Shown in pieces: positions 1 to 64,000 of a DNA stretch of 64,000 nucleotides. Source of the DNA: Gammaproteobacteria bacterium (GTDB taxonomy: Bacteria; Pseudomonadota; Gammaproteobacteria; Eutrophobiales; Eutrophobiaceae). The DNA lies in contig OZ220696.1 in assembly GCA_965116495.1 (NCBI GenBank), positions 2,848,001-2,912,000 on the forward strand, given 5' to 3'. A model generated the notes under the pieces. The model was not told the DNA's origin. It was given only the letters and a program-made list of their open reading frames with translations, and searched no databases. Each line of letters starts with the position of its first letter. Positions within the stretch are counted from its first letter, which is position 1. The position numbers were made by a program, and so were the translations under genes.

Positions 1-449
1 ATATGCCCTTTCTCGGCAGGATAACCCGCATGCTGCATGCGGCCAGGCTGACCCGGTCCCTGGCCATCCTGACGAAGAGCGGCGTCCCGTTGCTCGAAGC
101 GCTGGAGATAAGCGGCAGGATGGTCATCAACATTCCCCTGCGTACGGCAGTGGACGACGCCGCTGTGCGCGTGCGCGAGGGGGGGCGCCTGCACAAGGCC
201 CTGGATGACTGTGGCTGGTTTCCGCCGTTACTGGTCCAGATGCTGGCTTCGGGTGAAGAAAGCGGGGAGCTCGATGATATGCTGGCGCGCGCCGCCTCCT
301 ACGAGGAGAACGAACTGCAGACCGTGCTGACCGCCGCCGCAGCCCTGTTCGAACCTCTCATAATCCTGGTTATGGGCGCGGTCGTGCTGGTTATCGTGCT
401 GGCGATCCTGCTGCCCATTTTTGAAATGAACCAACTGGTGGGTCTCTGA
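1..449 (+). CDS. gspF: Type II secretion inner-membrane platform protein GspF, C-terminal part (5' end outside window)
   Basis: SGVPLLEAL, GEESGELDDML and EPLIILVMG...LAILLPIFEMN motifs of the GspF/PilC C-terminal domain; followed by gspG. Confidence 0.95.
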   Translation, partial: MPFLGRITRMLHAARLTRSLAILTKSGVPLLEALEISGRMVINIPLRTAVDDAAVRVREGGRLHKALDDCGWFPPLLVQMLASGEESGELDDMLARAASYEENELQTVLTAAAALFEPLIILVMGAVVLVIVLAILLPIFEMNQLVGL

Positions 450-463
450 AGTGAGGTTGTGTT

Positions 464-919
464 ATGACAGAACATTCCCGTAAATATTCCGTCCCGCGTT
501 CCCCCGCACGCCGTGACCGGCAACGAGGCTTTACCCTGATTGAATTAATGGTCGTGGTGGTTATCCTCAGCATTCTGGCCGCGGTCGTCATCCCCCGGGT
601 AATGGACCGGCCGGAGCAGGCGCGCATCAGCGCCGCAAAAAACAATATCCGCGCCATCTCCTCGGCGCTGAACATGTATAAACTGGACAACTTCAGGTAT
701 CCGACAACGGACCAGGGCCTGGAGGCGCTGGTAGCGCCCCCGGACCTGGAACCGCAGCCGGAAAACTGGAACCGCTATATGAACAAGATCCCCCTGGACC
801 CCTGGGGCAGCGAATTCCTGTATTTGCAGCCCGGCGAGCGCGCCGAAGTGGATGTTTTCAGTCCCGGCCCAAACAAACGCCCCGGCGATGAGGATGATAT
901 CGGATCCTGGGGCTTGTAA
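464..919 (+). CDS. gspG: T2SS major pseudopilin GspG
   Basis: Prepilin site G|FTLIELMVVVVIL; YKLDN..YPTTDQGLEALV, DPWG and DDIG motifs; GAGG RBS. Confidence 0.97.
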   Translation: MTEHSRKYSVPRSPARRDRQRGFTLIELMVVVVILSILAAVVIPRVMDRPEQARISAAKNNIRAISSALNMYKLDNFRYPTTDQGLEALVAPPDLEPQPENWNRYMNKIPLDPWGSEFLYLQPGERAEVDVFSPGPNKRPGDEDDIGSWGL

Positions 920-947
920 GGAACCTCTGATTAAGTCCAGAGCTTCC
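920..947. mobile_element. Collapsed IS5-family-like terminal inverted repeat remnant
   Basis: GGAACCTCTGATTAAGTC directly followed by partial inverted copy CAGAGCTTCC; related copy at 13470-13511. Confidence 0.5.
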
Positions 948-1011
948 ATAACAGGGTTCGCCAGTCAGGCCCATTCCCGGCAACCTTAACACAAACCTGA
1001 CGGCAACAATA

Positions 1012-1506
1012 TTGCTTCCGACAGCAACAACCGGGCGGGCGGGAAACGCGGGGTTCACCCTGCTTGAACTGCTGGTTGTGATCATGCTCATCGGCGTGCT
1101 GCTGAGCCTGGTTGCGCCAGGCCTTGACCGCGCACGCGGCAGGGGGCTGGCTGACTCCGCCGACAGGTTGTGCCTGACGCTCAACCACGCCAGGCAGGAG
1201 GCTGTGCTCACGTCCCGACCATGGCGCCTGGAGGTTGACCCGGCGGAGAAAACAGTCCGCTTCCGGTATCGCCGCGACGAGGAATTTATCCCGTTGAACA
1301 ACCCGCCGTTTACAGAAACCCGGTTACCACCGGGCATTGAGATAGCCGAACTCACTATCAACGGCCAACCTGTCGCGGGTTCCGGGCAGGTATACCTGTT
1401 CCCCACGGGCGCACAGGATGCGTTCAGCCTGACGCTGGTCGAGGGAGAACGCCGGCGCACGTTGTCCATGGGTTCCGTGGGCGCTGCGGAGGTGCGCCAT
1501 CAGTAA
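1012..1506 (+). CDS. gspH: T2SS minor pseudopilin GspH
   Basis: G|FTLLELLVV prepilin motif, ARQEAVL and FPTG motifs, position after gspG; TTG start uncertain. Confidence 0.9.
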   Translation: MLPTATTGRAGNAGFTLLELLVVIMLIGVLLSLVAPGLDRARGRGLADSADRLCLTLNHARQEAVLTSRPWRLEVDPAEKTVRFRYRRDEEFIPLNNPPFTETRLPPGIEIAELTINGQPVAGSGQVYLFPTGAQDAFSLTLVEGERRRTLSMGSVGAAEVRHQ

Positions 1507-1522
1507 AATTGCCCATTATCCT

Positions 1523-1879
1523 GTGCGCGGCTTCACCCTGCTGGAAGTTCTGGTTGCATTGACGGTCATGGTATTTGCCCTGGCCGCCTTCTGGAAGGCG
1601 CTTAACATGAGCGCCGCCTTGTCCGGCGCCTTACCGGAGAGGGTGCTGGCAAGATGGGTAGCGCACAACCGCGTCGTCCTGCGCCAGGCCGGACGGCAGT
1701 GGCCGGAAACGCAGGTGTACCGGGGCCGCGAAGAGATGGCGGGAAGGACGTGGTACTGGGAAGAAGAGGTAAGCGCCACCAGCGCGCCGCGACTGCGACG
1801 CATAACGGTCAGGGTCGGCGCCGCGCCCGAGGCGCTGACACTGGCAACCCTGGAAGGCTTTATCAGGCAGCCGGACTAG
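1523..1879 (+). CDS. gspI: T2SS minor pseudopilin GspI
   Basis: G|FTLLEVLVAL, ARWVAHN, EEMAGRTWYW, RRITVRV motifs. Confidence 0.93.
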   Translation: MRGFTLLEVLVALTVMVFALAAFWKALNMSAALSGALPERVLARWVAHNRVVLRQAGRQWPETQVYRGREEMAGRTWYWEEEVSATSAPRLRRITVRVGAAPEALTLATLEGFIRQPD

Positions 1880-1920
1880 AGTCCGCATATCTTACCAGGT
1901 GATGCACCCTCGCTACCGGA

Positions 1921-2406
1921 CTACCTGGGCAGCAATGTCACTTCCGCCATGACCTGCCCGTTGCGGTCCCGGAGGCCGGTCACACGCATTCCGGTCACGC
2001 GGGCATGACCTTCATCCTGCAACCGGGCAATGAGCGCCAGCAGGTCGGGAAAACTGACCTTGTCGAAACTGAGCGCTACGCCTTGCCCGGCCCCGGGCTG
2101 CATGGCGGACAGCTGCTCGCGCAGGCCGGCTTCGTGCAGCAACGTTTCAACCCGTGCCGCAGACAGCGCCGGTTGCGCTTGTTCCCGCTCACCTGCCGCA
2201 GTTGCCTTGCGTAGCGTTTCGACCTGGTTAACGTGGGCCTGCATCCAGGCAAGGTCCTCTTGCAAACCCGGCAATTCGGCAGACAAACGACGGCGCTGCT
2301 CCAGCAGCGGTTCCAGCGCCAGCAACAGCGCAACAGCCGACAGCAGTACGCCTGCAGCCACCAGGCCCAGCCTTTCCCTGGCGCTGCGTTGCCGCCACCA
2401 GTTCAT
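1921..2406 (-). CDS. gspM: T2SS protein GspM
   Basis: WW..RSARER N-terminus, single TM helix, LAWMQ, start overlaps gspL stop (ATGA). Confidence 0.9.
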   Translation of the reverse strand: MNWWRQRSARERLGLVAAGVLLSAVALLLALEPLLEQRRRLSAELPGLQEDLAWMQAHVNQVETLRKATAAGEREQAQPALSAARVETLLHEAGLREQLSAMQPGAGQGVALSFDKVSFPDLLALIARLQDEGHARVTGMRVTGLRDRNGQVMAEVTLLPR

Positions 2407-3671
2407 GATCGCCCTGCCAGACGCATGCGGCTTACCACCCTGTCGTCCTTGAGTTCTGCGTTTTCCACTTCCGGTTTCAGTCCGGTAGCAGACAGTTGCT
2501 CTTGCAGCGCTTCCAACGCCTCAAAGTCCGGCAGGCTCAAATCCAGGACCAGTTGTCGCCCGTCGAAGTTGAATGCCGTGAGACCTGCACCGGCGCCGTT
2601 GCCCAGCAGCGGCGCCAGCCGTTCCAACCAGAACAGGATATCAATACCCTGTTCCCGCCCACCGGTGACCGGCCTGGCTGCGGCATTCAGCCATTGTTCC
2701 ATCTGGTGGCGCGGGTTGACCAGGCGCCTGGCGTCGGGGAAAGCCTGCCGGTAGGCAGTTTCGATAGCGGTTGTCAGGCGCTCATGCTGTGCCTGTATGC
2801 GGGAATACTCAACAAACCACTGCGCGGTCAATACCAGGACCAGGGCCGCAGCCAGGCCCGCGGACGGAATGAGCCGGCGTGACTGCAGTGACCTGTCCCG
2901 GCCCGGTTGGTACTTTCCCGCCAGCATATTAACCTGCTCCGGCGGAGCGGGCTGCCGCGCCAGGCAGGCGGGACGGGACAGGTCCGCCTGCGTCCGCGCC
3001 AGGTCAATGCCACGCTCGGCCAGCCAGTCCAGCCAGTTCCCCACCAGTTCGTACTGTTCCCGGTCGCGCACCCGCACTTCCAGCCTGGCGGGGGGCTGCC
3101 GGGAATGTTCCAGGGCAAGCTGCAATCCGGCGGGAGGTTGCGCTCCAACATCCTCATCCAGCGCGGCGCCGCCGGCTGCCGCGGGAAACCGCAGCAATAA
3201 CGGCTTTTCCAGGGCATCCAGGAACCAGGCGCCGGGCGCGGGCTCCAGCAACAGCAGGTACTCCGGCGTCAACAGGTCGAGACGCAGGCCGCGCGCCTGT
3301 GCGGCAGCGGTCCACGCCATCATCTGTTCGTGTTCCACCACTGCGACCGGAGTCCCGTCCTTGCCGGCAGGTCTTGTCAGCGGCACAAAATGGTATGTCT
3401 CCGGCGTCCGGAACAACCTGTCCTCAAGCGCAAAAGGCAAGGCGGCAAAAAAACGTTTCCGGTGACGCGTCGGAATGCTGACCGAATGTATGCGCACCCG
3501 GACGCCGGGCGCACAGAGCAGTATGCGCGCGCCCGGCGGGGCCGGCAGGGACTCCCAGTCAGGACATTCCCCTTCCTGTAACGGAACGTCCTCCCCGCGC
3601 CCGCGCCTGGCATAATACAGGCCCTGCCGGCGCAACTGGACCCACCAGTAGTCATTGCGCTCATCCGTCAT
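2403..3671 (-). CDS. gspL: T2SS protein GspL
   Basis: ALPFALEDRL, vNML.G.Y, FPDARRLVNPRHQM, DFEALEAL motifs; one TM helix. Confidence 0.92.
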   Translation of the reverse strand: MTDERNDYWWVQLRRQGLYYARRGRGEDVPLQEGECPDWESLPAPPGARILLCAPGVRVRIHSVSIPTRHRKRFFAALPFALEDRLFRTPETYHFVPLTRPAGKDGTPVAVVEHEQMMAWTAAAQARGLRLDLLTPEYLLLLEPAPGAWFLDALEKPLLLRFPAAAGGAALDEDVGAQPPAGLQLALEHSRQPPARLEVRVRDREQYELVGNWLDWLAERGIDLARTQADLSRPACLARQPAPPEQVNMLAGKYQPGRDRSLQSRRLIPSAGLAAALVLVLTAQWFVEYSRIQAQHERLTTAIETAYRQAFPDARRLVNPRHQMEQWLNAAARPVTGGREQGIDILFWLERLAPLLGNGAGAGLTAFNFDGRQLVLDLSLPDFEALEALQEQLSATGLKPEVENAELKDDRVVSRMRLAGRS

Positions 3672-3890
3672 TCCCGCGTCTCCTTCTCGTCATTCCCGCA
3701 TCCCCCCCTCGTCCCGCGTCCCCCCTCGTCATTCCCGCGCAGGCGGGATTCCTGTGGAAAAACTGTCCCGAAGGGACACCTTATAAGGTGTCGCAAGCGA
3801 CAATCTAACAGACTGGATTCCCGCTTGCGCGGGAATGACGAGGGGAAGGCCGGGCAGACCCGGGGAGACCCGGGGGCGGTAATGACGAGG
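3667..3890. repeat. Cluster of GTCATTCCCGC-N-GCGGGAATC(CAG) (dRS3/REP-like) palindromes and half copies with an internal multi-hairpin insert
   Basis: GTCATTCCCGC at 3667, 3689, 3728; inverted CTGGATTCCCGCTTGCGCGGGAATGACG at 3813-3840; hairpins at 3764-3802. Confidence 0.85.
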
Positions 3891-3899
3891 GATAAGAGA

Positions 3900-4910
3900 C
3901 TAATCATACTCGCGCCAGTGACCCCGCACCGAGACGCCGTCCCCTGCACGCTTGTAAAGCGTTGCCGTGCGCCGCCGGGCATTGCCGGTCTCTACCAGGG
4001 TGTGGGCGAGAAAGAACTCAGTCTTGACGTCAAGCAACTGCTTCAGAGTTTCACAATTGGGTGTCAGCTGCTCCATTTTACAATAATTTTGGATATCCTT
4101 TTGTGATTTGAACGGTTCCTGTCTGGCTTTCCCCCTCAACTGCTCGGCTTTTATCAATGCCTGCGCTTGCGCCAGCTCGAGGCTGGTGAGGACTGCCGCC
4201 AGCACCTCCCGGCTGGCCGTATTGATATTGATCTTCTTCACATCCGGCGGCAGCGCGCTGACGTACGGTCTTAACTTGTACCATACCTTCCTGCCCACGC
4301 CGCGCACCAGGCGCAGTTCTGCGGGGTCATTCAAGGGCTTGTTGGCGGCAACGTAAGGCGGATTCATACCCAGGTAGTAACCATCTTCAGCGCCCCAGGG
4401 GCCGTAGACGTCACCACCTGTATCCATCCAGTCAACAATCGCTTCGGCTATGCCCGGATTCAGTTCCAGGATACGCAGCAGTTGTTCGAGCGTTTTCCTG
4501 GCTTGCGCGTTGACCCTGTTCTCTTGCACCAGGTTATTCAGGTTGATGCGCGCCTGCATGTCTTCCATGCCTTCCCCATAGCCCCGTACAAAGCCGCGAC
4601 CGACCGGCAACGGCGGCGGGGGCTGCGCCCATGTATCCTGGAAGCTGTCGTAAGCACGATCATCCTCGTCCAGGATAAGGCCCGCCCAGTCCTGAACCGC
4701 GCGCACGGCCAGCGCAGACTGCAGGAAATCCGCCCCGTTCCCCACCTGGCGTATCCAGACCTGGTTGGAAAAACTCAGGCGTCCGACTATCGCCGTTGAT
4801 ACTGCCAGGACCAGCAGTACCGTGACCAGCGCCACCCCGCGCGCGCCGGGGGGGGCGGGGACGGACTTGAAGTCCGTCCCCGGGGTCGGCGCGCCCCCCC
4901 TCACTGGCAA
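3900..4910 (-). CDS. gspK: T2SS minor pseudopilin GspK
   Basis: RG|VALVTVLLVLAV, D.WA, EDMQARINLNNL, AIVDWMD, ELRLVRG, ININTAS motifs. Start probably TTG 4910, GTG 4904 or MITE-supplied ATG 4940; the extension to 5207 only reads through the MITE. Confidence 0.92.
   Translation of the reverse strand: MPVRGGAPTPGTDFKSVPAPPGARGVALVTVLLVLAVSTAIVGRLSFSNQVWIRQVGNGADFLQSALAVRAVQDWAGLILDEDDRAYDSFQDTWAQPPPPLPVGRGFVRGYGEGMEDMQARINLNNLVQENRVNAQARKTLEQLLRILELNPGIAEAIVDWMDTGGDVYGPWGAEDGYYLGMNPPYVAANKPLNDPAELRLVRGVGRKVWYKLRPYVSALPPDVKKININTASREVLAAVLTSLELAQAQALIKAEQLRGKARQEPFKSQKDIQNYCKMEQLTPNCETLKQLLDVKTEFFLAHTLVETGNARRRTATLYKRAGDGVSVRGHWREYD
4856..4882. repeat. GGGGAC(A/G)G-family short palindrome inside the gspK leader (encodes GTDFKSVP)
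   Basis: Perfect palindrome CGGGGACGGACTT-G-AAGTCCGTCCCCG. Confidence 0.85.
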
Positions 4911-4912
4911 AC

Positions 4913-5179
4913 TAGTACTCTTTCCAGGTGATATTGACATGTTCAGCGGGTCGGGAAGCGGTTGAGCGCCAGGCGCGCCGTGCAGGTAATGGCGCGCCCT
5001 TGCCAAGCGGCGCAACACCGCGGGCGACCGCTTCCCGACCCGCCCGCAGGGAGCCAAGCAGCGGCGCCAATACAGCGTTGCAGTCCTTGACAACGACTCG
5101 CCATTCTCTGCGGACTGCGCCTTGTCTTGGCGCCGCTGCTTGGCTCTGAACATGTCAATATCACCTGGAAAGAGTACTA
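4913..5179. mobile_element. MITE: 263 bp between TA dinucleotides, 34-bp perfect terminal inverted repeats including the TA
   Basis: TAGTACTCTTTCCAGGTGATATTGACATGTTCAG (4913-4946) is the exact reverse complement of 5146-5179; internal stems 4946-4962/5027-5043 (17 bp) and 5051-5070/5127-5146 (20 bp). Confidence 0.9.
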
Positions 5180-6013
5180 ACGTGGGTGTCCAACATGGAA
5201 CAACCACCTGTAAGCGCCTGCGTCTTCCAGTTCTATGGTCAGCTCCACCGCGCGGGGAAGAGCTTCGTCGTTACCAGCGAGTCCCTGCGACTCGCGAGGC
5301 GTCCCCAGCGCGAAGGGAAGATCTTGCGTTCCTCCGATATTCGTCGATGGCGGCCAGCGCGCCAGCCATAAGCCGGCGTCCGCCAGGTAGCGCAGACGGA
5401 TATCCCCGATACCTTCCAGAAGCAGGTTGTCCCGGGACAGCATTCCATACGGCCGGTCGAGTCGCGCCCAGGTCCGGCGGTAAAGCCCGCCATCGTCAAG
5501 GCGGTAGCCGACGCGCAGGAACGGGCTGGCCGGCCCCGCGTGAAAATCGGCATTCACGCTCCGGGTAAACTCCAGCACGTTCTCATAAGCCGCGGAATTA
5601 CCATATTCATGACCGTTAAAGGGCTGGCCGGCGCCGCCCGGCGCCCGGTCCACAGCCTGTTCGAAGTCGGCATGAACCAGGTTGAAGACCGTCTCCAGCC
5701 GCTGCCAGAAACGTCTTTGCTCCTGCAACCGGTCCTGCACAACCAGCCCCTGGCTCAACGCCCCGTACGCGGCGGCGGCCACCAGTGAGAAAATCGCCAT
5801 GGCAACGACCAGTTCCAGCAGGGTCAATCCCGCGTAGCGACCCCTGGCTCGCGGGGACAGGCTTAAGCAGGCCCCCGCATGTTGTAAGCGCGGGTCCGTC
5901 CCCCGTAAGCAGGGTCCCCTTACAAGGAATGTGCGTTCACCGGACTCTGGTCCCCGCTTACGGCGTGCGGGGACAGGCCTGCACGGGAGCGGTACTACGG
6001 GCAACAGTGACAT
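5177..6013 (-). CDS. gspJ: T2SS minor pseudopilin GspJ (unusually long leader)
   Basis: G|LTLLELVVAMAIF, DFEQAVDR, LEFTR, LRVGYRL, WPP, LPRAVELTIE motifs; nearest in-frame ATG upstream of the cleavage site is 6013. Confidence 0.92.
   Translation of the reverse strand: MSLLPVVPLPCRPVPARRKRGPESGERTFLVRGPCLRGTDPRLQHAGACLSLSPRARGRYAGLTLLELVVAMAIFSLVAAAAYGALSQGLVVQDRLQEQRRFWQRLETVFNLVHADFEQAVDRAPGGAGQPFNGHEYGNSAAYENVLEFTRSVNADFHAGPASPFLRVGYRLDDGGLYRRTWARLDRPYGMLSRDNLLLEGIGDIRLRYLADAGLWLARWPPSTNIGGTQDLPFALGTPRESQGLAGNDEALPRAVELTIELEDAGAYRWLFHVGHPR
5853..5903. repeat. Composite GGGGACAG palindrome with nested 28-nt hairpin, in frame in the gspJ leader
   Basis: GGGGACAGGCTTAA[GCAGGCCCCCGCATGTTGTAAGCGCGGG]TCCGTCCCC; 44/52 identical to 52976-53027 by manual alignment. 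Confidence 0.85.
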
Positions 6014-6024
6014 GATTGCAACCC

Positions 6025-6071
6025 GAAAAAATAATCTGCGTTCATCTGCGTCATCTGCGGAAAAAAATAAT
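6025..6071. repeat. ATCTGCG triplet repeat flanked by GAAAAAATAAT-like direct repeats
   Basis: ATCTGCG-TTC-ATCTGCG-TC-ATCTGCGG at 6034-6060 between dnaA and gspJ. Confidence 0.6.
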
Positions 6072-6101
6072 ACCCCCGACTGATGTTCCACCAGGCTGAT
6101 G

Positions 6102-7418
6102 CTACATAGTCAGGATACTAAGCAGGTTCTTGTAGTCTTCCTCGACCCTGTTGTCATTTTGCCGTAATTCCGCGACCTTTCTGTGGGCATGCAATACAGT
6201 AGTGTGATCGCGTCCGCCGAACGCGTCTCCTATCTCGGGAAGGCTGTGGTTGGTCAATTCTTTCGCCAGGGCCATGGCTACCTGCCTGGGACGCGCAATG
6301 GACCGGCTTCTCCGTTTTGACAGCAGGTCCGCAACCTTGATTTTGTAATACCCGGCGATAACCTTCTGAATGTTCTCCAGGGTAACCTGGCGTTCCTGCA
6401 ACAGTAACAAATCCCGTAGCGCCAGCTGGCAGAATTCGATATCGATGGGCTGTCCGGTCAGGTTGGCGTTGGCGATGACCCGGTTCAGGGCGCCTTCCAG
6501 TTCGCGCACGTTCGAAATGAAGCGTTTGGCAATAAAAAAAGCCACGTTGTCCGGAAGATCAATTCCTGCGTTTTCCGCCTTGGACTTGACAATGGCAACA
6601 CGGGTCTCGTATTCCGGCGGTTCTATGGCAACGGTCAACCCGCTGCTGAAGCGCGACCTGAGCCGGTCCTCGATGCCGTCAACCTCCTTCGGGTAGCGGT
6701 CGCAGGTCAGGACCACCTGGTTTTCCCCTTCCAGCAGAGTATTGAACGTATAGAAAAACTCCTCCTGCGACCTGTCCTTACCGGCAAAAAACTGTATGTC
6801 ATCAATAAGCAACACATCCAGTGTGCGGTAATTTCGTTTGAACTCGTCAATGGTATTGTGGCGCAGCGCTTTCACCATGTCGGCAACAAACCGTTCCGAG
6901 TGCAGGTAGGCAACGTTCATGTTCGACCGGCCTTCAAGAATGGAGTTGCCTATGGCGTGCATCAAGTGGGTTTTGCCAAGGCCGACGCCACCACACATGA
7001 ATAAGGGATTGTACGCCGTACCGGGATTTTCCGCGACCTGTATGGCCGCAGCCCGGGCGAGTTGATTCGACTTTCCTTCCACGAATGAGGAAAACCGGTA
7101 ACTCCGGTTAAGGTTCTCCGGCAGATAATTGCGATTGAATACCGGTTCCTGTGTGCGCTGCCGCCGCCCTGCGCCCGTCTTCTGGCTGCCGACTTCAAGA
7201 GACAGGCTCAGCTTTGCGCCTTGTTCCTGTGAACGCAGTAATTCCTCGATGCGCTGCAGGTATTTTTCACTGACCCAATCCAGGACAAACCGGTTCGGTG
7301 CGAGCAATCGCACTCCGGCCTTGCCCTCTATGGCCTGCAACGGACGAATCCAGGTATTGAACTGTTCTGGAGGCAACTCTCCCGCAAGTCGTTCCAGGCA
7401 TGTTTTCCAGGCTGACAT
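6102..7418 (-). CDS. dnaA: Chromosomal replication initiator DnaA
   Basis: [18 protein letters not shown], Walker [38 protein letters not shown]. Confidence 0.99.
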
Positions 7419-7543
7419 CTCTATGAAACCCGCACCCTCATCGGAAAAAATACAAACAGAAATGGGCCGTCAAGTGTATACCTCTTGAACGGACTTATCC
7501 AATAGAAAATCCCCATATTTCCCGAATCCGTTCCTCACTTTCA

Positions 7544-7573
7544 TTGACAAGCAGGAGAACAAGAAAGTAGAAT
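7544..7573 (+). promoter_or_regulatory. sigma70-type promoter of the rpmH-rnpA-yidD-yidC operon
   Basis: TTGACA-N18-TAGAAT, 33 nt upstream of the rpmH ATG. Confidence 0.7.
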
Positions 7574-7606
7574 GCCCGCGATGATCGGAAATAATACAGA
7601 AGGCCA

Positions 7607-7741
7607 ATGAAACGTACATACCAGCCCAGCAATATCAAGCGAAAACGCCGTCACGGTTTTCGCGTTCGCATGCGCACCAAAGCCGGGCGGCAAATATTAA
7701 AATCGCGCAGGGCCAAAGGTAGGAAGCGCTTGTCGGCCTGA
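7607..7741 (+). CDS. rpmH: 50S ribosomal protein L34 (44 aa; below the ORF-track size cutoff)
   Basis: Manual translation [44 protein letters not shown]; divergent from dnaA. Confidence 0.98.
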
Positions 7742-7752
7742 CCCGTATATCC

Positions 7753-8112
7753 GTGTCACCTGAACGTCGCCGTTTCCAGCGAAAGAACAGACTGAACAGC
7801 GCAGCGGATTTCAACAACGTTTTTAAAACATCCTGTCGCTCCAGGGATTCGCAGTTTGTTATTCTGGCGCGCAGGAACGGCAGGCGCCATGCGCGGTTGG
7901 GACTGGCAATTTCCAGGAAGGCGGTAAAAACGGCTGTATTCAGAAACAGGGTAAAACGCACCATACGGGAAAGTTTCCGCAACCACGCAGAATTATTGTC
8001 AGGTCTTGACATAGTGGTCCTGGCGCAAAAGCAGGTAAAGTCACATGAAAGCAGGTTTATGAGCCAGTCTCTCAGAACACATTGGCAAAGGATTCTGCAA
8101 TGCGATCAGTAG
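7753..8112 (+). CDS. rnpA: Ribonuclease P protein component
   Basis: RLGLAISRK...[19 protein letters not shown] motif; synteny. Confidence 0.97.
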
Positions 8113-8297
8113 TACGTTTTTACCAACGCTTTGTCAGCCCTTTCCTGGGCGCGAACTGCCGGTTTTACCCGTCATGTTCCAGCTACGCCTGTGAAGCCAT
8201 GGAAAAACATGGTGTTCTGCGCGGTGCCTGGCTGAGCCTCAGGCGCCTGTGCCGCTGTCACCCGTTTCATCCGGGCGGTATCGACCCTGTTCCCTAG
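8100..8297 (+). CDS. yidD: Membrane protein insertion efficiency factor YidD
   Basis: [32 protein letters not shown]. Confidence 0.96.
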
Positions 8298-8328
8298 CCC
8301 GTATATGACACCAGGCCGATAGTCATTC

Positions 8329-9975
8329 ATGGACACCATACGATTTGTTCTCGTCCTGGCGTTGACGCTGGTATCCATCATGCTCTGGGAAGCATGGCAA
8401 CAGGACTATGGCGCCTCTGGCGCCGGCGCCGGCTCGCAGGAAACGACGCTGCCTGTCGAAGATCCTGGAATTCCACGGATAAAGTCCGATGACGCAACGA
8501 CGCCGGCCTACCCTGGTGACGAGGGGTCGGCGCTGACAGACGGCTCTTTGACCACGGTAGAGACGGACGTCCTGCGCCTGAAAATCGATCAGGGCGGGAC
8601 CATCGTGTTTGCCGAATTGCCGGATTACCCGGTTTCCCTGGATAAACCGGACCAGGCTTTCGTGCTGCTGGATAACTCTGCCGATCTGTACCATGTTATT
8701 CAGAGCGGCATTGTCGGCGAGCGTACACCCACCCACAGGGACGTGTTCTCACCGGGGCGTTCATCCTATACCCTCAACGAAGGCGACAACATCCTGGAAG
8801 TGCCGTTCACCTGGAAATCGGCAGACGGCGTAACAGTAACCAAGATTTTTGTTTTCGAACGCGGCTCTTACCGGATTCACCTCAAACACATCATTGAAAA
8901 CGGGTCGGACGCAGACTGGGAGGGCCGCCAATATACCCAGATAAAACGGGATGACCCGTCCAGGGAGGGCCGAAGACTGCTGTATACCTACACCGGTGCG
9001 GTGCTCTCCAGCCCCGATAACCGTTATGAGAAGATCAGCTTCGATGACATGGAAGACGCAGAGGCAGACGAGAATATCAGTAACGGCTGGGCAGCCATGA
9101 TACAGCATTATTTTTTAACGGCTATTCTCCCTGCCGACAAGGAGACCGTGTACCGTTACTATACCCGCGCGTTTTCTTCCCAGTATTATTCAATCGGTAA
9201 CGTCTCTCCGGCCCTGCAACTCCCCCCGGGCCAGCAGGGTGAACTGGACGACTATCTTTACGTGGGGCCCAAGCAGCAGTCCGAACTGGAACAACTGGCG
9301 GAAGGCCTGGAACTGACTGTTGATTACGGCTTTCTCTGGTTTCTGGCCAAACCGTTGTTCTGGTGCCTGGAGCGACTGCACGGGTTGACGGGCAACTGGG
9401 GCTGGTCAATCATCCTGGTGACGATCCTGCTCAAGCTCCTGTTCTACCACCTGTCGGCTACCGGCTATCGATCCATGGCGAACATGCGCCGGGTACAACC
9501 TCGCATCATGTCGATCCGCGATCGCTACAAGGACGATCGCGCCCGTTTGAACCAGGCGATGATGCAGATTTACAAGGAGGAGAAAATCAACCCGTTTGGC
9601 GGCTGCTTCCCGATACTGGTACAGATCCCGGTATTTCTCGCCCTGTACTGGGTATTGCTGGAAAGTGTCGAATTGAGACAGGCGGACTTTATCTTCTGGC
9701 TGAACGACCTGTCCAGCAAGGACCCTTTTTATGTTCTGCCGATCATCATGGGCGCGACCATGTTGATCCAGCAAAAGCTCAATCCCGCACCGATGGATCC
9801 CATGCAGGAGAAAGTGATGAAGGCCTTGCCTTTCATCTTCACGATATTCTTCGCTTTTTTTCCTTCCGGACTGGTACTGTACTGGGTTACCAACAATGTC
9901 CTGTCCATTGCCCAGCAGTGGCTTATCACGAGAAACCTGGAAAAGGAGGGTCTTTCAACTGCCAAGTCAAAGTAA
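8329..9975 (+). CDS. yidC: Membrane protein insertase YidC
   Basis: QHYF, YVGPK, VDYGFLWF, GNWGWSII, NPFGGCFPILVQIPVF. Confidence 0.98.
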   Translation: MDTIRFVLVLALTLVSIMLWEAWQQDYGASGAGAGSQETTLPVEDPGIPRIKSDDATTPAYPGDEGSALTDGSLTTVETDVLRLKIDQGGTIVFAELPDYPVSLDKPDQAFVLLDNSADLYHVIQSGIVGERTPTHRDVFSPGRSSYTLNEGDNILEVPFTWKSADGVTVTKIFVFERGSYRIHLKHIIENGSDADWEGRQYTQIKRDDPSREGRRLLYTYTGAVLSSPDNRYEKISFDDMEDAEADENISNGWAAMIQHYFLTAILPADKETVYRYYTRAFSSQYYSIGNVSPALQLPPGQQGELDDYLYVGPKQQSELEQLAEGLELTVDYGFLWFLAKPLFWCLERLHGLTGNWGWSIILVTILLKLLFYHLSATGYRSMANMRRVQPRIMSIRDRYKDDRARLNQAMMQIYKEEKINPFGGCFPILVQIPVFLALYWVLLESVELRQADFIFWLNDLSSKDPFYVLPIIMGATMLIQQKLNPAPMDPMQEKVMKALPFIFTIFFAFFPSGLVLYWVTNNVLSIAQQWLITRNLEKEGLSTAKSK

Positions 9976-9989
9976 TTGACAGGCTGCAC

Positions 9990-10099
9990 GTCATTCCAGC
10001 GAAGCATGTCGTAAGCGGGGAGCTGGAATCCAGTCAAATAATCTTCCTTGTTATAATAAGGGCAGTGTTTTCCTGGATTCCGGCATTCGCCGGAATGAC
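9990..10099. repeat. Convergent doublet of GTCATTCC-type palindromes; the first carries a 17-nt nested insert
   Basis: GTCATTCCAGCGAA[GCATGTCGTAAGCGGGG]AGCTGGAATCCAG and CTGGATTCCGGCATTCGCCGGAATGAC. Confidence 0.85.
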
Positions 10100-10117
10100 A
10101 GCCGACCCTGACCCACA

Positions 10118-11473
10118 GTGACAGAACATACAGATACCATCGCGGCAATCGCTACGCCGCCGGGACAGGGAGCGGTGGGTATCGTGAAAATATCCGGCCC
10201 TGACAGCGCCAGGATTATCACGACGGTGTGCCGGAATAAACCGGCTCATCGACAGTGCCGGTATACGGCGTTTTACGGCGATCAGGGACAGGTCCTGGAT
10301 CGCGGCCTGGCGCTGTTTTTCCAAGGCCCCGATTCCCACACCGGCGGGGACGTGGCCGAGTTGCACGGCCACGGCGGGCCGGTGGTCATGAACCTGTTGC
10401 TGCAACGCGTATTGTCGCTGGGCGCCCGCTATGCGCGCCCCGGCGAGTTCAGCGAACGCGCCTTCCTCAATAACAAGATTGACCTGCTGCAAGCTGAAGC
10501 CGTGGCGGACCTGATCAGCAGCGCCTCCGAACAAGCGGCGCTGAGCGCGGTACGCGCCATGGAGGGCGCATTTTCTTCACGCCTGGATGAACTGGCGCAG
10601 AAAGTAATCGAATTGCGCATGTTTATCGAAGCCACGCTGGACTTTCCCGAGGAAGAAGTCGATGGCCTGACGCAGGCAGAATTGAATGAGCGACTGGCGG
10701 ACTGCCGGCGCTGCCTGGACGAGATTTGCGCGCAGGCGGAAAGCGGCAGGTTGCTGGCAGAAGGCTTGAAAATAGCGCTGCTGGGCAAACCCAATGCGGG
10801 CAAATCCAGCCTGCTGAACCGGCTGGCCGAGGCTGAGCGCGCCATTGTCTCCCCCCGGCCCGGCACCACCCGGGATACTATTGAGCAGCGCATTTTGATC
10901 GACGGCATCCCGCTCAGCGTCATCGACACGGCCGGGATAAGAGAGGCCGGCAACCAGATTGAACGGGAAGGGGTCAGGCGCACCAGGGCGGCGGCGGCTG
11001 ATGCGGATATAGTGATCCTGATTGCCGATACCTGCCGCAACGATGTTGCGGATTTACGTGCGGTCGCCGCAGAGCTGGGACCTGGAAAAAACCTGTTGTA
11101 CGTCTTCAACAAGATCGACTTGTCGGGACATGCAGCCGGCAAGCCCGCGGTGCCGGCAGACCGGCGGGAGATTTACCTTTCCGCAAAAACCGGGGCTGGA
11201 GTGGACGCGCTGAAGAAGGAGATTAAAGACCTGGTTACCGGCGCGGACTATTCGGAAAACAGTTTCATCGCTCACACCCGCCATATCGACGTATTACACA
11301 AAGCCGCAACGCAACTCAGGGAAGCCACAGCACGATTCCACCAGCACCGCGCCACTGAACTGTTCGCCGATGATCTCACCCGCGTGCAGCAGACCTTGGG
11401 GGAGTTGACCGGCGAGCACACCCCGGATGACCTGCTCGGCGAGATCTTCTCCCGTTTTTGTATCGGCAAATAG
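10118..11473 (+). CDS. mnmE: tRNA modification GTPase MnmE
   Basis: DTIAAIATPPG, HGHGG, GKPNAGKSS, DTAG, NKID, C-terminal FCIGK. Confidence 0.98.
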   Translation: MTEHTDTIAAIATPPGQGAVGIVKISGPDSARIITTVCRNKPAHRQCRYTAFYGDQGQVLDRGLALFFQGPDSHTGGDVAELHGHGGPVVMNLLLQRVLSLGARYARPGEFSERAFLNNKIDLLQAEAVADLISSASEQAALSAVRAMEGAFSSRLDELAQKVIELRMFIEATLDFPEEEVDGLTQAELNERLADCRRCLDEICAQAESGRLLAEGLKIALLGKPNAGKSSLLNRLAEAERAIVSPRPGTTRDTIEQRILIDGIPLSVIDTAGIREAGNQIEREGVRRTRAAAADADIVILIADTCRNDVADLRAVAAELGPGKNLLYVFNKIDLSGHAAGKPAVPADRREIYLSAKTGAGVDALKKEIKDLVTGADYSENSFIAHTRHIDVLHKAATQLREATARFHQHRATELFADDLTRVQQTLGELTGEHTPDDLLGEIFSRFCIGK

Positions 11474-11583
11474 CCGGCAGGCTACTGCGAACAGGATCCA
11501 GTCCGCATCACCGCGGCGTGTTCCTGCCAATTATTATCCTGACAGTTAGAGGGACGGTTGCCTTGTTGAAAGGACTTACCGTG

Positions 11584-12416
11584 TTATGTATAGAATACAA
11601 AGTGGGCGTCCAGCATGTCGTCACCAGTCCCGCCTACCAGTAAGTCATCCCCACCGTCAGGACCGCCGTACAACACGTCATTGCCTTCCTTGCCATCCAG
11701 CGTATCATCACCGTGATAACCCCACAGCCAGTTTGCATCCTGGTTACCGACCAGCACGTCGTTATGGGCAGAGCCAAACACGTCTGAGATATCAAAAATT
11801 TCGATCTCCTGTCCTGCTTCCTCATTATCATCCCCCCCGAAAAACAAGTGATGGCAATCTTCTCAAAGTCGGAAACTTCGCAGTCCGATTGCCTGGGGCC
11901 ACCTTCGAGCCAGTCCCATCCTCTCCCGCCGTCGAGTTCGTCGTCACCGGCGCCACCGATGAGCCTGGTATGCAAATAATAGTCGCTCCTGTCAGTGCCG
12001 ACGAGGCTGAGGGGGTCAGCGTCAACGTCATACACCGCCAACTGGTAGCGGCCGGAATTGTCCTGGATCGGGTTACCCGTGAAGGCGCCGACGCTGAGGT
12101 AGTACGTGGCCGTGACCTCGGGTGAGAACATCAGCCTTGAATTAACCATCCCCGCGGCACAGTCCACGTCGTCATGAAAGCCCACCTGCTCCCCTGCCTG
12201 GTTGTAAATCCTGAGCACTGTATCCGTGTCCGCATCAGGCCCGATGCCGCGCAGTTTGATGTCATAGTTTCTCCCCTCCACCAGTTCCACCCTGGTCCTG
12301 TCTTCATCGGACTTGTCCGCCAGCACGCCTTCAAAGCCCTCGCCAACAGATATCATGTACGCGGTGTCAACAGATGCGGCTGCATCCTGAGTCTTATCTC
12401 CCACAGAATGTGTCAT
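11584..12416 (-). pseudogene. Frameshifted and truncated PPC-domain / RTX-type Ca2+-binding repeat protein
   Basis: Frame 1: PPC-like DTVLRIY...HDD...TYYLSVGAF...GRYQLAV then GGAGDDELDGGRGWDWLEGG; homology continues in another frame ([29 protein letters not shown]...GGTGDDMLD) and stops abruptly. Confidence 0.75.
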
Positions 12417-12502
12417 AACTTATCTCCTGTGACAAAAATTCACAGCATATAATAAGGTGCCTTATCAATATGACACTTTTTTTCGGTTCATGGGAGCTCC
12501 CG

Positions 12503-13450
12503 GTGATTAACAAGAGATGTAAATTCCTCTTCATCACGCTGAGCAATATTGGCGATGCGTTGTTGACGACCCCGGTATTGCAGTTTTTACACCGGTATGA
12601 TGAAACCGCGACCGTCGATATAGTCGGCGACGAGCGTTCGTCCATGCTGTTCCTTCACTGTCCTTACCGGGGTGAGATTTATCACAAGCAGAAACAACGG
12701 TTTTTACGCGGGACGCCGTCCCTGCTGCTCGAACTGCGCCGCAAGCGCTACGACCTGGTTGTCGATTTGCGCACGGACATCCTGGCGCGCTTGGTCAGGG
12801 CCGACAAAAGACTTGTGAAGACAGCCGGGGGCGGGCAGGCCCATGCGGTTGAACGGCATTTTGCCGCCATTTCACCAATAACCGGAGATCAGGAAATACT
12901 GTCTACCACCTTGTGGCCGGGACAGGCGGACCGGGATTATGCCGACGGGGTTTGTCGGCAACTGCCCGGCAACCGATGGCTGTGCATCGGCCCCGGCGCA
13001 AACTGGGAGAAGAAGATCTGGCCGGCGGCAAAATATGCGACGGCGGCAGACGAACTCCGCGGCGGGTTTGACGCGCTCGTTCTGCTGGGCAATAAGGCCG
13101 ATAATCGGCAGGCGGAACTCGTTGCCGAGCGCGCGGCGTTGCCATGCGTCAACCTCTGTGGCCGCACGACACTGCTGCAGGCCGCCGCCGTGCTGGCGCG
13201 GGTGACCCTGTTTCTCGGGAATGACTCCGGCCTCGGCCACATGGCCGCCGCCGTCGACACCCCTTCCTTCACCCTGTTCGGTCCCGGCAGCCCCGAACAT
13301 TACCGCCCCTGGGGACCTCGCGCCGCCTGGTATGCCGCTCCCGATCACAACATTGAAACCATCCCGGTCAACATCGTCGCGGAAAAACTTCACGCACACC
13401 TTGCGCACCTGTCCGGGACTGAAGCTGCTTATACGGTTTCTCCGGTTTGA
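12503..13450 (+). CDS. Glycosyltransferase family 9 (LPS heptosyltransferase-like)
   Basis: SNIGDALLTTP, GPGA..EKKIWP, GNDSGLGHMAAA, LFGP; GTG start after GGGAG. Confidence 0.9.
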   Translation: MINKRCKFLFITLSNIGDALLTTPVLQFLHRYDETATVDIVGDERSSMLFLHCPYRGEIYHKQKQRFLRGTPSLLLELRRKRYDLVVDLRTDILARLVRADKRLVKTAGGGQAHAVERHFAAISPITGDQEILSTTLWPGQADRDYADGVCRQLPGNRWLCIGPGANWEKKIWPAAKYATAADELRGGFDALVLLGNKADNRQAELVAERAALPCVNLCGRTTLLQAAAVLARVTLFLGNDSGLGHMAAAVDTPSFTLFGPGSPEHYRPWGPRAAWYAAPDHNIETIPVNIVAEKLHAHLAHLSGTEAAYTVSPV

Positions 13451-13469
13451 TGTTAGAATTGCGGTTTGA

Positions 13470-13511
13470 GGAACCTCTGATAGGTCCTGGACAGACTTGA
13501 TCAGGGCTTCC
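13470..13511. mobile_element. Minimal IS5-family-like element (two imperfect TIRs, 7-bp spacer)
   Basis: GGAACCTCTGATAGGTC-N7-GACTTGATCAGGGCTTCC followed by TTAA. Confidence 0.55.
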
Positions 13512-13561
13512 TTAAATTTTCGGAAAGCGTATAAATAATCAAATGTTGAAGGAGACATCAC

Positions 13562-14512
13562 ATGACAATGGCTGATCGCGACGGCGTCATCTGGTTTGAC
13601 GGCGAACTGGTTCCCTGGCGGGAGGCGAACGTGCATGTGCTTACCCACACGCTGCATTACGGCGTGGGGGTATTCGAAGGCATGCGCGCCTACGAGACGC
13701 CGCGCGGCGTTGCTATTTTCAGGCTGCATGACCACACCCGGCGCATGGCGCGTTCGGCGCATATCCTGGGGATGCGCCTGCCCCACACCTTCGACGAGAT
13801 TAACGAAGCCTGTATCACGGTAGTGCGGGAGAACGCCCTGTCAGCGGCCTATGTCCGGCCCATCTGTTTTTACGGGTCCGAGGGAATGGGACTGCGCGCG
13901 GACAACCTCAGCGTTCATGTGGCGGTCGCCGCCTGGGAATGGGGCGCTTACCTGGGCGATGAGGGACTGGAGAAGGGCATCCACATCAGGACGTCATCCT
14001 TCACCCGGCACCACGTGAATATCTCCATGTGCAAGGCCAAAGCCGTCGGCCATTACATCAATTCCATCCTTGCCTTGCACGAAGCCCTGGAATGCGGTTA
14101 CGACGAGGCGCTGCTGCTGGATAACGAAGGCTATGTCGCAGAGGGCAGCGGTGAGAACATCTTTATCGTACGCGACGGCATGATTTACACCCCGGACCTG
14201 ACCTCCGCCCTGGAAGGCGTGACCCGTGACACCATCATGGTGTTCGCCCGCGACCTGGGCATCGAAGTAAAGGAAAAACGGCTGACCCGGGACGAGGTCT
14301 ACATCGCCGATGAGGCGTTTTTCACCGGATCTGCGGCGGAAGTCACCCCCGTAGTGGAACTGGACAACCGGGCAATCGGGACAGGCCGGCGCGGACCGGT
14401 GACCACGAAACTCCAGAACATGTTTTTCGACCAGGTTCAAGGCCGCAGGGTCAGGCATCCGGAGTGGCTGACTTATGTGGAGGAAACCGGCGAGGTGGCT
14501 CAGGCAGTATGA
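13562..14512 (+). CDS. ilvE: Branched-chain amino acid aminotransferase
   Basis: HTLHYG.GVFEG.RAY, KAKAVGHY, EGSGENIF, LEGVTR, ADEAFFTG. Confidence 0.97.
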   Translation: MTMADRDGVIWFDGELVPWREANVHVLTHTLHYGVGVFEGMRAYETPRGVAIFRLHDHTRRMARSAHILGMRLPHTFDEINEACITVVRENALSAAYVRPICFYGSEGMGLRADNLSVHVAVAAWEWGAYLGDEGLEKGIHIRTSSFTRHHVNISMCKAKAVGHYINSILALHEALECGYDEALLLDNEGYVAEGSGENIFIVRDGMIYTPDLTSALEGVTRDTIMVFARDLGIEVKEKRLTRDEVYIADEAFFTGSAAEVTPVVELDNRAIGTGRRGPVTTKLQNMFFDQVQGRRVRHPEWLTYVEETGEVAQAV

Positions 14513-14706
14513 GCAGCAGCGGAGTCAATACGCCGAATGACAGGCAACATTATGAAGTCAGCCGGCGCGACCTGCCCCTGCATTGCCCCCTGCCGGACAT
14601 GAGTCTGTGGAATTCCCACCCGCGGGTGTACCTGCCCATAGAGAATACGGGCGAGGCGAAATGCCCATACTGCGGAACCGAGTTCACGCTGGAATCCTCC
14701 GACTGA
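14509..14706 (+). CDS. Small zinc-finger protein (zf-CHCC type)
   Basis: LPLHCP...WNSHPRVYLPI...CPYCGT; start overlaps the ilvE stop. Confidence 0.9.
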   Translation: MSSSGVNTPNDRQHYEVSRRDLPLHCPLPDMSLWNSHPRVYLPIENTGEAKCPYCGTEFTLESSD

Positions 14707-14712
14707 CCCGGA

Positions 14713-15678
14713 TTGAACCACGTATCCCGTCAAGACTCAGTCGATCCTGTCATCCTCTGGCAGATCTGTGACGGAAAACGCGGTCACCTGAGCCAGTCCA
14801 CCGGGTTGATCGAGGCCCTGCGCCGGCGCGCGCCGCTGGCGGTGCACCAGGTGACGGCACCGCCGTTGATCCGGTCCCTGGCATCCTGTCTCAGCGGAAA
14901 AACTCCATGGCCGGCGGACCTGCCGGCACCACGTGTGGCTGTCGGCGCCGGCCACGCAACCCACGCAGCGCTGTTGGCTGTCAGCCGGGGCTACCGAGCC
15001 AGGACCGTCGTGATCATGCGCCCCAGCCTGCCGCTAAGCTGGTTTGATTACGTGCTGGCGCCGGCCCATGACGACCCGCCGGTGCAGGATAACGTCATTA
15101 TTACCAGTGGCGCCATCAATCCCATGCAGGCCGGACAGGAGCACGACCCGGAGCGCGGACTGATCCTGGTCGGCGGCCCTTCCCGGCATTACCGTATGGA
15201 TGCCGAAGCGCTGCTGTCCCGTATCAGGCAGGTGCTGGCGCGCCCATCGCCCCGCTACTGGACCCTGTCCAATTCCCCCAGGACGCCCGCGCAACTGAAC
15301 CGGGAGCTGATCGGGTTGCAAGCCGCGGGAGTCGAGGTGGCGCCGTGGGATCGCTGCGGACCGGGCTGGCTGGCTGAAACCCTGGCGCGCACTCGCGACG
15401 TATGGGTGACCGAAGACAGTGTTTCCATGATCTACGAGGCGCTGACTTCCGGCTGCCGCGTGGGACTGCTGCCGCTGCCTAGAAAATCCGCAAGCCGTCT
15501 GCACCGGGCGATCGATCAGCTGCTCGAGGATAGCTTCGTGAGCGCGCACAACAACCGGGATGCCGGGGCGGAACTGCGGTCTCCACCCCGGACGTTGAAT
15601 GAGGCCGACCGATGCGCCGGGCTGCTGTTGAAGAAAGGGCTGTTGTCTGAAATCGCCGGGGCTGCAACATGCCCCTGA
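14713..15678 (+). CDS. ELM1/GtrOC1 family putative glycosyltransferase
   Basis: DGKRGHLSQS.GL, PAHD, LVGGPS, SPRTP, VTEDSVSMIYEALTSG. Confidence 0.88.
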   Translation: MNHVSRQDSVDPVILWQICDGKRGHLSQSTGLIEALRRRAPLAVHQVTAPPLIRSLASCLSGKTPWPADLPAPRVAVGAGHATHAALLAVSRGYRARTVVIMRPSLPLSWFDYVLAPAHDDPPVQDNVIITSGAINPMQAGQEHDPERGLILVGGPSRHYRMDAEALLSRIRQVLARPSPRYWTLSNSPRTPAQLNRELIGLQAAGVEVAPWDRCGPGWLAETLARTRDVWVTEDSVSMIYEALTSGCRVGLLPLPRKSASRLHRAIDQLLEDSFVSAHNNRDAGAELRSPPRTLNEADRCAGLLLKKGLLSEIAGAATCP

Positions 15679-16778
15679 CCGTGCTGCAAACACTACCGGC
15701 CCTGGAGACGGGCGGCGTGGAACGCGGGACCGTTGACGTGGGCGCCGAACTGGTGCGCCGCGGCCATCGGTCGCTGGTGATATCTTCCGGCGGGGTGTTG
15801 ACGGCCGAACTCAGCGCCGGCGGCTCACGCCATTATGCCTGGCCCATCGGAAAAAAATCCCCATTCACGCTACTGCTGGCGTCCCGGTTGCGACGCTTCC
15901 TGCAAGAGGAAAAGGTGGATATCCTGCATGCGCGCTCGCGCCTGCCGGCCTGGGTCTCTTACCTGGCCTGGAAAAACATGCCGGCAGAAGACCGGCCCGT
16001 ATTCATCACCACCGTTCACGGCCCCTACCGTGCAGGCCGCTACAGCGCAGTCATGACCCGGGGGCAGAAGGTGATAGCCATTTCCAGGTATATCCATGAT
16101 TACATACTGGCGAATTACCCGAGAGTTGACCCCGGGAAGGTATCGATCATCCAGCGCGGGGTGGACCCCGGACGTTTCCCCTGTGGATACCGTCCCGCCG
16201 AAGAATGGCTGGCGCGCTGGCGCATGGACCGGCCCTACCTGCAGGACAAGGCGTTGGTTACCCTCCCCGGGCGTATCACCCGCTGGAAGGGCCACACGGA
16301 TTTTGTCGACATCATCGGGCGCCTGAAGCAGGCCGGCGCCCATGTCCACGGCCTGGTAGCGGGCGGCGCAGAGCCGCGCCGCGAGCGGTTCCTCAAAGAA
16401 TTAATCCGGTCGGTAAACCGTCGCGGCCTGGGAAACGACATCAGTTTCCTGGGCCGGCGCGACGACCTGCGCGAAGTGCTGGGCGTCTCCGACGTCGTCC
16501 TGTCACTGGCAAACATTCCCGAAGCCTTCGGCAGGACCACGCTGGAAGCCTTGTCGCTGGGACGCCCGGTGGTCGCCTACGCCCACGGGGGCGCCGAAGA
16601 AGTACTGGAGGAACTGCAGCCGGACGGCCTGGTCGAACCGGGGAATACTGGGGCCGCAGCCGGGAAGATTCAGGACTTCCTCAAAACCCGGCCGCATATC
16701 ACCTCCAACCGGAGCTTCACCCTGGAACGGATGCTGGACAAGACCCTGGCCTTATACGAGCAGGCCCGCGATTTATGA
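15669..16778 (+). CDS. Glycosyltransferase family 4
   Basis: LPALETGGVERGT, HARSRLPAW, GRITRWKGH, EAFGRTTLEA. Confidence 0.93.
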   Translation: MPLTVLQTLPALETGGVERGTVDVGAELVRRGHRSLVISSGGVLTAELSAGGSRHYAWPIGKKSPFTLLLASRLRRFLQEEKVDILHARSRLPAWVSYLAWKNMPAEDRPVFITTVHGPYRAGRYSAVMTRGQKVIAISRYIHDYILANYPRVDPGKVSIIQRGVDPGRFPCGYRPAEEWLARWRMDRPYLQDKALVTLPGRITRWKGHTDFVDIIGRLKQAGAHVHGLVAGGAEPRRERFLKELIRSVNRRGLGNDISFLGRRDDLREVLGVSDVVLSLANIPEAFGRTTLEALSLGRPVVAYAHGGAEEVLEELQPDGLVEPGNTGAAAGKIQDFLKTRPHITSNRSFTLERMLDKTLALYEQARDL

Positions 16779-17458
16779 AAAATCCATTCGGCAACCTGAG
16801 GGAACGTCTTTACCAGCGCTTCATGCATAAATTCTATGCCCGCGACCTCTTGCTCGAACTGCAATTGCAGGCCAGGCGCGAGACCCTGGAATATATCAAC
16901 AGCAACATGCGGCACTGTGTGATCTGCCGCAACAGGCAGGTCTTATTCGAATACGCCCTGAGCCATGCCGGCCGTGACGGCCTGGCTACCGAATTCGGCG
17001 TGGCGCGGGGCAACAGTATCAGGTTGCTGGCCAAGTTGACCGGCGATACCGTTCACGGTTTCGATTCCTTTCTCGGCCTGCCCGAAGACTGGGCCGGCGC
17101 AACCGAAAGGCGCGGCGCATTTGCCGGTCGCCTCCGGCGTCTGCCCGGAAACGTCAAAATCCATGAAGGAATGTTCTCCGAAAGCCTGCCCGCGTTCCTC
17201 GATAAATATGACCAACCCATGCGCTTCATGCATGTGGACTGCGATCTGTATGCGTCCGCCCGCACCGTATTCGACCTGCTGAAGCCGCGCATCGGACCCG
17301 GAACGGTGATCGTGTTCGATGAGTATTTCAATTACCCGAACTGGCAGGAACATGAGTTCAAGGCGTTCCAGGAATATATCGGGGAGGAACACTGGAACTA
17401 CGAATACCTGGCCTTTTGCGCCAGGGGCGGCTCGGTGGCGGTGAGGATCACCGCCTGA
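16775..17458 (+). CDS. TylF/MycF-like class I SAM-dependent O-methyltransferase
   Basis: EFGV..G.S, GFDSFLGLPEDW, HVDCDLY.S, IVFDEYFNY; ATG 16775 overlaps the GT4 stop. Confidence 0.85.
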   Translation: MKNPFGNLRERLYQRFMHKFYARDLLLELQLQARRETLEYINSNMRHCVICRNRQVLFEYALSHAGRDGLATEFGVARGNSIRLLAKLTGDTVHGFDSFLGLPEDWAGATERRGAFAGRLRRLPGNVKIHEGMFSESLPAFLDKYDQPMRFMHVDCDLYASARTVFDLLKPRIGPGTVIVFDEYFNYPNWQEHEFKAFQEYIGEEHWNYEYLAFCARGGSVAVRITA

Positions 17459-17475
17459 ATGGTCCGGGACTTTAC

Positions 17476-18444
17476 TTGACGGCGGTGCGCGAGGACATAC
17501 TGATCATCAAGCTCGGAGCACTGGGCGACTTGGTCATGGCGACCGGCCTGGTTGAGCGGATTTTGCGGCATCACGCGCCCCGCCGCTGCATTCTCCTTAC
17601 CGGTCCCACTTACGGCGAATTATTTGCCTCCCGGCCCGGCCTGGAGCTGAAGACTTTCGACCGCAGCAGCCTGCGGTCCACCCTGGCAACGGTGCAGTGG
17701 TTACGCAGGCAGCGGTTTCGGCGGGTATACGACCTGCAGTCAAACGACCGCACCGGCGTAATGTGCAGCCTGTCGGGCATACCGGAACGGGTTGGCAACC
17801 ACCCGCGTTTTCCCTACAACATCCACCCGCAGAGCCGCTACACGGGCCAATGCCATATCCACGCCAGGATGCTGGAAGTACTTGCGGCCGCCGGCATCTC
17901 CGCAGACAAAGTCGTCCCCTGTCTGTACCCCTCAGCGGCAGACCGGGAGAAGGTCGATGTGTGGTTGCGGGAACGGAACCTGACGGATCGGAAACTCGTG
18001 ATCATGCACTCGGGCACCAGCGCCCGGCACCCGGAAAAGTGCTGGCCCCACTTCCGGGAACTGGCCGTGTCCCTGGCAGAGAGCAGATTTCTTACAGTCT
18101 GGGCAGGCGGGGAGGATGACAGGCACACAAACGCCGCCCTGGCCCGCGTTACCGGAGCGGATGCAACCGGTGCATTCTCGTTCCTGCAGCTGGTGGCCCT
18201 TACGGCCCGCGCCCAATTCGCAGTGACCAATGACTCGGGGCCCATGCACCTGTTGGCTTGCGGTTCCATCCCTGTCTACGGCCTGTTCGGGCCGACCGAC
18301 TGGCGCCGCAACCACGCGGTCGGCCAACGCGACCGCATCCTGTCATTGAACAGGGATGAGCCCGTATTCAGGAAGACCAGCCTGGCGGAACTGAAAACCG
18401 TACACGCGCTCCGGCAACTGGAACGGGACGGTATCATCCAATGA
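17476..18444 (+). CDS. Glycosyltransferase family 9
   Basis: ILIIKLGALGDLV, VYDLQ, EKCWP, VTNDSGPMHL, LFGPT; start approximate. Confidence 0.9.
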   Translation: MTAVREDILIIKLGALGDLVMATGLVERILRHHAPRRCILLTGPTYGELFASRPGLELKTFDRSSLRSTLATVQWLRRQRFRRVYDLQSNDRTGVMCSLSGIPERVGNHPRFPYNIHPQSRYTGQCHIHARMLEVLAAAGISADKVVPCLYPSAADREKVDVWLRERNLTDRKLVIMHSGTSARHPEKCWPHFRELAVSLAESRFLTVWAGGEDDRHTNAALARVTGADATGAFSFLQLVALTARAQFAVTNDSGPMHLLACGSIPVYGLFGPTDWRRNHAVGQRDRILSLNRDEPVFRKTSLAELKTVHALRQLERDGIIQ

Positions 18445-18477
18445 ACTATGCTAGGATTGCATCCATGAGAGTCATTC

Positions 18478-19227
18478 ATGGCAGATAAATTTCCACCGAC
18501 AAACCCCGCGGCAGCGGATCGGCTGATCGTTGCGCTGGACTTCGATAACGCCGCTGATGCCAACCGTCTGATCAAACAACTCGAAGGCACAGTTAACTTT
18601 TATAAAGTTGGCTGGCAGCTGTTCCTGGGGGAAGGCTGGCCGTTCATCAGGACCCTGCTGGAAGCCGGCAGGAAGGTCTTCCTGGACCTGAAAATCAACG
18701 ATATCGACCGCACCGTAGAGGCTGCGCTGGCCAACATGCCCAATGAATTTTCCGGCAGGCTGGAACTGTTAACCATCCATGGCGGGAGTTCCACGGTGAC
18801 GGCAGCGAAACAGGGGCGGGGAGACAACGACAAACCTTACCTTCTGATGCTCACCGTACTGTCCAGCATGGACGCCGCGGATCTCAAGGAGCTTTCCCCC
18901 GACGGGGCCATGCCGGACACGGATGCCGTCGTCCTGCGCCGGGCGCAGCAGGCCCTGGATGCCGGTTGTGAGGGCTTGATCGCATCCGGTTCGTCCGTGC
19001 GCGCCCTGCGCCGGGAGTTACGCGACCGGGAGTTCCTGATCGTTACCCCAGGCATCAGGCCGGCCGACAGCGGCCATGACGACCACAAACGTACCCTGAC
19101 GCCCTGCCAGGCGATTGGTGATGGCGCGGATTACCTGGTGGTCGGCCGCCCGATCACACGGTCACCCGACCCCCTGAAAACCGCGCAATCCATCATCGCC
19201 GATATACAAGCTGCACTGGTTCAATAA
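18478..19227 (+). CDS. pyrF: Orotidine-5'-phosphate decarboxylase
   Basis: LIVALD, KVG, FLDLKINDI, LTVLSS, VTPGIRP, LVVGRPIT. Confidence 0.95.
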   Translation: MADKFPPTNPAAADRLIVALDFDNAADANRLIKQLEGTVNFYKVGWQLFLGEGWPFIRTLLEAGRKVFLDLKINDIDRTVEAALANMPNEFSGRLELLTIHGGSSTVTAAKQGRGDNDKPYLLMLTVLSSMDAADLKELSPDGAMPDTDAVVLRRAQQALDAGCEGLIASGSSVRALRRELRDREFLIVTPGIRPADSGHDDHKRTLTPCQAIGDGADYLVVGRPITRSPDPLKTAQSIIADIQAALVQ

Positions 19228-19260
19228 GGTTGCTTCATCTGCATCCTGGAGGACAACATC

Positions 19261-19659
19261 ATGGTTACCGAAGTTAATCCCAAACAGGCCTGGAAAATAC
19301 TCCAGGAAAACCCGAACGCGATCCTGCTTGACGTGCGCTCGAAGGTCGAGTTCGATTACGTGGGCCACCCCGTAGGCGCCGTACATGTGTCCATCCAGGA
19401 AGCGCCGGACTGGCAGACCGACCCGGATTTTTCACAAAAGGTCCTCGAACAGCTGGGTGAGGCCAGCAAGGACGTCTCGATCCTCACCATCTGCCGCAGC
19501 GGCAAACGCTCTATGCTGGCGGCGCAACTGCTGGAGGAACAGGGTTACAAACACACGGTGAATATCGCCGAAGGCTTCGAAGGCGACCCGGACGAAAACC
19601 GCCACCGGGGCAACCTCAACGGCTGGCGCTATCACGGGCTTCCGTGGGAGCAGACTTGA
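19261..19659 (+). CDS. Single-domain rhodanese
   Basis: LLDVR...E, active-site ICRSGKRS, EGFEG...GWRYHGLPWEQ. Confidence 0.92.
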   Translation: MVTEVNPKQAWKILQENPNAILLDVRSKVEFDYVGHPVGAVHVSIQEAPDWQTDPDFSQKVLEQLGEASKDVSILTICRSGKRSMLAAQLLEEQGYKHTVNIAEGFEGDPDENRHRGNLNGWRYHGLPWEQT

Positions 19660-19765
19660 TTGTGGGAAACGGGACAGATTCTAAAATGATAGTGCAGGGA
19701 CCTTAACGGTACGGGTCGTTTACACAGTGGTTGTTATTGACGCCCAATTTACATAAAGCATGTAA

Positions 19766-20140
19766 ATGAGTATTGAACTGCTGCCCAGTGTCATCAGAGA
19801 AAACTATGAAGTCCATGAATGGAAGCACGCATGCGCCATCTTAGGAGAAGATTTTCCGGGCGAATGGGAAGATATCGTATCCGTATTGAGCAAATTTCGA
19901 CTGTTAAAAAGCTGGATTACGAATCCCGGTGGCAGCCTGCGAGCAATCAGCATCGGTGTGATTATTACACGTTGCGACGAGCTACAGGACATATTTAATC
20001 AACTGGACATAGGCGCTTCTTATGGCGCCTCGACTACCTATATGAGCAAGCTGCTCCCCAGAATCAACGGCGGAAGCGGGGGTGGCCGCCCGCTTCTTGT
20101 GTTAGGCATTTCCAGAAGACTATACATTGAGGATGAATAA
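19766..20140 (+). pseudogene. BglII/BstYI-family restriction endonuclease with apparent in-frame internal deletion
   Basis: N-terminus (YEVHEWKHACAIL...FP.EWEDI) fused to C-terminus (LRAISIGVIITRCDELQDIF...SYGASTT.MSKLLPRI.GG.GG); no central E-x-E/Q catalytic segment; 124 aa. Confidence 0.7.
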
Positions 20141-20536
20141 TGTGCACATCCGATGACCTGTTACAAGACATAGGCAACAGAAAGTTTTCCACCGTCCTGG
20201 CCGACCCGCCGTGGTGTAGGTTTCTACTTCCGCAATGTAACCGAAGTGATTTTGTTCGGCATCCGCGGTAAAAATGCCAGAACGAGAGAAGCCGGCAGGC
20301 GGCAGGAGAATATTATCGTCTCGCGTAAGAGAGAACACAGCCGCAAACCCGATGAACAGTACGAGTTGATCGAAACCTGCAGTCCAGGTCCTTATCTCGA
20401 ATTATTCGCCCGGGATTCCAAGGAAGGCCGGTTTACATGGGGAAACCAGTCAGAAAATTATTCGCCTGATGGGGTAACCTACGCAAATCATTCGCAGGCT
20501 AATACAAGCCCGATAGAGCAGAAGAGACTACTATAA
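20140..20536 (+). pseudogene. MT-A70 family DNA adenine methyltransferase, internally deleted and frameshifted
   Basis: ATG 20140 gives MCTSDDLLQDIGNRKFSTVLADPPW; another frame continues GVGFYFRNVTEVILFG...REHSRKP...YLELFAR...WGNQ. Confidence 0.8.
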
Positions 20537-20615
20537 TTTGTTGAATTATAACGCTGCTTCTACTACCAACGGATTTTTTCAGGGTTGGTCGTCTACATCC
20601 CCCAGCAGTAATTTT

Positions 20616-21179
20616 TTATTCCTCTATCCCTACGATAACGAGAGGCACAGCCGGAACGCCCCGTCCCTGCCTGATAATATTGTATAACTCCCCTTCGTAG
20701 TAGGATGCGCCGGAACTCATCTGCTTTCGCAGTTGTTTCATCGGCAAAATCTCGACGCCGACATCGATTTTATCGCCCACAAAAAAAGCAAGATGCTTGA
20801 CAAACAAATCGTAAACTTCAAAGGAGTATTTCTCGAACTGGACTTCAATCGCTACTCTGTCTTTCACTAAATCGGGCTGGTTGTAGCAGAAAATCGCTGA
20901 TGAACTTGCTTGTTCAATCTTATCTCTTTGATGAGGAGGGGACATGGCAGCCCAGCTCTTTTTCCAATTCTTATCTTCAAAGAGCCTCTTAAACGCCGTG
21001 TTTATTTTAACCGGGTTATACTGAAGGCCATTCGTACCCCTTTCTGTTGATACCGTTGTCTTTGAAGCATTTTCATCCACTTCATCTATGACATCCTTTA
21101 TTTCCTGCCATAGTTGTGGTTTGTGGACAAGCAGATGTTCAAGGCCATTAAAGTGAGAATGGGTTTCAACTATCCTCAT
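20616..21179 (-). CDS. Second BglII/BstYI-family restriction endonuclease, possibly degenerate
   Basis: SHFNGLEHL, YNQPDLVKDRVAIEVQFEKY, DLFVKH, DVGVEILPMK, MSSG..YYEGE, GVPAVPLV. Confidence 0.75.
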   Translation of the reverse strand: MRIVETHSHFNGLEHLLVHKPQLWQEIKDVIDEVDENASKTTVSTERGTNGLQYNPVKINTAFKRLFEDKNWKKSWAAMSPPHQRDKIEQASSSAIFCYNQPDLVKDRVAIEVQFEKYSFEVYDLFVKHLAFFVGDKIDVGVEILPMKQLRKQMSSGASYYEGELYNIIRQGRGVPAVPLVIVGIEE

Positions 21180-21332
21180 AATGATATTCGCCTGGAATTT
21201 ACAGCAATCTTTACGCTTGAATCGAGCATTTTATCTTTTCTCCTTGACATGATTTTTCGATGAATTGGTCCAAGGAACATGAGGAAGCAATCACTTGGTC
21301 TCCATGACGATATCATACCATCGTTTCCGGCT

Positions 21333-21495
21333 TCAAAACTCGCCCAGTTCCTTCTTTACATCATCGGTATCGTAGCCGAACACTGAAGTGCCAACCGAGC
21401 CCAAAACCGCGACAAACTTATCCACCGGCATCTCAGCCAGTCTGGCAGCTTTATTCAGGCACAGTACTGCTTTATTAGAAAAAAGAATTGGATAT
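21333..21495 (-). pseudogene. 5'-truncated UPF0175-like (putative antitoxin) fragment
   Basis: Manual translation ...LFSNKAVLCLNKAARLAEMPVDKFVAVLGSVGTSVFGYDTDDVKKELGEF*; resembles the KAARLA.M...F...L...G..V..Y...E pattern; upstream part replaced by the 21500 palindrome. Confidence 0.55.
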
Positions 21496-21499
21496 ACAT

Positions 21500-21540
21500 G
21501 GGGTCAGAATAAAAATTCAGCGAATTTTTATTCTGACCCC
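21500..21540. repeat. GGGGTCAG-family perfect palindrome (19-bp arms, 3-nt loop)
   Basis: GGGGTCAGAATAAAAATTC-AGC-GAATTTTTATTCTGACCCC; related to 50824-50897. Confidence 0.88.
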
Positions 21541-21552
21541 TTAATTCTAATA

Positions 21553-22773
21553 CTATCCATAGACCCGCCGGCTCTCGAAAATGCCGGGGCTGAAGCGCTT
21601 TCCGCCGCTGTGTAACAGGCGTTTCAGCATGAAGTCGAACAGGATGGGGTTGTGTCGGCGCACCTCATCCAACACCTGCGCCGCAGCTTCGGACAGGAAG
21701 CCCCTTGACCGCAGCTTGCGTAGCGAGATCAGTGGCACGACGCCGGGCAGGGGATAGTCGGAACCGTTTACCAGGCGCCCGTGCCAGTCCTCGGTTTCCA
21801 GTAGCGCTTTCAGCACCGACGCGCGCCTGTTGCGCTGGATAACGGCTGAGGTATCGCCGAACAGCAATCCTTCAAAGCGGGGATCATTCATCAGGCGCGC
21901 AAACAGGCTGAAATTACTCACCCGGAGGCCGCCGGCGCCCTTGTCCAGGTCGCGGCCCTGCCCCAGTGAGGCGCAATGCGCCACGATCACTTTTGCGCCG
22001 TGTTCCAGCGGGCGGCGCAGCAGCAGCGGGTTGCCGTATTCCTGCCGGCCGCTGCCGTGTACGGCTTTTTCATCCCCGGCGTGGACCAGCAGGGGCAGGC
22101 CCAGCCGCACCAGGGCTGTGTAGAAGTCATTACAACGCGCCGCGCCGGGGTCCATGCCCATGGCGGGAGGAAGCCATTTCACGGCCCGGGCGCCGGCCTT
22201 GCTCGCTTGCTCCAGGGCCTCGACGGCATCCTCGCGATAGGGATGCACCGAGGCAATCCATTCAAAATCCCCGGGGTATTGCCGGTGCAGGCGGGCGGCC
22301 AGTTCATTGGGGGTATGAAACGCGCTCAGGTCGGGACGGCGCCGGCCGGACTCGTCGTAACTGTAATCGAAGGCCAGCAACATGAACCGGCTCTCCGGCG
22401 GGAACCCTTGTCTCAAGGCCAGCAGCCGGGCCACAAAGCTCTCGTCCGCGTTGTCCTCAACGGCGCAGGATGCGTTCAGGTAGAAACGCAACTGGGTATA
22501 TTGCAGGGGATGCCGGAGTGATTTCAATTGCGGGTTGATCCAGGCGCCGCTGCCGCTGTCGCCGGTGCCCAGCAGGTGCACATGACCGTCCCAGATATAG
22601 TCAGGCCGCAAGCCATCGAAGGCCTGCCGTGCCAGTTCATGATTCGCCAGAGACTCCGGCAGGCGCGCGGGCAGGCAGGGGTTGAATAGCATGGGTCCGC
22701 GCAGGCAACCGCTTATGCTCATCCCACCCAGCAGGGCGAGGAAATGGCGCCGGGAAATTATGGCGGAGGACAT
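21553..22773 (-). CDS. Amidohydrolase_2-family metallohydrolase with twin-arginine (lipo)signal
   Basis: MSSAIISRRHFLALLGG..ISGC; D.HVH, SVHPY, VHAG, AHCASLG, NGSDYP metal-binding motifs. Confidence 0.85.
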   Translation of the reverse strand: MSSAIISRRHFLALLGGMSISGCLRGPMLFNPCLPARLPESLANHELARQAFDGLRPDYIWDGHVHLLGTGDSGSGAWINPQLKSLRHPLQYTQLRFYLNASCAVEDNADESFVARLLALRQGFPPESRFMLLAFDYSYDESGRRRPDLSAFHTPNELAARLHRQYPGDFEWIASVHPYREDAVEALEQASKAGARAVKWLPPAMGMDPGAARCNDFYTALVRLGLPLLVHAGDEKAVHGSGRQEYGNPLLLRRPLEHGAKVIVAHCASLGQGRDLDKGAGGLRVSNFSLFARLMNDPRFEGLLFGDTSAVIQRNRRASVLKALLETEDWHGRLVNGSDYPLPGVVPLISLRKLRSRGFLSEAAAQVLDEVRRHNPILFDFMLKRLLHSGGKRFSPGIFESRRVYG

Positions 22774-22805
22774 ATTATGTGTCGCCGGAGGCGACGGCTT
22801 GTTCA

Positions 22806-22833
22806 CTGGATTCCCGCATGCGCGGGAATGACG
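22806..22833. repeat. GTCATTCC-type palindrome
   Basis: CTGGATTCCCGCATGCGCGGGAATGACG, 1 mismatch to 3813-3840. Confidence 0.85.
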
Positions 22834-22879
22834 GGTGAGAGCGGAAATGGCAAATGGGGGCGACCCTCGGCGACACGGC

Positions 22880-23659
22880 TTATTCCGCTGCCGAGGCGCT
22901 GTCTTCCGGGGTATCATCGGCCCGGCGTTTGACAAACCGGCCCAGGATCAGGCCCAGTTCAAACAACAACCACACAGGTACCGCGAGCAGGACCTGGGAG
23001 ATGATGTCAGGCGGGGTCAGCAGCATGCCTGCCGTGAATGCCCCGACGATAATGTAGGCACGTTTCCGTGCCAGTGATTCAACAGAAGCAATTCCTGTGT
23101 AAACGAACAGGATAATGGCGATGGGTACTTCAAAGGCAACGCCGAAGGCAAAGAACATCTTGAGGATAAAGTTCAGGTAATGGCTGATATCGGTCATCAT
23201 GGTCACGCCGGCCGGCGCGGTCGACGTCAGGAACGCAAACAGCAACGGAAACACGATAAAGAAGGCGAAAGCGCAACCCAGGTAGAACAACAGCACGCTG
23301 CTCGAGAGCAACGGCAGTACCAGGCGTCGTTCATTTTGATACAGTCCCGGCGCGACGAAAGCCCAGGCCTGGTACAACAGGTACGGCACGGACACGAACA
23401 CGGCAGCAAAGAAGGTGAGCTTGAACGGCACCAGGAACGGCGCCGCGACTTCGGTCGCGATCATGCTGCTCTCTTGCGGCAATTGCTCCAGTAGCGGACC
23501 GGCTATCATGGAGTAAATGTCGTTGGCGAATACGCTGAGGCCGAGGAAGATGACAAACACACAGGCCAAGGAACGCAATAACCTGTTGCGCAGTTCAGCC
23601 AGGTGGGCGATGAGCGGCTGTTCCGTATCGGTATCAGGACGGGGGGAATCGTCCGCCAT
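22880..23659 (-). CDS. tatC: Twin-arginine translocase TatC
   Basis: HLAELRNRL, FVAPGLY..E, FEVP, TPPD..SQ. Confidence 0.97.
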   Translation of the reverse strand: MADDSPRPDTDTEQPLIAHLAELRNRLLRSLACVFVIFLGLSVFANDIYSMIAGPLLEQLPQESSMIATEVAAPFLVPFKLTFFAAVFVSVPYLLYQAWAFVAPGLYQNERRLVLPLLSSSVLLFYLGCAFAFFIVFPLLFAFLTSTAPAGVTMMTDISHYLNFILKMFFAFGVAFEVPIAIILFVYTGIASVESLARKRAYIIVGAFTAGMLLTPPDIISQVLLAVPVWLLFELGLILGRFVKRRADDTPEDSASAAE

Positions 23660-23664
23660 GGGTT

Positions 23665-23931
23665 TCAGTCGTCGGTTGTCTTGATCTTGCCGTGTTTGTC
23701 CGGGGCAACATCCATCAGCTTGTCCATTCGCTCCACCTCTTCGCTGAAGTCCTTGACCTCATCGATGCGCAACTGCTGTTCGAATTCGTACTTGGCCTGC
23801 ATCACGTAGCGGCGCAATTTCCTTACCCACCTGCCGACATCCCGCACCAGCCCCGGCAGTCTTTCGGGACCGGCCACCAGCAGAGAGACCACGGCGATGA
23901 CCAGCAGCTCCCAGAAACCGATGTCAAACAT
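23665..23931 (-). CDS. tatB: Twin-arginine translocase TatB
   Basis: MFDIGFWEL...GPERLP. Confidence 0.96.
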   Translation of the reverse strand: MFDIGFWELLVIAVVSLLVAGPERLPGLVRDVGRWVRKLRRYVMQAKYEFEQQLRIDEVKDFSEEVERMDKLMDVAPDKHGKIKTTDD

Positions 23932-23949
23932 GGGGCATCAGGCGCGCTG

Positions 23950-24174
23950 TCAGGATTCGGCCGGTTTCCCTTTCTGGCCGTCCTCTACCTCGCCTTCAAT
24001 GACCTTGCTGCCTGAAGATTCTTTTCCACTGTCGGGATCATCATCTTTTATTGCATTACGGAAGCCTTTGATTGCATTACCCAGGTCGCCGCCGATGCTC
24101 CCCAGTTTTTTGGTTCCAAACAACAGGGCGACGATTACCATAATGATCCCCAGTTCCCAGATACCAAAACTCAT
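23950..24174 (-). CDS. tatA: Twin-arginine translocase TatA
   Basis: [20 protein letters not shown]. Confidence 0.96.
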
Positions 24175-24248
24175 AGCTTGTCTCCAGCAGAATAAATACC
24201 AAGGCTAATTATGACACATATTTGGGGCCAGGTCGCACATTGCAAATT

Positions 24249-24563
24249 TCACTCCCTGCTCGCCTTTTCTTCATGGCCCGATACGCCAAAACGTCTTTCC
24301 AGTTCAGAGAAAACTTCGGCAGGGTGGACATTCAGGTGGGACAACAGGACCAGGGTATGAAACCATAAATCGGCGGTTTCGCGTATGACATCGGGTGCTT
24401 CACCGGCTGTTGCCGCTTCAACCAGTTCCCATGATTCCTCTTCTATTTTTTCCAGAATACCGGCTCTTCCCTTGGCATACAGGGAAGCGACATAGGAACT
24501 ATCCGGCTCTGCCCCCTTCCGGTCTATCAGCACCTCTGCCAGTTCGTTTATTATGTCCGTCAT
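24249..24563 (-). CDS. hisE: Phosphoribosyl-ATP pyrophosphatase
   Basis: [27 protein letters not shown]. Confidence 0.95.
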
Positions 24564-24574
24564 AAGTATCCTCC

Positions 24575-24976
24575 CTACTTATCATAGATTGTTTCGGGAT
24601 CCTTGATTACGGGATCGGCTTGTTCCCAGCCAGCCTCCGTTTTGCGCAGATAAAAACAGCTTTCCCTGCCGGTGTGGCAGGCAATCCCCCCGCGTTGGTC
24701 GACCCGCAACAACAGCGTGTCACGGTCGCAGTCCAGCCGTATCTCCCTGACGTCCTGGACGTGGCCCGACTGTTCACCTTTGCGCCACAGCCTGGCCCTC
24801 GATCTGGACCAGTATACTGCACGGCCCTCGGCACAGGTGAGTCTCAAGGCTGCACGATTCATCCAGGCAAGTGTCAGCACCCGGCCGGTGCTGTAATCCT
24901 GGGCAATTGCCGGTATCAGGCCGTCTGCGTTCCAGCTGATTTTCTCCAGCCACTGCTCTTCATTGGCCTGCGCCAT
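24575..24976 (-). CDS. hisI: Phosphoribosyl-AMP cyclohydrolase
   Basis: [29 protein letters not shown]. Confidence 0.96.
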
Positions 24977-24979
24977 TAT

Positions 24980-25753
24980 CTAGCTCCTCACCTCTATGCC
25001 CTGTTCTGCCATTCTCTGTTTTGCCTGGGCCACCGTGTACTCACCGAAATGGAAAATGCTGGCTGCCAGCACCGCGTCAGCCTTTCCCGCTAAAATGCCT
25101 TCCGCCAGGTGGTCCAGGTTGCCGACGCCGCCGGATGCTATGACCGGAATACTGACGGCGCTACTGACCGCCCTGGTCAGGGGCAGGTCAAAACCGTCCC
25201 GGGTGCCATCCCGATCCATACTTGTCAGGAGAATCTCGCCGGCGCCGTAACGGGTCATTTTTTCTGCCCAGGTAACGGCATCGATACAGGTCTCCCGACG
25301 GCCCCCGTGGGTATAGACATGCCACTGCAACGGCTCACCGGCAACACTGACCTGTTTTGCGTCAAGCGCCACTACAATACACTGCGAACCGAATTCCCGC
25401 GTTGCTTCCCGGACAAACTCCGGGTTGTTTACCGCTGCAGTATTGATGCTGATCTTGTCTGCGCCCGCATTCAGCAAGCGCCTGATATCATCCAGCGTAC
25501 GGATACCGCCCCCCACGGTCAATGGAATAAATACCTGGCCGGCCACGGCTTCGACAACGTGCAACATGGTGTCTCTTTCCTCGTTGCTGGCCGTAATGTC
25601 AAGAAAAGCCAACTCATCGGCGCCCTGTTCGTCGTAACAGCGCGCCACTTCCAGCGGGTCGCCTGCATCCTTGATATCGACGAACCTGATACCCTTGACA
25701 ACCCGGCCGGCGTCCACATCCAGGCACGGAATGATACGTTTTGCCAGGCTCAT
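24980..25753 (-). CDS. hisF: Imidazole glycerol phosphate synthase cyclase subunit
   Basis: [34 protein letters not shown]. Confidence 0.98.
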
Positions 25754-25879
25754 GACCGACCCTCTAATGTCAAAAAATAACTGATAAGTAACATCCCTTA
25801 TGTGGCCGGCTGGAAGCGTCCGGCTTACAGCCGGAAATCGTGCCTGGTTATCAGGAAACGGATCCCTGCGTAGCCCTGA

Positions 25880-26638
25880 TCATCTCTCTTCAGACCCCTC
25901 ATTGCCGCACAGCGTCTCGACCAGGTCCAGGGCTTCCTTGAGATCCAGACTGCCCTCGTAGATGGCGCGCCCGGTGATGGCGCCGGCGATGCCTTCGGCG
26001 GCAACGGAACACAGGGCTTTTATATCATCCAGGTCTTTGATGCCGCCCGATGCAATGACCGGAATCGTTACCGACCTGGCAAGCTGCACACTGGAATCTA
26101 TATTAACGTTGTTCATCATACCGTCACGACCGATATCGGTGAAAATGATCGCAGATACACCATCCTGTTCGAATCGCTGGGCAATATCGACAACGTCGTG
26201 ATGAGAAAGCTTGGACCAGCCGTTAGTGGCCAGCTTGCCGTTTTTTGCGTCCAGGCCGACAATGACGTGGCTTGGAAATTCAAGACATATATCGGAAACG
26301 AAGTGCGGGGTAGTCACTGCCCGGGTGCCGATAATCACATAGTTCACTCCGACGTCCAGGTAAGTCTGGATCGTATCTTCATCACGAATTCCGCCGCCGG
26401 CCTGGATTTCTATATCCGGATGTTCCTCGGCAATATCGTGGATGATATCGGCGTTTACGGGACGTCCGGATACCGCGCCGTCCAGGTCAATGATATGAAG
26501 CCGTTTTGCGCCTATTTCGACCCATTTTGTCGCCATTTCCACCGGGTCATCATTGTAAACGGTCTCATCACTCATGTTGCCCTGGCGCAACCGGACACAT
26601 TTTCCGTTCTTTATATCGATCGCGGGAATTAACAGCAC
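25880..26638 (-). CDS. hisA: ProFAR isomerase
   Basis: [33 protein letters not shown]. Confidence 0.97.
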
Positions 26639-26776
26639 GATACTTTCCTGCTCGGTCTATAACTCAGCCGTCCCTGCTACCCTGAGTAAGAACAGGAAGA
26701 TGGATGTGAGAAACAGGCACATTTGTAGTTAATGTTAGCACAGTCTGATAATCATGCGGAAAAAGTAGCATAACCT

Positions 26777-29551
26777 TTAATGTGCTTCATCCCAGTTAAC
26801 GCCGGTACCGATATCGACGACCAGGGGAATACTGAGCGATGCCGCCCCGGACATCAATCCGCGAATCTCCTGCTCATAGTCAAAAACCTCGTCATGCGCT
26901 AACTCGAACACCAGTTCGTCGTGAACCTGCATGATCATCCTGATATTTTTCCCGGAGCGCAACAATTTTTTATCTATCGCGAGCATCGCCCGCTTTATGA
27001 TATCGGCCGCGGTACCCTGCATCGGCGCATTGATTGCCGTACGCTCGGCATATTGGCGTCTGGCGGCATTGCGGGAATTGATATCGGGCAGGTATAAACG
27101 ACGCTTGAACACGGTCTCGACATAGCCGGCTTCCCGGGCCCGAATGCGGGTCGCTTCCATGTATTCCTTCACCGCGGGGTAGCGCTCGAAATACTTGTCC
27201 ACATACTGCTTTGCGGCGCCCCTGGTTATACCCAGTTGCCTGGCCAGCCCAAACGCCGACATGCCGTAAATCAGGCCAAAGTTGATAGCCTTGGCCGCCC
27301 TGCGTTGCTCCGGGCTGACCTCGTCCATACCCACCCCGAAGACCTCGGCCGCAGTCGCCCGGTGGATATCGCTGCCCGCGGCAAACGCGGCCAGCAAGGT
27401 CGAGTCTGCCGATAAATGGGCCATGATGCGGAGTTCTATCTGGGAATAATCCGCGGCCAGGAGTACGTTCCCGGGAGAAGCGATAAAAGCCTGGCGTATT
27501 TTCCTGCCCGCCTGTGTGCGAACCGGGATGTTCTGCAGGTTGGGTTCCGATGAAGACAAGCGGCCCGTAGCCGCCACGGCCTGGTGGTAGGAAGTATGGA
27601 CGCGACCTGTCGCGGGGTTGACCTGCTCAGGCAAGCGGTCCGTATAGGTCGACTTCAATTTGCTCAACTCCCTGTGTTTGAGGATTAATGCCGGTAATTC
27701 ATGCTCTGCGCCCAGTTCCTGCAAAACAGCTTCAGCGGTTGAGGGTTGTCCTGTCGGGGTCTTCGCCAGGACCGGCAGTTGCATTTTTCCATAGAGGATT
27801 TCCTGTATCTGCTTGGGCGAGCCGATATTAAACGCCTGACCCGCCAACCGGTGGGCCTGTTGTTCGGTTTCCAGCATCTGCTGCGCCAGGTCCGTGCTTT
27901 GTTGCTTCAGCATGCCGGTATCGATGTTGACACCGTTACGTTCCATGCGTGCAATAACACTCAGTAACGGCACCTCGATTTGCCTGTAGAGATCGCGCAA
28001 TCCGGGTTTTTCGGCCAGTTTCGGCCAGAGTGTCCGGTGCAAGCGTAGGGTAATGTCCGCGTCTTCCGCCGCGTAGGCAGCCGCCTGTTCTACAGGGACC
28101 TGGTTGAAAGAAACCTGCTTGACCCCTTTCCCGGCAACCTCTTCATAGCTCGTGACGGATTTACCCAGGTATTTCTGCGCCAGGCTGTTCATGTCATGAC
28201 GCGTGCCCACACTGTCCAGAACATAGGATTGCAGCATTGAATCATGTGCAATGCCGGTTAAGTCAACGCGGTAATTGGCCAGTACGTTGCGGTCGTATTT
28301 CAGGTTCTGACCGACAATTCTGTGTTTTTCCGACTCCAGCAGCGGACGCAATTTTTCCAGCACCTTGCGGCGTGAAATCTGTTTCGGCGCACCGTCGTAA
28401 TCGTGGGCGACCGGGACATACGCCGCTTCGCCCGCCGTGACGGAAAACGATAACCCCACCAGTTGCGCGCGCATATAATCCAGGTCGGTGGTTTCAGTAT
28501 CAAAAGAGAACAGTTCTGCCTCGGCCAGTTTGTCGATCCAGCGTTCCAACTGCTCTACGGTGTAAATCGTCTCATAATTCTGCTTTAATACGGCCGCGTC
28601 GCCGTCAAGGCTTTCACCCGCCGGCGGTTGCGTCTCGCGACCTTGCGCGGGTTGGGTAATACGGTCAACAGACCCGGCGTTCCCGGTCACCGGGGCCATT
28701 CCGCCATTGACATCAGGCAACCAGCTGCGAAAGCCCCAACGCCGGTAGTGTTCTCTCAACGCCATTCCATCCTGGCCGGTGATCAACAGTTGCTGTGGCT
28801 CGACCCGCAGTTCCAGGTCGGTTTTCAGGGTCACCAGTTGTTTGCTCAGGGGAATCCGGTCCAGGTTCTCACGCAGGTATTCACCGACCTTGCCGGGAAA
28901 GCTGTCGGCTTTTGCCATGATGTCATCCAAGGTGCCGTATTCCGCCAACCACTTAACCGCAGTCTTGGGCCCCACCTTGGGAACCCCCGGCACGTTGTCC
29001 GATGTGTCACCGATCAGGGCCAGGTAATCCACGATGCGTTCCGGCGCTACACCGTATTTCTCGATCACGCCGGCGCGATCATAACGGGTATTGCTCATGG
29101 TATTGATCAAATGGATATCATCATTGACGATCTGCGCCAGGTCCTTGTCTCCGGTGGAAACCAGTGTCTTCAATCCCGCCTGTGCCGCCTGTGCCGCCAG
29201 GGTTGCAATCACATCGTCCGCTTCCACATTGTCAATACTCAGCAGCGGTACCCCCAGGGCGCGGATAATTTCATGCAACGGCGCAATCTGGGCCACCAGA
29301 TCAGGTGGGGCAGGGGGGCGATTGGCTTTATACTCGGGATACAGGTCGTTACGAAAGGTCTTTCCCTTGGCATCGAAAACGACGGCAAAATAATCCGGCT
29401 GCTCGTCCCTGATCAATTTCCGCAACATGTTGATAACGCCATAAATGGCCCCGGTCGGTTCATTTTCCGAGTTAGTGAGACCCGGCATGGCATGATACGC
29501 CCTGAACAGGTAGTAGGACCCATCCACCAACGTCAATAATTTTTTTGGCAT
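26777..29551 (-). CDS. polA: DNA polymerase I
   Basis: LVDGS...FRAYHA 5'-3' exonuclease, FDTETT 3'-5' exonuclease, ADYSQIELR, AKAINFGLIYG, QVHDEL. Confidence 0.98.
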   Translation of the reverse strand: MPKKLLTLVDGSYYLFRAYHAMPGLTNSENEPTGAIYGVINMLRKLIRDEQPDYFAVVFDAKGKTFRNDLYPEYKANRPPAPPDLVAQIAPLHEIIRALGVPLLSIDNVEADDVIATLAAQAAQAGLKTLVSTGDKDLAQIVNDDIHLINTMSNTRYDRAGVIEKYGVAPERIVDYLALIGDTSDNVPGVPKVGPKTAVKWLAEYGTLDDIMAKADSFPGKVGEYLRENLDRIPLSKQLVTLKTDLELRVEPQQLLITGQDGMALREHYRRWGFRSWLPDVNGGMAPVTGNAGSVDRITQPAQGRETQPPAGESLDGDAAVLKQNYETIYTVEQLERWIDKLAEAELFSFDTETTDLDYMRAQLVGLSFSVTAGEAAYVPVAHDYDGAPKQISRRKVLEKLRPLLESEKHRIVGQNLKYDRNVLANYRVDLTGIAHDSMLQSYVLDSVGTRHDMNSLAQKYLGKSVTSYEEVAGKGVKQVSFNQVPVEQAAAYAAEDADITLRLHRTLWPKLAEKPGLRDLYRQIEVPLLSVIARMERNGVNIDTGMLKQQSTDLAQQMLETEQQAHRLAGQAFNIGSPKQIQEILYGKMQLPVLAKTPTGQPSTAEAVLQELGAEHELPALILKHRELSKLKSTYTDRLPEQVNPATGRVHTSYHQAVAATGRLSSSEPNLQNIPVRTQAGRKIRQAFIASPGNVLLAADYSQIELRIMAHLSADSTLLAAFAAGSDIHRATAAEVFGVGMDEVSPEQRRAAKAINFGLIYGMSAFGLARQLGITRGAAKQYVDKYFERYPAVKEYMEATRIRAREAGYVETVFKRRLYLPDINSRNAARRQYAERTAINAPMQGTAADIIKRAMLAIDKKLLRSGKNIRMIMQVHDELVFELAHDEVFDYEQEIRGLMSGAASLSIPLVVDIGTGVNWDEAH

Positions 29552-29669
29552 AATCCGATTACAGGATATAAATCTGGCCTTATTATGGAACAAATAATTG
29601 AAACTTCCCAATAATCGGTATACTTTTCATCTTCCTCAACTATCCTGTAAACAAACCGGAAAAAAGACC

Positions 29670-30014
29670 ATGAGATATCTTGTCGTCTGTTTAATCAGCC
29701 TGTTCATGATGAGTTCTTCCGCAGCACAGGACTACGCGGATGAAGAGCTTGCTCCCGTGCCTGCACCACCGGAATTACCGGACCCGTTAAAAAGCGGCCA
29801 GGCCATTGAGCCACAGGTAACCATCATCCGGAAGGACGATGCTATCATTGAAGAATACCGCCTGGACGGGCGGCATTATATGACCAGGATCATTCCCGCG
29901 GTCGGTCCTGCCTATTACCTGGTGGATCGCGATGGAGACGGCAGTATGGAGACCCGGATGAGTGAAATATACGATGATTTCACCGTGCCGCAGTGGGTCT
30001 TGTTCAGCTGGTAA
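29670..30014 (+). CDS. DUF2782-family exported protein
   Basis: Signal peptide, EPQVTII...IEEYR.DG...G.AYYLVD.DGDG...VPQWVLFSW; divergent from polA. Confidence 0.85.
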   Translation: MRYLVVCLISLFMMSSSAAQDYADEELAPVPAPPELPDPLKSGQAIEPQVTIIRKDDAIIEEYRLDGRHYMTRIIPAVGPAYYLVDRDGDGSMETRMSEIYDDFTVPQWVLFSW

Positions 30015-30023
30015 TTAACGCCG

Positions 30024-31364
30024 TCAAGGCAACAGGAACACGGTGGCCAGGCCAAGGAAGGTCATAAACCCTACCACGTCCGTAACAGTCGTCAGGATCA
30101 CCCCGCCCGCGATGGCAGGATCAACGCCGAACTTTTTCAGTATCAGGGGAATCATCGAGCCGGCCAGGGCGGCGCAGATCAGGTTAATGATCATGGCCAG
30201 CCCGATAATCAGGCCCAGGCCCCGATCACTGAACCACAGGGTCGCGACAGCGCCGACTACGGTAGCCCATAGCGCGCCGTTGATTAACCCGACTGCGAAC
30301 TCCTTCAATATGAGCGAACGGGCATTCTGCCTGGAAATCTGACCCAGGGCCAGACCGCGTACGGAGATGGTCAACGCCTGACTGCCGGCGATGCCGCCCA
30401 TGCCGGCAACGATAGGCATAAGGATAGCCAGCGCCACCAGTTCCTCTATGGTGGCCTCAAACCGGCCGATCACCCAGGCGGCAAGAAACACGCTGATCAG
30501 GCTGATGCCCAGCCACACGGCGCGCTGGCGGGTACTTGACAGGACCGAGGCAAATATATCGTCTTCACCCAGGCCGGCCATGCTGCGCATACTCTGTTCC
30601 GCCCGTTCCTGGATCACATCCACCACGTCGTCAATGGTGATCCTACCCAGCAGTTTTCTGTCCTCGTCCAGCACGGCCGTGGAGATCAGGTCGCGTTGTT
30701 CAAAAAGCCGCGCAACATCTTCTGCCGGCATGTCGGCGGGAATACCGACTCCTTCAAACATATGTTCGCCGACACTGTCTTCGGATTTGTTGACCAGGAC
30801 ATCCGCCAGTGAAAGCAATCCCAGGTAACGGCTTTCCCGGTCCACGACTATCAGGTTATCGGTGTGTTCGGGGATCTCTCCCAGTTGCCGCAGGTAGCGG
30901 GCCACGACGTCAAGCGACACGTCCGCACGCACCGAGATAACGTCGGTATCCATCAGGCCGCCGGCCGTATCTTCGGGATAGGACAACAGCGAGGAAATAC
31001 GATCCCGGTTTTGTACGTCCATCGACAACAGGACACTGTCCACCAGTTCTTCCGGCAGGTCCTGCAATATGTCTGCCGCATCGTCGGTATCCAGTCCCTT
31101 GGCTACCTCGGCCACCTCCCGGGGCTGCATCCGTTCGAGCAGGCCGGTCCTGACGGCATCCTGGACATCAGACAGCACGTCACCTTCCACCTCCGGGTCG
31201 ACGAGTTCCCAGAGCAGCCTCCTGGAACGCCCCGGCAGGCTCTCCAGCAGGTCGGCTATTTCGGACGGGTGAAAGGATTCCAGCATTACCCTGACTTGGT
31301 CATGGTCTCCAGTCTCCAGGTATTCAAACAGGATTTCTTGTCGGGATAATTCGCGCATGGGCAT
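30024..31364 (-). CDS. mgtE: Magnesium transporter MgtE
   Basis: YPEDTAGGLM, CBS pair, GRITIDD, MPIVAGMGG..GSQ, DPA..GG..LTTVTDV. Confidence 0.96.
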   Translation of the reverse strand: MPMRELSRQEILFEYLETGDHDQVRVMLESFHPSEIADLLESLPGRSRRLLWELVDPEVEGDVLSDVQDAVRTGLLERMQPREVAEVAKGLDTDDAADILQDLPEELVDSVLLSMDVQNRDRISSLLSYPEDTAGGLMDTDVISVRADVSLDVVARYLRQLGEIPEHTDNLIVVDRESRYLGLLSLADVLVNKSEDSVGEHMFEGVGIPADMPAEDVARLFEQRDLISTAVLDEDRKLLGRITIDDVVDVIQERAEQSMRSMAGLGEDDIFASVLSSTRQRAVWLGISLISVFLAAWVIGRFEATIEELVALAILMPIVAGMGGIAGSQALTISVRGLALGQISRQNARSLILKEFAVGLINGALWATVVGAVATLWFSDRGLGLIIGLAMIINLICAALAGSMIPLILKKFGVDPAIAGGVILTTVTDVVGFMTFLGLATVFLLP

Positions 31365-31389
31365 AAGGATAGAGTAAAAGAAAGTAAAA

Positions 31390-31443
31390 GGGGACAGGTT
31401 TAAATCTGTCTTCGACTGGATTCCTGCTTCCGCAGGAATGACG
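31390..31443. repeat. Adjacent GGGGACAG-type and GTCATTCC-type palindromes
   Basis: GGGGACAGGTTTAAATCTGTC (31390-31410) and CTGGATTCCTGCTTCCGCAGGAATGACG (31416-31443). Confidence 0.8.
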
Positions 31444-31452
31444 GAGCAGGAT

Positions 31453-33192
31453 TCAGGCAGTTTCCAGTTGTTCCAGCAGCTTCTCGACGTCTGCGGCTGT
31501 ACGGGCTTGCAGGGCGGCGTCCGCGATGGGCGCCAGGCCGCTCAGTTCGCTCTCCAGAATAATTTTTTTGATTTCAAGCAGGTAGGCGGGATGCACGCTG
31601 AATTCACGCAGGCCCAAGCCTAATAACAGTTGGGTAAACTTGCTGTCGCCCGCCATCTCGCCACACATGGCGACGGGTATATTTGCCCTGGCGCCTGCGT
31701 CAAGTGTTATCCGTATCAGCCGCAATACTGCCGGATGCAGAGGTTCGTAGAGATAACTCACCTCGTCATTGACGCGATCAATCGCCATGGTGTACTGGAT
31801 CAAATCATTCGTTCCGATTGACAGGAAGTCCAGCTGTTCGGCAAAAATATCCGCGCAGATTGCGGCTGCCGGGACCTCGACCATGGCGCCCACGGGAAGA
31901 TTCACATCAAATTCCACCTGCTGTTCGTCCAATTCCGCCTTGATCTCATCGATCATCTCCAATACCTGCCGGGTTTCCTGCATGTTGGAGAGCATGGGGA
32001 TCATCATCCTGACTTTGCCGTGCGCGGACGCGCGCAAAATTGCACGCAGTTGCGGCCTGAATAATGCCGGCTCTTTCAGGCATAACCGTACGGCCCGCAA
32101 CCCCAGCGCCGGGTTTGATTGAACAGGGCCGACCTGCCTGCCGCCATCCACCTGCTTGTCGGCGCCCAGGTCCATGGTGCGGATAGTCAGCGGCAAACCC
32201 GCCATCGTGTCAAGCACCGACAGGTAAGTTTCGTAGTGTTCCTCTTCTTCAGGCGGAGATTCCCGGTTCATATACAAAAATTCCGTTCGATACAGTCCGA
32301 CCCCGCTGGCGCCGACCTGCCCTACAATTTCAAAATCTTGGGGGAGTTCGACATTGGCCTGTAACCGAACCGGAACATCATCCAGGGTTTTCGCGGGCGT
32401 CTCTTTCAACCGTATCAGGCCGGCGTAATATTTCCTGTCTTCCTGTTGCCGTTCCCGGTAATAGCGCAGGCTGTGTTCGTCGGGATCGACCAGCATAACG
32501 CCGGCATTGCCGTCGACTATGACCAGATCTTCTTCGCGGGTGAAGCGCCCCGCCTCATGCATTCCGACGATTGCCGGAATGACCAGGCTGCGGGCAAGTA
32601 TCGCGGTATGGGAAGTGGGCCCGCCGTATTCGGTAACAAACGCGACAATACTGTGATGCTGCATCAGGACCGTATCGGCAGGCGCAAGATCATCGGCAAT
32701 CAATATATATCCGCTCAAACGGCTGTCCGGTTCCTCATGCCGCAGCGGTTTCTGTTTTAACAGTATTCTTTGAATACGATTGACGACATGATCTATGTCG
32801 TTCTTACGGGTGCGCAGGTAAGCATCTTCCATTTCATCGAATACGTGTACCAGGGCATCCCGTTGCAGTTGCAGGGCCCACTCCGCGTTATAGCGCGCAC
32901 TACGGATCAAGCGCAACGGTTCCTGGGTCAGGACCGCATCATCAAGCATCAACAAATGTGTATCTATGAACGGGGTGATGTCCGGGGACGTTGCTGCCGG
33001 AATATGGTCGCGGATGGCGCGTAATTGTTGTTTGGCCAGGGCGATGGCTTCAAGCAGACGCCCGGTTTCAACGCCGACCTGACCCGGTTCTATGTGGTAT
33101 TCGGGGATATCAAGCCGATCGCGTTCGATGATATGCGCGTGACCGATGGCTATCCCGCGAGACACTCCCATACCGTGTAAAGACAGGGTCAT
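31453..33192 (-). CDS. ptsI: PEP-protein phosphotransferase, enzyme I (no GAF domain)
   Basis: GGPTSHTAILAR, GVGLYRTEFL, NPALGLR, SIGTNDL.QY, CGEMAGD. Confidence 0.93.
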   Translation of the reverse strand: MTLSLHGMGVSRGIAIGHAHIIERDRLDIPEYHIEPGQVGVETGRLLEAIALAKQQLRAIRDHIPAATSPDITPFIDTHLLMLDDAVLTQEPLRLIRSARYNAEWALQLQRDALVHVFDEMEDAYLRTRKNDIDHVVNRIQRILLKQKPLRHEEPDSRLSGYILIADDLAPADTVLMQHHSIVAFVTEYGGPTSHTAILARSLVIPAIVGMHEAGRFTREEDLVIVDGNAGVMLVDPDEHSLRYYRERQQEDRKYYAGLIRLKETPAKTLDDVPVRLQANVELPQDFEIVGQVGASGVGLYRTEFLYMNRESPPEEEEHYETYLSVLDTMAGLPLTIRTMDLGADKQVDGGRQVGPVQSNPALGLRAVRLCLKEPALFRPQLRAILRASAHGKVRMMIPMLSNMQETRQVLEMIDEIKAELDEQQVEFDVNLPVGAMVEVPAAAICADIFAEQLDFLSIGTNDLIQYTMAIDRVNDEVSYLYEPLHPAVLRLIRITLDAGARANIPVAMCGEMAGDSKFTQLLLGLGLREFSVHPAYLLEIKKIILESELSGLAPIADAALQARTAADVEKLLEQLETA

Positions 33193-33458
33193 ATTCCCTC
33201 ACCAAATCGATCTTCGATCAGCTTCACCAGAGCCATAAGTGCCTTTTCCTCATCCCTGCCCCGAACAGTTAACTCCATAGTCGCGCCTCTTGCCGCGGCC
33301 AGCATCATCAGCCCCATTATGCTTTTCCCATTGACGGTCTTGTCACCTGAATAAACCTCAATCTCTGATTCATAAGCAGTTGCCGTTTCCACAAAGCGTG
33401 CAGCAGCGCGGGCATGCAAACCCAGTTTGTTGATAATCACAACGGTCTCCTTCTGCAA
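33189..33458 (-). CDS. ptsH: HPr/NPr family phosphocarrier
   Basis: NKLGLHARAA (His15), GKSIMGLMMLAA (Ser46). Confidence 0.92.
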   Translation of the reverse strand: MQKETVVIINKLGLHARAAARFVETATAYESEIEVYSGDKTVNGKSIMGLMMLAAARGATMELTVRGRDEEKALMALVKLIEDRFGEGI

Positions 33459-33464
33459 ACCCGC

Positions 33465-33911
33465 TCAACCGGTCAGCAGACTGTGAATCGCTTCATTGGA
33501 CTCTTCCTTCCTGAGTCGCGCCAGGAATTCCGGTTTGTTGAACATTTCTGCAAGTTGCGCCAGAACCTGTAAATGTTCTTCTGTTGATTGTTCCGGCACC
33601 AGTAGGGCAAATATCAAATCAACCGGTTGATGGTCGACAGCATCGTAGTCCACACCCCGTTTCAACTTGATAAACGCGGCAATGGTGGACAGGCCGTTCT
33701 TCAATCGACCATGGGGCAGGGCGATGCCGTTACCCAGTCCGGTACCACCCAGGCGCTCCCGGGATAACAGGCTGTTAAAAACTGCCTGTCCGGTCAGGCC
33801 GGAACTGGCGCCGGCAATCAATCCGGACAGGGTCTCCAGCACGGCTTTCTTACTGGAAAGATCGACGTTACATAAGATACGGTCACTCGTCAGTATTTCT
33901 GATATATGCAT
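33465..33911 (-). CDS. ptsN: PTS EIIA-Ntr
   Basis: SSKK..LE, RERLGGTGLGNGIALPHGR; in rpoN operon. Confidence 0.93.
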   Translation of the reverse strand: MHISEILTSDRILCNVDLSSKKAVLETLSGLIAGASSGLTGQAVFNSLLSRERLGGTGLGNGIALPHGRLKNGLSTIAAFIKLKRGVDYDAVDHQPVDLIFALLVPEQSTEEHLQVLAQLAEMFNKPEFLARLRKEESNEAIHSLLTG

Positions 33912-33940
33912 CTGTGGAACAGGTCCTGCAGGGGGAGAAG

Positions 33941-34234
33941 TCAGACGCGGTGGTTCGATAATTTTTCCTTGTGCTTTTTCACTTGTCTGTCGAGCTTGTC
34001 TATCAACCTGTCAATGGCTGCATACATGTCATTGTGTTCCGCTTCAGCGAACAGGTTACCACGATTTACGCGCAGGGTTCCTTCCGCTTTTTTCCGCTCT
34101 TTTTCAACCGACAGGACGATGTGTACAGTGATGACATGATCAAAATGGCGCTCTATGCGTTGCAGTTTGTTTGCAACATAGGAGCGTAACGCGGGGGTGA
34201 TATCCAGGTGGTGGCCAGACAAGTTGATTTGCAT
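33941..34234 (-). CDS. hpf: Ribosome hibernation promoting factor
   Basis: MQINLSGHH..ITPALR, DMYAAID.L.DKLDRQ. Confidence 0.95.
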   Translation of the reverse strand: MQINLSGHHLDITPALRSYVANKLQRIERHFDHVITVHIVLSVEKERKKAEGTLRVNRGNLFAEAEHNDMYAAIDRLIDKLDRQVKKHKEKLSNHRV

Positions 34235-34327
34235 GTTATCCTCATTATGGTTGGTGGCGGATAGTCGGCTCGCATGTATGCGACCTGACCCCGTTCATAC
34301 GGCACCGGTTGTTCCGGGGGTATGTAA

Positions 34328-35791
34328 TCAGAGCTTGCACATATTGGTTCTTTTTCTTTCACTTGATGACGGAATTGACAGCGATTCACGATATTTCGCA
34401 ACCGTTCTGCGGGCAACCTGAATGCCCTGCCCCGACAGCAGTTCGGCAATCTTACTATCGCTCAGGGGTTTTTCAGGCTTCTCCGCCTGTATATGTTTTT
34501 TAATCAGCGCGCGTATTGCCGTCGATGAACAGGTCCCACCCTGGTCCGTACCCACATGACTGGAAAAAAAATATTTTAATTCAAACACGCCCCTGGGCGT
34601 GTGCATGTATTTTCTGGTCGTGACCCGGGAAACTGTCGAATCGTGCAATCCCAGGGTGCCTGCAATGTCGTGCAGTACCAGCGGTTTCATTGCCTCCTCG
34701 CCGTGCTCCAGGAACGCGCGTTGCCTCTCGACAATACAGGCGGCAACCCGCAACAGGGTTTCGCTGCGGCTCTGGAGGCTTTTTATAAACCAGCGGGCTT
34801 CCTGCAGGTGATTTTTAAGCGAGACGTTATCCGCGCTGTTGTCCGCACGGCGAATCATGCCGGCGTAGTCCGAATTAATACGTAAGCGGGGCAACGCGTC
34901 CGTGTTGAGTTCCACTTTCCAGGCGCCGCCGGACTTTTTAACCTGTACGTCCGGCACCACGTATTCGGTATGGGCTTCCTGTACCTGGCTGCCCGGACGC
35001 GGGTACAGGGACTGTATCAGTTCGACCACTTGTTCCAGTTCTTCCCGGCTGAGTTTCATCTGTTTCATCAACGTTTTGTAATCATGCTCAGCCAGTAACT
35101 GAATGTGCCGGCTGACCAGTTTTCGGGCTTCATCCAGCCACCGGGTGCCGGGGTCCAGTTGGGTCAGTTGCAGATTCAGGCATTCGGCCAGGTCGCGGGC
35201 GCCGACACCCTGCGGTTCAAACGTTTGAATCAAATGTAATACCACCTCTATTTCTTCCGGTTTGGCATCCAGGTCGGCAGACAAGGTCGCGCGAATCTCT
35301 CCCAGGCTCGCCGCCAGGTAGCCATCGTCGTTGATCGCGTCAATCAAGGCAATGGCAATGGCCTTGTCGGTTACCGATAGTGTGACCAGTTCAAGTTGCG
35401 AGAGCAGGTGGTGCCGAAGATTGCGATCCCCATTATCCCGGTATTCGTGGCCGTAATATTCTGTCTGGTCGCCGCTGCGGGAGTAATAGGTCGAGGCATC
35501 ATAAATATCTTCCCACGCCGTATCCACCGGCAAATCTTCAGGGATACTGTCATGAGCAAATGTTTCCGGATATTCTGATCCGTTCAACTCCGTTTCGTCC
35601 GGTTCCGGTGCGCCGGTTTGCAGTTCAATCGCATTATCCTCGTCCAGTTCCAGCATCATGTTGGAATCCAGCGCTCCCTGGATCTCCAGGTTCAATTCCA
35701 CGCTGGACAACTGCAGCAGCCTGATGGCCTGCTGCAGTTGCGGCGTCATGGTCAGGCCCTGGCTTAACCTCAGTTCTAGTGATTGCTTCAT
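34328..35791 (-). CDS. rpoN: RNA polymerase sigma-54
   Basis: [21 protein letters not shown], RpoN box ARRTVAKYR. Confidence 0.99.
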
Positions 35792-35826
35792 ATCCTGAAG
35801 TGTAGCGCAAAAAACCCGGGTTTGAG

Positions 35827-36552
35827 CTACAGCCTGAAGTCGAAACCCAGGTAAACGTCTCTTACCGTTTCATTTGCCAGGATTTCATCAGGCGTGCCCT
35901 CGGCCAGGATCCTGCCTTCATTGACGATATATACCCGGTCGCAAGCACCCAGAGCCTCCCAGACATTGTGGTCGGTGATCAGGATACCTATGCCCTTTTC
36001 CCGCAGGTAGCCGGTTATTCGTTGAATATCGTTTATGGAAATGGGGTCAATACCGGCAAACGGTTCGTCCAGCAACAGGAATTGCGGTTCGGTGGCCAGG
36101 GCCCGTGCGATCTCCACGCGCCGGCGCTCGCCACCGGACAGGCTCATGCCCAGGCTGTCGCGCAGGTGAGATACATGAAATTCGTGTAACAGTGCCTCCG
36201 TTCGCCGTTTGGCCTCAGTGCGGCTCAGGTTCTTGCGTAACTCCAGTACAGCCAGGATATTTTCTTCCACGGTAAGTTTGCGAAAGATAGATGACTCCTG
36301 GGGCAGGTAGCCCAATCCCAGCCGTGCCCGTTTTTCCATCGGCAACAAGCTGATATCCCTGTCATCCAGGTATATCTCACCGTTGTCACAGGGGAGCAAA
36401 CCGACGATCATGTGAAAGCTGGTTGTCTTGCCCGCCCCGTTAGGTCCCAACAGCCCGACGATTTCGCTGCTGTTGATGGTCAGGCTGATATCGCTTACCA
36501 CCTGGCGCGAACGGAACGACTTAGATATGCGTTGGACGGATAAAACGCTCAT
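35827..36552 (-). CDS. lptB: LPS export ABC ATPase
   Basis: [41 protein letters not shown]. Confidence 0.97.
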
Positions 36553-36569
36553 GCAACATTGCTACAGGA

Positions 36570-37133
36570 TTACGAACCGGCTTCCTTTTTCTTCTTGATG
36601 ATCAGTTTCACCCGGCTCTTTTTCTCCGCCGCGGGTTTTGTTTGCACATCTCCGCCCCCGGGTTGACTCCAGGCCTTCACCTGGCTCAGTACCGTATTGT
36701 ATTCTATCCTTTCCCCGACCAGGGTCGAAGTATCCTGTTTTACCCAGGCATCGCGAATCAGCACAACGAGATTTTTCAACTCATAGTATTCCATACGCAT
36801 GGCTTTCGCCTGATCATGCACATCACCGTTGTCCGGCAACTGCTTATAGGTGGCGGGGTTACCTTCGATGATAATGTGATCCAGTTCATCCCCGCCCTTG
36901 CTGTAAACCGTCATAACGTCGCCCGTCATGTGTATGGAACCCTGTCTGACAATCACGTTGCCCCGGTAGATACTGACGTTATTTCGATCATCGAGTTCCG
37001 CTTCATCAGCCTCGACTTCTATCGGCTGGTCCTTGTCCGTCGACAACGGGAATGCCGTCAGGCTTCCGAGCAGGCAGAACAACCCGATAACAGCGTTAAC
37101 TGTCCGGTGCAGGGTTAATCGTCGTTTTTTCAT
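36570..37133 (-). CDS. lptA: LPS transport periplasmic protein LptA
   Basis: DKDQPIEVEAD, GNV...QG, GNPATYKQ, GERIEY. Confidence 0.93.
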   Translation of the reverse strand: MKKRRLTLHRTVNAVIGLFCLLGSLTAFPLSTDKDQPIEVEADEAELDDRNNVSIYRGNVIVRQGSIHMTGDVMTVYSKGGDELDHIIIEGNPATYKQLPDNGDVHDQAKAMRMEYYELKNLVVLIRDAWVKQDTSTLVGERIEYNTVLSQVKAWSQPGGGDVQTKPAAEKKSRVKLIIKKKKEAGS

Positions 37134-37668
37134 GTTTGATGACTTCCAACCGGTTCTCGGGTAAATATGCACGCATGCCCGTTCCGGTAATTACCGCAGT
37201 ATTGGTTACGATGGTTGCATGGCGGTCAGTCTCCGCATATTCATCTTCAAGCGACACATTTACATGGGTTGTACTGACTTCCAGCGTAGGACTGCCCGTA
37301 TCATCGTATTCCAGCATTTTCACAATACCGTATAGCAGAATAGTATCATTATCTCCCTCCAGGCGACCTTTTTCTGCGTTAATATACAAGGGAAACCTGT
37401 CTTCCCGGAAAATTTCCATCCGAGGCATGACCAGTTCGGTGCTGTTATTGTACGGGTAATGCGCCAGATAATCCGCCGACAATTTGTTTTTCGGCTTACC
37501 GTCCTGATTCATCGTCAAGGTGGTAAAGTCCTCCATATAATAATCCGGCGCGCGCGCATCGGCGCGCAGAGCGCCCCTGCCGGTGGACTCGGACAACCAT
37601 TGCAACAGCCATGCACTGCCAGCGGCGGCGCCGATCAGTAATGCGAGAATAAACAGGCGTTGGATCAT
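37096..37668 (-). CDS. lptC: LPS export protein LptC
   Basis: N-terminal TM helix, PDYYMEDF, HYP, AETD, GTGM; between kdsD and lptA. Confidence 0.9.
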   Translation of the reverse strand: MIQRLFILALLIGAAAGSAWLLQWLSESTGRGALRADARAPDYYMEDFTTLTMNQDGKPKNKLSADYLAHYPYNNSTELVMPRMEIFREDRFPLYINAEKGRLEGDNDTILLYGIVKMLEYDDTGSPTLEVSTTHVNVSLEDEYAETDRHATIVTNTAVITGTGMRAYLPENRLEVIKHEKTTINPAPDS

Positions 37669-37673
37669 GACAG

Positions 37674-38666
37674 TCAGACCACTTGCGCGCGCAGCAGATC
37701 GTGCATGTTCAGGACACCGGTCAATTGCCGGTCCTCATCCAGCACCAGCAAGGCGTTAATCCTGTGTTCTTCCATCATCCGCAGGGCCTTGGCCGCAAGG
37801 CAGTTCGCGGCGATGGTCCTGGCGTTTTTCGTCATGACCTCTGCGGTAGTGGTGGTATGCAAGTCGAACCCGGCATCCAGGGTCCTGCGCAGGTCACCAT
37901 CGGTGAATATGCCCGATACTTCGCCTCGCTCGTTGATCACCGCGGTCATACCCAGCCCCTTGGCACTCATTTCCAGTAATGTTTGACTCAGTATGGTCTT
38001 CTCATTCACCCGGGGGATTTCAGCACCGCTATGCATCACGTCAGTTACGCATAACAAACGCCTTCCCAAAGACCCGACGGGGTGGGACCGGGCAAAATCC
38101 TCAGCATCAAAACCCCTGGCCTCAAGCAGGGCAACAGCCAGGGCATCACCCAGGACCAGGCACGCTGTGGTGCTGGCCGTGGGCGCCAGGCCCAACGGGC
38201 AGGCCTCCCTGGTGACACTGACGTCCAGGCAGACCGTGGCGGTTTTGCCCAGCGTGGACGCGGGATTTCCCGTCAGTGCGATGAGCGGGATGTTCAACCG
38301 TTTAATCACCGGCAGCAAGGTGATGATCTCGCCGGTCTCCCCGGAATTGGACAAGGCAATCACCACATCATCCGGGGTAATCATGCCCAGGTCGCCGTGG
38401 CCGGCTTCGCCCGGGTGGACAAAAAAAGACGGTGTGCCTGTGCTGGCCAGGGTGGCGGCGATCTTGTGGCCGATATGGCCTGATTTCCCCATGCCCAGGA
38501 CCACGACCCTGCCCCCGCATTCCAGGACCAGCCGGCAAGCGCTGACAAAATTGCTGTCAATACGCTGTTTCAGGTCATTGACTGCCTGCTGTTCCGTTTC
38601 AATAACAGCACGAGCCGCCCCCATGAGTTTTTCAGGGTCTGGGTGATTGTCTGAACTACCCCGCAT
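37674..38666 (-). CDS. kdsD: Arabinose-5-phosphate isomerase
   Basis: GMGKSGHIG.KIAAT.ASTG, HGDLG, EACPLGLAPT, CBS pair. Confidence 0.95.
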   Translation of the reverse strand: MRGSSDNHPDPEKLMGAARAVIETEQQAVNDLKQRIDSNFVSACRLVLECGGRVVVLGMGKSGHIGHKIAATLASTGTPSFFVHPGEAGHGDLGMITPDDVVIALSNSGETGEIITLLPVIKRLNIPLIALTGNPASTLGKTATVCLDVSVTREACPLGLAPTASTTACLVLGDALAVALLEARGFDAEDFARSHPVGSLGRRLLCVTDVMHSGAEIPRVNEKTILSQTLLEMSAKGLGMTAVINERGEVSGIFTDGDLRRTLDAGFDLHTTTTAEVMTKNARTIAANCLAAKALRMMEEHRINALLVLDEDRQLTGVLNMHDLLRAQVV

Positions 38667-38792
38667 AAGCCACCATGATCCGCGCTGCGGGAGGCAGCGC
38701 CCAAGTGTCGTTCGTTGTCAATATATATTCAGGATCTAACACTTGTTTCTCCCGGTACTGGTCCGGCGTCGTGCCGGGCGGGCATCCCGCAC

Positions 38793-39737
38793 TTACCCCA
38801 GAAACAACCAGAACTGGTAACCGGCAAAGCAACACAGCAACCCAGCGCCTTCCCAGCGGCTGAAACTGTTTTTGCCGGCATAAAACACCATCCACCCCAT
38901 CAACAGGGTCAAGCCGATCATTACGGGAAAATCCCGCAGCAGGACTTCCTTGCCGAAACTATCCGGGTAAATAATACACGGTATGCCCAATACCATCAGC
39001 ATATTAAACATATTAGAACCGATTACATTGCCTATGGCGATATCCATTTGTTTTTTGGCAACACTCATGAGGGAAGCGGCAAGTTCCGGTAAACTGGTCC
39101 CGACCGCAATCACGGTCAGGCCGATTACCAGGTCATCAACGCCAATTTCCCTGGCAATATAGACCGCCCCGCGCACCAACAGTTCAGCGCCGGCCAGCAG
39201 CACCAGCAGCCCGACCAGCATCAGAACGGCGGATTTCAGGAGACTCGGCGTATTCTTCGCCTCCTCTGCCCCATGCAAGATCTGGTTCTCGCGTTTTGCC
39301 TGTTTCACGATCCACAGGAGCATCACCCCCAGCGCGGCCAGTAACAACAGGCCATCGATGCGTCCCAGATACAAGTCGAGCAGCACCAGCAACGCAATCA
39401 GCATAGCCACACACATCAGTATGAATTCGCGACGCAGGGACTGCGATTGAACCACCAGCGGAGAACACAACGCGGTCGCACCCAATACCAGACCGATGTT
39501 GGCAATATTGGAGCCCAGGGCATTGCCGATAGCGATACGGGTTTTCTCCTCCCACGCAGCGACGCCACCCACAAACACTTCCGGCATTGAGGTCGCGATA
39601 CCGACCACGGTTAGACCGATAATAAACGGCGACACCCCCAGTGCGCGGGCGCTGCCGGCAGCGCCTGACACAAACCGGTCCGCTCCCAGCACCAGCAAGG
39701 CTATACCGCCGAGCATAGCAAGCGACGCAATCAACAT
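38793..39737 (-). CDS. Ca2+/Na+ antiporter (YrbG family)
   Basis: GLTVV..ATSMPE / GTSLPEL alpha repeats, GSNIANI. Confidence 0.92.
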   Translation of the reverse strand: MLIASLAMLGGIALLVLGADRFVSGAAGSARALGVSPFIIGLTVVGIATSMPEVFVGGVAAWEEKTRIAIGNALGSNIANIGLVLGATALCSPLVVQSQSLRREFILMCVAMLIALLVLLDLYLGRIDGLLLLAALGVMLLWIVKQAKRENQILHGAEEAKNTPSLLKSAVLMLVGLLVLLAGAELLVRGAVYIAREIGVDDLVIGLTVIAVGTSLPELAASLMSVAKKQMDIAIGNVIGSNMFNMLMVLGIPCIIYPDSFGKEVLLRDFPVMIGLTLLMGWMVFYAGKNSFSRWEGAGLLCCFAGYQFWLFLG

Positions 39738-39982
39738 ATTAACGTACCCGGGAAGCCAGGCTGCTTCACGGCATGTTTATACGGGGTTGTAACCCATCCA
39801 GGCGGGTATGCCAAAACAGACATCCATTCCCCTGTCTTGTAATCAGCGGCAAATCCGGCCTTGTCTTGCCGCCCGTTTGCAGCGGTGAAATTCGTCGGGG
39901 ACAGTGGTAATCATCGGCAACAGGATACCATGAATTGACGTGGTACAATGTACTTTTACCATACCTGACCCGGGTGGATACT

Positions 39983-40315
39983 ATGCTTTACTGGTTCTTT
40001 CTTGCCGTTGCAATCCTGCTGGAAGTTGCGGGCACCATGTGCATGAAACTGTCCGACGGGTTTACCCGGCTGATCCCCTCGATCATGTTGTTCGTCTTCT
40101 ATGCCATCTCATTTATCGCACTGACTATTTCCCTGAAAAGGATTGATCTCAGCATCGCCTATTCGGTCTGGGCAGGCGTTGGGACCGCCCTGGTAGCCCT
40201 GGTGGGCATAATCTATTTTCGCGAGCCTTTGACCGTGGTCAAATCCGTCAGTATCTGCCTGATCATCATCGGTGTTGTCGGTTTGTACCTGGACAAGACG
40301 GTCCCCTCGGCCTGA
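39983..40315 (+). CDS. SMR family small multidrug efflux protein (EmrE/Qac-like)
   Basis: AILLEVAGT..MK.SDGF, AYSVWAG.G; 110 aa, four TM helices. Confidence 0.9.
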   Translation: MLYWFFLAVAILLEVAGTMCMKLSDGFTRLIPSIMLFVFYAISFIALTISLKRIDLSIAYSVWAGVGTALVALVGIIYFREPLTVVKSVSICLIIIGVVGLYLDKTVPSA

Positions 40316-40333
40316 TAGCAACTGACACAACTG

Positions 40334-40999
40334 ATGCGGGCGATGATACTGGCAGCGGGGCGAGGCGAAAGAATGCGCCCCCTGACCGATAACCTGCCCA
40401 AGCCCCTGTTGCCTGTGGCCGGCAAACCGTTGTTGCAATATCATGTGGAAGCCCTGGCGCAGGCGGGTTTTACCGACCTGGTGGTCAATCATTCCCGCTT
40501 CGGCGAACGCATAGAGGCATTCCTTGCCGACGGCGCCGACTTCGGTGTGACAATCCGGTATTCAGCCGAGGGGGACATCCCCCTGGAGACCGGAGGCGGC
40601 ATTAAACGGGCATTGCCCCTGTTGGGTGACGACCCGTTTCTGGTCATCAACGGCGATATCTGGTCCGATTTTCCTCTTGCTTCGCTGAACCGGCTAATTC
40701 CCGGTCTGGCCCACCTGGTCCTGGTCCCTAACCCGGCACACCATGCCGGTGGAGATTTTGTCCTTGAGGATGGAGAGGTATCCTGCGCCGGGCAACCCAG
40801 ACACACATTCAGCGGCATCGGTATCTACCGGCCCGCGCTGTTTCATTCAATAGAACAACAGGTGTTTCCCCTGGCGCCGCTATTGCGCCGGGCAATGCAG
40901 GACCGGCAGGTCACGGGAGAACTCCATAACGGTCGCTGGTTCGATGCCGGCACGCCCGCGCGGCTTACAGAATTAGAGGATTACCTTGCCGGGATGTAA
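40334..40999 (+). CDS. murU: N-acetylmuramate alpha-1-phosphate uridylyltransferase
   Basis: MILAAGRGERMRPLTD..PKPL, LETGGGI..ALPLLG, NGD, WFDAGTP. Confidence 0.9.
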   Translation: MRAMILAAGRGERMRPLTDNLPKPLLPVAGKPLLQYHVEALAQAGFTDLVVNHSRFGERIEAFLADGADFGVTIRYSAEGDIPLETGGGIKRALPLLGDDPFLVINGDIWSDFPLASLNRLIPGLAHLVLVPNPAHHAGGDFVLEDGEVSCAGQPRHTFSGIGIYRPALFHSIEQQVFPLAPLLRRAMQDRQVTGELHNGRWFDAGTPARLTELEDYLAGM

Positions 41000-41047
41000 T
41001 TGTGAAAATCAATGGGGAATAATGGGGACAGACCCATTGATTCTTGA

Positions 41048-42064
41048 TCAGTTGACCGGAGTCATGTCCGCGGGAACAGGCGCCGTTGCGATTTTTTTCA
41101 ACCGGTCCTGTGCCAGGCGGGCTGCTGTGGTGCCGGGATAGTGTTGAATCAGGTCCTCGAGTTGTTGTTTTGCCGGTTCAATCTGCCCCAGTTCAAGCTG
41201 GCAGAAACCTGCTTTTAATTGTGCCTGGGCCAGCTTCCGGCTGTCCGGGTAATTCTGCAGCAAGACGTTGTATTCAACCAGCGCCTGCTCGAAGAGACGG
41301 TTCACATAAAATGTCTCACCCAGCCAGAACTGGGCTTTATCGGCGTATTCACTGTCGGGATAGCTCGCCAGGAAATCACGAAACGCAATGATGGACCGCT
41401 CGTACCGGGACTGCTTCAACAGGTTGAAGGCATTCTGGTAATCCGCCGCGATTCGTCCCGGATCCACGCTATCAGGCAGCGCGGCACCAGCTTCATTCGG
41501 CGCTTCGGATGGGGTCATGCCCTGTGCGGGGTCTGCCGCTGACCCGGCCCCTTCCAGTGCGGCAACCGGTTCCTGCGGGGCGGCCAGGGGAACGGTATTC
41601 TCACCTGTTTCCCCCGCCTCCGGTCGCCGTTCGACCAGTTCCAGCGTCAAGGGAATTTCAACCTCCTGCTCCGTGCCGGTTACCTCCGTCCCGGTCAAGG
41701 GAGACAGGGTCTGTAACGGCGGTTCAGCTACACCGGACGCATCCCCGACTGTAGCCGTCAACGGGGTTTCGAACCGCTGCAGACGTCTGTCTATATCCCT
41801 GTATAAGTCGCGTTGCCGTTTTTTTACCTGTTCGAGCACATGATTTTGTACTTCCAACTCGCCGCGTAGGCGACTGATTTCCTCTTCCAGGGCTTCCACC
41901 TGCTGCAACATCTCCAGCAAACCCTGGTTTGACAATATTTGCTCGATACTTTCCAGACGCGCCAGGATAACCGCTTCAGTGTCCACAGTATCCTGGGCGG
42001 CCACTTCGATAACGGCTGCCTGTACGGCGATAAGCAGGACAAGTGCCTGTCTTTTAACCCACAT
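41048..42064 (-). CDS. cpoB: Cell division coordinator CpoB (YbgF)
   Basis: Coiled coil LRGELE...LYRDIDRRL, C-terminal TPR (AQFWLGE, YPDSRK); after pal. Confidence 0.92.
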   Translation of the reverse strand: MWVKRQALVLLIAVQAAVIEVAAQDTVDTEAVILARLESIEQILSNQGLLEMLQQVEALEEEISRLRGELEVQNHVLEQVKKRQRDLYRDIDRRLQRFETPLTATVGDASGVAEPPLQTLSPLTGTEVTGTEQEVEIPLTLELVERRPEAGETGENTVPLAAPQEPVAALEGAGSAADPAQGMTPSEAPNEAGAALPDSVDPGRIAADYQNAFNLLKQSRYERSIIAFRDFLASYPDSEYADKAQFWLGETFYVNRLFEQALVEYNVLLQNYPDSRKLAQAQLKAGFCQLELGQIEPAKQQLEDLIQHYPGTTAARLAQDRLKKIATAPVPADMTPVN

Positions 42065-42075
42065 CGTTTATCGGC

Positions 42076-42627
42076 TCAGTATACAAACTCCACCCGCCGG
42101 TTCAGTGACCAGGCCTGTTCATCATGGCCGGGGTCCGCAGGCCGTTCCTCTCCGTAACTTACGGTCCTGATCTGGTTCGGGGATGCCCCCAGCACAACCA
42201 GTTGTTTTTTAACCGCATTTGCGCGCCGCTCACTCAGCGCGAGATTGTATTCGCGGGAGCCACGTTCATCGCCATGGCCTTCCAGTGTCGTAGTCACGTC
42301 CGGGTTGGCTTGAAGAAAACCGGCATGGGCCTGGATGATCTCCTCGAACTGCGGCAGCACGTTACTGCTGTCGTACTCAAAATAAATGATGCGGACGGAC
42401 AACAGGCTATCCGGGTCCTCAAGCTGCTGCAGGGCGCTGGCTTGATCATCCCCAGTGCCGAAAGCCTGTGCTTCGCTGCCTGCTCCACCATCAGCGGCGT
42501 CATCACCCGTCATTTCAGCGCTTTCCGATTTGTCTACGACCTCGGGAGCCGGGTCTTTTTCAGGGGTTGTGGTACAGGCCGTGATAAACGAACCCAGGAT
42601 AAGCAACAGCAGAAATTTTTTGGTCAT
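42076..42627 (-). CDS. pal: Peptidoglycan-associated lipoprotein Pal
   Basis: Lipobox ITAC; EGHGDERGSREYNLALSERRA; SYGEERP. Confidence 0.96.
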   Translation of the reverse strand: MTKKFLLLLILGSFITACTTTPEKDPAPEVVDKSESAEMTGDDAADGGAGSEAQAFGTGDDQASALQQLEDPDSLLSVRIIYFEYDSSNVLPQFEEIIQAHAGFLQANPDVTTTLEGHGDERGSREYNLALSERRANAVKKQLVVLGASPNQIRTVSYGEERPADPGHDEQAWSLNRRVEFVY

Positions 42628-42688
42628 GGTGGTTCTCCGGTTTCCAGGTCAAAGGATAGCATTCATTGGAAAATAAGTTGATTCATAT

Positions 42689-43993
42689 TCAGTCGGACGG
42701 GAACGGTCCCCAGGCAGGCTCCCTGACCTCGCCGTCCTGCAGGGCCAGCCGCTGGTGCACGCTCCCATCGGCGGAGACCGCTGCGAGCTCGGAGCCGAGC
42801 CGGCCATTGGTAGCGTAGATGATCATGCTGCCGTTAGGCGAAAAACTGGGAGATTCGTCCAGCCGGTTGTTTGTCAGGATACTCATATAACCGTTGTCAA
42901 GGTCGAGATAGCCAATCCGGAAATTGCCGTTATTCCCGTGCACCATGGTGATGCCGGTACCGTCCGGAGAATAACGCGGCCGTGCGAAATAAGGTCCCTC
43001 GAAAGTAAGCCGCGTCGGTGTGCCGCCCTGCAGGCTGACCTCGTAAATCTGCGGTGTGCCGCCCCGGTCGGAAGTAAAAATAAGCCTGCTGCCGTCAGGC
43101 GACCAGTTCGGCTCCGTATCAATGGCGCGGTTATGGGTTATGCGCTGTAACGAATCAGTGGAAAGGTGCAGCACATAGATTTCCGTATTGCCATCCTTGG
43201 ACAATGTCAGCGCCAGTCTTCCGCCGTCAGGGGAAAACGCCGGCGCGCTGTTGATGCCTCTGTGAGAGGCAACCTCATTTCTCTCTCCGGTACGGATATT
43301 CTGCACGAATACCGATGAGTTGTTCCCTTCGAAAGACACGTAGGCGAGGTGTTGTCCGTCCGGCGACCAGGCCGGTGACATCAGGGCCTGATCAGATTCA
43401 AGCAGCAATTGCGGGTTAAAGCCGTCGGCATCAGCGATTAGCAGGTTATGACGGTCCCTGCCTGCCGCATCCTGCTTGACCGTAACGTAGGCAATGCGCG
43501 TATCGAATGCGCCGCGCACGCCCGTCAGTTTTTCGAATATGATGTCGCTGATCCGGTGCGCGGTACGACGCAGTTGTTTGCGCGCAGCCTTGATATGGAA
43601 GCCTGTGAGCTGAGCACCCTTATAGACGTCAAGCAACCTGAATTCAATCTCATAGTCACCCTCCACAGCCTGTTTCAGGTTGCCGATGACAATGTTCTCC
43701 ATGCGCAATATTTGCCAGTCCCTGAAATTGACATGCCCGAATTCCACCGGCCGCTGCGGCATGTCATCCTCGTTCATGGTGGCGAAACGTCCGCTTCTTG
43801 CCAGGTTGTTGGCAATGGTCATATGCAGATCAATCGGCTGCTCACCAGGGACGCCGTTCCATCCGAATGGAACAATAGCGACGGGTAGTGCACTTTCAAC
43901 ACCTCTATCGATAATAATCTCCAGTTCGCCCTGGGCACGGACCTGGGGCATGACCAGCACCAAAACCAGCAACAAGCGGATTATGCATTTCAC
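42689..43993 (-). CDS. tolB: TolB
   Basis: FDTRIAYV, SPAWSPDG and related beta-propeller repeats, VREPAW. Confidence 0.97.
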   Translation of the reverse strand: MKCIIRLLLVLVLVMPQVRAQGELEIIIDRGVESALPVAIVPFGWNGVPGEQPIDLHMTIANNLARSGRFATMNEDDMPQRPVEFGHVNFRDWQILRMENIVIGNLKQAVEGDYEIEFRLLDVYKGAQLTGFHIKAARKQLRRTAHRISDIIFEKLTGVRGAFDTRIAYVTVKQDAAGRDRHNLLIADADGFNPQLLLESDQALMSPAWSPDGQHLAYVSFEGNNSSVFVQNIRTGERNEVASHRGINSAPAFSPDGGRLALTLSKDGNTEIYVLHLSTDSLQRITHNRAIDTEPNWSPDGSRLIFTSDRGGTPQIYEVSLQGGTPTRLTFEGPYFARPRYSPDGTGITMVHGNNGNFRIGYLDLDNGYMSILTNNRLDESPSFSPNGSMIIYATNGRLGSELAAVSADGSVHQRLALQDGEVREPAWGPFPSD

Positions 43994-43997
43994 GTCA

Positions 43998-44882
43998 TCA
44001 GTCCTCGGGTTTGAATATGAAATTGAATTTCCTGAGCCGCAGACGCTCGAATGTCGCCGGGTCCGCGGGCAGCGGCAACGGGGATGCCTTCTCGACCGCG
44101 GTGACGGCCCTCCGGTCGAATACTTCGTTGCCGCTTGATTTATTTACGGCCACGCTGATTACCTCACCGCCAGGCACAGTCTGTACCGATAATACGCATT
44201 CCAATCCTCTGGACAGGCCGGTTTTATTAAAATTGCCGGCGACCATCTGATATATCTCCGCAACAATATTCTGCAGGGTTATTTTATCCTGTGCCCGCTG
44301 TTCCTGTGCAAGCTGTTTACGCCGTGCCTCCTCGGCTGCTTTCTTTTTCTTTTCCTCTTCTTTCCTTTGCCGTTCGGCCTCAGCCTTGCGCTTCTCCGCT
44401 TCAATGCGTTCCTGCTCCATTCTCGCCCTGCGGTTCTCTTCCTCGATGCGTTTCAATTCCGCTTCTGCCCTGACCTTTTCCTGTTTGATACGTTCGCGCT
44501 CCGTCGCGGTCCTGCGTTCCTCCTCCTTGCGCTTTCGTTCCGCTTCGGACTTCCGTTTTTCCTCTTCCTTGCGTTTTCGCTCGGCTGCCAGTTTCCTTTT
44601 CTCTTCCTCTTTACGTTTTTTCTCCACCGCACTGGCCTGCTGTTCAAGGTCTTCCAGCTTTTTCTCCATGGCACGCTGTTTTTCCAGTTCCTGCTCCCTG
44701 AGCCGCTGCAACTCTTCTTCAACGGCTTTCTCATCCACAGTGACCGCCTCGACTATGTTTTCCTGGGGCCGCGGTTTGAATACCGGCTGCCGCTCGGCAT
44801 CGAAATTAACGACCAGCGCCGTGATAACGACCACATGCAGTGCCAGTGAATAGACAAACGCTCTCAGGGTCAGAAAAGGCAT
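43998..44882 (-). CDS. tolA: TolA
   Basis: S.ALH TM motif, K/E/R-rich coiled coil, SSGN..FDR.A..AV.KASPLP. Confidence 0.92.
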   Translation of the reverse strand: MPFLTLRAFVYSLALHVVVITALVVNFDAERQPVFKPRPQENIVEAVTVDEKAVEEELQRLREQELEKQRAMEKKLEDLEQQASAVEKKRKEEEKRKLAAERKRKEEEKRKSEAERKRKEEERRTATERERIKQEKVRAEAELKRIEEENRRARMEQERIEAEKRKAEAERQRKEEEKKKKAAEEARRKQLAQEQRAQDKITLQNIVAEIYQMVAGNFNKTGLSRGLECVLSVQTVPGGEVISVAVNKSSGNEVFDRRAVTAVEKASPLPLPADPATFERLRLRKFNFIFKPED

Positions 44883-44888
44883 GGCGCA

Positions 44889-45311
44889 TCACCGTTCCGG
44901 CGGCTCAGTGATCAAGCCGATACCTTTCACTCCGGCGCCCTGCAGCAGGGCCATGGCCTGCACGACCCGTCCGTAGTTGACGCCGGCGTCCCCTTTTACC
45001 AGCACCGGAAGTTTGGGGCGATACTTGACCAGTGCGCCAACCCGGTTGACCAGTACTTCAGGAGAAACCGGCTGGTCCGGGTCCTCCCCGTAGTTGATAA
45101 AAAAATTCCCTGCCGCATCCACACTGACGATCACAGGGTCGTTATCAGTAGCCGGCAGTGGTTCAGAAGGCACCTGCGGCAGGTCGATTTTTACTCCCTG
45201 GCTGAGCAGCGGCGCGGTAATCATGAATATGATCAACAATACCAGCATGACGTCGATATAGGGAACGACGTTAATCTCCGACATGGGGCGCTTTCGGTTC
45301 CGGTGTCGCAT
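44889..45311 (-). CDS. tolR: TolR
   Basis: EINVVPYIDVMLVLLIIFMITAP. Confidence 0.96.
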   Translation of the reverse strand: MRHRNRKRPMSEINVVPYIDVMLVLLIIFMITAPLLSQGVKIDLPQVPSEPLPATDNDPVIVSVDAAGNFFINYGEDPDQPVSPEVLVNRVGALVKYRPKLPVLVKGDAGVNYGRVVQAMALLQGAGVKGIGLITEPPER

Positions 45312-45321
45312 GGGGGCGGCC

Positions 45322-45996
45322 TCAGCCGTGTGCCTGCCGGTGCAGGATGGCAGAAAATTCTTCGATGAACGTATCGTAGCGATTGATCAGCCGTTCCACG
45401 TCGTTGGAAAACCGATTATAGGCAATCACCGCGGGGATGGCGGCAAACAACCCCATCGCCGTGGCAACGAGGGCCTCCGCAATGCCTGGCGCGACCATTG
45501 AAATGGACGCCTGCTGGACGTTCCCCAATGCGCGGAAGCTGTTCATGATACCCCATACCGTACCGAACAAGCCGACATACGGGCTGGTGGAACCCACCGT
45601 GGCAAGGAACGACAGGTGTACCTCCAGTTCCTCAAGCTCCCTGTTAAACGCCACGCGCATGGCCCGTTGCGATCCCTCCATGACTGCCTCAGCCTCGACG
45701 CTGCCCTGCTTCTGCAAACGGACGAATTCCCTGAACCCGGCCTCAAACAGGAGTTCCATGCCGCTTGCCTCGTTACGTTGTTTGTTGATCCGGTTATACA
45801 GGGGCGTCAACTCTTCCAGTGACCAGAAGCGTTCCTCGAACAAATCGGCTTCATGCTTGGCGCGGTTCAGCCAGATGCGCTTCTTGAATATCATCGTCCA
45901 GGACATGACGGAAGCAACAACCAGCATAATCATGACCGCCTGTACCGGTATACTGGCATTGGTGATCAAGTGAAAAAATGACATGTCAGGAGTCAT
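45322..45996 (-). CDS. tolQ: TolQ
   Basis: LATVGSTSPYVGLFGTVWGIM, VAPGIAEALVATA. Confidence 0.97.
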   Translation of the reverse strand: MTPDMSFFHLITNASIPVQAVMIMLVVASVMSWTMIFKKRIWLNRAKHEADLFEERFWSLEELTPLYNRINKQRNEASGMELLFEAGFREFVRLQKQGSVEAEAVMEGSQRAMRVAFNRELEELEVHLSFLATVGSTSPYVGLFGTVWGIMNSFRALGNVQQASISMVAPGIAEALVATAMGLFAAIPAVIAYNRFSNDVERLINRYDTFIEEFSAILHRQAHG

Positions 45997-46390
45997 GGGC
46001 AAAATCCGCAAGTAGTGAAGTTGGCATGCGTTTTGGTTTGTAACGGTCGGCGCTGAGGCAGGCGATAGCGATATCGGCCTCACACAGTTGTTCCTCATCC
46101 CGGCAGATAGTCTGGTGAAACACCAGGCTGGCGCGGGAGGTTTTGCCGGGTGCTGCCGTCACTGTCAATTCATCGTCAAACACGGCAGGTCTCCTGAAGT
46201 TGATGTCAATCCGGTTGACGACGAACAAGATACCCTGCTCAGCGCGTAATTGTGTCTGGTTATAGCCCACGGCGCGCAGGTATTCAGTCCTTGCGCGCTC
46301 CATGTACTTCAGGTAGCTGGTGTGGTAAACAATGCCGCCAGCATCGGTATCTTCATAATATACGCGTACAAGCCACTTGAATTCTTTCAT
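45986..46390 (-). CDS. ybgC: Tol-Pal-associated acyl-CoA thioesterase
   Basis: RVYYEDTDAGGIVYH..YL..MERARTE. Confidence 0.95.
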   Translation of the reverse strand: MKEFKWLVRVYYEDTDAGGIVYHTSYLKYMERARTEYLRAVGYNQTQLRAEQGILFVVNRIDINFRRPAVFDDELTVTAAPGKTSRASLVFHQTICRDEEQLCEADIAIACLSADRYKPKRMPTSLLADFAHDS

Positions 46391-46423
46391 CTCAAGAGAT
46401 CCGGTTGTTTTTTTCCGGCAAGG

Positions 46424-47476
46424 TTATCCGTCCGCGCCGGATTGATCAAATAAATCCGTCTCCAGTGCGTGCTGTTTCGGCATAGGCAGGCCGAAGTATG
46501 CCCAGGCCTGTTTCGTCGCCACCCGGCCCCGGGCAGTGCGCATCATGAAACCCTGCTGAATCAGGTACGGTTCGATTACGTCTTCTATCGTGTCTTTTAC
46601 TTCGCCCAGCGCCGCGGCAATACTGTCAATCCCTACGGGGCCGCCGTCAAATTTCTGCATGATGGCAAGCAGCAATTTGCGGTCCATCATATCGAACCCG
46701 GAACCGTCCACGTTCAGCATGTCCAATGCGCGGGAGGCGGTGGCTTCACTGATGTTGCCGTCCCCCTTGACCTCGCTGTAGTCACGCACGCGACGCAGCA
46801 ACCGGTTGGCGATGCGCGGGGTGCCGCGGGCGCGGGCGGCGATCTCGCGGGCGCCGGCAGCAGCAATCGGCACTTCCAGGATATTCGCCGAACGCATGAC
46901 TATATCGGCCAGGTCCGCGCTGGAATAAAACTCCAGACGTTGCACGATGCCGAACCGGTCCCGCAGCGGTGAAGTCAGCAGGCCGGCCCGGGTCGTGGCG
47001 CCGACCAGGGTAAACTGGGGGACATCCAGCTTGATGGCCCGCGCCGCGGGTCCTTCACCGATCATGATGTCGATCTGGTAATCCTCCATTGCCGGGTACA
47101 GGATCTCTTCCACTACCGGGCTCAGCCGATGTATCTCATCGATGAACAACACATCCCTGGGTTCCAGGTTGGTCAGCAAGGCAGCCAGGTCGCCGGGGCG
47201 TTCCAGTACCGGGCCCGAGGTTTGTCTCAGGTTCACCCCCATTTCATTGGCGATAATATGCGCCAGGGTCGTTTTGCCGAGGCCGGGCGGGCCGAAAATC
47301 AGGACGTGGTCCAGTGCCTCGGATCGTTGCCTGGCGGCACTGACGAAAATTTCCATCTGCTCCTGCACGACAGGCTGGCCCCGGTAATCATTCAGGGAGC
47401 GCGGCCTCAGGGTGTTTTCCATCGCCGCCTCATCCGCCGAACTGCGGGCGGAGATAACCGGATTGGGTTCGCTCAT
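46424..47476 (-). CDS. ruvB: Holliday junction helicase RuvB
   Basis: [41 protein letters not shown]. Confidence 0.99.
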
Positions 47477-47494
47477 ATCAGTCCGCCGGTCCTG

Positions 47495-48097
47495 TTACGC
47501 CAGTGCAGCCTTCAAGGCGGCGCGGATCAGGTCTTCGCTGTCCATGTCATCAGCAGCCGCGCCGTGTACGAGGCGGCTGGCCTCCTGGGGCCTGTAGCCC
47601 AGGGATATCAGGGCGTTTATTGCCTCGTTGACCGGTTCTGCACTCCCGGCATGCGGCGCAGAGCTGTCCGGCCCGGCCTGGTTTCCAACCTGCAAGCCAT
47701 CCAGACGGTCGCGCATCTCAACGATGAGACGCTGGGCCGTTTTTGTCCCTACACCCGGCACGCGGGTAAGACGCGTGGTATCGCCCGTTTCTATGCAGTG
47801 CCTGAATTCCAGCGAACTGATTCCCGACAATATGCCCAGCGCCATTTTTGCGCCGACCCCGTTAACCCGGATCAACGCGCGAAATACGTAGCGCTCATCC
47901 TCACTACCGAAACCGTACAGCGTGTGGGCATCTTCACGCACCACCAGGTGGGTCAGGAGTTCGACTTCCTCCCCCGCGCCCGGCAACTGGTAGAAGGTGT
48001 TCATGGACGCCTCCAGTTCGTAGCCCACGCCGTGTACGTCCAGGGTCAATCCCGGCGCTTGTTTTTTTACTATCCTGCCGCGCAAAAAACCGATCAC
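47495..48097 (-). CDS. ruvA: RuvA
   Basis: GVGYE, VREDA..LYGF, VPGVG.KTAQR. Confidence 0.98.
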   Translation of the reverse strand: MIGFLRGRIVKKQAPGLTLDVHGVGYELEASMNTFYQLPGAGEEVELLTHLVVREDAHTLYGFGSEDERYVFRALIRVNGVGAKMALGILSGISSLEFRHCIETGDTTRLTRVPGVGTKTAQRLIVEMRDRLDGLQVGNQAGPDSSAPHAGSAEPVNEAINALISLGYRPQEASRLVHGAAADDMDSEDLIRAALKAALA

Positions 48098-48651
48098 GGG
48101 GCGTGTCCCTTACGTATCCCGCAAATTTCCTTCCGGCGCAGCAATCCCTCGCGCGAATGGCCGTGGCACAAGGCAACCCCAAGGGCGTCCGCGGCATCCG
48201 CCTGGGGCACGCCGGCCAGGCACAACAACACCTTGATCATGTATTGTACCTGTGACTTTTGCGCATGGCCCTTGCCGACAACGGCCTGTTTTACCTGGTT
48301 TGCAGTATATTCAAACACTGCCAGGTCCCGCTCTGCACAAGCGGTCACGGCGGCTCCCTTGGATTGCCCAAGTTTCAATGCGGAATCGGCGTTGCGGTAC
48401 ATGAATACTTTTTCCACGGCGCATTCATCCGGCCGGTACTCGCTGATCACTGCACTCAGCCCGCGGAAAATCTGGCGCAGTTTATCGGACAACTGCGCGC
48501 CCTGGGTCGTAATGTGGCCGTGGGCGACATGGACCGCGCGGTTGCCGTCCATATCGATCACACCGTAACCCGTATGCTGGGACCCCGGGTCAATCCCGAG
48601 AATTCGAATGCCCCGCTTGCGACCTGCGTCGTTGTTATCCGGATTAGTCAC
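48094..48651 (-). CDS. ruvC: RuvC
   Basis: ILGIDPGS, AVE.VF, KLGQ, DAADAL..A.CH. Confidence 0.97.
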   Translation of the reverse strand: MTNPDNNDAGRKRGIRILGIDPGSQHTGYGVIDMDGNRAVHVAHGHITTQGAQLSDKLRQIFRGLSAVISEYRPDECAVEKVFMYRNADSALKLGQSKGAAVTACAERDLAVFEYTANQVKQAVVGKGHAQKSQVQYMIKVLLCLAGVPQADAADALGVALCHGHSREGLLRRKEICGIRKGHAP

Positions 48652-48701
48652 GATCGATGATCGGTTTCCTACGCTCGATGGTTCGTTTTCCGCTCACGGC
48701 A

Positions 48702-49448
48702 TTAATCGAGTTGCGCCAGGATTTCATCGGGGATCTCCGCATTGGAATACACCTTTTGCACATCGTTCAGGTCTTCCAGGGTATCCAGCAGGCGTATCAT
48801 GGTCTGTGCACCCTGCAGGTCCAGCGTATTACCGGTTGCGGCTCGCATCGTAACCTCCGCCACTTCGGGCGGGTAGCCGGCTCCAACCAACCCGCCTTTT
48901 ACATCGAGGAAGTCGTCCGGCGTCGTTAATACGTCAATGGAACCGTCATCATTGCCGGCAACGTCGTCGGCGCCGGTTTCCAGCGCGGCTTCCAGCAACG
49001 CGTCCTCGTTGGTCCCGGGCGGGTAGGAGAGCAGGCCGATCTTGGAAAACAGGTACGCGACCGAACCGTCGGTTCCCAGGTTGCCGCCGCACTTGGCAAA
49101 CACATGACGCACCTCCGCAACGGTGCGGTTGCGGTTGTCGGTCATGCAGTCGACCATTACGGCAACGCCGCCCGGGCCGTAACCTTCGTAACGTACTTCC
49201 TCCAGGCTGTCGCCCTCAGCGCCGCCCGCGCCACGCTTTACAGCCCGTTCAATGGTGTCCTTGGGCATGTTGCCCGCCAGGGCATTGTCTATGGCTGCGC
49301 GCAGTCTGGGGTTCCCGTCTGGATCGCCGCCGCCGAGTCTGGCCGACACCGTGATTTCGCGGATCAGTTTGCTGAATAATTTACCCCGTTTTGCATCCTG
49401 GCGTCCCTTGCGGTGCTGGATGTTTGCCCACTTGCTGTGTCCGGCCAT
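48702..49448 (-). CDS. yebC: YebC/PmpR family regulator
   Basis: [25 protein letters not shown]. Confidence 0.97.
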
Positions 49449-49578
49449 GCCTCTTTATCCTGTATTCTGTTCCCTGAAATTTTACCACTTGCTTTGTACA
49501 CAACAAAGTTAATCCTCAGGTGATACAAACCAGCGCAGCTAAATATAGTGAAAATACGTTGAATTCTTTCCTGACCTG

Positions 49579-50652
49579 TCAGGCGTCACTGTTTCCGTAA
49601 ATAACCTGTTTACGTTGCGCAGCAAAATTCAGCAGGCGCCCGATGGGGATGCAGGCGCGTTCGATGATGTTCTCATCGACAACAATCTCATTAGCGCCCG
49701 ATCTGAGCGTTGCCAGCAGTTTTGTCAGGCTGTTCATGGCCATCCACGGGCAATGTCCGCAGCTTTTACAGGTGGCGCCCCGGCCGGCCGTAGGCGCCTC
49801 GATGAACGTCTTATCCGGGGCGGCCTGCTGCATCTTGTAAAATATACCCCGATCGGTCGCTACGATGAACGTATCCGAATCCAACTCCCTGGACGCGTTG
49901 ATTATCCCCGTGGTGGAGCTGACCACGTCGGCCTGCGCAATAACCGGGGCCGGCGACTCCGGGTGTACCAGTACCTTGGCGCGGGGGTGTTGCAGCTTCA
50001 ATTCCGCCAGTTCCCGGCCCTTGAATTCCTCATGGACGATGCAACTGCCCTGCCACAATACCATGTCGGCCCCGGATTGAGCCTGAACGTATTCACCCAG
50101 GTACTTGTCCGGCGCCCAGATGATTTTCTCCCCTTTCTCCGCCAGGTGTCTGACCACGTCCACCGCGCTGCCGGAGGTGACCATCCAGTCGGCGCGGGCC
50201 TTGACCGCGGCGCTGGTGTTGGCATAGACCACGACAGTGTGGTCGGGATAGGAATCACAAAAAGCGCTGAACGCATCAATGGGGCAACCCAGGTCCAGGG
50301 AACAATCCGCGTGCAGGTCCGGCACCAGTACCCGCTTTTCCGGGTTCAGGATCTTCGCGGTTTCGCCCATGAAGCGCACACCGCAAACGACCAGGGTATC
50401 CGCATCGGCTTCGTGGCCGAAGCGCGCCATGTCCAGAGAATCGGATACATGGCCGCCGGTTTCATCTGCCAGCAACTGCAAATCCGGATCGGTGTAGTAA
50501 TGGGCAACCAGCACGGCATTCCGTTCCGCCAGCAACCGTTTAATCTGCTGAATGCACTCGTCCCGTTCATCCCGGCTGAGTGTTTCAACCAGAGTTTCCG
50601 GCACCTGCTCAGGCGGTAATCGATAATCCTGGGTAGTGATGACAGTATGCAT
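49579..50652 (-). CDS. nadA: Quinolinate synthase
   Basis: [36 protein letters not shown]. Confidence 0.97.
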
Positions 50653-50768
50653 ATCCTCGGAACCTCGGCCCCCTGGTGGCAGCGCGTCATGCAGCAGTCA
50701 TGACGCAATCGAAGGCGAGTGTGTTAATAACAGTAAAATCCTAGTGCATCAATTACCTTTAATCAAGA

Positions 50769-50897
50769 CAATTTGGGACAGCCATAAATTTGGATTTTAT
50801 GGGTGTCCTGAATTGCCCCTTTCGGGGTCAGAGTAAAAATGTGAGACACGTTGTCACGTGGTTCTGGTACATTGCCGACAATTTTTACTCTGACCCC
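50769..50897. repeat. Two GGG(A/T)CAG-family palindromes in tandem
   Basis: Imperfect hairpin 50769-50815 (17/20 arm match); perfect 17-bp arms GGGGTCAGAGTAAAAAT at 50824-50840 and 50881-50897. Confidence 0.85.
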
Positions 50898-52924
50898 AAA
50901 TTTCCCATGCCGCAATCGTTGGCCAGAAAATCCAGCAACGTCCGGTAGAACTCCAGATAGTGCCGGTAGCCCAGGGTGTCAACGGTGTGCGCGGCATCCA
51001 CCAGCTTCAGGTATTTATAGGGCTTGCCCCGTTTATCCAGTTCCCGGGCGAACAGGTCGCTGTGCTTGATGGGAACGATCAGGTCGCGGTCGCCGTGCAC
51101 CAGTAATACGGGCACGTTGACGGCATCCATGTTGCGCAGTGGCGATAACCCGCCGCGCCATTTCTGGATAACGTCCCGGAACCGGTAATGCCATGTATCC
51201 TTCTCAATCAAGTCCATGCTGCTCACCCCGGCTCCCGCGATCGCGCAACGGTAGATATTGGGATTGCGCATCGATCCCACCATCGCCGAATAGCCACCGT
51301 AACTCCAGCCGAAGATGGCCATCCTGTCCGGATCGGCAATGCCCTGTTCCACCAGGTAGCGCATGCCGTCATCCACGTCGTCCTGCATCTTGTAGCCCCA
51401 CTGTTTGTTGCCGGCGCTGTAATAGTCGAATCCGAAGCCCGTGGAACCGCGGAAGTTGGGCTGCAGCACGGCGTAACCGCGGGTCGCCAGCAATTGCGGC
51501 CACTCGTCCCAGAAGGATGAGTTCCAGTACAGCGAATCGCGGCTGCGCGGACCGCCGTGGGGATGTGCAACGGCCGGATACGGCGGCTCGCCGGTAGTGG
51601 GAAGCGTCAGCACCGCGTTGATCTTCATACCGTCGCGGGCCTCGTACCAGATGGATTTGCGTTCGCCCAGTTGTTCCGGTTCGATGGCGGATGCCTTGCC
51701 CAGGAGTTGGATACGGGATTTGTCCCACAGCAGGTAATAACGGCCCGGCTCCTTCGGCCCCATGGAATGGACGATGATGTATTTGTCCTGCGCCGCCCGG
51801 TCATGGATCCTGTTGAAGTTGCCCGGCGGCAGGGCCGCGTCGATGGACTGTTGCAGTGCCGCGGCGGACTCGTCGATATAATGAATGGTGTATGAGTCGC
51901 CCACGTACGAGAATCCCACCAGTTGCGGATCCTCATCACCGTCCACGCACTCCTGCGAGATACAGGCCCTGACAATGTCCCTGGCATCATAGCGGTTGAT
52001 CGCGAACAACAGTTCGGGGTCGGTCTGCGGGCGCTCCATATCGAACAGGTAAATACCTTCCGTGTCGCGATCTTTTGCCCACAATACATACGCCTGGTTG
52101 TAGTCCGGTGGTTCGAAGCCCAGTATTTCCACGTAACGGTCCTCGTCCACGTCCCAGGTCAACCAGTCGGTCCAAGCACTCCAGTCGCCGTCTTTTCCAG
52201 TCCGGATTTGCATGGTGATGGTGTTGTCGTGACGGTTGGCGCGGCTGCGCACTCGTGCGTTCCCGTCCTTGTCGAACTCGTAGCCGAAATAGTTTGCCGA
52301 GAACTTGAAGACCGGTTGCGGCTGACCGTTGTTGACGTTCACCTTGAACACCTCGGTGCCGCTCTCCTCGGAATTCAACCACTCGATCAACACCCATTCA
52401 TCCTCTGCGGGAAGGCGCGAAACCACCCTCGGGCTGAACAGGCGCTGCACATAGGTCTCGAATGCGAAGCGGGTGATGTTATTCTTGCTGGGCAGTTCCA
52501 CCCAGCGCCCACCGTCAACTCCCACGGAGAGCAGTTTCCAGGCATAGGTCTTTACCTTGCCGGCCGCGCCGATCCCCGCCCGATTGTAACCGATGCGCCG
52601 TCCCGGCACCTCCACCGGCTGGCGCGTGCGGATCAACAGGCGTTCGTCATTGGCCCAGTTCACCCCGACGATGTCCATGTGTTCCGCGCCCAGAGTGTAC
52701 GGCTCCTTATCCAGGCGCGCGGTCTCATAGATGTCCACCACGTAATTCTGTCTCGGGCCGGGCAGGCGCATGATCGCTAGGTGATCGCCGGAAGGGGACA
52801 GGTCAACGTCGCGCAGCAGGGGCCGCATGGCAAACTCTTCCAGAGTCGGCGGCTCGAGCGCGGCGCCGGTGGCCGCATAAAGTAGCAACGTCAGAACAAC
52901 AGAGGAGGCAACCCCGCGCATCAT
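50885..52924 (-). CDS. Exported S9 family (prolyl oligopeptidase / acylaminoacyl peptidase-like) serine peptidase
   Basis: Signal peptide; PHGGP, QPNFRGSTGFG, nucleophile GWSYGGY, HGDRD..VP, AAH triad. Confidence 0.92.
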   Translation of the reverse strand: MMRGVASSVVLTLLLYAATGAALEPPTLEEFAMRPLLRDVDLSPSGDHLAIMRLPGPRQNYVVDIYETARLDKEPYTLGAEHMDIVGVNWANDERLLIRTRQPVEVPGRRIGYNRAGIGAAGKVKTYAWKLLSVGVDGGRWVELPSKNNITRFAFETYVQRLFSPRVVSRLPAEDEWVLIEWLNSEESGTEVFKVNVNNGQPQPVFKFSANYFGYEFDKDGNARVRSRANRHDNTITMQIRTGKDGDWSAWTDWLTWDVDEDRYVEILGFEPPDYNQAYVLWAKDRDTEGIYLFDMERPQTDPELLFAINRYDARDIVRACISQECVDGDEDPQLVGFSYVGDSYTIHYIDESAAALQQSIDAALPPGNFNRIHDRAAQDKYIIVHSMGPKEPGRYYLLWDKSRIQLLGKASAIEPEQLGERKSIWYEARDGMKINAVLTLPTTGEPPYPAVAHPHGGPRSRDSLYWNSSFWDEWPQLLATRGYAVLQPNFRGSTGFGFDYYSAGNKQWGYKMQDDVDDGMRYLVEQGIADPDRMAIFGWSYGGYSAMVGSMRNPNIYRCAIAGAGVSSMDLIEKDTWHYRFRDVIQKWRGGLSPLRNMDAVNVPVLLVHGDRDLIVPIKHSDLFARELDKRGKPYKYLKLVDAAHTVDTLGYRHYLEFYRTLLDFLANDCGMGNLGSE

Positions 52925-52975
52925 CACGCCTGACAACCGTAACCCTACATCTTCAGAACAGCGTTGGAGGTGAGA

Positions 52976-53027
52976 GGGGACAGATTTCAAGCATGCCCCC
53001 GCATGTTGTAGGCGGGGGCCTGTCCCC
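52976..53027. repeat. Composite GGGGACAG palindrome with nested 28-nt hairpin
   Basis: GGGGACAGATTTCAA[GCATGCCCCCGCATGTTGTAGGCGGGGG]CCTGTCCCC. Confidence 0.85.
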
Positions 53028-53039
53028 GATGTGCCGGGA

Positions 53040-56000
53040 TCAGAACAGCGAGGAGAGGTCATAACTGAAGGAGGCGAAAATCCTGCGGTCAAACAGGCTG
53101 TAGCCGGCGCCCAGGGGGATATTATAGCCGACAACCGTTCCGGTGGACGGGCTGAATCCACTCCATCCCACTACCGGCGGTGACACGTCGAAGACGTTGC
53201 GCACGCCGACGATCACCTGGAAGCGCCGGTTCGGGTCGCGGTAACGGATCGACAGGTTGTGGAAGAACTTATCGTCGGCTTCAGCGAGATTGGTGACGGA
53301 TTCATCTTCCGGCAATGCGTATACGGGTTCCTCATCGGTGGAGCCGACGTAGTCCGTGGTCCAGATGAAAGTGAAGTCCCGCCATTGAAAGCGCACGTCG
53401 GACTCGCCGCGCCAGTTCGCGTAGGAATGACGGCCCGCGTAATTGGTCGGTTTCTCATCGCCCAACCCATACTGGTACGCCAGCAGGCGCGTGGCCAGGA
53501 TATCCACGCTGAGGTCGCCGAACGAGAACTCGCGGTCCGCGCGCACGGTGATGTCATACCCCAGTGAGCGTTCGACCGCGACGTTGATGTACGAGGAGTT
53601 GACGCCGGTAAGCTCTCCATTCGGATTGCGTCCGCCTACCAGGTCGCATTCCTCGGCGCTGAAGTTCAGGGAATTGTAACAGCGCGACAGGATATTGCTG
53701 GCGCCGAGTCGGGAGATGGAGTTCTTGAGGTCGATATCGTAGTAATCGAAGGCAACGCTCAAGTTGAGGCCGAGGGCCGGAAAGCGGCCGGCCAGGTCCG
53801 GCGTCACGATAAATCCAAGGGTCCAGGAGTCCGAGGTTTCCGCCTCCAGATCGGGATTCCCTCCCGATGCGACCCTGATGCTGGAGGAGGGAGCATAATC
53901 GGGAGGGATGATGCCCTGGTTCTCCAGCGCCTCACAGTTGCGGTACTGGTTGCTGGTCGGGTCAAGGTCCTGGGACGGGTCGCGGAACCGGTCACAGGGG
54001 TCTGCCCTGGAGGCGACAAAACTGGTTACCGGCGCTAGGTTCAGGTGGTACAGTGCCGGCGCGCGAAACGAGGTACCCACCGACGTGCGCATGCGCAACA
54101 CGGGATTGACCGCGTAATTGAACAGCAGGCGCCAGGTGGTATCGCTGCCGTAGGAACTGTAGTGGGTGTATCGAAGGGAGCCGTTCACCGTGAGTTCCTC
54201 CGCCACGCTGACTCCGCCACGCTTGACGCCGGAGAGCAGCGGCACCTCCACTTCCGTATAGCCTTCTATCACCCGGTCATCCCCGGTGGTGACCCCCGCC
54301 GAGGTGAACCCCCACTGGTTGTCTTCCACCGCCGCCGGGGGAGGACGGTCATTGAGACTGCGGTTACGCCAGTCCATCCCCACTACCGCGCGGGCCTCGC
54401 CAGCGGGCACATCAAACAGGCGACCCTCCATGGAAAACCCCGCGGTCCAGAGATCGTAAGCGGTCTTGAGTTTCTGCCGGTCACCGACATAACCCGCTGC
54501 CTCCGGCGGGATCTCGCCGCGCCGCAGGGCATCTTTGCTGAACAGGTTCAGGGGAACGCAATCCGGATCGGGGCCCTCGGCCAGGATGCGGCTCACTATG
54601 GCGCCTTCGAAATTGGCGCCGAACAGGAGCTGGCCCGGGTCCAGGACGCAGTGAAGATTCCCGTCCGGCCCGATCGCGGAGGACATGGCCCGCGCTACCT
54701 TGTCCTTCAGCCAGACATCGTAGGTCCACTCGCCCCGGCTCCAGGAATAGCCGCCGTCAATCTTCCAGGTGAACTCGCCCAGGTCCCCTTCCAGGCCCAG
54801 GCGCAGCGCGCCCACGTCGTTCTGCACTTCCGTGACCGGGTCCAGCAGGTCATAGCTCATCACTACCGGCTGGGCGATGCCTCCGATTATGCCGAACGGG
54901 TTGGTCGGGTTGGCAGGGTGGACAAAAGGAAAGAGTTGCCGGTACCCGCTGTTGTAGCTTTCATCGCGGTGCGTAAAATAAAATTCGTAGTTGGCGCTGA
55001 CCGTCCCCAACATACCGCCCAGGTCGAGATCCAGCAGTCCGTCACTGTACACCTGGATGCGCCGGCGGTCCGGTATCAGGTGCTCTGCGCCCCAGTTGCG
55101 GTCGTCCCGGTATCCTTCTTCCGGCACTCTCTCGCCGTCCCTGTCGCCAAGCTCCCGCCAGGGAAGGCCGGTCCCGGCAAAATCGGCGCCCGGATCGCGT
55201 ACCAGGGAGGTCGCCGGGCCGAGCCCGTACACGTCCACGAAACCGAATACCGAGCCGAAGCAACGGCCGCGCGTGGGCGCAAAAATGGAAGGATGGATTC
55301 CCCCGTCGGTCAGCGGGCGCTCATCGCAGAAACTGTAATCCTGTTCGTCCCGCCCCACTGGCCCCAGGCTTGAGAATTCGACCGCGGCGTCGATGTAGCC
55401 GCGATCCCAGGTCTTGCCGAACAGTCCGCTCACCGAACCATAATCGAGTTCATCCTGGTAGTAACCTTCCAGGATAACGTCATCGAAACGTTTTCTGGTG
55501 ATAATGTTCACCACTCCGGCGATGGCATCGGCGCCGTAGATGGAAGAAGCGCCGTCCTTGAGGATTTCGATCCGGTCAATGGCGACGTCCGGGATCGAGT
55601 TCAGGTCAACGCTATTGACCCGGCCGCGGGTGCCCGCCGGCGTGAAGCGCCGGCCGTTCACCAGGATCAGGGTGCGGCCCGGGTCGAGGCTGCGCAGGCC
55701 GAACGTGTTGACGCCGGGGCCGCCGGAGACCACGAATCCCCCAAAAGTGTTGTCGATCTGTGTGCCGGAAGCCAGGGCGCTGGTTTGCAGGATCTCCGAG
55801 GTATTGGCCATGCCCGCCAAGGTAGCGCTCTCGCTGGTGATGACCGTTACCGGCAAGGCCGATGTGAACGCATCGCGACGGATGCGTGAGCCTGTCACTA
55901 TGATCTCTTCGGTCGCGCCCCCTGGTGGAGTAAGTTCCGCCGCCCGTTTTTCATCAACCTCCGGGGCTGCTTCCCCAGCGTCAGAAGTCCGGTTGCCGAC

Positions 56001-56156
56001 CTGCCGGGACTCTTCCGTTTCATCATTCGTCCCCTTATCCGGTTCGGGCGCCCCCGGCGGAGGTGGTTCAGCCGTATCCTGCGCCGCCGCTGCAGGCCCC
56101 GACAGCCACAACAGGCCAAGGAAGAACAGGATAGGCAAGGATACTTCTCGCCGCAT
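53040..56156 (-). CDS. Large TonB-dependent receptor
   Basis: Signal peptide, TonB box EEIIVTGSRIRR, plug LILVNGRR...RIEILKDGASSIYGADAIAGVVNIIT, SFRAP, C-terminal Phe. Confidence 0.95.
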   Translation of the reverse strand: MRREVSLPILFFLGLLWLSGPAAAAQDTAEPPPPGAPEPDKGTNDETEESRQVGNRTSDAGEAAPEVDEKRAAELTPPGGATEEIIVTGSRIRRDAFTSALPVTVITSESATLAGMANTSEILQTSALASGTQIDNTFGGFVVSGGPGVNTFGLRSLDPGRTLILVNGRRFTPAGTRGRVNSVDLNSIPDVAIDRIEILKDGASSIYGADAIAGVVNIITRKRFDDVILEGYYQDELDYGSVSGLFGKTWDRGYIDAAVEFSSLGPVGRDEQDYSFCDERPLTDGGIHPSIFAPTRGRCFGSVFGFVDVYGLGPATSLVRDPGADFAGTGLPWRELGDRDGERVPEEGYRDDRNWGAEHLIPDRRRIQVYSDGLLDLDLGGMLGTVSANYEFYFTHRDESYNSGYRQLFPFVHPANPTNPFGIIGGIAQPVVMSYDLLDPVTEVQNDVGALRLGLEGDLGEFTWKIDGGYSWSRGEWTYDVWLKDKVARAMSSAIGPDGNLHCVLDPGQLLFGANFEGAIVSRILAEGPDPDCVPLNLFSKDALRRGEIPPEAAGYVGDRQKLKTAYDLWTAGFSMEGRLFDVPAGEARAVVGMDWRNRSLNDRPPPAAVEDNQWGFTSAGVTTGDDRVIEGYTEVEVPLLSGVKRGGVSVAEELTVNGSLRYTHYSSYGSDTTWRLLFNYAVNPVLRMRTSVGTSFRAPALYHLNLAPVTSFVASRADPCDRFRDPSQDLDPTSNQYRNCEALENQGIIPPDYAPSSSIRVASGGNPDLEAETSDSWTLGFIVTPDLAGRFPALGLNLSVAFDYYDIDLKNSISRLGASNILSRCYNSLNFSAEECDLVGGRNPNGELTGVNSSYINVAVERSLGYDITVRADREFSFGDLSVDILATRLLAYQYGLGDEKPTNYAGRHSYANWRGESDVRFQWRDFTFIWTTDYVGSTDEEPVYALPEDESVTNLAEADDKFFHNLSIRYRDPNRRFQVIVGVRNVFDVSPPVVGWSGFSPSTGTVVGYNIPLGAGYSLFDRRIFASFSYDLSSLF

Positions 56157-56204
56157 GATGGTTGCCGGTTTTCGGGTTAAATTCACCAATAGTAATTCAG
56201 AAGT

Positions 56205-57956
56205 TTAAATGAGTTTGACACCCAGTTCACGCAATTGTTCCGGAGATGCGCCCGCAGGGGCGGACGTGAGCAGGCAACTGGCGGTCTGGGTCTTGGGAAA
56301 CGCGATGACGTCCCGGATCCCCTTCGCCCCGGCCATGATCATGACAATGCGGTCCAAACCGAAGGCGATACCGCCGTGGGGCGGACACCCGTATGACAGG
56401 GCGTCGATCAGGAAACCGAACTTCTCCCGGGCCTGTTCCTCGTCAATACCAAGCAGGTCCAGCACCTTCAATTGCATTTCCGGCTCATGGATACGGATCG
56501 AACCGCCGCCCAGTTCCATGCCGTTCAGGACCAGGTCATAGGCGCGCGACAGGCTCTCATGCAGGTCGCCGTCATGCTCCGACACTTGCGGCGCGGTAAA
56601 AGGATGGTGCAGCGAGTCCCAGCGCTGCTCAGTATCGTTATATTCGAATAACGGGAAATCCACTACCCAGAGTGGCGCCCAGTCTCCCTGCAGCAAACCC
56701 AGGTCTTCGGCCAGCGCCGCACGCAGGGCGCCGAGTGAGTCGTTGACGGTACGCGCCTTGTCGGCGCCGAAAAAAACAATATCGCCGGTCTGCGCCCCGG
56801 TACGCTGCAACACGGCCTGCACTGTTTCCCCCGGCAGGAATTTCAGGATGGGCGATTGCAGTCCGGCATCGCCCTTTTCCATATCATTGATCTTGATATA
56901 GGCGAGCCCCCTGGCGCCGTGCTTGCCGACATAAGCGGTATAGTCATCGATTTCCTTGCGCGTGAGCGCATTGCCGCCCGGCAGGCACAGCGCGGCAACG
57001 CGTCCGTGCGCCTGGTTTGCCGGGCCGGAAAATACCTTGAATTCCACCTCCTTCATCAGGTCGCCGATTTCGACCAGTTCCAGCGGGTTGCGCAAGTCAG
57101 GCCGGTCCGTGCCGTAGCGCAGCATGGCCTCATGGTAAGTCATGCGCGGGAACGGGTCGGCCAGATCAATACCTTTTACCTGTTTGAACACGGTACGCAT
57201 CATATCTTCTACCAAGCCGATCACGTCATTCTCATCGACAAACGACATTTCCATGTCAAGCTGGGTAAATTCCGGCTGCCGGTCCGCGCGCAGGTCCTCG
57301 TCGCGAAAACAGCGGACAATCTGGTAGTAGCGATCCATCCCGGACATCATCAGCAGTTGCTTGAACAGTTGCGGTGACTGCGGCAGGGCGAAGAAGCTGC
57401 CGCGCTGGGTCCGGCTCGGCACCAGGTAATCCCGCGCGCCCTCGGGGGTTGCCCTGGTCAGGACGGGGGTTTCGATATCAAGAAAGCCGCTCCCGTCAAG
57501 GTAGTCACGGATGGCCCGGGTGACCCGGCTGCGCAGTTTGATATTTTCCTGCATGGTTTCCCGGCGCAGGTCCACGTAGCGGTAGCGCAGGCGGACATCG
57601 TCCTGCACGTTTTCGTCATCCAGTTGGAACGGCGGCGTTTTGGCCTTGTTCAGTATTTCCAGGGTATGCCCCAGCACTTCAACTTCACCGGTCGGCAGGT
57701 TGGGGTTGACCGTGCCTTGCGGACGCCTGCGAACACGGCCGGTTATACGGATCACAAATTCATTCCTGAGTGATTCGGCAATTGCAAAAGAATCGGCCCG
57801 GTCGGGATCGTAGACAACCTGGGCCAGACCTTCCCGGTCCCTCAGGTCGATAAAGATCACACCGCCGTGATCGCGGCGCCGGTGCACCCAGCCGCACAAC
57901 GCGACATCCTCACCGATCATATCGGCGGTCAACTGTCCACAACAATGACTGCGCAT
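56205..57956 (-). CDS. aspS: Aspartyl-tRNA synthetase (GGVIF-type; possibly non-discriminating Asp/Asn)
   Basis: [49 protein letters not shown]. Confidence 0.98.
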
Positions 57957-57995
57957 GGGTTGATCCTGGTTGTCGTACCGGTCAGGCAGGACGGT

Positions 57996-58640
57996 TCAGC
58001 CGTCAACTGCGGCGTTACTGTCCTGCACCAGTTGCCTGACTTTCCCATCGGGCACGATGACACCCATGGAGATAATGAACTTGAACCCGTCTTCAACCGA
58101 CATGTCCAGTTCTATTATGTCGCGTTTGGGGATCAGCAGGTTAAATCCCGAAGTGGGGTTGGGTGTGGTCGGCAGGTAAATTGACTGAAGCTGAAGATCA
58201 GTAATGCCGTGGTCCGTGTCAACCCGTTCATTACTGAGAAAACCGATGCACCAACTGTCCTTGCGCGGATATTCAATCAGCACCACCTTGCGGAACGAGT
58301 TGTTCTGTGAAGCCAGTAAGGTGGTGGATATCTGTTTGACGCTGCTGTAGATGTTCCGCACCAGGGGGATTTTCCCAAGCGCCGCTTCCCAGAACAGCAC
58401 CAGGCGTCGTCCTAGCAGGTTTGCCGCAAACATCCCGGTGAGAACCAGGACGCCGACAGCCAGGACAATGCCGAATCCCGGTATACTGAACCCCAGCAAC
58501 GCTTCGGGCCGATAATCCGCCGGCAGCAGCAGGATGGTACCGTCCAGGAGATCGATGACGAACTTGATAATGGCCACGGTAATGACCAGCGGCAGCCACA
58601 CCAGCAGGCCGGCAATAATATATTTTCGCAAGGCAGTCAT
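57996..58640 (-). CDS. DUF502 family membrane protein
   Basis: GLLVWLP..IT, IPLVRNIYSSVKQ, PTTPNPTSGF; upstream of aspS. Confidence 0.92.
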   Translation of the reverse strand: MTALRKYIIAGLLVWLPLVITVAIIKFVIDLLDGTILLLPADYRPEALLGFSIPGFGIVLAVGVLVLTGMFAANLLGRRLVLFWEAALGKIPLVRNIYSSVKQISTTLLASQNNSFRKVVLIEYPRKDSWCIGFLSNERVDTDHGITDLQLQSIYLPTTPNPTSGFNLLIPKRDIIELDMSVEDGFKFIISMGVIVPDGKVRQLVQDSNAAVDG

Positions 58641-58734
58641 TTATCTGTAAATCCTGGGCAACGGGTGGCGCTCCAGCATAAAAATCCGGTGCAGCATATC
58701 ATATTCCGGAGTCATTCGTCCGGGAAAAGGTGGG

Positions 58735-59106
58735 TCACCCGGCGGGTGGAGAAGCAGCCGCGCTCCCGCCTGACGATTGCGTACCGGGCTTCGTTTCCTT
58801 GTCAGCGCCGCCGCTATCCGTTTCTGTGTCCTTGTCCTTATTCCCGTCTTCACCTCCTGTGGTTTTGGCGCTGTCGGAATCCCCGGGTTTGTCATCTTGC
58901 TTGGCCAGGTTCCTGCGCGATTTCTCATCCTTGAAATCCGTTTCGTACCATCCGCTACCCTTGAGCCGGAAGGCGACCGGAGACACAAGCTTGCGCAGGG
59001 CAGGTTCCTCACAGGCGGGACAATCCGTCAGCCGCTGATCGGAGATCTTCTGCAATTTCTCCAGCCTGTGGCCGCAGGCATGACATTCATATTCGTAAAT
59101 CGGCAA
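58735..59106 (-). CDS. FmdB-family zinc-ribbon protein
   Basis: MPIYEYEC..CG...CP.C...FRLKGSGWYETDF and low-complexity tail. Confidence 0.92.
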   Translation of the reverse strand: MPIYEYECHACGHRLEKLQKISDQRLTDCPACEEPALRKLVSPVAFRLKGSGWYETDFKDEKSRRNLAKQDDKPGDSDSAKTTGGEDGNKDKDTETDSGGADKETKPGTQSSGGSAAASPPAG

Positions 59107-59190
59107 GACGTTAACCCTCTAATGTTACGGGACAGGAGGAAGATAGTGACGGCTCAGCGGAATTTCAAGTCTTGGAATAATGGGGTCAGG

Positions 59191-61689
59191 TCAGAAACGG
59201 TAAGATGCTTCCACACCCCAGACGCGCGGCGCCCCGACGACGCAACGCTGCATGCCTCCGCCGTTAGCGGGATCAACCAAACTCAGCGTGGTAGCCAGGG
59301 CCTGGATAAATATCACCTGGCAGTAATCCTGGCCGAACACGTTATGTACGAAGCCCGAAAATTCCCAGCCATCGTCCGCGCCGCGCAACCCCAGGCGGGC
59401 ATTGACGATGTCATAGCCCGGCTGCATTGTCTGCGGCGCCTGGTTGGTATCCGCGCCGACGTTCTGGTCGGAAATATACTGGTATTCACCCCGCACGAAC
59501 CAACCCAGGCCGTGAACCGGTACCCGGTCGGACCACTCGGCCACGAGCGACAGTTGCCATTTCGGCGAGAAGTGGTTCCTCTCTCCCGTCAGGTTCCGGG
59601 CCGGCACCTGCCCCGGAGGGAATCCCAGGAACCTGCTCAACTGGACGGATGTCCGGTATTCGGCAATCTCGGCGGGCAGGCTGGTTGCGTTGGTGAAGTT
59701 TCCGAAACTGGAATGCAGGTAACTCACACCCAGAACGGTATAGAGCCGGTTCAGGGGACGCGCCTGGATATCCAGTTCCATGCCCTGCTGGGTAAGTTCC
59801 TCGACGTTCTGCATAAGGAAATTCACGCCGTCGAACCTGCGGTCCTGGAGATCGTCGATCTCCGTATGAAAATAGTTCAGGCTGACCACTGCCCGGTTAT
59901 CGAATAACCCGCCCTTGACGCCTATCTCGATATTGTCCACGGTCTCCGTCTCGTACACCCGGTCCGCCCCGGCGGCCTCGGCAACGGAGTCGAAACCTTC
60001 GGGGTTGAAACCTCCCGACCTGAAGCCGGTCGCATAGGTGGCGAACAGCATCAGGTTTTCGACGGGAGAATAACTGATATTCGCCAACCAGGTGATCTCT
60101 TCCTCATCGTACTCAAGGTCAGGATGTTGTTCCGGTATGCGCAAATCGATAGTGAAGGGATTCTCCGGCGAAGGCGGCGCGGAAATCGGGTTGTTGACCA
60201 AGCTGAGAAAGCTGCCGTCCTTGTTGCTGTCGGTCCAGCGCACCCCGCCGGTCACGCGCAGTTGCTCCGTGACATTGAGCGTTAACTGGCCGTACAGCGC
60301 GTAGTTGCTGACATCCTGCCTGAAGCGGGTGGCGACGGCATCTCTTTGCGCTGCTTTCTCACAATCTCTAGCCACGCCGCCGGCAATGGCGTTGGCTGCC
60401 TGGGGACTGAAGTTGAAACTGGCAAGATAACTCGCGAACAGGTTGCCGACAAAGGGGGAACAGAAGTCCCGCCCATGGTCGAAAGACTGGTTGATACCGT
60501 AATCTTCCTGGTAGAAATACGCGCCGGCAACGTATTCGATGAGACCGCCGGTCGGGGATAGCAACTGTAATTCCTGGGAGATGGTTTCCACGTCAAAGAA
60601 AGTGACGCGCCGTATCAGGTCCATGGGCAGCCGTATGACGGATTCATTCAGGGTATCGTTGGACCATTTCCGATAGCCGGTCAGGGAACGGACGGTATGA
60701 TCGCCGATGCGCCAGTTGATGTCGCCGGCAATGCCCCACTGTTCGTCCTCTGCAAAGTCCCGGTGGTCCTGGTGGACCTTATTATCAAAGCCGTTCGCGG
60801 CATCCGGCACTTCCCCTGAAGGCATCGTGAGGGGGTCCGTGTGAGACAGGAAACTGCGCAGCGCTAGCAGGTATTCAGGTTGCACAGTCCCGGACAGTAC
60901 TTCGATCACGCCGCCGCCGTTAATTATCCTGGAGAAATCGGCAGTCAGGGTAATATTAAGGTCCGGGGCAGGTTCAAAAAAGAGCTTGCCGCGCACGCTT
61001 CCATCTTCCCAGTTGCCCACGTCATTATCACTGCCGTTTTCGGTGAAACTGTTCTCGCCGAAGCCATCCCGGTCGGAATACTGAAATGCCACGCGGCCGG
61101 CAATCCCGGGCGAGAAGGCGCCGCTCAAGGCGCCAGCCACCTGCACGTTGTCATAATTTCCGTATCTGGCCCTGATATTTCCGGAAAATTCTCCCTCGGG
61201 CTTCCTGGTGCGTATATTCAAGGCCCCCATGGAGGCGTTACGCCCGAACAGGGTGCCCTGGGGGCCGCGCAGGACTTCGACAATTTCCAGATCCGTGAGG
61301 GTGCCTATGACCGAGGACGGCCTCGGGATATAGATCCCGTCGACGAACACCGCCACGCCCGGCTCAATGGCGCTGTTGCCCACCGATCCGACTCCGCGCA
61401 GGATGATGCGGTTGTTCGCCAGCTGGCTGGAGAAGGCAAGGCTCAGGTTGGGTGTGTATTGACCGAGCTGTTGCAAGGTGTCTATACCGGAGTCCTCCAG
61501 AAACTCCCCGGTGAAGGTGGAGATGGAAATAGGGACATCCTGCAGGGATTGCTCCCGTTTCTGCGCGGTGACAATGATTTCCTCAATAGCCTGTGCGCCG
61601 GCGGCGCTGCTTGCCGCGGCCAGGAGTCCGAACACTGTCAGCAGCAATACCAGCGAATTATTGAACGACCTCCGCGAAAAATTAAACAT
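59191..61689 (-). CDS. TonB-dependent receptor
   Basis: IEEIIVTAQKREQSLQDVPISI, EVLRGPQGTLFGRNA, GFRSGGFN, C-terminal YRF. Confidence 0.95.
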   Translation of the reverse strand: MFNFSRRSFNNSLVLLLTVFGLLAAASSAAGAQAIEEIIVTAQKREQSLQDVPISISTFTGEFLEDSGIDTLQQLGQYTPNLSLAFSSQLANNRIILRGVGSVGNSAIEPGVAVFVDGIYIPRPSSVIGTLTDLEIVEVLRGPQGTLFGRNASMGALNIRTRKPEGEFSGNIRARYGNYDNVQVAGALSGAFSPGIAGRVAFQYSDRDGFGENSFTENGSDNDVGNWEDGSVRGKLFFEPAPDLNITLTADFSRIINGGGVIEVLSGTVQPEYLLALRSFLSHTDPLTMPSGEVPDAANGFDNKVHQDHRDFAEDEQWGIAGDINWRIGDHTVRSLTGYRKWSNDTLNESVIRLPMDLIRRVTFFDVETISQELQLLSPTGGLIEYVAGAYFYQEDYGINQSFDHGRDFCSPFVGNLFASYLASFNFSPQAANAIAGGVARDCEKAAQRDAVATRFRQDVSNYALYGQLTLNVTEQLRVTGGVRWTDSNKDGSFLSLVNNPISAPPSPENPFTIDLRIPEQHPDLEYDEEEITWLANISYSPVENLMLFATYATGFRSGGFNPEGFDSVAEAAGADRVYETETVDNIEIGVKGGLFDNRAVVSLNYFHTEIDDLQDRRFDGVNFLMQNVEELTQQGMELDIQARPLNRLYTVLGVSYLHSSFGNFTNATSLPAEIAEYRTSVQLSRFLGFPPGQVPARNLTGERNHFSPKWQLSLVAEWSDRVPVHGLGWFVRGEYQYISDQNVGADTNQAPQTMQPGYDIVNARLGLRGADDGWEFSGFVHNVFGQDYCQVIFIQALATTLSLVDPANGGGMQRCVVGAPRVWGVEASYRF

Positions 61690-61882
61690 CTCGATTTTTC
61701 CCCAGGGTAACGGTCCAGTGCTTCAGACATACGAAGGCGCATATTTTACCACAGATCGGCCCAAATTCCTTGTAGGAAACCCTGTTTAAGTCATAGTTTT
61801 CTGCGCCATAGGGATATATCGCCAAAATCTAAAGACAATAAGCCCTTGATTTTGGGCGCTTTTCGGAGTTAACCGTTTACTC

Positions 61883-62434
61883 TTATGTCTTCAGACCGGA
61901 GGTCATACGTCGCAAGGTATCGTCCTTCAACCAGAAGTGGTGATACAGGGCAGCCAGGATGTGTATTCCCAGCAATACCAGGATCACGATTGGAAATATT
62001 CCATGCAAATCCCCGATCAGTTCATTCAATGCCTCGTCCTTGTCCATCGGGAACCCCACCTCGAACAGCCCGAAGAACGGTACTTTATAGCCGGCCGTTG
62101 CGAACCTGGCCATGCCGTTGAATATCTGGACAAACAACATGATGTACAGTCCGTAGTGAACGGTTCTTGATACTACATGCTGCCAGATAGGAATATGCGG
62201 CATCTTTGCGGGAGTGATGTTCAGCCAGCGCCAGATCAGGCGCGCGCTGAGTATGAGCAGCAGCAGCAGGCCGAACGAGGCGTGCAGGAGAATCAACTCA
62301 AGTTTTTCCTGGCCCTGCGGCAGATCGGTTGATTGCGAGGCAATTGCCAGCATCACGATAACAAGCACCAGCACCGTCCAGTGAAAAATCTTACTTATCG
62401 TTCCATACTCTTTTCCGGTATTTTTAACAGCCAT
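61883..62434 (-). CDS. Cytochrome b561 (CybB/YceJ family)
   Basis: FHW, HASFG, VHYGLY, H..., HILAALYHH...D.TLRRM. Confidence 0.9.
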   Translation of the reverse strand: MAVKNTGKEYGTISKIFHWTVLVLVIVMLAIASQSTDLPQGQEKLELILLHASFGLLLLLILSARLIWRWLNITPAKMPHIPIWQHVVSRTVHYGLYIMLFVQIFNGMARFATAGYKVPFFGLFEVGFPMDKDEALNELIGDLHGIFPIVILVLLGIHILAALYHHFWLKDDTLRRMTSGLKT

Positions 62435-62452
62435 TGCATTTCTCCCGTTCAG

Positions 62453-62528
62453 TGGTGGGTCGTGCAGGAATCGAACCTGCGACCAACTGATTAAAAGTCA
62501 GCTGCTCTACCAACTGAGCTAACGACCC
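62453..62528 (-). tRNA. tRNA-Lys (UUU)
   Basis: Reverse complement GGGTCGTTAGCTCAGTTGGTAGAGCAGCTGACTTTTAATCAGTTGGTCGCAGGTTCGATTCCTGCACGACCCACCA; 76 nt, encoded CCA. Confidence 0.98.
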
Positions 62529-62675
62529 GGAACCAATTCAAGAATTTCGGATTACCCGGACAGCTCCGCGTTGCTGCCCGCCATGCGGGTTTCCGTGTTC
62601 AAGACAAACAGAGCAGGAATGATAATACCGGAGATTTCGCCCACGGTAAAATGGGCAACGACCTCCCGGCATCGT

Positions 62676-63425
62676 TCAGCCTTGTTTGAAAGAGGTGAGT
62701 ACCTGGGTGTATTCGCTCGGATAAAGGTTCGGGATGGCATACTCCCTGCGTGTCATCTTAATCAGGCCGACCTCCGGCGCATACCATTGTGTCTGCTCAA
62801 CCTTGATGAGCCGGATCCCAAGCAAGAGGCGCTGCGGCAGGTCGAGGAAACCGACTGCATCAATGCGCAGGCACCGGGAAAAATGGCCTGCGGGCACTTT
62901 CACGGATTCATCCATGCTGGTAATGGTATAGTCCATGGTCATGTGCCGGCTGAGCCCGTCCCAGCCGTCTTCCAGTTTTTTCGGCAGATCGAACAACTGC
63001 AGCCTTGCCGTGTTGCTCCACTCGGTGCCCACGCGCAACGGATACCCGATGACCCGTTCGACACGCTCGTCACCAGGAGAGGTACGGCTGATGCCCTCCG
63101 TTGATTTGGTAAAGAAATATTTCCTGCCGTTTGCGTATATTTTCGGGTAGTACCTGTTTGCGCCCACAGTCCGGGGCCGGAGATTACGCACAATGGATTT
63201 CTGTGTGACCACTCCCTGAATAACCGGCATCGTTCTGCTGATATCATAATTCCATTCATATCCGGGCGTCACCGGGAAGTAACCTGCAGCAGGCCTGTCG
63301 CAGGCGCAGAGCAGCAACGTCCCAAACAGGCAGAAGCTGATATATACGGTTGCAGGTCCGCGTTGATTTGCTTTTTGGTCCGCAGTCGGGGACATACTGC
63401 CCGGTCCGCAGACTGTCCCGATCAT
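62676..63425 (-). CDS. Hypothetical beta-rich lipoprotein
   Basis: Lipobox LCAC; YFP...G.EW.Y and E.V.VPAG.F..C...WYAP.VG patterns; start overlaps the upstream stop. Confidence 0.6.
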   Translation of the reverse strand: MIGTVCGPGSMSPTADQKANQRGPATVYISFCLFGTLLLCACDRPAAGYFPVTPGYEWNYDISRTMPVIQGVVTQKSIVRNLRPRTVGANRYYPKIYANGRKYFFTKSTEGISRTSPGDERVERVIGYPLRVGTEWSNTARLQLFDLPKKLEDGWDGLSRHMTMDYTITSMDESVKVPAGHFSRCLRIDAVGFLDLPQRLLLGIRLIKVEQTQWYAPEVGLIKMTRREYAIPNLYPSEYTQVLTSFKQG

Positions 63426-64000
63426 TTTCTCAACTTCATATCCCGTTCCAGTTGCAGCTCCTGCTCCAGGAATGCCATCCGCGCCTTGATACGTTCCGTC
63501 TGATAATAATCCGGGCGGGGCGCCTGCTGGCGCAACAGGTGTTTGAGTTGTTCAATTGCCACCTGGGTCTCGCCGGTAAGAAAATAGTATTCTGCATTGG
63601 CTATACTGGATTCGACCTCGTTGCCTGCTTCGGCCTCGGCCCGGGTCAGGTAATCGAAATAGGTGATATCGGGGGCCTGGAACTTGCCGTATTCGCGCAG
63701 CTTTTCACGGGCGGGATAAGGTTGCCCGGCTTTCAGCAAGGCATTGGTATAGTTCAGCACCAGCGGGCGGTAGTCCGGGTAGAGTCGTTCTGCTTTTGAG
63801 AAAATCCGGAATGCTACGTCATAGTTCCCTTGGTTAACCTCAACATCTGCCGCGGCAAGCAGGTAAGCGATGTTTTCCGGGTCGCCGGACAGCAACAGGC
63901 GCGCCTGTTCCCGCGCCAGTGTATATTGGCCGTCCGCGGTCAATGCAATGATGTAGCCGTACCGATCAGCGTCCCTGTCGCGCCCCGGTTCTGCAGCGGC
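63422..64000 (-). CDS. bepA: M48 metalloprotease BepA/YfgC, C-terminal TPR region (5' part outside window)
   Basis: YGY..AL, TPR helices, AEYYFLTGE...AIEQL, DYY..ERIKAR; catalytic part not visible. Confidence 0.75.
   Translation of the reverse strand, partial: AAAEPGRDRDADRYGYIIALTADGQYTLAREQARLLLSGDPENIAYLLAAADVEVNQGNYDVAFRIFSKAERLYPDYRPLVLNYTNALLKAGQPYPAREKLREYGKFQAPDITYFDYLTRAEAEAGNEVESSIANAEYYFLTGETQVAIEQLKHLLRQQAPRPDYYQTERIKARMAFLEQELQLERDMKLRK

Follow-up and report, generated by a model that had tools for sequence, protein, structure and literature searches.

Palindromic repeats in the predicted prepilin leader of GspJ in a gammaproteobacterium: a tolerant site for a known kind of selfish DNA

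That palindromes can lie in frame within proteins has already been published, and the case described here extends what is known of Rickettsia palindromic elements (RPEs) and intragenic REPs rather than overturning it. TIR repeats, as presented in the main part of the paper by Di Nocera et al. (2013, PMC3733652), are short palindromes with GGGGWSAS ends that also form dimers and clusters and are tied to IS200/IS605-type tyrosine transposase genes (TIRYT/TIRtron elements); the same part of that paper places REPs also within ORFs, at N- or C-termini and in presumed linkers, and considers that terminal and linker insertions may be neutral and that N-terminal ones may be misannotated. RPEs, in the portion of PMC10969869 drawn on here, are about 105–150 bp long, nearly half of them in ORFs, and occur in frame in unrelated genes that include housekeeping enzymes. 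Delihas (2011, PMC3184786), in the portion of text considered, describes BRE of Bordetella, BOX and REP2 as being either fused internally or lengthening the 5′ or 3′ ends of genes. As to the kind of leader involved, the class III signal peptides of type 4 pilins are described in the relevant portion of PMC10191384 as hydrophilic, variable in length and ending in Gly, with Glu at +5 and a hydrophobic stretch; according to the same portion and that of PMC6497953, processing depends on Gly-1 and leader length is variable, the pilin leaders of S. sanguinis, for instance, having 8–18 residues (PMC6497953).

The window (the whole stretch of DNA analysed, 64,000 nucleotides) contains the genes of a type II secretion cluster, arranged as two blocks that face each other: gspG-H-I on the forward strand and gspJ-K-L-M on the reverse strand, the latter directly behind dnaA; the secretin gene adjoins the cluster just before the window, and one gene for a prepilin peptidase lies at another place in the genome. 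The gene following dnaA is thus gspJ and not dnaN, which is found some 70 kb off on the other strand (genome positions 2925461–2927517), next to what are, judging by their translations, recF and gyrB (dnaN-recF-gyrB). Among related genomes of the genus, gspJ lies behind a different gene in G005, and in G006 the dnaA ahead of gspJ looks internally deleted. GspJ itself matches TIGR01711 (83 bits against a cut-off of 65) as well as PF11612 and PF07963, and its N-terminus has the pattern of a class III signal peptide (Gly or Ala at -1, Glu at +5, a hydrophobic stretch and a hydrophilic leader). Its 62 predicted leader residues nevertheless far exceed the 8–18 given for S. sanguinis in the portion of PMC6497953 considered, and are more than in 135 of the 142 prepilin leaders of the genus, those 135 having at most 29.

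With the +1 codon at 5827 (TTG) and the Gly-1 codon at 5828–5830, a frame scan agreed with the earlier note that ATG 6013 and TTG 6004 are the sole in-frame ATG, GTG or TTG codons from 6013 to Gly-1, and that the stretch open ahead of Gly-1 amounts to 59–62 codons, depending on the start chosen. Further upstream there is an in-frame GTG at 6091, which would give 88 codons; in a relative (G016) a 9-base deletion creates a TAA right before the ATG and so shuts this frame, and given that the site is also highly structured, GTG 6091 is regarded as an unlikely start. The predicted leader has 12 Lys/Arg and 3 Asp/Glu residues and lacks a hydrophobic segment (maximum 19-residue hydropathy 0.21). It had been described as built largely from palindromic repeats, of which the repeat content stood and the word “largely” proved generous: 55 of 186 nt fall under the BLAST mask, and about 80 of 186 if a degenerate module at 5952–5980 is added, so that the repeat-derived share is 30–43%. 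The hairpin noted at 5950–5974 is indeed there, the profile score of the degenerate module (10 bits in a search space of 310 nt) being weak on a genome-wide scale. Special RNA structure was rejected for the leader region, which as a whole folds no better than shuffled sequences (z = -0.52). In the mature protein, G000 (the present genome), G005 and G016 have some 20 extra residues near the C-terminus (window 5260–5330) relative to other genus members, and this segment did not match the repeat mask.

Table 1 Coordinates, within the window, of the features discussed in the text.
Feature	Position	Strand	Remarks
gspK	3900..4940	-	23–35-residue leader; family match
25-bp short form of the GGGGAC family	4857..4881		within GspK leader
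MITE-like element, ~270 bp, terminal inverted repeats, 15 copies	4911..5179		inserted at gspJ stop
gspJ	5177..6013	-	probable start ATG 6013 through stop; 278 aa
Gly-1 codon plus +1 codon	5825..5830	-	+1 TTG here; ATG in most relatives; ACG in one X12 contig
Predicted GspJ prepilin leader, 62 residues, last Gly-1	5828..6013	-	translation inferred
51-bp long form of the GGGGAC(A/G)G...C(T/C)GTCCCC palindrome	5853..5903		24-bp short hairpin with 27-bp inner module
Hairpin, likely degenerate second copy of inner module (3/21 mismatches)	5950..5980		profile E = 6.6e-5, weak score
Different dispersed repeat, CGCAGAT type	6026..6068		between dnaA and gspJ, upstream of ATG 6013
dnaA	6102..7418	-	directly upstream of gspJ
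52-bp intergenic copy, long form	52976..53027		BLAST and pattern match

The 51-bp element in the leader is a genuine dispersed repeat, with 35 other BLAST matches (E ≤ 0.1), about 22 of them near full length, and its sister copy at 52976 is, as had been stated, intergenic and 52 bp long. From the multiple-of-three length of the coding copy the earlier note had drawn special significance, which it does not have: 51 bp is the commonest length of the long form, intergenic copies included (10 of 22 regex matches, against 5 of 22 at 52 bp), and 8 of the 9 51-mers other than that in gspJ lie outside called genes. For the short form the corresponding figures are 24 bp in 39 and 25 bp in 34 of 79 pattern matches, so that a multiple of three is the default for both forms and was rejected as a sign of selection. 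Both forms are, moreover, open in most reading frames. Exact-pattern matches to the GGGGAC palindrome occur in 17 of 23 genus genomes (44 of them here, 0–1 with a backward control), and the repeat load of this genome comes to about 1,400 intervals or 1.7% of its length. At the orthologous gspJ site the short hairpin is present in G018 and the long form in G000 and G005, the difference being 27 nt; at the gspK site the two states are reversed between G018 and G000. A separate repeat family in this genome is of CGTC type, and a cluster of CGTC-type hairpins lies between gspK and gspL (window 3666–3848), with the predicted gspL ATG, at 3671, inside one of them.

Set beside the TIR repeats as described in the part of PMC3733652 considered, the GGGGAC family likewise consists of palindromes with GGGGWSAS ends, found also inside ORFs: the terminal motif takes the form GGGGACAG at the 5853 end, as it does in many copies, a variant end, GGGGACGG, is one position off, and the family is palindromic, dispersed and moderately abundant, as are the TIR repeats of TIRYT elements. 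Its ends, GGGGAC/GTCCCC, place the 51-bp family outside the GTAG/CGTC REP superfamilies. One of 21 Y1_Tnp loci in the genus is flanked by it, namely L364 in G016, the genome richest in GGGGAC copies (153), where two repeat copies lie just past the transposase stop codon and one about 500 bp upstream; the sole intact Y1 transposase found in the present genome is flanked by the sister GGGGTCAG family and not by the GGGGAC family, and both transposases, at 72 bits, are under the NCBIfam RAYT cut-off of 80. Judging from the GGGGWSAS ends and the flanking of such a gene in a relative, it is likely that the GGGGAC repeat would be mobilised by a tyrosine transposase of RAYT/TIRYT type. Neither a prepilin or signal-peptide case nor the switch between 24 and 51 bp by way of a 27-bp module is mentioned in the part of PMC3733652 considered, its target-ORF supplement apart. 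The likeness to RPEs, which were compared by description, is that these repeats too are dispersed palindromes in frame in unrelated conserved proteins (ArgRS, UDG, MMPL and DUF3604, relative to their G006 orthologues); the elements here differ in being 24–52 bp long and in having 125 of 1144 repeat midpoints within called genes, the other 1019 being outside.

GspJ is not the only pseudopilin concerned. Next to it, insertion of the MITE-like element disrupted the ancestral start of gspK, and one end of the element now gives this gene an in-frame ATG, the element ends carrying outward-reading ATG codons; the corresponding empty site is seen in run X6 and in G015, and a second minor-pilin gene (genome 2287932–2288930) likewise gets its ATG from the end of a MITE-like element. 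REP2 similarly supplies an ATG in the portion of PMC3184786 considered, which contains no case of a cleaved leader. In G005 the entire GspK leader derives from the ~270-bp element. Where the ancestral GspK ATG remains in frame it gives leaders of 18 (G006 and G008), 28 (G015) and 37 (G018) residues; in the last of these the leader bears repeats and the +1 codon is GTC, so that a +1 start is impossible. The same is true of GspI in G010, where a 62-residue leader containing a CGTC-type hairpin has a single canonical start and the +1 codon is TTT. In G000, by way of observation, the sole in-frame start of gspI is a GTG three codons ahead of the cleavage site (window 1523). Some apparent candidates were set aside: an insert in GspH of G010 is found in just its 2 local copies in 23 genomes and so reflects local duplication rather than a mobile repeat, while the 127-residue GspG leader of G017 is a tandem array of no clear dispersed family and was not counted. 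This last locus (L089) has a predicted leader of 127–142 residues whose tandem motif resembles its own cleavage site, and a second cluster of G017 (L095) has a predicted 77-residue leader, also of tandem repeats. The sequences thus support the view that hydrophilic, basic, repeat-bearing leaders recur among predicted pseudopilins of the genus, with Gly-1 kept and in some cases with no possible start at +1.

As to where translation of GspJ begins, it is on balance probable that ATG 6013 (or TTG 6004) is used and that prepilin peptidase would cut the resulting basic leader of 59–62 residues after Gly-1, though it must be remembered that a rather different account can be given, according to which the repeats form an untranslated 5′ region, the open frame is due to chance, and GspJ starts at the +1 codon as a leaderless pseudopilin. 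This account draws on the SD-like site before the +1 TTG (-6.0 kcal/mol at a spacing of 11), which is stronger than those of 78% of confident starts and stronger than that of ATG 6013 (-3.2 kcal/mol, spacing 4), as well as on the occurrence of ATG or TTG as the +1 codon in 9 of 10 GspJ orthologues in the genus; however, G017 has GCA at +1, one X12 contig with the same long leader has ACG there, an ATG at +1 also occurs in the genus behind ordinary leaders of 6–10 residues, and the region of the +1 TTG folds at -17.3 kcal/mol, beyond 99% of 501 confident starts (the figure for ATG 6013 being -8.9). A dicodon model also places the start at 5827, but the same is expected for repeat-derived codons under either reading. 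The 5′ region is certainly changeable, with a rearrangement in G005 and a deletion of 170 nt in L284, and ATG 6013 is not ancestral, since it is missing from G018, G005 and L284; in L284 the loss, not a multiple of three, took ATG 6013 with it, and in-frame starts remain at 8, 16 and 19 codons. In G010 a repeat insertion of about 90 bp has left the ATG coupled to gspI in another frame than gspJ, so that the frame with an old start has not always been retained. An in-frame start precedes any stop at 52% of random intergenic positions, which would favour chance for a single gene, but it does so in all five upstream contexts of repeat-bearing gspJ (G000 type, G005, L284, G018 and G010), for which the joint chance is about 0.04 at 0.52 each. 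The warning in the part of PMC3733652 considered, that most N-terminal REPs may be extragenic, also bears on the case; on the other side, the paralogous long leaders of G010 GspI and G018 GspK have +1 codons unable to start, prepilin topology is set by the leader (PMC10191384, in the portion considered), and Gly-1 is kept in 10 of 10 GspJ orthologues whether the leader is long or short, its codons including GGA, GGC, GGT and GGG. Among the best-supported differences listed for 8 runs, 7 of which cover the leader fully, none is a stop or indel within it. Taken together, this makes a leaderless GspJ rather unlikely. The dN/dS of the leader itself was discarded as a test, being uninformative at 3–7 differences per pair, and the literature searched for cleavage of a 60-residue prepilin leader yielded no such paper. 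One of the runs (X11, labelled as a sponge metagenome) contains 5700–6200 in one contig with 17 differences, suggesting a sponge-associated organism.

It might alternatively be supposed that gspJ-K-L-M, having come to lie behind dnaA through rearrangement, is poorly translated or decaying, relaxed selection allowing repeats to build up at 5′ ends. In favour of this, the cluster has been divided and in part inverted, dnaN lying some 70 kb off; the MITE broke the ancestral gspK start; GspJ reaches orthologue-level scores in just 10 of 23 genus genomes; and dN/dS of mature GspJ within the clade is 0.35–0.96, albeit over few sites. Yet over the first 66 mature codons the same ratio is 0.2 against G018, every gsp frame in the window is intact with family hits, and the dnaA-gspJ junction is old, occurring in G018 and, as a remnant, in G006, so that decay is very improbable indeed. 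Scarcely better placed, and still highly unlikely, is the strong form of the original proposal, that in-frame repeats have in cleavable leaders a niche that is specific and close to exclusive, with 3n copies selected. The survey made used in-house gene calls (3658 genes, of which 1221 were paired with orthologues in the 2.4 of 3.5 Mb of G006 that were covered) and assigned signal-peptide classes heuristically. A repeat counted as N-terminal if it came after the last usable start but ahead of the conserved region or signal; genes lacking a usable start (69) and the unclassified cases (6 of 137) were excluded. On this rule prepilin genes had such repeats in 3 of 9, Sec or lipoprotein genes in 2 of 167, genes for membrane-anchored proteins in 2 of 126 and those for cytoplasmic proteins in 4 of 681. 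The predicted enrichment in leaders is therefore seen for prepilins (3/9 against 8/974 other N-termini, p = 8.5e-5) and not for Sec/lipoprotein signals (2/167 against 6/807 uncleaved, p = 0.63), and it falls to 1/7 (p = 0.063) for prepilins when the discovery genes GspJ and GspK are removed. The repeat library of this genome finds matches in 13 of 142 prepilin leaders of the genus, a count from which 3 of 145 with no start were dropped and which would miss repeats private to other genomes; 10 of the 13 are GspJ or GspK from five close kin, and in the repeat-rich G006 none of 17 prepilin leaders has four or more library hits. Repeats also occur in the signal regions of LptD, of ApbE and of an efflux lipoprotein of the outer membrane, the LptD and lipoprotein cases having been found by eye and missed by the counting rule.

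The claim that coding copies are confined to disposable peptides failed outright, internal and C-terminal copies outnumbering those in leaders. Repeats lie well within genes as 24 intervals in 18 genes, of which two are likely chance (A315 and A1615, rejected as having no alignment gap) and most were assessed without an orthologue check; C-terminal tails carry them in 34 of 1191 orthologues, with 18 intervals (17 genes) at least 75% inside the frame. The mature proteins affected, named from their G006 orthologues, include ArgRS, uracil-DNA glycosylase, MMPL, DUF3604 and a flavoprotein linker, and the linker insert of uracil-DNA glycosylase belongs to the same long repeat family as that in the GspJ leader. 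In ArgRS (genome 3712421–3714406, forward strand) the N-terminal domain is some 50 residues longer, the added stretch containing a short hairpin repeat of that family, and in LptD (genome 3614037–3616742, reverse strand) a single open frame before the signal peptide takes in four different repeat families. On inspection most of the N-terminal “core” hits from the orthologue comparison turned out to be 5′ UTR, and a count of internal insertions in G006, swamped by a repetitive surface protein, was discarded. It may be added that the GspJ element sits 8 codons from the cleavage site, showing that the cut site is not targeted. Against the rate in intergenic DNA, the roughly 380 nt of prepilin leader contain four repeat events where 0.66 would be expected, or 1 against 0.48 without the discovery genes, so that prepilin leaders in this genome look about as permissive as intergenic DNA, and more cannot be claimed. 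In short, the GspJ leader is a place where a known kind of selfish DNA is tolerated, not an exclusive niche.

How this tolerance would arise can be sketched. Small hairpins and MITEs probably insert with low specificity, selection removing most coding hits, and repeats would then persist where sequence is weakly constrained, whether between genes or, within them, in N-terminal leaders, linkers between domains and C-terminal tails. Of coding sites, prepilin leaders probably rank with the most tolerant, since all that is required of them is to be hydrophilic, cytoplasmic and Gly-ended, and since GC-rich hairpins encode Arg/Gly/Pro-rich peptides that fit; a prepilin leader remains in the cytoplasm, is variable in length and must simply have Gly or Ala as its last residue (PMC10191384; PMC6497953), so that such an insert would be cut away and could be nearly neutral. 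The 5′ region of gspJ was probably assembled stepwise, a short hairpin common to G018 having gained the 27-bp module, and its start codon was probably re-recruited more than once after rearrangements. Where an insertion broke the old frame, a new start is probably drawn from the element itself, as the MITE-end ATG of gspK and the second minor-pilin gene illustrates.

A broader reading can be put forward tentatively, as one that may well prove wrong: that prepilin leaders act as intergenic-like landing pads within essential genes, where tyrosine-transposase hairpins and MITEs insert, lengthen or shorten by means of an always-in-frame 27-bp module and donate starts, prepilin peptidase erasing the footprint in the protein and leaders of 60 to more than 100 residues being tolerated. 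The literature searched for repeats in prepilin leaders, judged largely by title and with the supplements of PMC3733652 outside its scope, gave no report of them. Should this reading be general across phyla, such leaders would constitute an undescribed and predictable refuge for selfish repeats, and if it is true PilD would be almost without a limit on leader length. The matter also concerns annotation, since starts of this kind will be put at +1, or the gene missed, by gene callers and pilin predictors. In any case the loci allow the permissible length and arbitrariness of a prepilin leader to be tested on natural examples, and supply a ready comparative series, of 18, 28 and 37 residues on one GspK start and from 10 to 62 residues in GspJ.

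Follow-up and report, generated by a model that had tools for sequence, protein, structure and literature searches.

A 27-base hairpin inserted with fixed ends into unrelated repeats of a gammaproteobacterial genome, probably among the smallest mobile DNA elements

The window (the whole 64-kb stretch of DNA that was analysed) carries four copies of a short hairpin insert, each within a larger palindromic repeat, and further hosts of the same kinds that are uninterrupted (Table 1). A sequence-only reading of this DNA had placed inserts at 52991, 5867 and 10004, and all three are found there, each following AA at the centre of the host palindrome proposed; of the four uninterrupted hosts which it listed, those at 4857, 22806 and 31416 are intact, while at 31390 the right arm is degenerate. 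The host at 52976 is flanked by a TonB-dependent receptor gene and a peptidase-like gene. The putative start codon of gspJ, its nearest in-frame ATG, precedes the 5867 and 5951 copies, and both would then be read as part of a lengthened prepilin leader; the leaders of distant orthologs are short. The 10004 copy had been taken for a shortened version, which is consistent with a 10-nt deletion between GCATG repeats, but it measures 18 nt and extends to A10021, which would pair with the first stem base in the T...A form of the insert. A full-length T...A form is present in the same host type (CGTC) at locus L104 of genome G016. The match at 10004 is above chance, its 17-mer pattern having 5 matches in the window at up to two mismatches against 0.01 expected. 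One of the five, at 48611, is probably a chance match. No empty allele of the 10004 host was found, since none of the 21 aligned orthologs has any of the doublet that lies here between yidC and mnmE.

Table 1. Inserts, host repeats and related features in the 64-kb window
Feature	Position	Strand	Remarks
Insert: junction G plus 27-nt unit (4-nt leader, 7-bp stem, 9-nt loop)	52991..53018	+	At that site, in this lineage only
Host palindrome, GGGGACAG family (GGGGWSAS TIRtron-type motif)	52976..53027	+	Holds the 52991 copy
Insert copy, degenerate	5867..5894	+	Common to G005, G015 and G016
GGGGACAG-family host of the 5867 copy	5853..5903	+	
Additional (fourth) insert copy, T...A closing pair	5951..5978	-	Host CGTC-type, degenerate, ~5942-5995; junction without AA
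18-nt deletion derivative of the insert	10004..10021	+	Probable loss of 10 nt between its GCATG repeats
CGTC/NTS-type host hairpin of the 10004 copy	9989..10033	+	Left member of inverted doublet between yidC and mnmE
Partner CGTC hairpin of the 9989 doublet	10073..10099	-	Uninterrupted
GGGGACAG-family host	4857..4881	+	Uninterrupted, intact
GGGGACAG-family host	31390..31413	+	Uninterrupted; right arm degenerate
CGTC host	22806..22833	-	Uninterrupted, intact
CGTC host	31416..31443	-	Uninterrupted, intact
gspJ	5177..6013	-	Start codon putative

A position weight matrix (PWM) scan of the whole genome gave 58 matches, 55 of them at 22 bits or more, and none in each of three shuffled genomes; the total comes to 55 intact copies and 9 others which are split by a 24-nt sister insert. 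The leader including the junction base reads G-C-(A/C/T)-T-G, and the stem is kept by compensatory change, pair 10-24 being TA, CG or GC in the genome copies, where 311 of 350 stem pairs are Watson-Crick (shuffle maximum 289). The 27-nt unit is present in 20 of 22 genomes of the same gammaproteobacterial genus, alongside sister inserts of 22-24 nt, and the plan of a 5-nt leader and a 7-bp stem recurs in inserts from about 14 phyla, as assigned from the titles of the sequence records, with 582 of 637 stem pairs Watson-Crick in the 91 cross-phylum inserts against a shuffle maximum of 476. No Rfam model matched at the element (6 loci, E up to 1). Chance origin is excluded by the shuffled-genome and window-expectation counts, and an assembly artefact by the diversity of the copies, their compensatory changes, their presence in 20 of 22 other genomes of the genus and their recovery in public contigs.

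The 27-nt unit has more than one host family genome-wide. It is found in GGGGACAG (TIRtron-type) and CGTC (Ssn-type) hairpins, in CGCAGAT repeats, in heptamer arrays, in itself and in coding DNA, with nesting up to three levels deep, and the ends are exact and identical whether an insert lies in one of several unrelated hosts, in unique DNA, in coding sequence or in a phage. Orthologous empty sites and the three-deep nests bear out the earlier proposal of a discrete unit residing in several unrelated repeat families. Nine triple nests share identical junctions; two of these nine have mosaic arms, which indicates that conversion acts too.

Insertion is discrete, with fixed ends, a preference for purines and the junction base either kept or replaced by G. 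The 52991 site is empty in G008, G016, G021 and one public contig (run X6), the filled allele being longer by 27 nt net with no target duplication, and the same holds for every one of 11 clean filled/empty ortholog loci (+27 nt net, zero duplication). Most orthologous loci are without the host hairpin altogether, so that few such pairs exist; in part of the ortholog survey, 64 orthologous loci yielded 7 clean empty alleles. At 8 of the 11 loci the empty allele has a junction base other than G, which became G in six cases and was kept in two (one A, one C). The host loop left of the junction is the same in both alleles in 9 of 10 GGGGACAG-family pairs, which places the left end at the junction base, and one pair with a replaced junction base keeps a recipient loop variant found once in the genome. 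The units differing between orthologs are single units and not inverted doublets. At one site the inserts differ, G018 having the 27-mer where this genome has a 23-nt sister, and in coding DNA there is an in-frame insertion of 27 nt relative to three homologs. By parsimony, gain rather than loss is clear only at 52991, at 3396991 and at the ORF insertion. For X1 and X5, where the data were contigs only, no empty allele was among the matches listed, which says nothing about excision within a population.

The base directly 5' of the insert is almost always a purine. In metagenomes it is G at 77 sites, A at 26, C at 3 and T at 1 (107 sites), and counted by context class G38/A10/C1/T1 (50 classes), i.e. 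a purine in 48 of 50. Where an A is expected in filled GGGGACAG hosts, 43 copies have G and 11 have A, while that junction G is seen in empty GGGGACAG hosts once against 83; GGGGACAG hosts with T at the junction position (52 oriented empty sites) account for 0 of 67 filled copies. Leader base 3 and flank base -2 co-vary (T/A with A, 18 against 1; C, 6 against 28), with a Fisher value of 3e-8 that is too strong since context classes and genus genomes are not fully independent. The AA dinucleotide, noted before all three inserts of the sequence-only reading, precedes the insert in only 29 of 55 genome copies and in 10 of 34 outside the GGGGACAG family, and a universal AA junction is rejected on these counts. 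The suggestion that loops are targeted by structure survives in part: loops are common targets, but they are not required, since after removal of the insert no more than 15 of the 49 metagenomic context classes reach a folding energy of -6 kcal/mol or lower, and the purine at the junction is a preference in sequence. Strict loop targeting was discarded, as copies lie also in hairpin arms, heptamer arrays and coding DNA. Loop and arm labels from minimum free energy (MFE) folding separate sites poorly from random G positions (0.60 versus 0.38 at -6 kcal or below), so that host assignment relies on family motifs.

We see about an even chance that the 27-nt hairpin unit, added base-exactly and without duplication 3' of a purine, is a non-autonomous mini-element of SDR type, copied in at single-strand nicks by a trans-acting enzyme. 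The target would be nicked just 3' of the purine, and the free 3' end would prime on a donor copy through one to three paired bases (AA-G in most donors), be extended through leader and hairpin as far as the stem foot, and the new strand would then be joined to the right flank. A mismatched primer end could be proofread to G or extended unchanged, giving the mixed junction. The co-variation of leader base 3 with flank base -2 is such as flank-microhomology priming would produce, and HUH cleavage leaves a 3'-OH able to prime synthesis (PMC8266576). REP-like hairpins would be preferred targets since they expose single-stranded DNA, since their own nucleases nick them and since insertions into them are tolerated. 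Some filled composites probably spread inside a host family by conversion as well. Microhomology priming alone does not explain the fixed right end at the stem foot.

A search for the mobilising gene gave no gene flanked by the element; an inverted pair at 2783186/2784499 brackets an ordinary 393-aa ORF. This genome has an intact RAYT-like gene between GGGGTCAG inverted repeats and an Ssn-like 96-aa GIY-YIG gene flanked by CGTC (NTS-type) repeats. The 27-mer is present at none of 24 Y1 loci and likewise not at the Ssn locus. No Y1 match was obtained in G002, which has 14 copies and is 94% complete, or in G012, which has 23 copies and is 83% complete. Ssn matched in just 5 of the 23 genus genomes, G001 with its 51 copies not being among them, and neither RAYT nor Ssn presence tracks copy number cleanly across the genus genomes. 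Both are present in the two copy-richest genomes, G018 and G003. Among the ORFs neighbouring the element in 127 metagenomic and 115 viral flanks no nuclease, transposase or reverse transcriptase family recurs; single hits were one GIY-YIG and one IS110.

It appears rather unlikely to us that the unit is cut out as a single-stranded circle by an HUH/Y1 transposase (of RAYT/TIRYT or IS200 type) and, guided by its leader, is joined 3' of a purine in hairpin DNA, with A changed to G later by conversion from filled copies. The absence of target duplication, the single-strand fold, the leader-flank co-variation and the presence of the RAYT-like gene would all fit such a route, as would the 4-nt leader at the hairpin foot, which resembles the guide tetranucleotides of IS200/IS605 and REPs (PMC8266576). 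Strand transfer, however, retains the target base, whereas in 6 of 8 informative pairs this base was replaced and the recipient's own loop kept; the unit has one hairpin only, copies are missing from the Y1 loci and present in the two genomes without a Y1 match, and no clear replichore bias is seen (38 of 64 copies, p=0.17; sisters 11 of 20). TnpA-REP cleaves between C and T or between C and A and not 3' of a purine. The HUH/RAYT link drawn in the sequence-only reading is left unsupported by the lack of a flanked gene, by Y1 genes not tracking copy number, by the replichore counts and by the A-to-G junctions.

An origin with no dedicated enzyme, by template switching and gene conversion among hairpin repeats with the insert as a swappable loop module, is improbable. 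Loop inversions and swaps of host variants do occur at orthologous sites, the mosaic arms and the identical junctions of the nine triple nests are of the kind expected, and the insert stems are similar to CGTC hairpin cores. Against this stand the exact ends, which are the same wherever the insert lies (unrelated hosts, phages, coding sequence or unique DNA), and the 7-bp stem and 5-nt leader fixed over about 14 phyla; moreover, conversion through the long host arms should bring along the donor loop, which is not so in 9 of 10 pairs. Reverse transcription of an RNA copy of the 28-mer at the target nick (target-primed), the junction G being the first base of the RNA or a non-templated addition, would account for both fixed ends, the lack of duplication, the keep-or-G junction and the excess of G.T pairs over A.C mismatches on the given strand across phyla (29 versus 11), but is very improbable, as that excess comes mostly from one pair and is gone in this genome (13 versus 12), no sense bias is seen between co-oriented genes (7 versus 12), no reverse transcriptase is found among the neighbour ORFs of the metagenomic and viral flanks, and Rfam is without a match at the element.

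In an extension of nick-primed copying, which we put forward only tentatively, the units of 22-27 nt may form one pan-bacterial superfamily (5-nt leader, 7-bp stem) that parasitises itself and the repeats belonging to three or more unrelated nuclease systems (TIRYT/RAYT, Ssn GIY-YIG and GxxExxY), with a hitherto undescribed nick-primed copy-in leaving a one-base G signature and driven by a widespread enzyme not yet tied to mobile DNA. How bacterial repeats of less than 30 nt originate and spread has been an open question since the work on SDRs and REPs. In this genus filled and empty alleles can be compared to the base, one site has alternative inserts and nests reach three levels, and from these observations come rules for any mechanism (purine target, G replacement, fixed ends, leader-flank co-variation) that are testable with oligonucleotides and the few small nucleases of this genome. 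Proteins gain loops of 9 residues from the inserts, which also break up the hairpins recognised by RAYT- and Ssn-type systems.

Contrary to what had been supposed, the behaviour has a named precedent, the closest being the SDR repeats of Nostoc. SDR4, SDR5 and SDR6 of Nostoc and relatives, compared here by description and not by sequence or fold, are dispersed units of about 21-27 nt, against 27 nt here and 22-24 nt in the sisters, and they too insert precisely into other repeats without duplication. Elhai et al. are said to have described in 2008 that SDRs share a stem-loop with compensatory changes, a feature found in the 27-nt unit as well, and that they nest in heptamer arrays and in themselves. 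SDR5 (21 nt) enters the HIP1 palindrome after its third base, 3' of a G (PMC4390886, PMC13756078), and SDRs are reported from Nostocaceae only (PMC5861425). In distinction to this, the 27-nt plan extends to a gammaproteobacterial genus, about 14 phyla and phages, and has many target families as opposed to one octamer. The plan was not found described outside cyanobacteria in the literature covered, to which most subscription journals and bioRxiv supplements do not belong; such inserts could be listed in the alignment files of Di Nocera 2013 or the supplementary data to Chenal 2025.

GTAG/CGTC REPs, REPINs and TIRtrons are likewise short hairpins with an unpaired 5' tag (PMC3733652, PMC3116915), and in-frame intragenic copies are known for REPs too. 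REPs have been described inside other palindromes, namely GTAG-23 in T. roseum, GTAG-15 in A. variabilis and CGTC-1 in H. neapolitanus (Di Nocera 2013, PMC3733652). The tag of the 27-nt unit is, by contrast, neither GTAG nor CGTC, the moving unit is a single hairpin and not an inverted doublet, no cognate gene flanked by it was found, REP and TIR families serve as its hosts, and there are many target types where each REP family in PMC3733652 and PMC3116915 has one. For the Ssn GIY-YIG system with its NTS/SRM hairpins (Chenal 2025, PMC11893778), the CGTC host corresponds to an NTS-type repeat and the sister-insert stems resemble the SRM core, but SsnA cuts a few bases upstream of its own repeat and not in the loop (PMC11893778). 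Non-autonomous derivatives of IS200/IS605 share the hairpin, the lack of target duplication and the insertion 3' of a preferred base; they have separate left-end and right-end hairpins in place of the single one here, plain peel-and-paste does not predict the change of the target base to G, and no clear strand bias is seen for the 27-nt unit. From MITEs mobilised by DDE enzymes the unit differs in that its inverted repeat is offset by the 4-nt leader and there is no target-site duplication. It belongs to a known but neglected kind of element, with unusually clean junction data in this genus.

The three insert sequences described in the sequence-only reading are present in the window at 52991, 5867 and 10004, the last as an 18-nt deletion form whose match is far better than chance (5 pattern matches in the window vs 0.01), and a fourth copy was found (see table). 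The genome holding the window (G000) is a single contig of 4.34 Mb, with the window near dnaA. A position weight matrix seeded from the 52991 copy gave 58 matches across it, 55 of them at 22 bits or more, and no match at 18 bits in any of three shuffled genomes; another nine copies are interrupted by a 24-nt sister insert, a shorter unit of similar build. The element is genuine and mobile over evolutionary time. Behind its junction base come a 4-nt leader, C-(A/C/T)-T-G, and a 7-bp stem closing a 9-nt loop, the stem terminating flush with the right flank. Watson-Crick pairs make up 311 of 350 stem pairs in 50 distinct genome copies (column-shuffle maximum 289), and one pair switches among TA, CG and GC. 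The sister inserts in the genome have the same leader and 7-bp stem with loops of 4-10 nt; a strict scan found 77 (9-16 in shuffles), with G in 61 of the 77 at the junction position, which the scan left unconstrained. Some are nested in each other or in the stem of an opposite-oriented copy (genome 1,349,236; 1,477,469/1,477,490; 80,913).

Fourth window copy of the 27-nt insert, and host contexts of the 55 genome copies as assigned by motif
Feature	Window position	Strand	Copies	Placement
Fourth insert copy	5951-5978	minus		
GGGGACAG hairpins			21/55	
CGTC hairpins			~14/55	in loop, at loop's 5' edge, or at 3'-arm foot
CGTC doublets			4/55	arm of small internal hairpin
CGCAGAT repeats			3/55	
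Other hosts			13/55	include interior of another copy and of an ORF

As had been proposed, the copies are split over unrelated host families, namely GGGGACAG, CGTC, CGCAGAT and other contexts. Hairpin loops, claimed as the target, are among the sites used, but so are arms, an arm foot, an ORF and another copy; the element is more promiscuous than "loops only". The AA reported at the junction of all three inserts precedes only 29 of the 55 copies, and 10 of the 34 outside the GGGGACAG family. GGGGACAG agrees with the GGGGWSAS motif carried by TIRtron ends (PMC3733652), and an intact RAYT-like gene in the genome is flanked by GGGGACAG-type repeats. The NTS/SRM repeat of Ssn nucleases (PMC11893778) is what serves as the CGTC host, and the genome has an Ssn-like gene with this repeat on its flanks. 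At window 3690-3870 a CGTC doublet with tandem partial repeats is precisely missing or shorter in contigs of two public sequencing runs (X5, X6).

The 52991 site, with 20 orthologs aligned, is empty in three related genomes (G008, G016, G021), the remaining orthologs having no host at that position, and in a 386-nt contig from public run X6 precisely 27 nt are missing at 52992. Additional clean filled/empty pairs lie at genome 2813668, 1650532 and 3403517, and seven more came from 87 sites of relatives, 64 with an ortholog here (those not clean were filled in both, hostless or poorly aligned). All 11 clean loci show a net difference of 27 nt and no duplication. Junction G stands in both alleles at three of them; at the other eight, where A or C occupies the junction of the empty allele, its filled counterpart carries G six times and the same base twice. 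In 9 of 10 GGGGACAG pairs the two alleles agree in the loop on the left side of the junction, and three other loci are empty with the loop inverted. At one site G018 has the 27-mer where G000 has a 23-nt sister, and at ~824,400 a 24-mer lies within the 27-mer loop in G000, with the 27-mer alone in G012 and G002. At 3669655 the copy accounts for 9 codons that a paralog and two homologs lack, in an ORF that now terminates early; this short ORF (3,669,607-3,669,870; paralog at 3,652,500) stops after 45 codons, and the frame runs on beyond the stop. The CGTC doublet round 10004 is missing in 21/21 aligned orthologs; at the equivalent spot G018 carries a filled GGGGACAG-type host of its own. Palindrome loops and whole inserts are often inverted between orthologs (e.g. 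loci L066, L119, L120, L024, L506-L508), which points to template switching or arm-arm recombination being frequent.

In G000 and relatives, GGGGACAG hosts with A expected at the junction carry G in 43 cases and A in 11, and those with G expected carry G in 13/13, while empty hosts show a mismatched G once vs 83 matched. T stands at the junction place in 52 oriented empty sites and in 0/67 filled ones. A metagenome scan gave at least 120 stretches and at least 107 distinct sites. Among the matches listed, the junction base is G77/A26/C3/T1 over 107 distinct sites and G38/A10/C1/T1 over 50 context classes; A is at -1 in 32/50 classes, heptamer arrays account for several classes, and in one the insert lies in frame in a pilin leader. 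Emptied classes among these matches fold at -6 kcal/mol or below in 15/49, and T or A occupies leader base 3 almost exclusively where flank base -2 is A.

The element has fixed ends, a purine target, a junction base that is either kept or G, and a conserved fold, and it makes no duplication. In the mechanism to which we give an even chance, the target would be nicked 3' of the purine, the element would be copied in from a donor by primed synthesis, and a mismatched primer end would be proofread or else extended. HUH peel-and-paste with conversion afterwards, close to the HUH/Y1 mechanism of the sequence-only reading, is rather unlikely. TnpA-REP chemistry involves cleavage between C and T and guide selection (PMC8266576). 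Of 24 Y1 loci, none carries the 27-mer. Template switching without an enzyme is improbable, and RNA-templated insertion more so.

The search for a mobiliser turned up none, and the 27-mer was also absent from the Ssn locus. Y1 matches occur in 15/23 genus genomes and Ssn matches in 5/23, copy number of the 27-mer not being cleanly tracked by either. No recurring family was found among the ORFs flanking the element, and neither replichore nor transcription bias of the element was seen. An IS200-type Y1 transposase gene (L001, G000 2,244,784-2,245,140) has two internal stops. A 101-aa GIY-YIG gene (L373:1148-1450) is the sole nuclease of its type among 127 metagenomic neighbours; the insert next to it, at a distance of 120 nt, occupies a hairpin of a different family.

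The 27-mer pattern was found in 20/22 other genus genomes (0-88 copies), 1/2 other family members and 1/16 other class members. When GTDB was scanned with nothing but the CGTC host and the insert's first 8 bases kept constant, at least 123 stretches with at least 133 inserts and at least 91 distinct insert sequences turned up; about 14 phyla are named among the 80 matches listed. In the matches listed, inserts fall mainly into length groups of 23, 24, 25 and 28 nt; of the 637 stem pairs left unconstrained, 582 are Watson-Crick (shuffle maximum 476; ~45% when the partner is slid). Viral stretches with the 22-nt sister number 67, for the most part with no recognisable host around it as judged by eye; the 27-mer occurs in one.

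The 5867 and 5951 copies are common to G005, G015 or G016, within a block whose identity is unusually high. Against G015 and G005 the type II secretion region (genome ~2,823,500-2,854,000, to window ~5,950) shows 92-97% identity, vs ~75-82% in adjoining DNA, which suggests that this block beside dnaA was recently transferred or recombined. The gspJ leader (window 5840-6013) would be ~60 residues, made of repeat insertions, against ~5-13 in distant orthologs; since prepilin leaders are removed by cleavage, the extension is probably neutral. A metagenomic pilin gene (L363) carries the same insert in its leader. Between gspK and gspJ lies a 268-nt non-coding element (window 4912-5179) with perfect 34-nt terminal inverted repeats and many copies at 83-100% in the genome and across the genus, which looks like a MITE.

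The sequence-only reading knew of no named element that behaves in this way; SDR repeats are a named precedent of like behaviour. The SDRs of Elhai et al. 2008 are reportedly self-nesting, with heptamer hosts. Our element works like an SDR; the likeness to SDR4-6 is one of behaviour. Published accounts put SDRs at ~20 nt and confine them to Nostocaceae, and they have SDR5 inserting precisely behind the third base of HIP1 (PMC4390886, PMC13756078, PMC5861425, PMC2884548, PMC3116915); REPs sitting within other palindromes are described in PMC3733652. In the literature searched, neither the insert plan across phyla nor the junction rule is described. The element has precedent, and what is added to it is the collection of exact alleles together with the junction rule.
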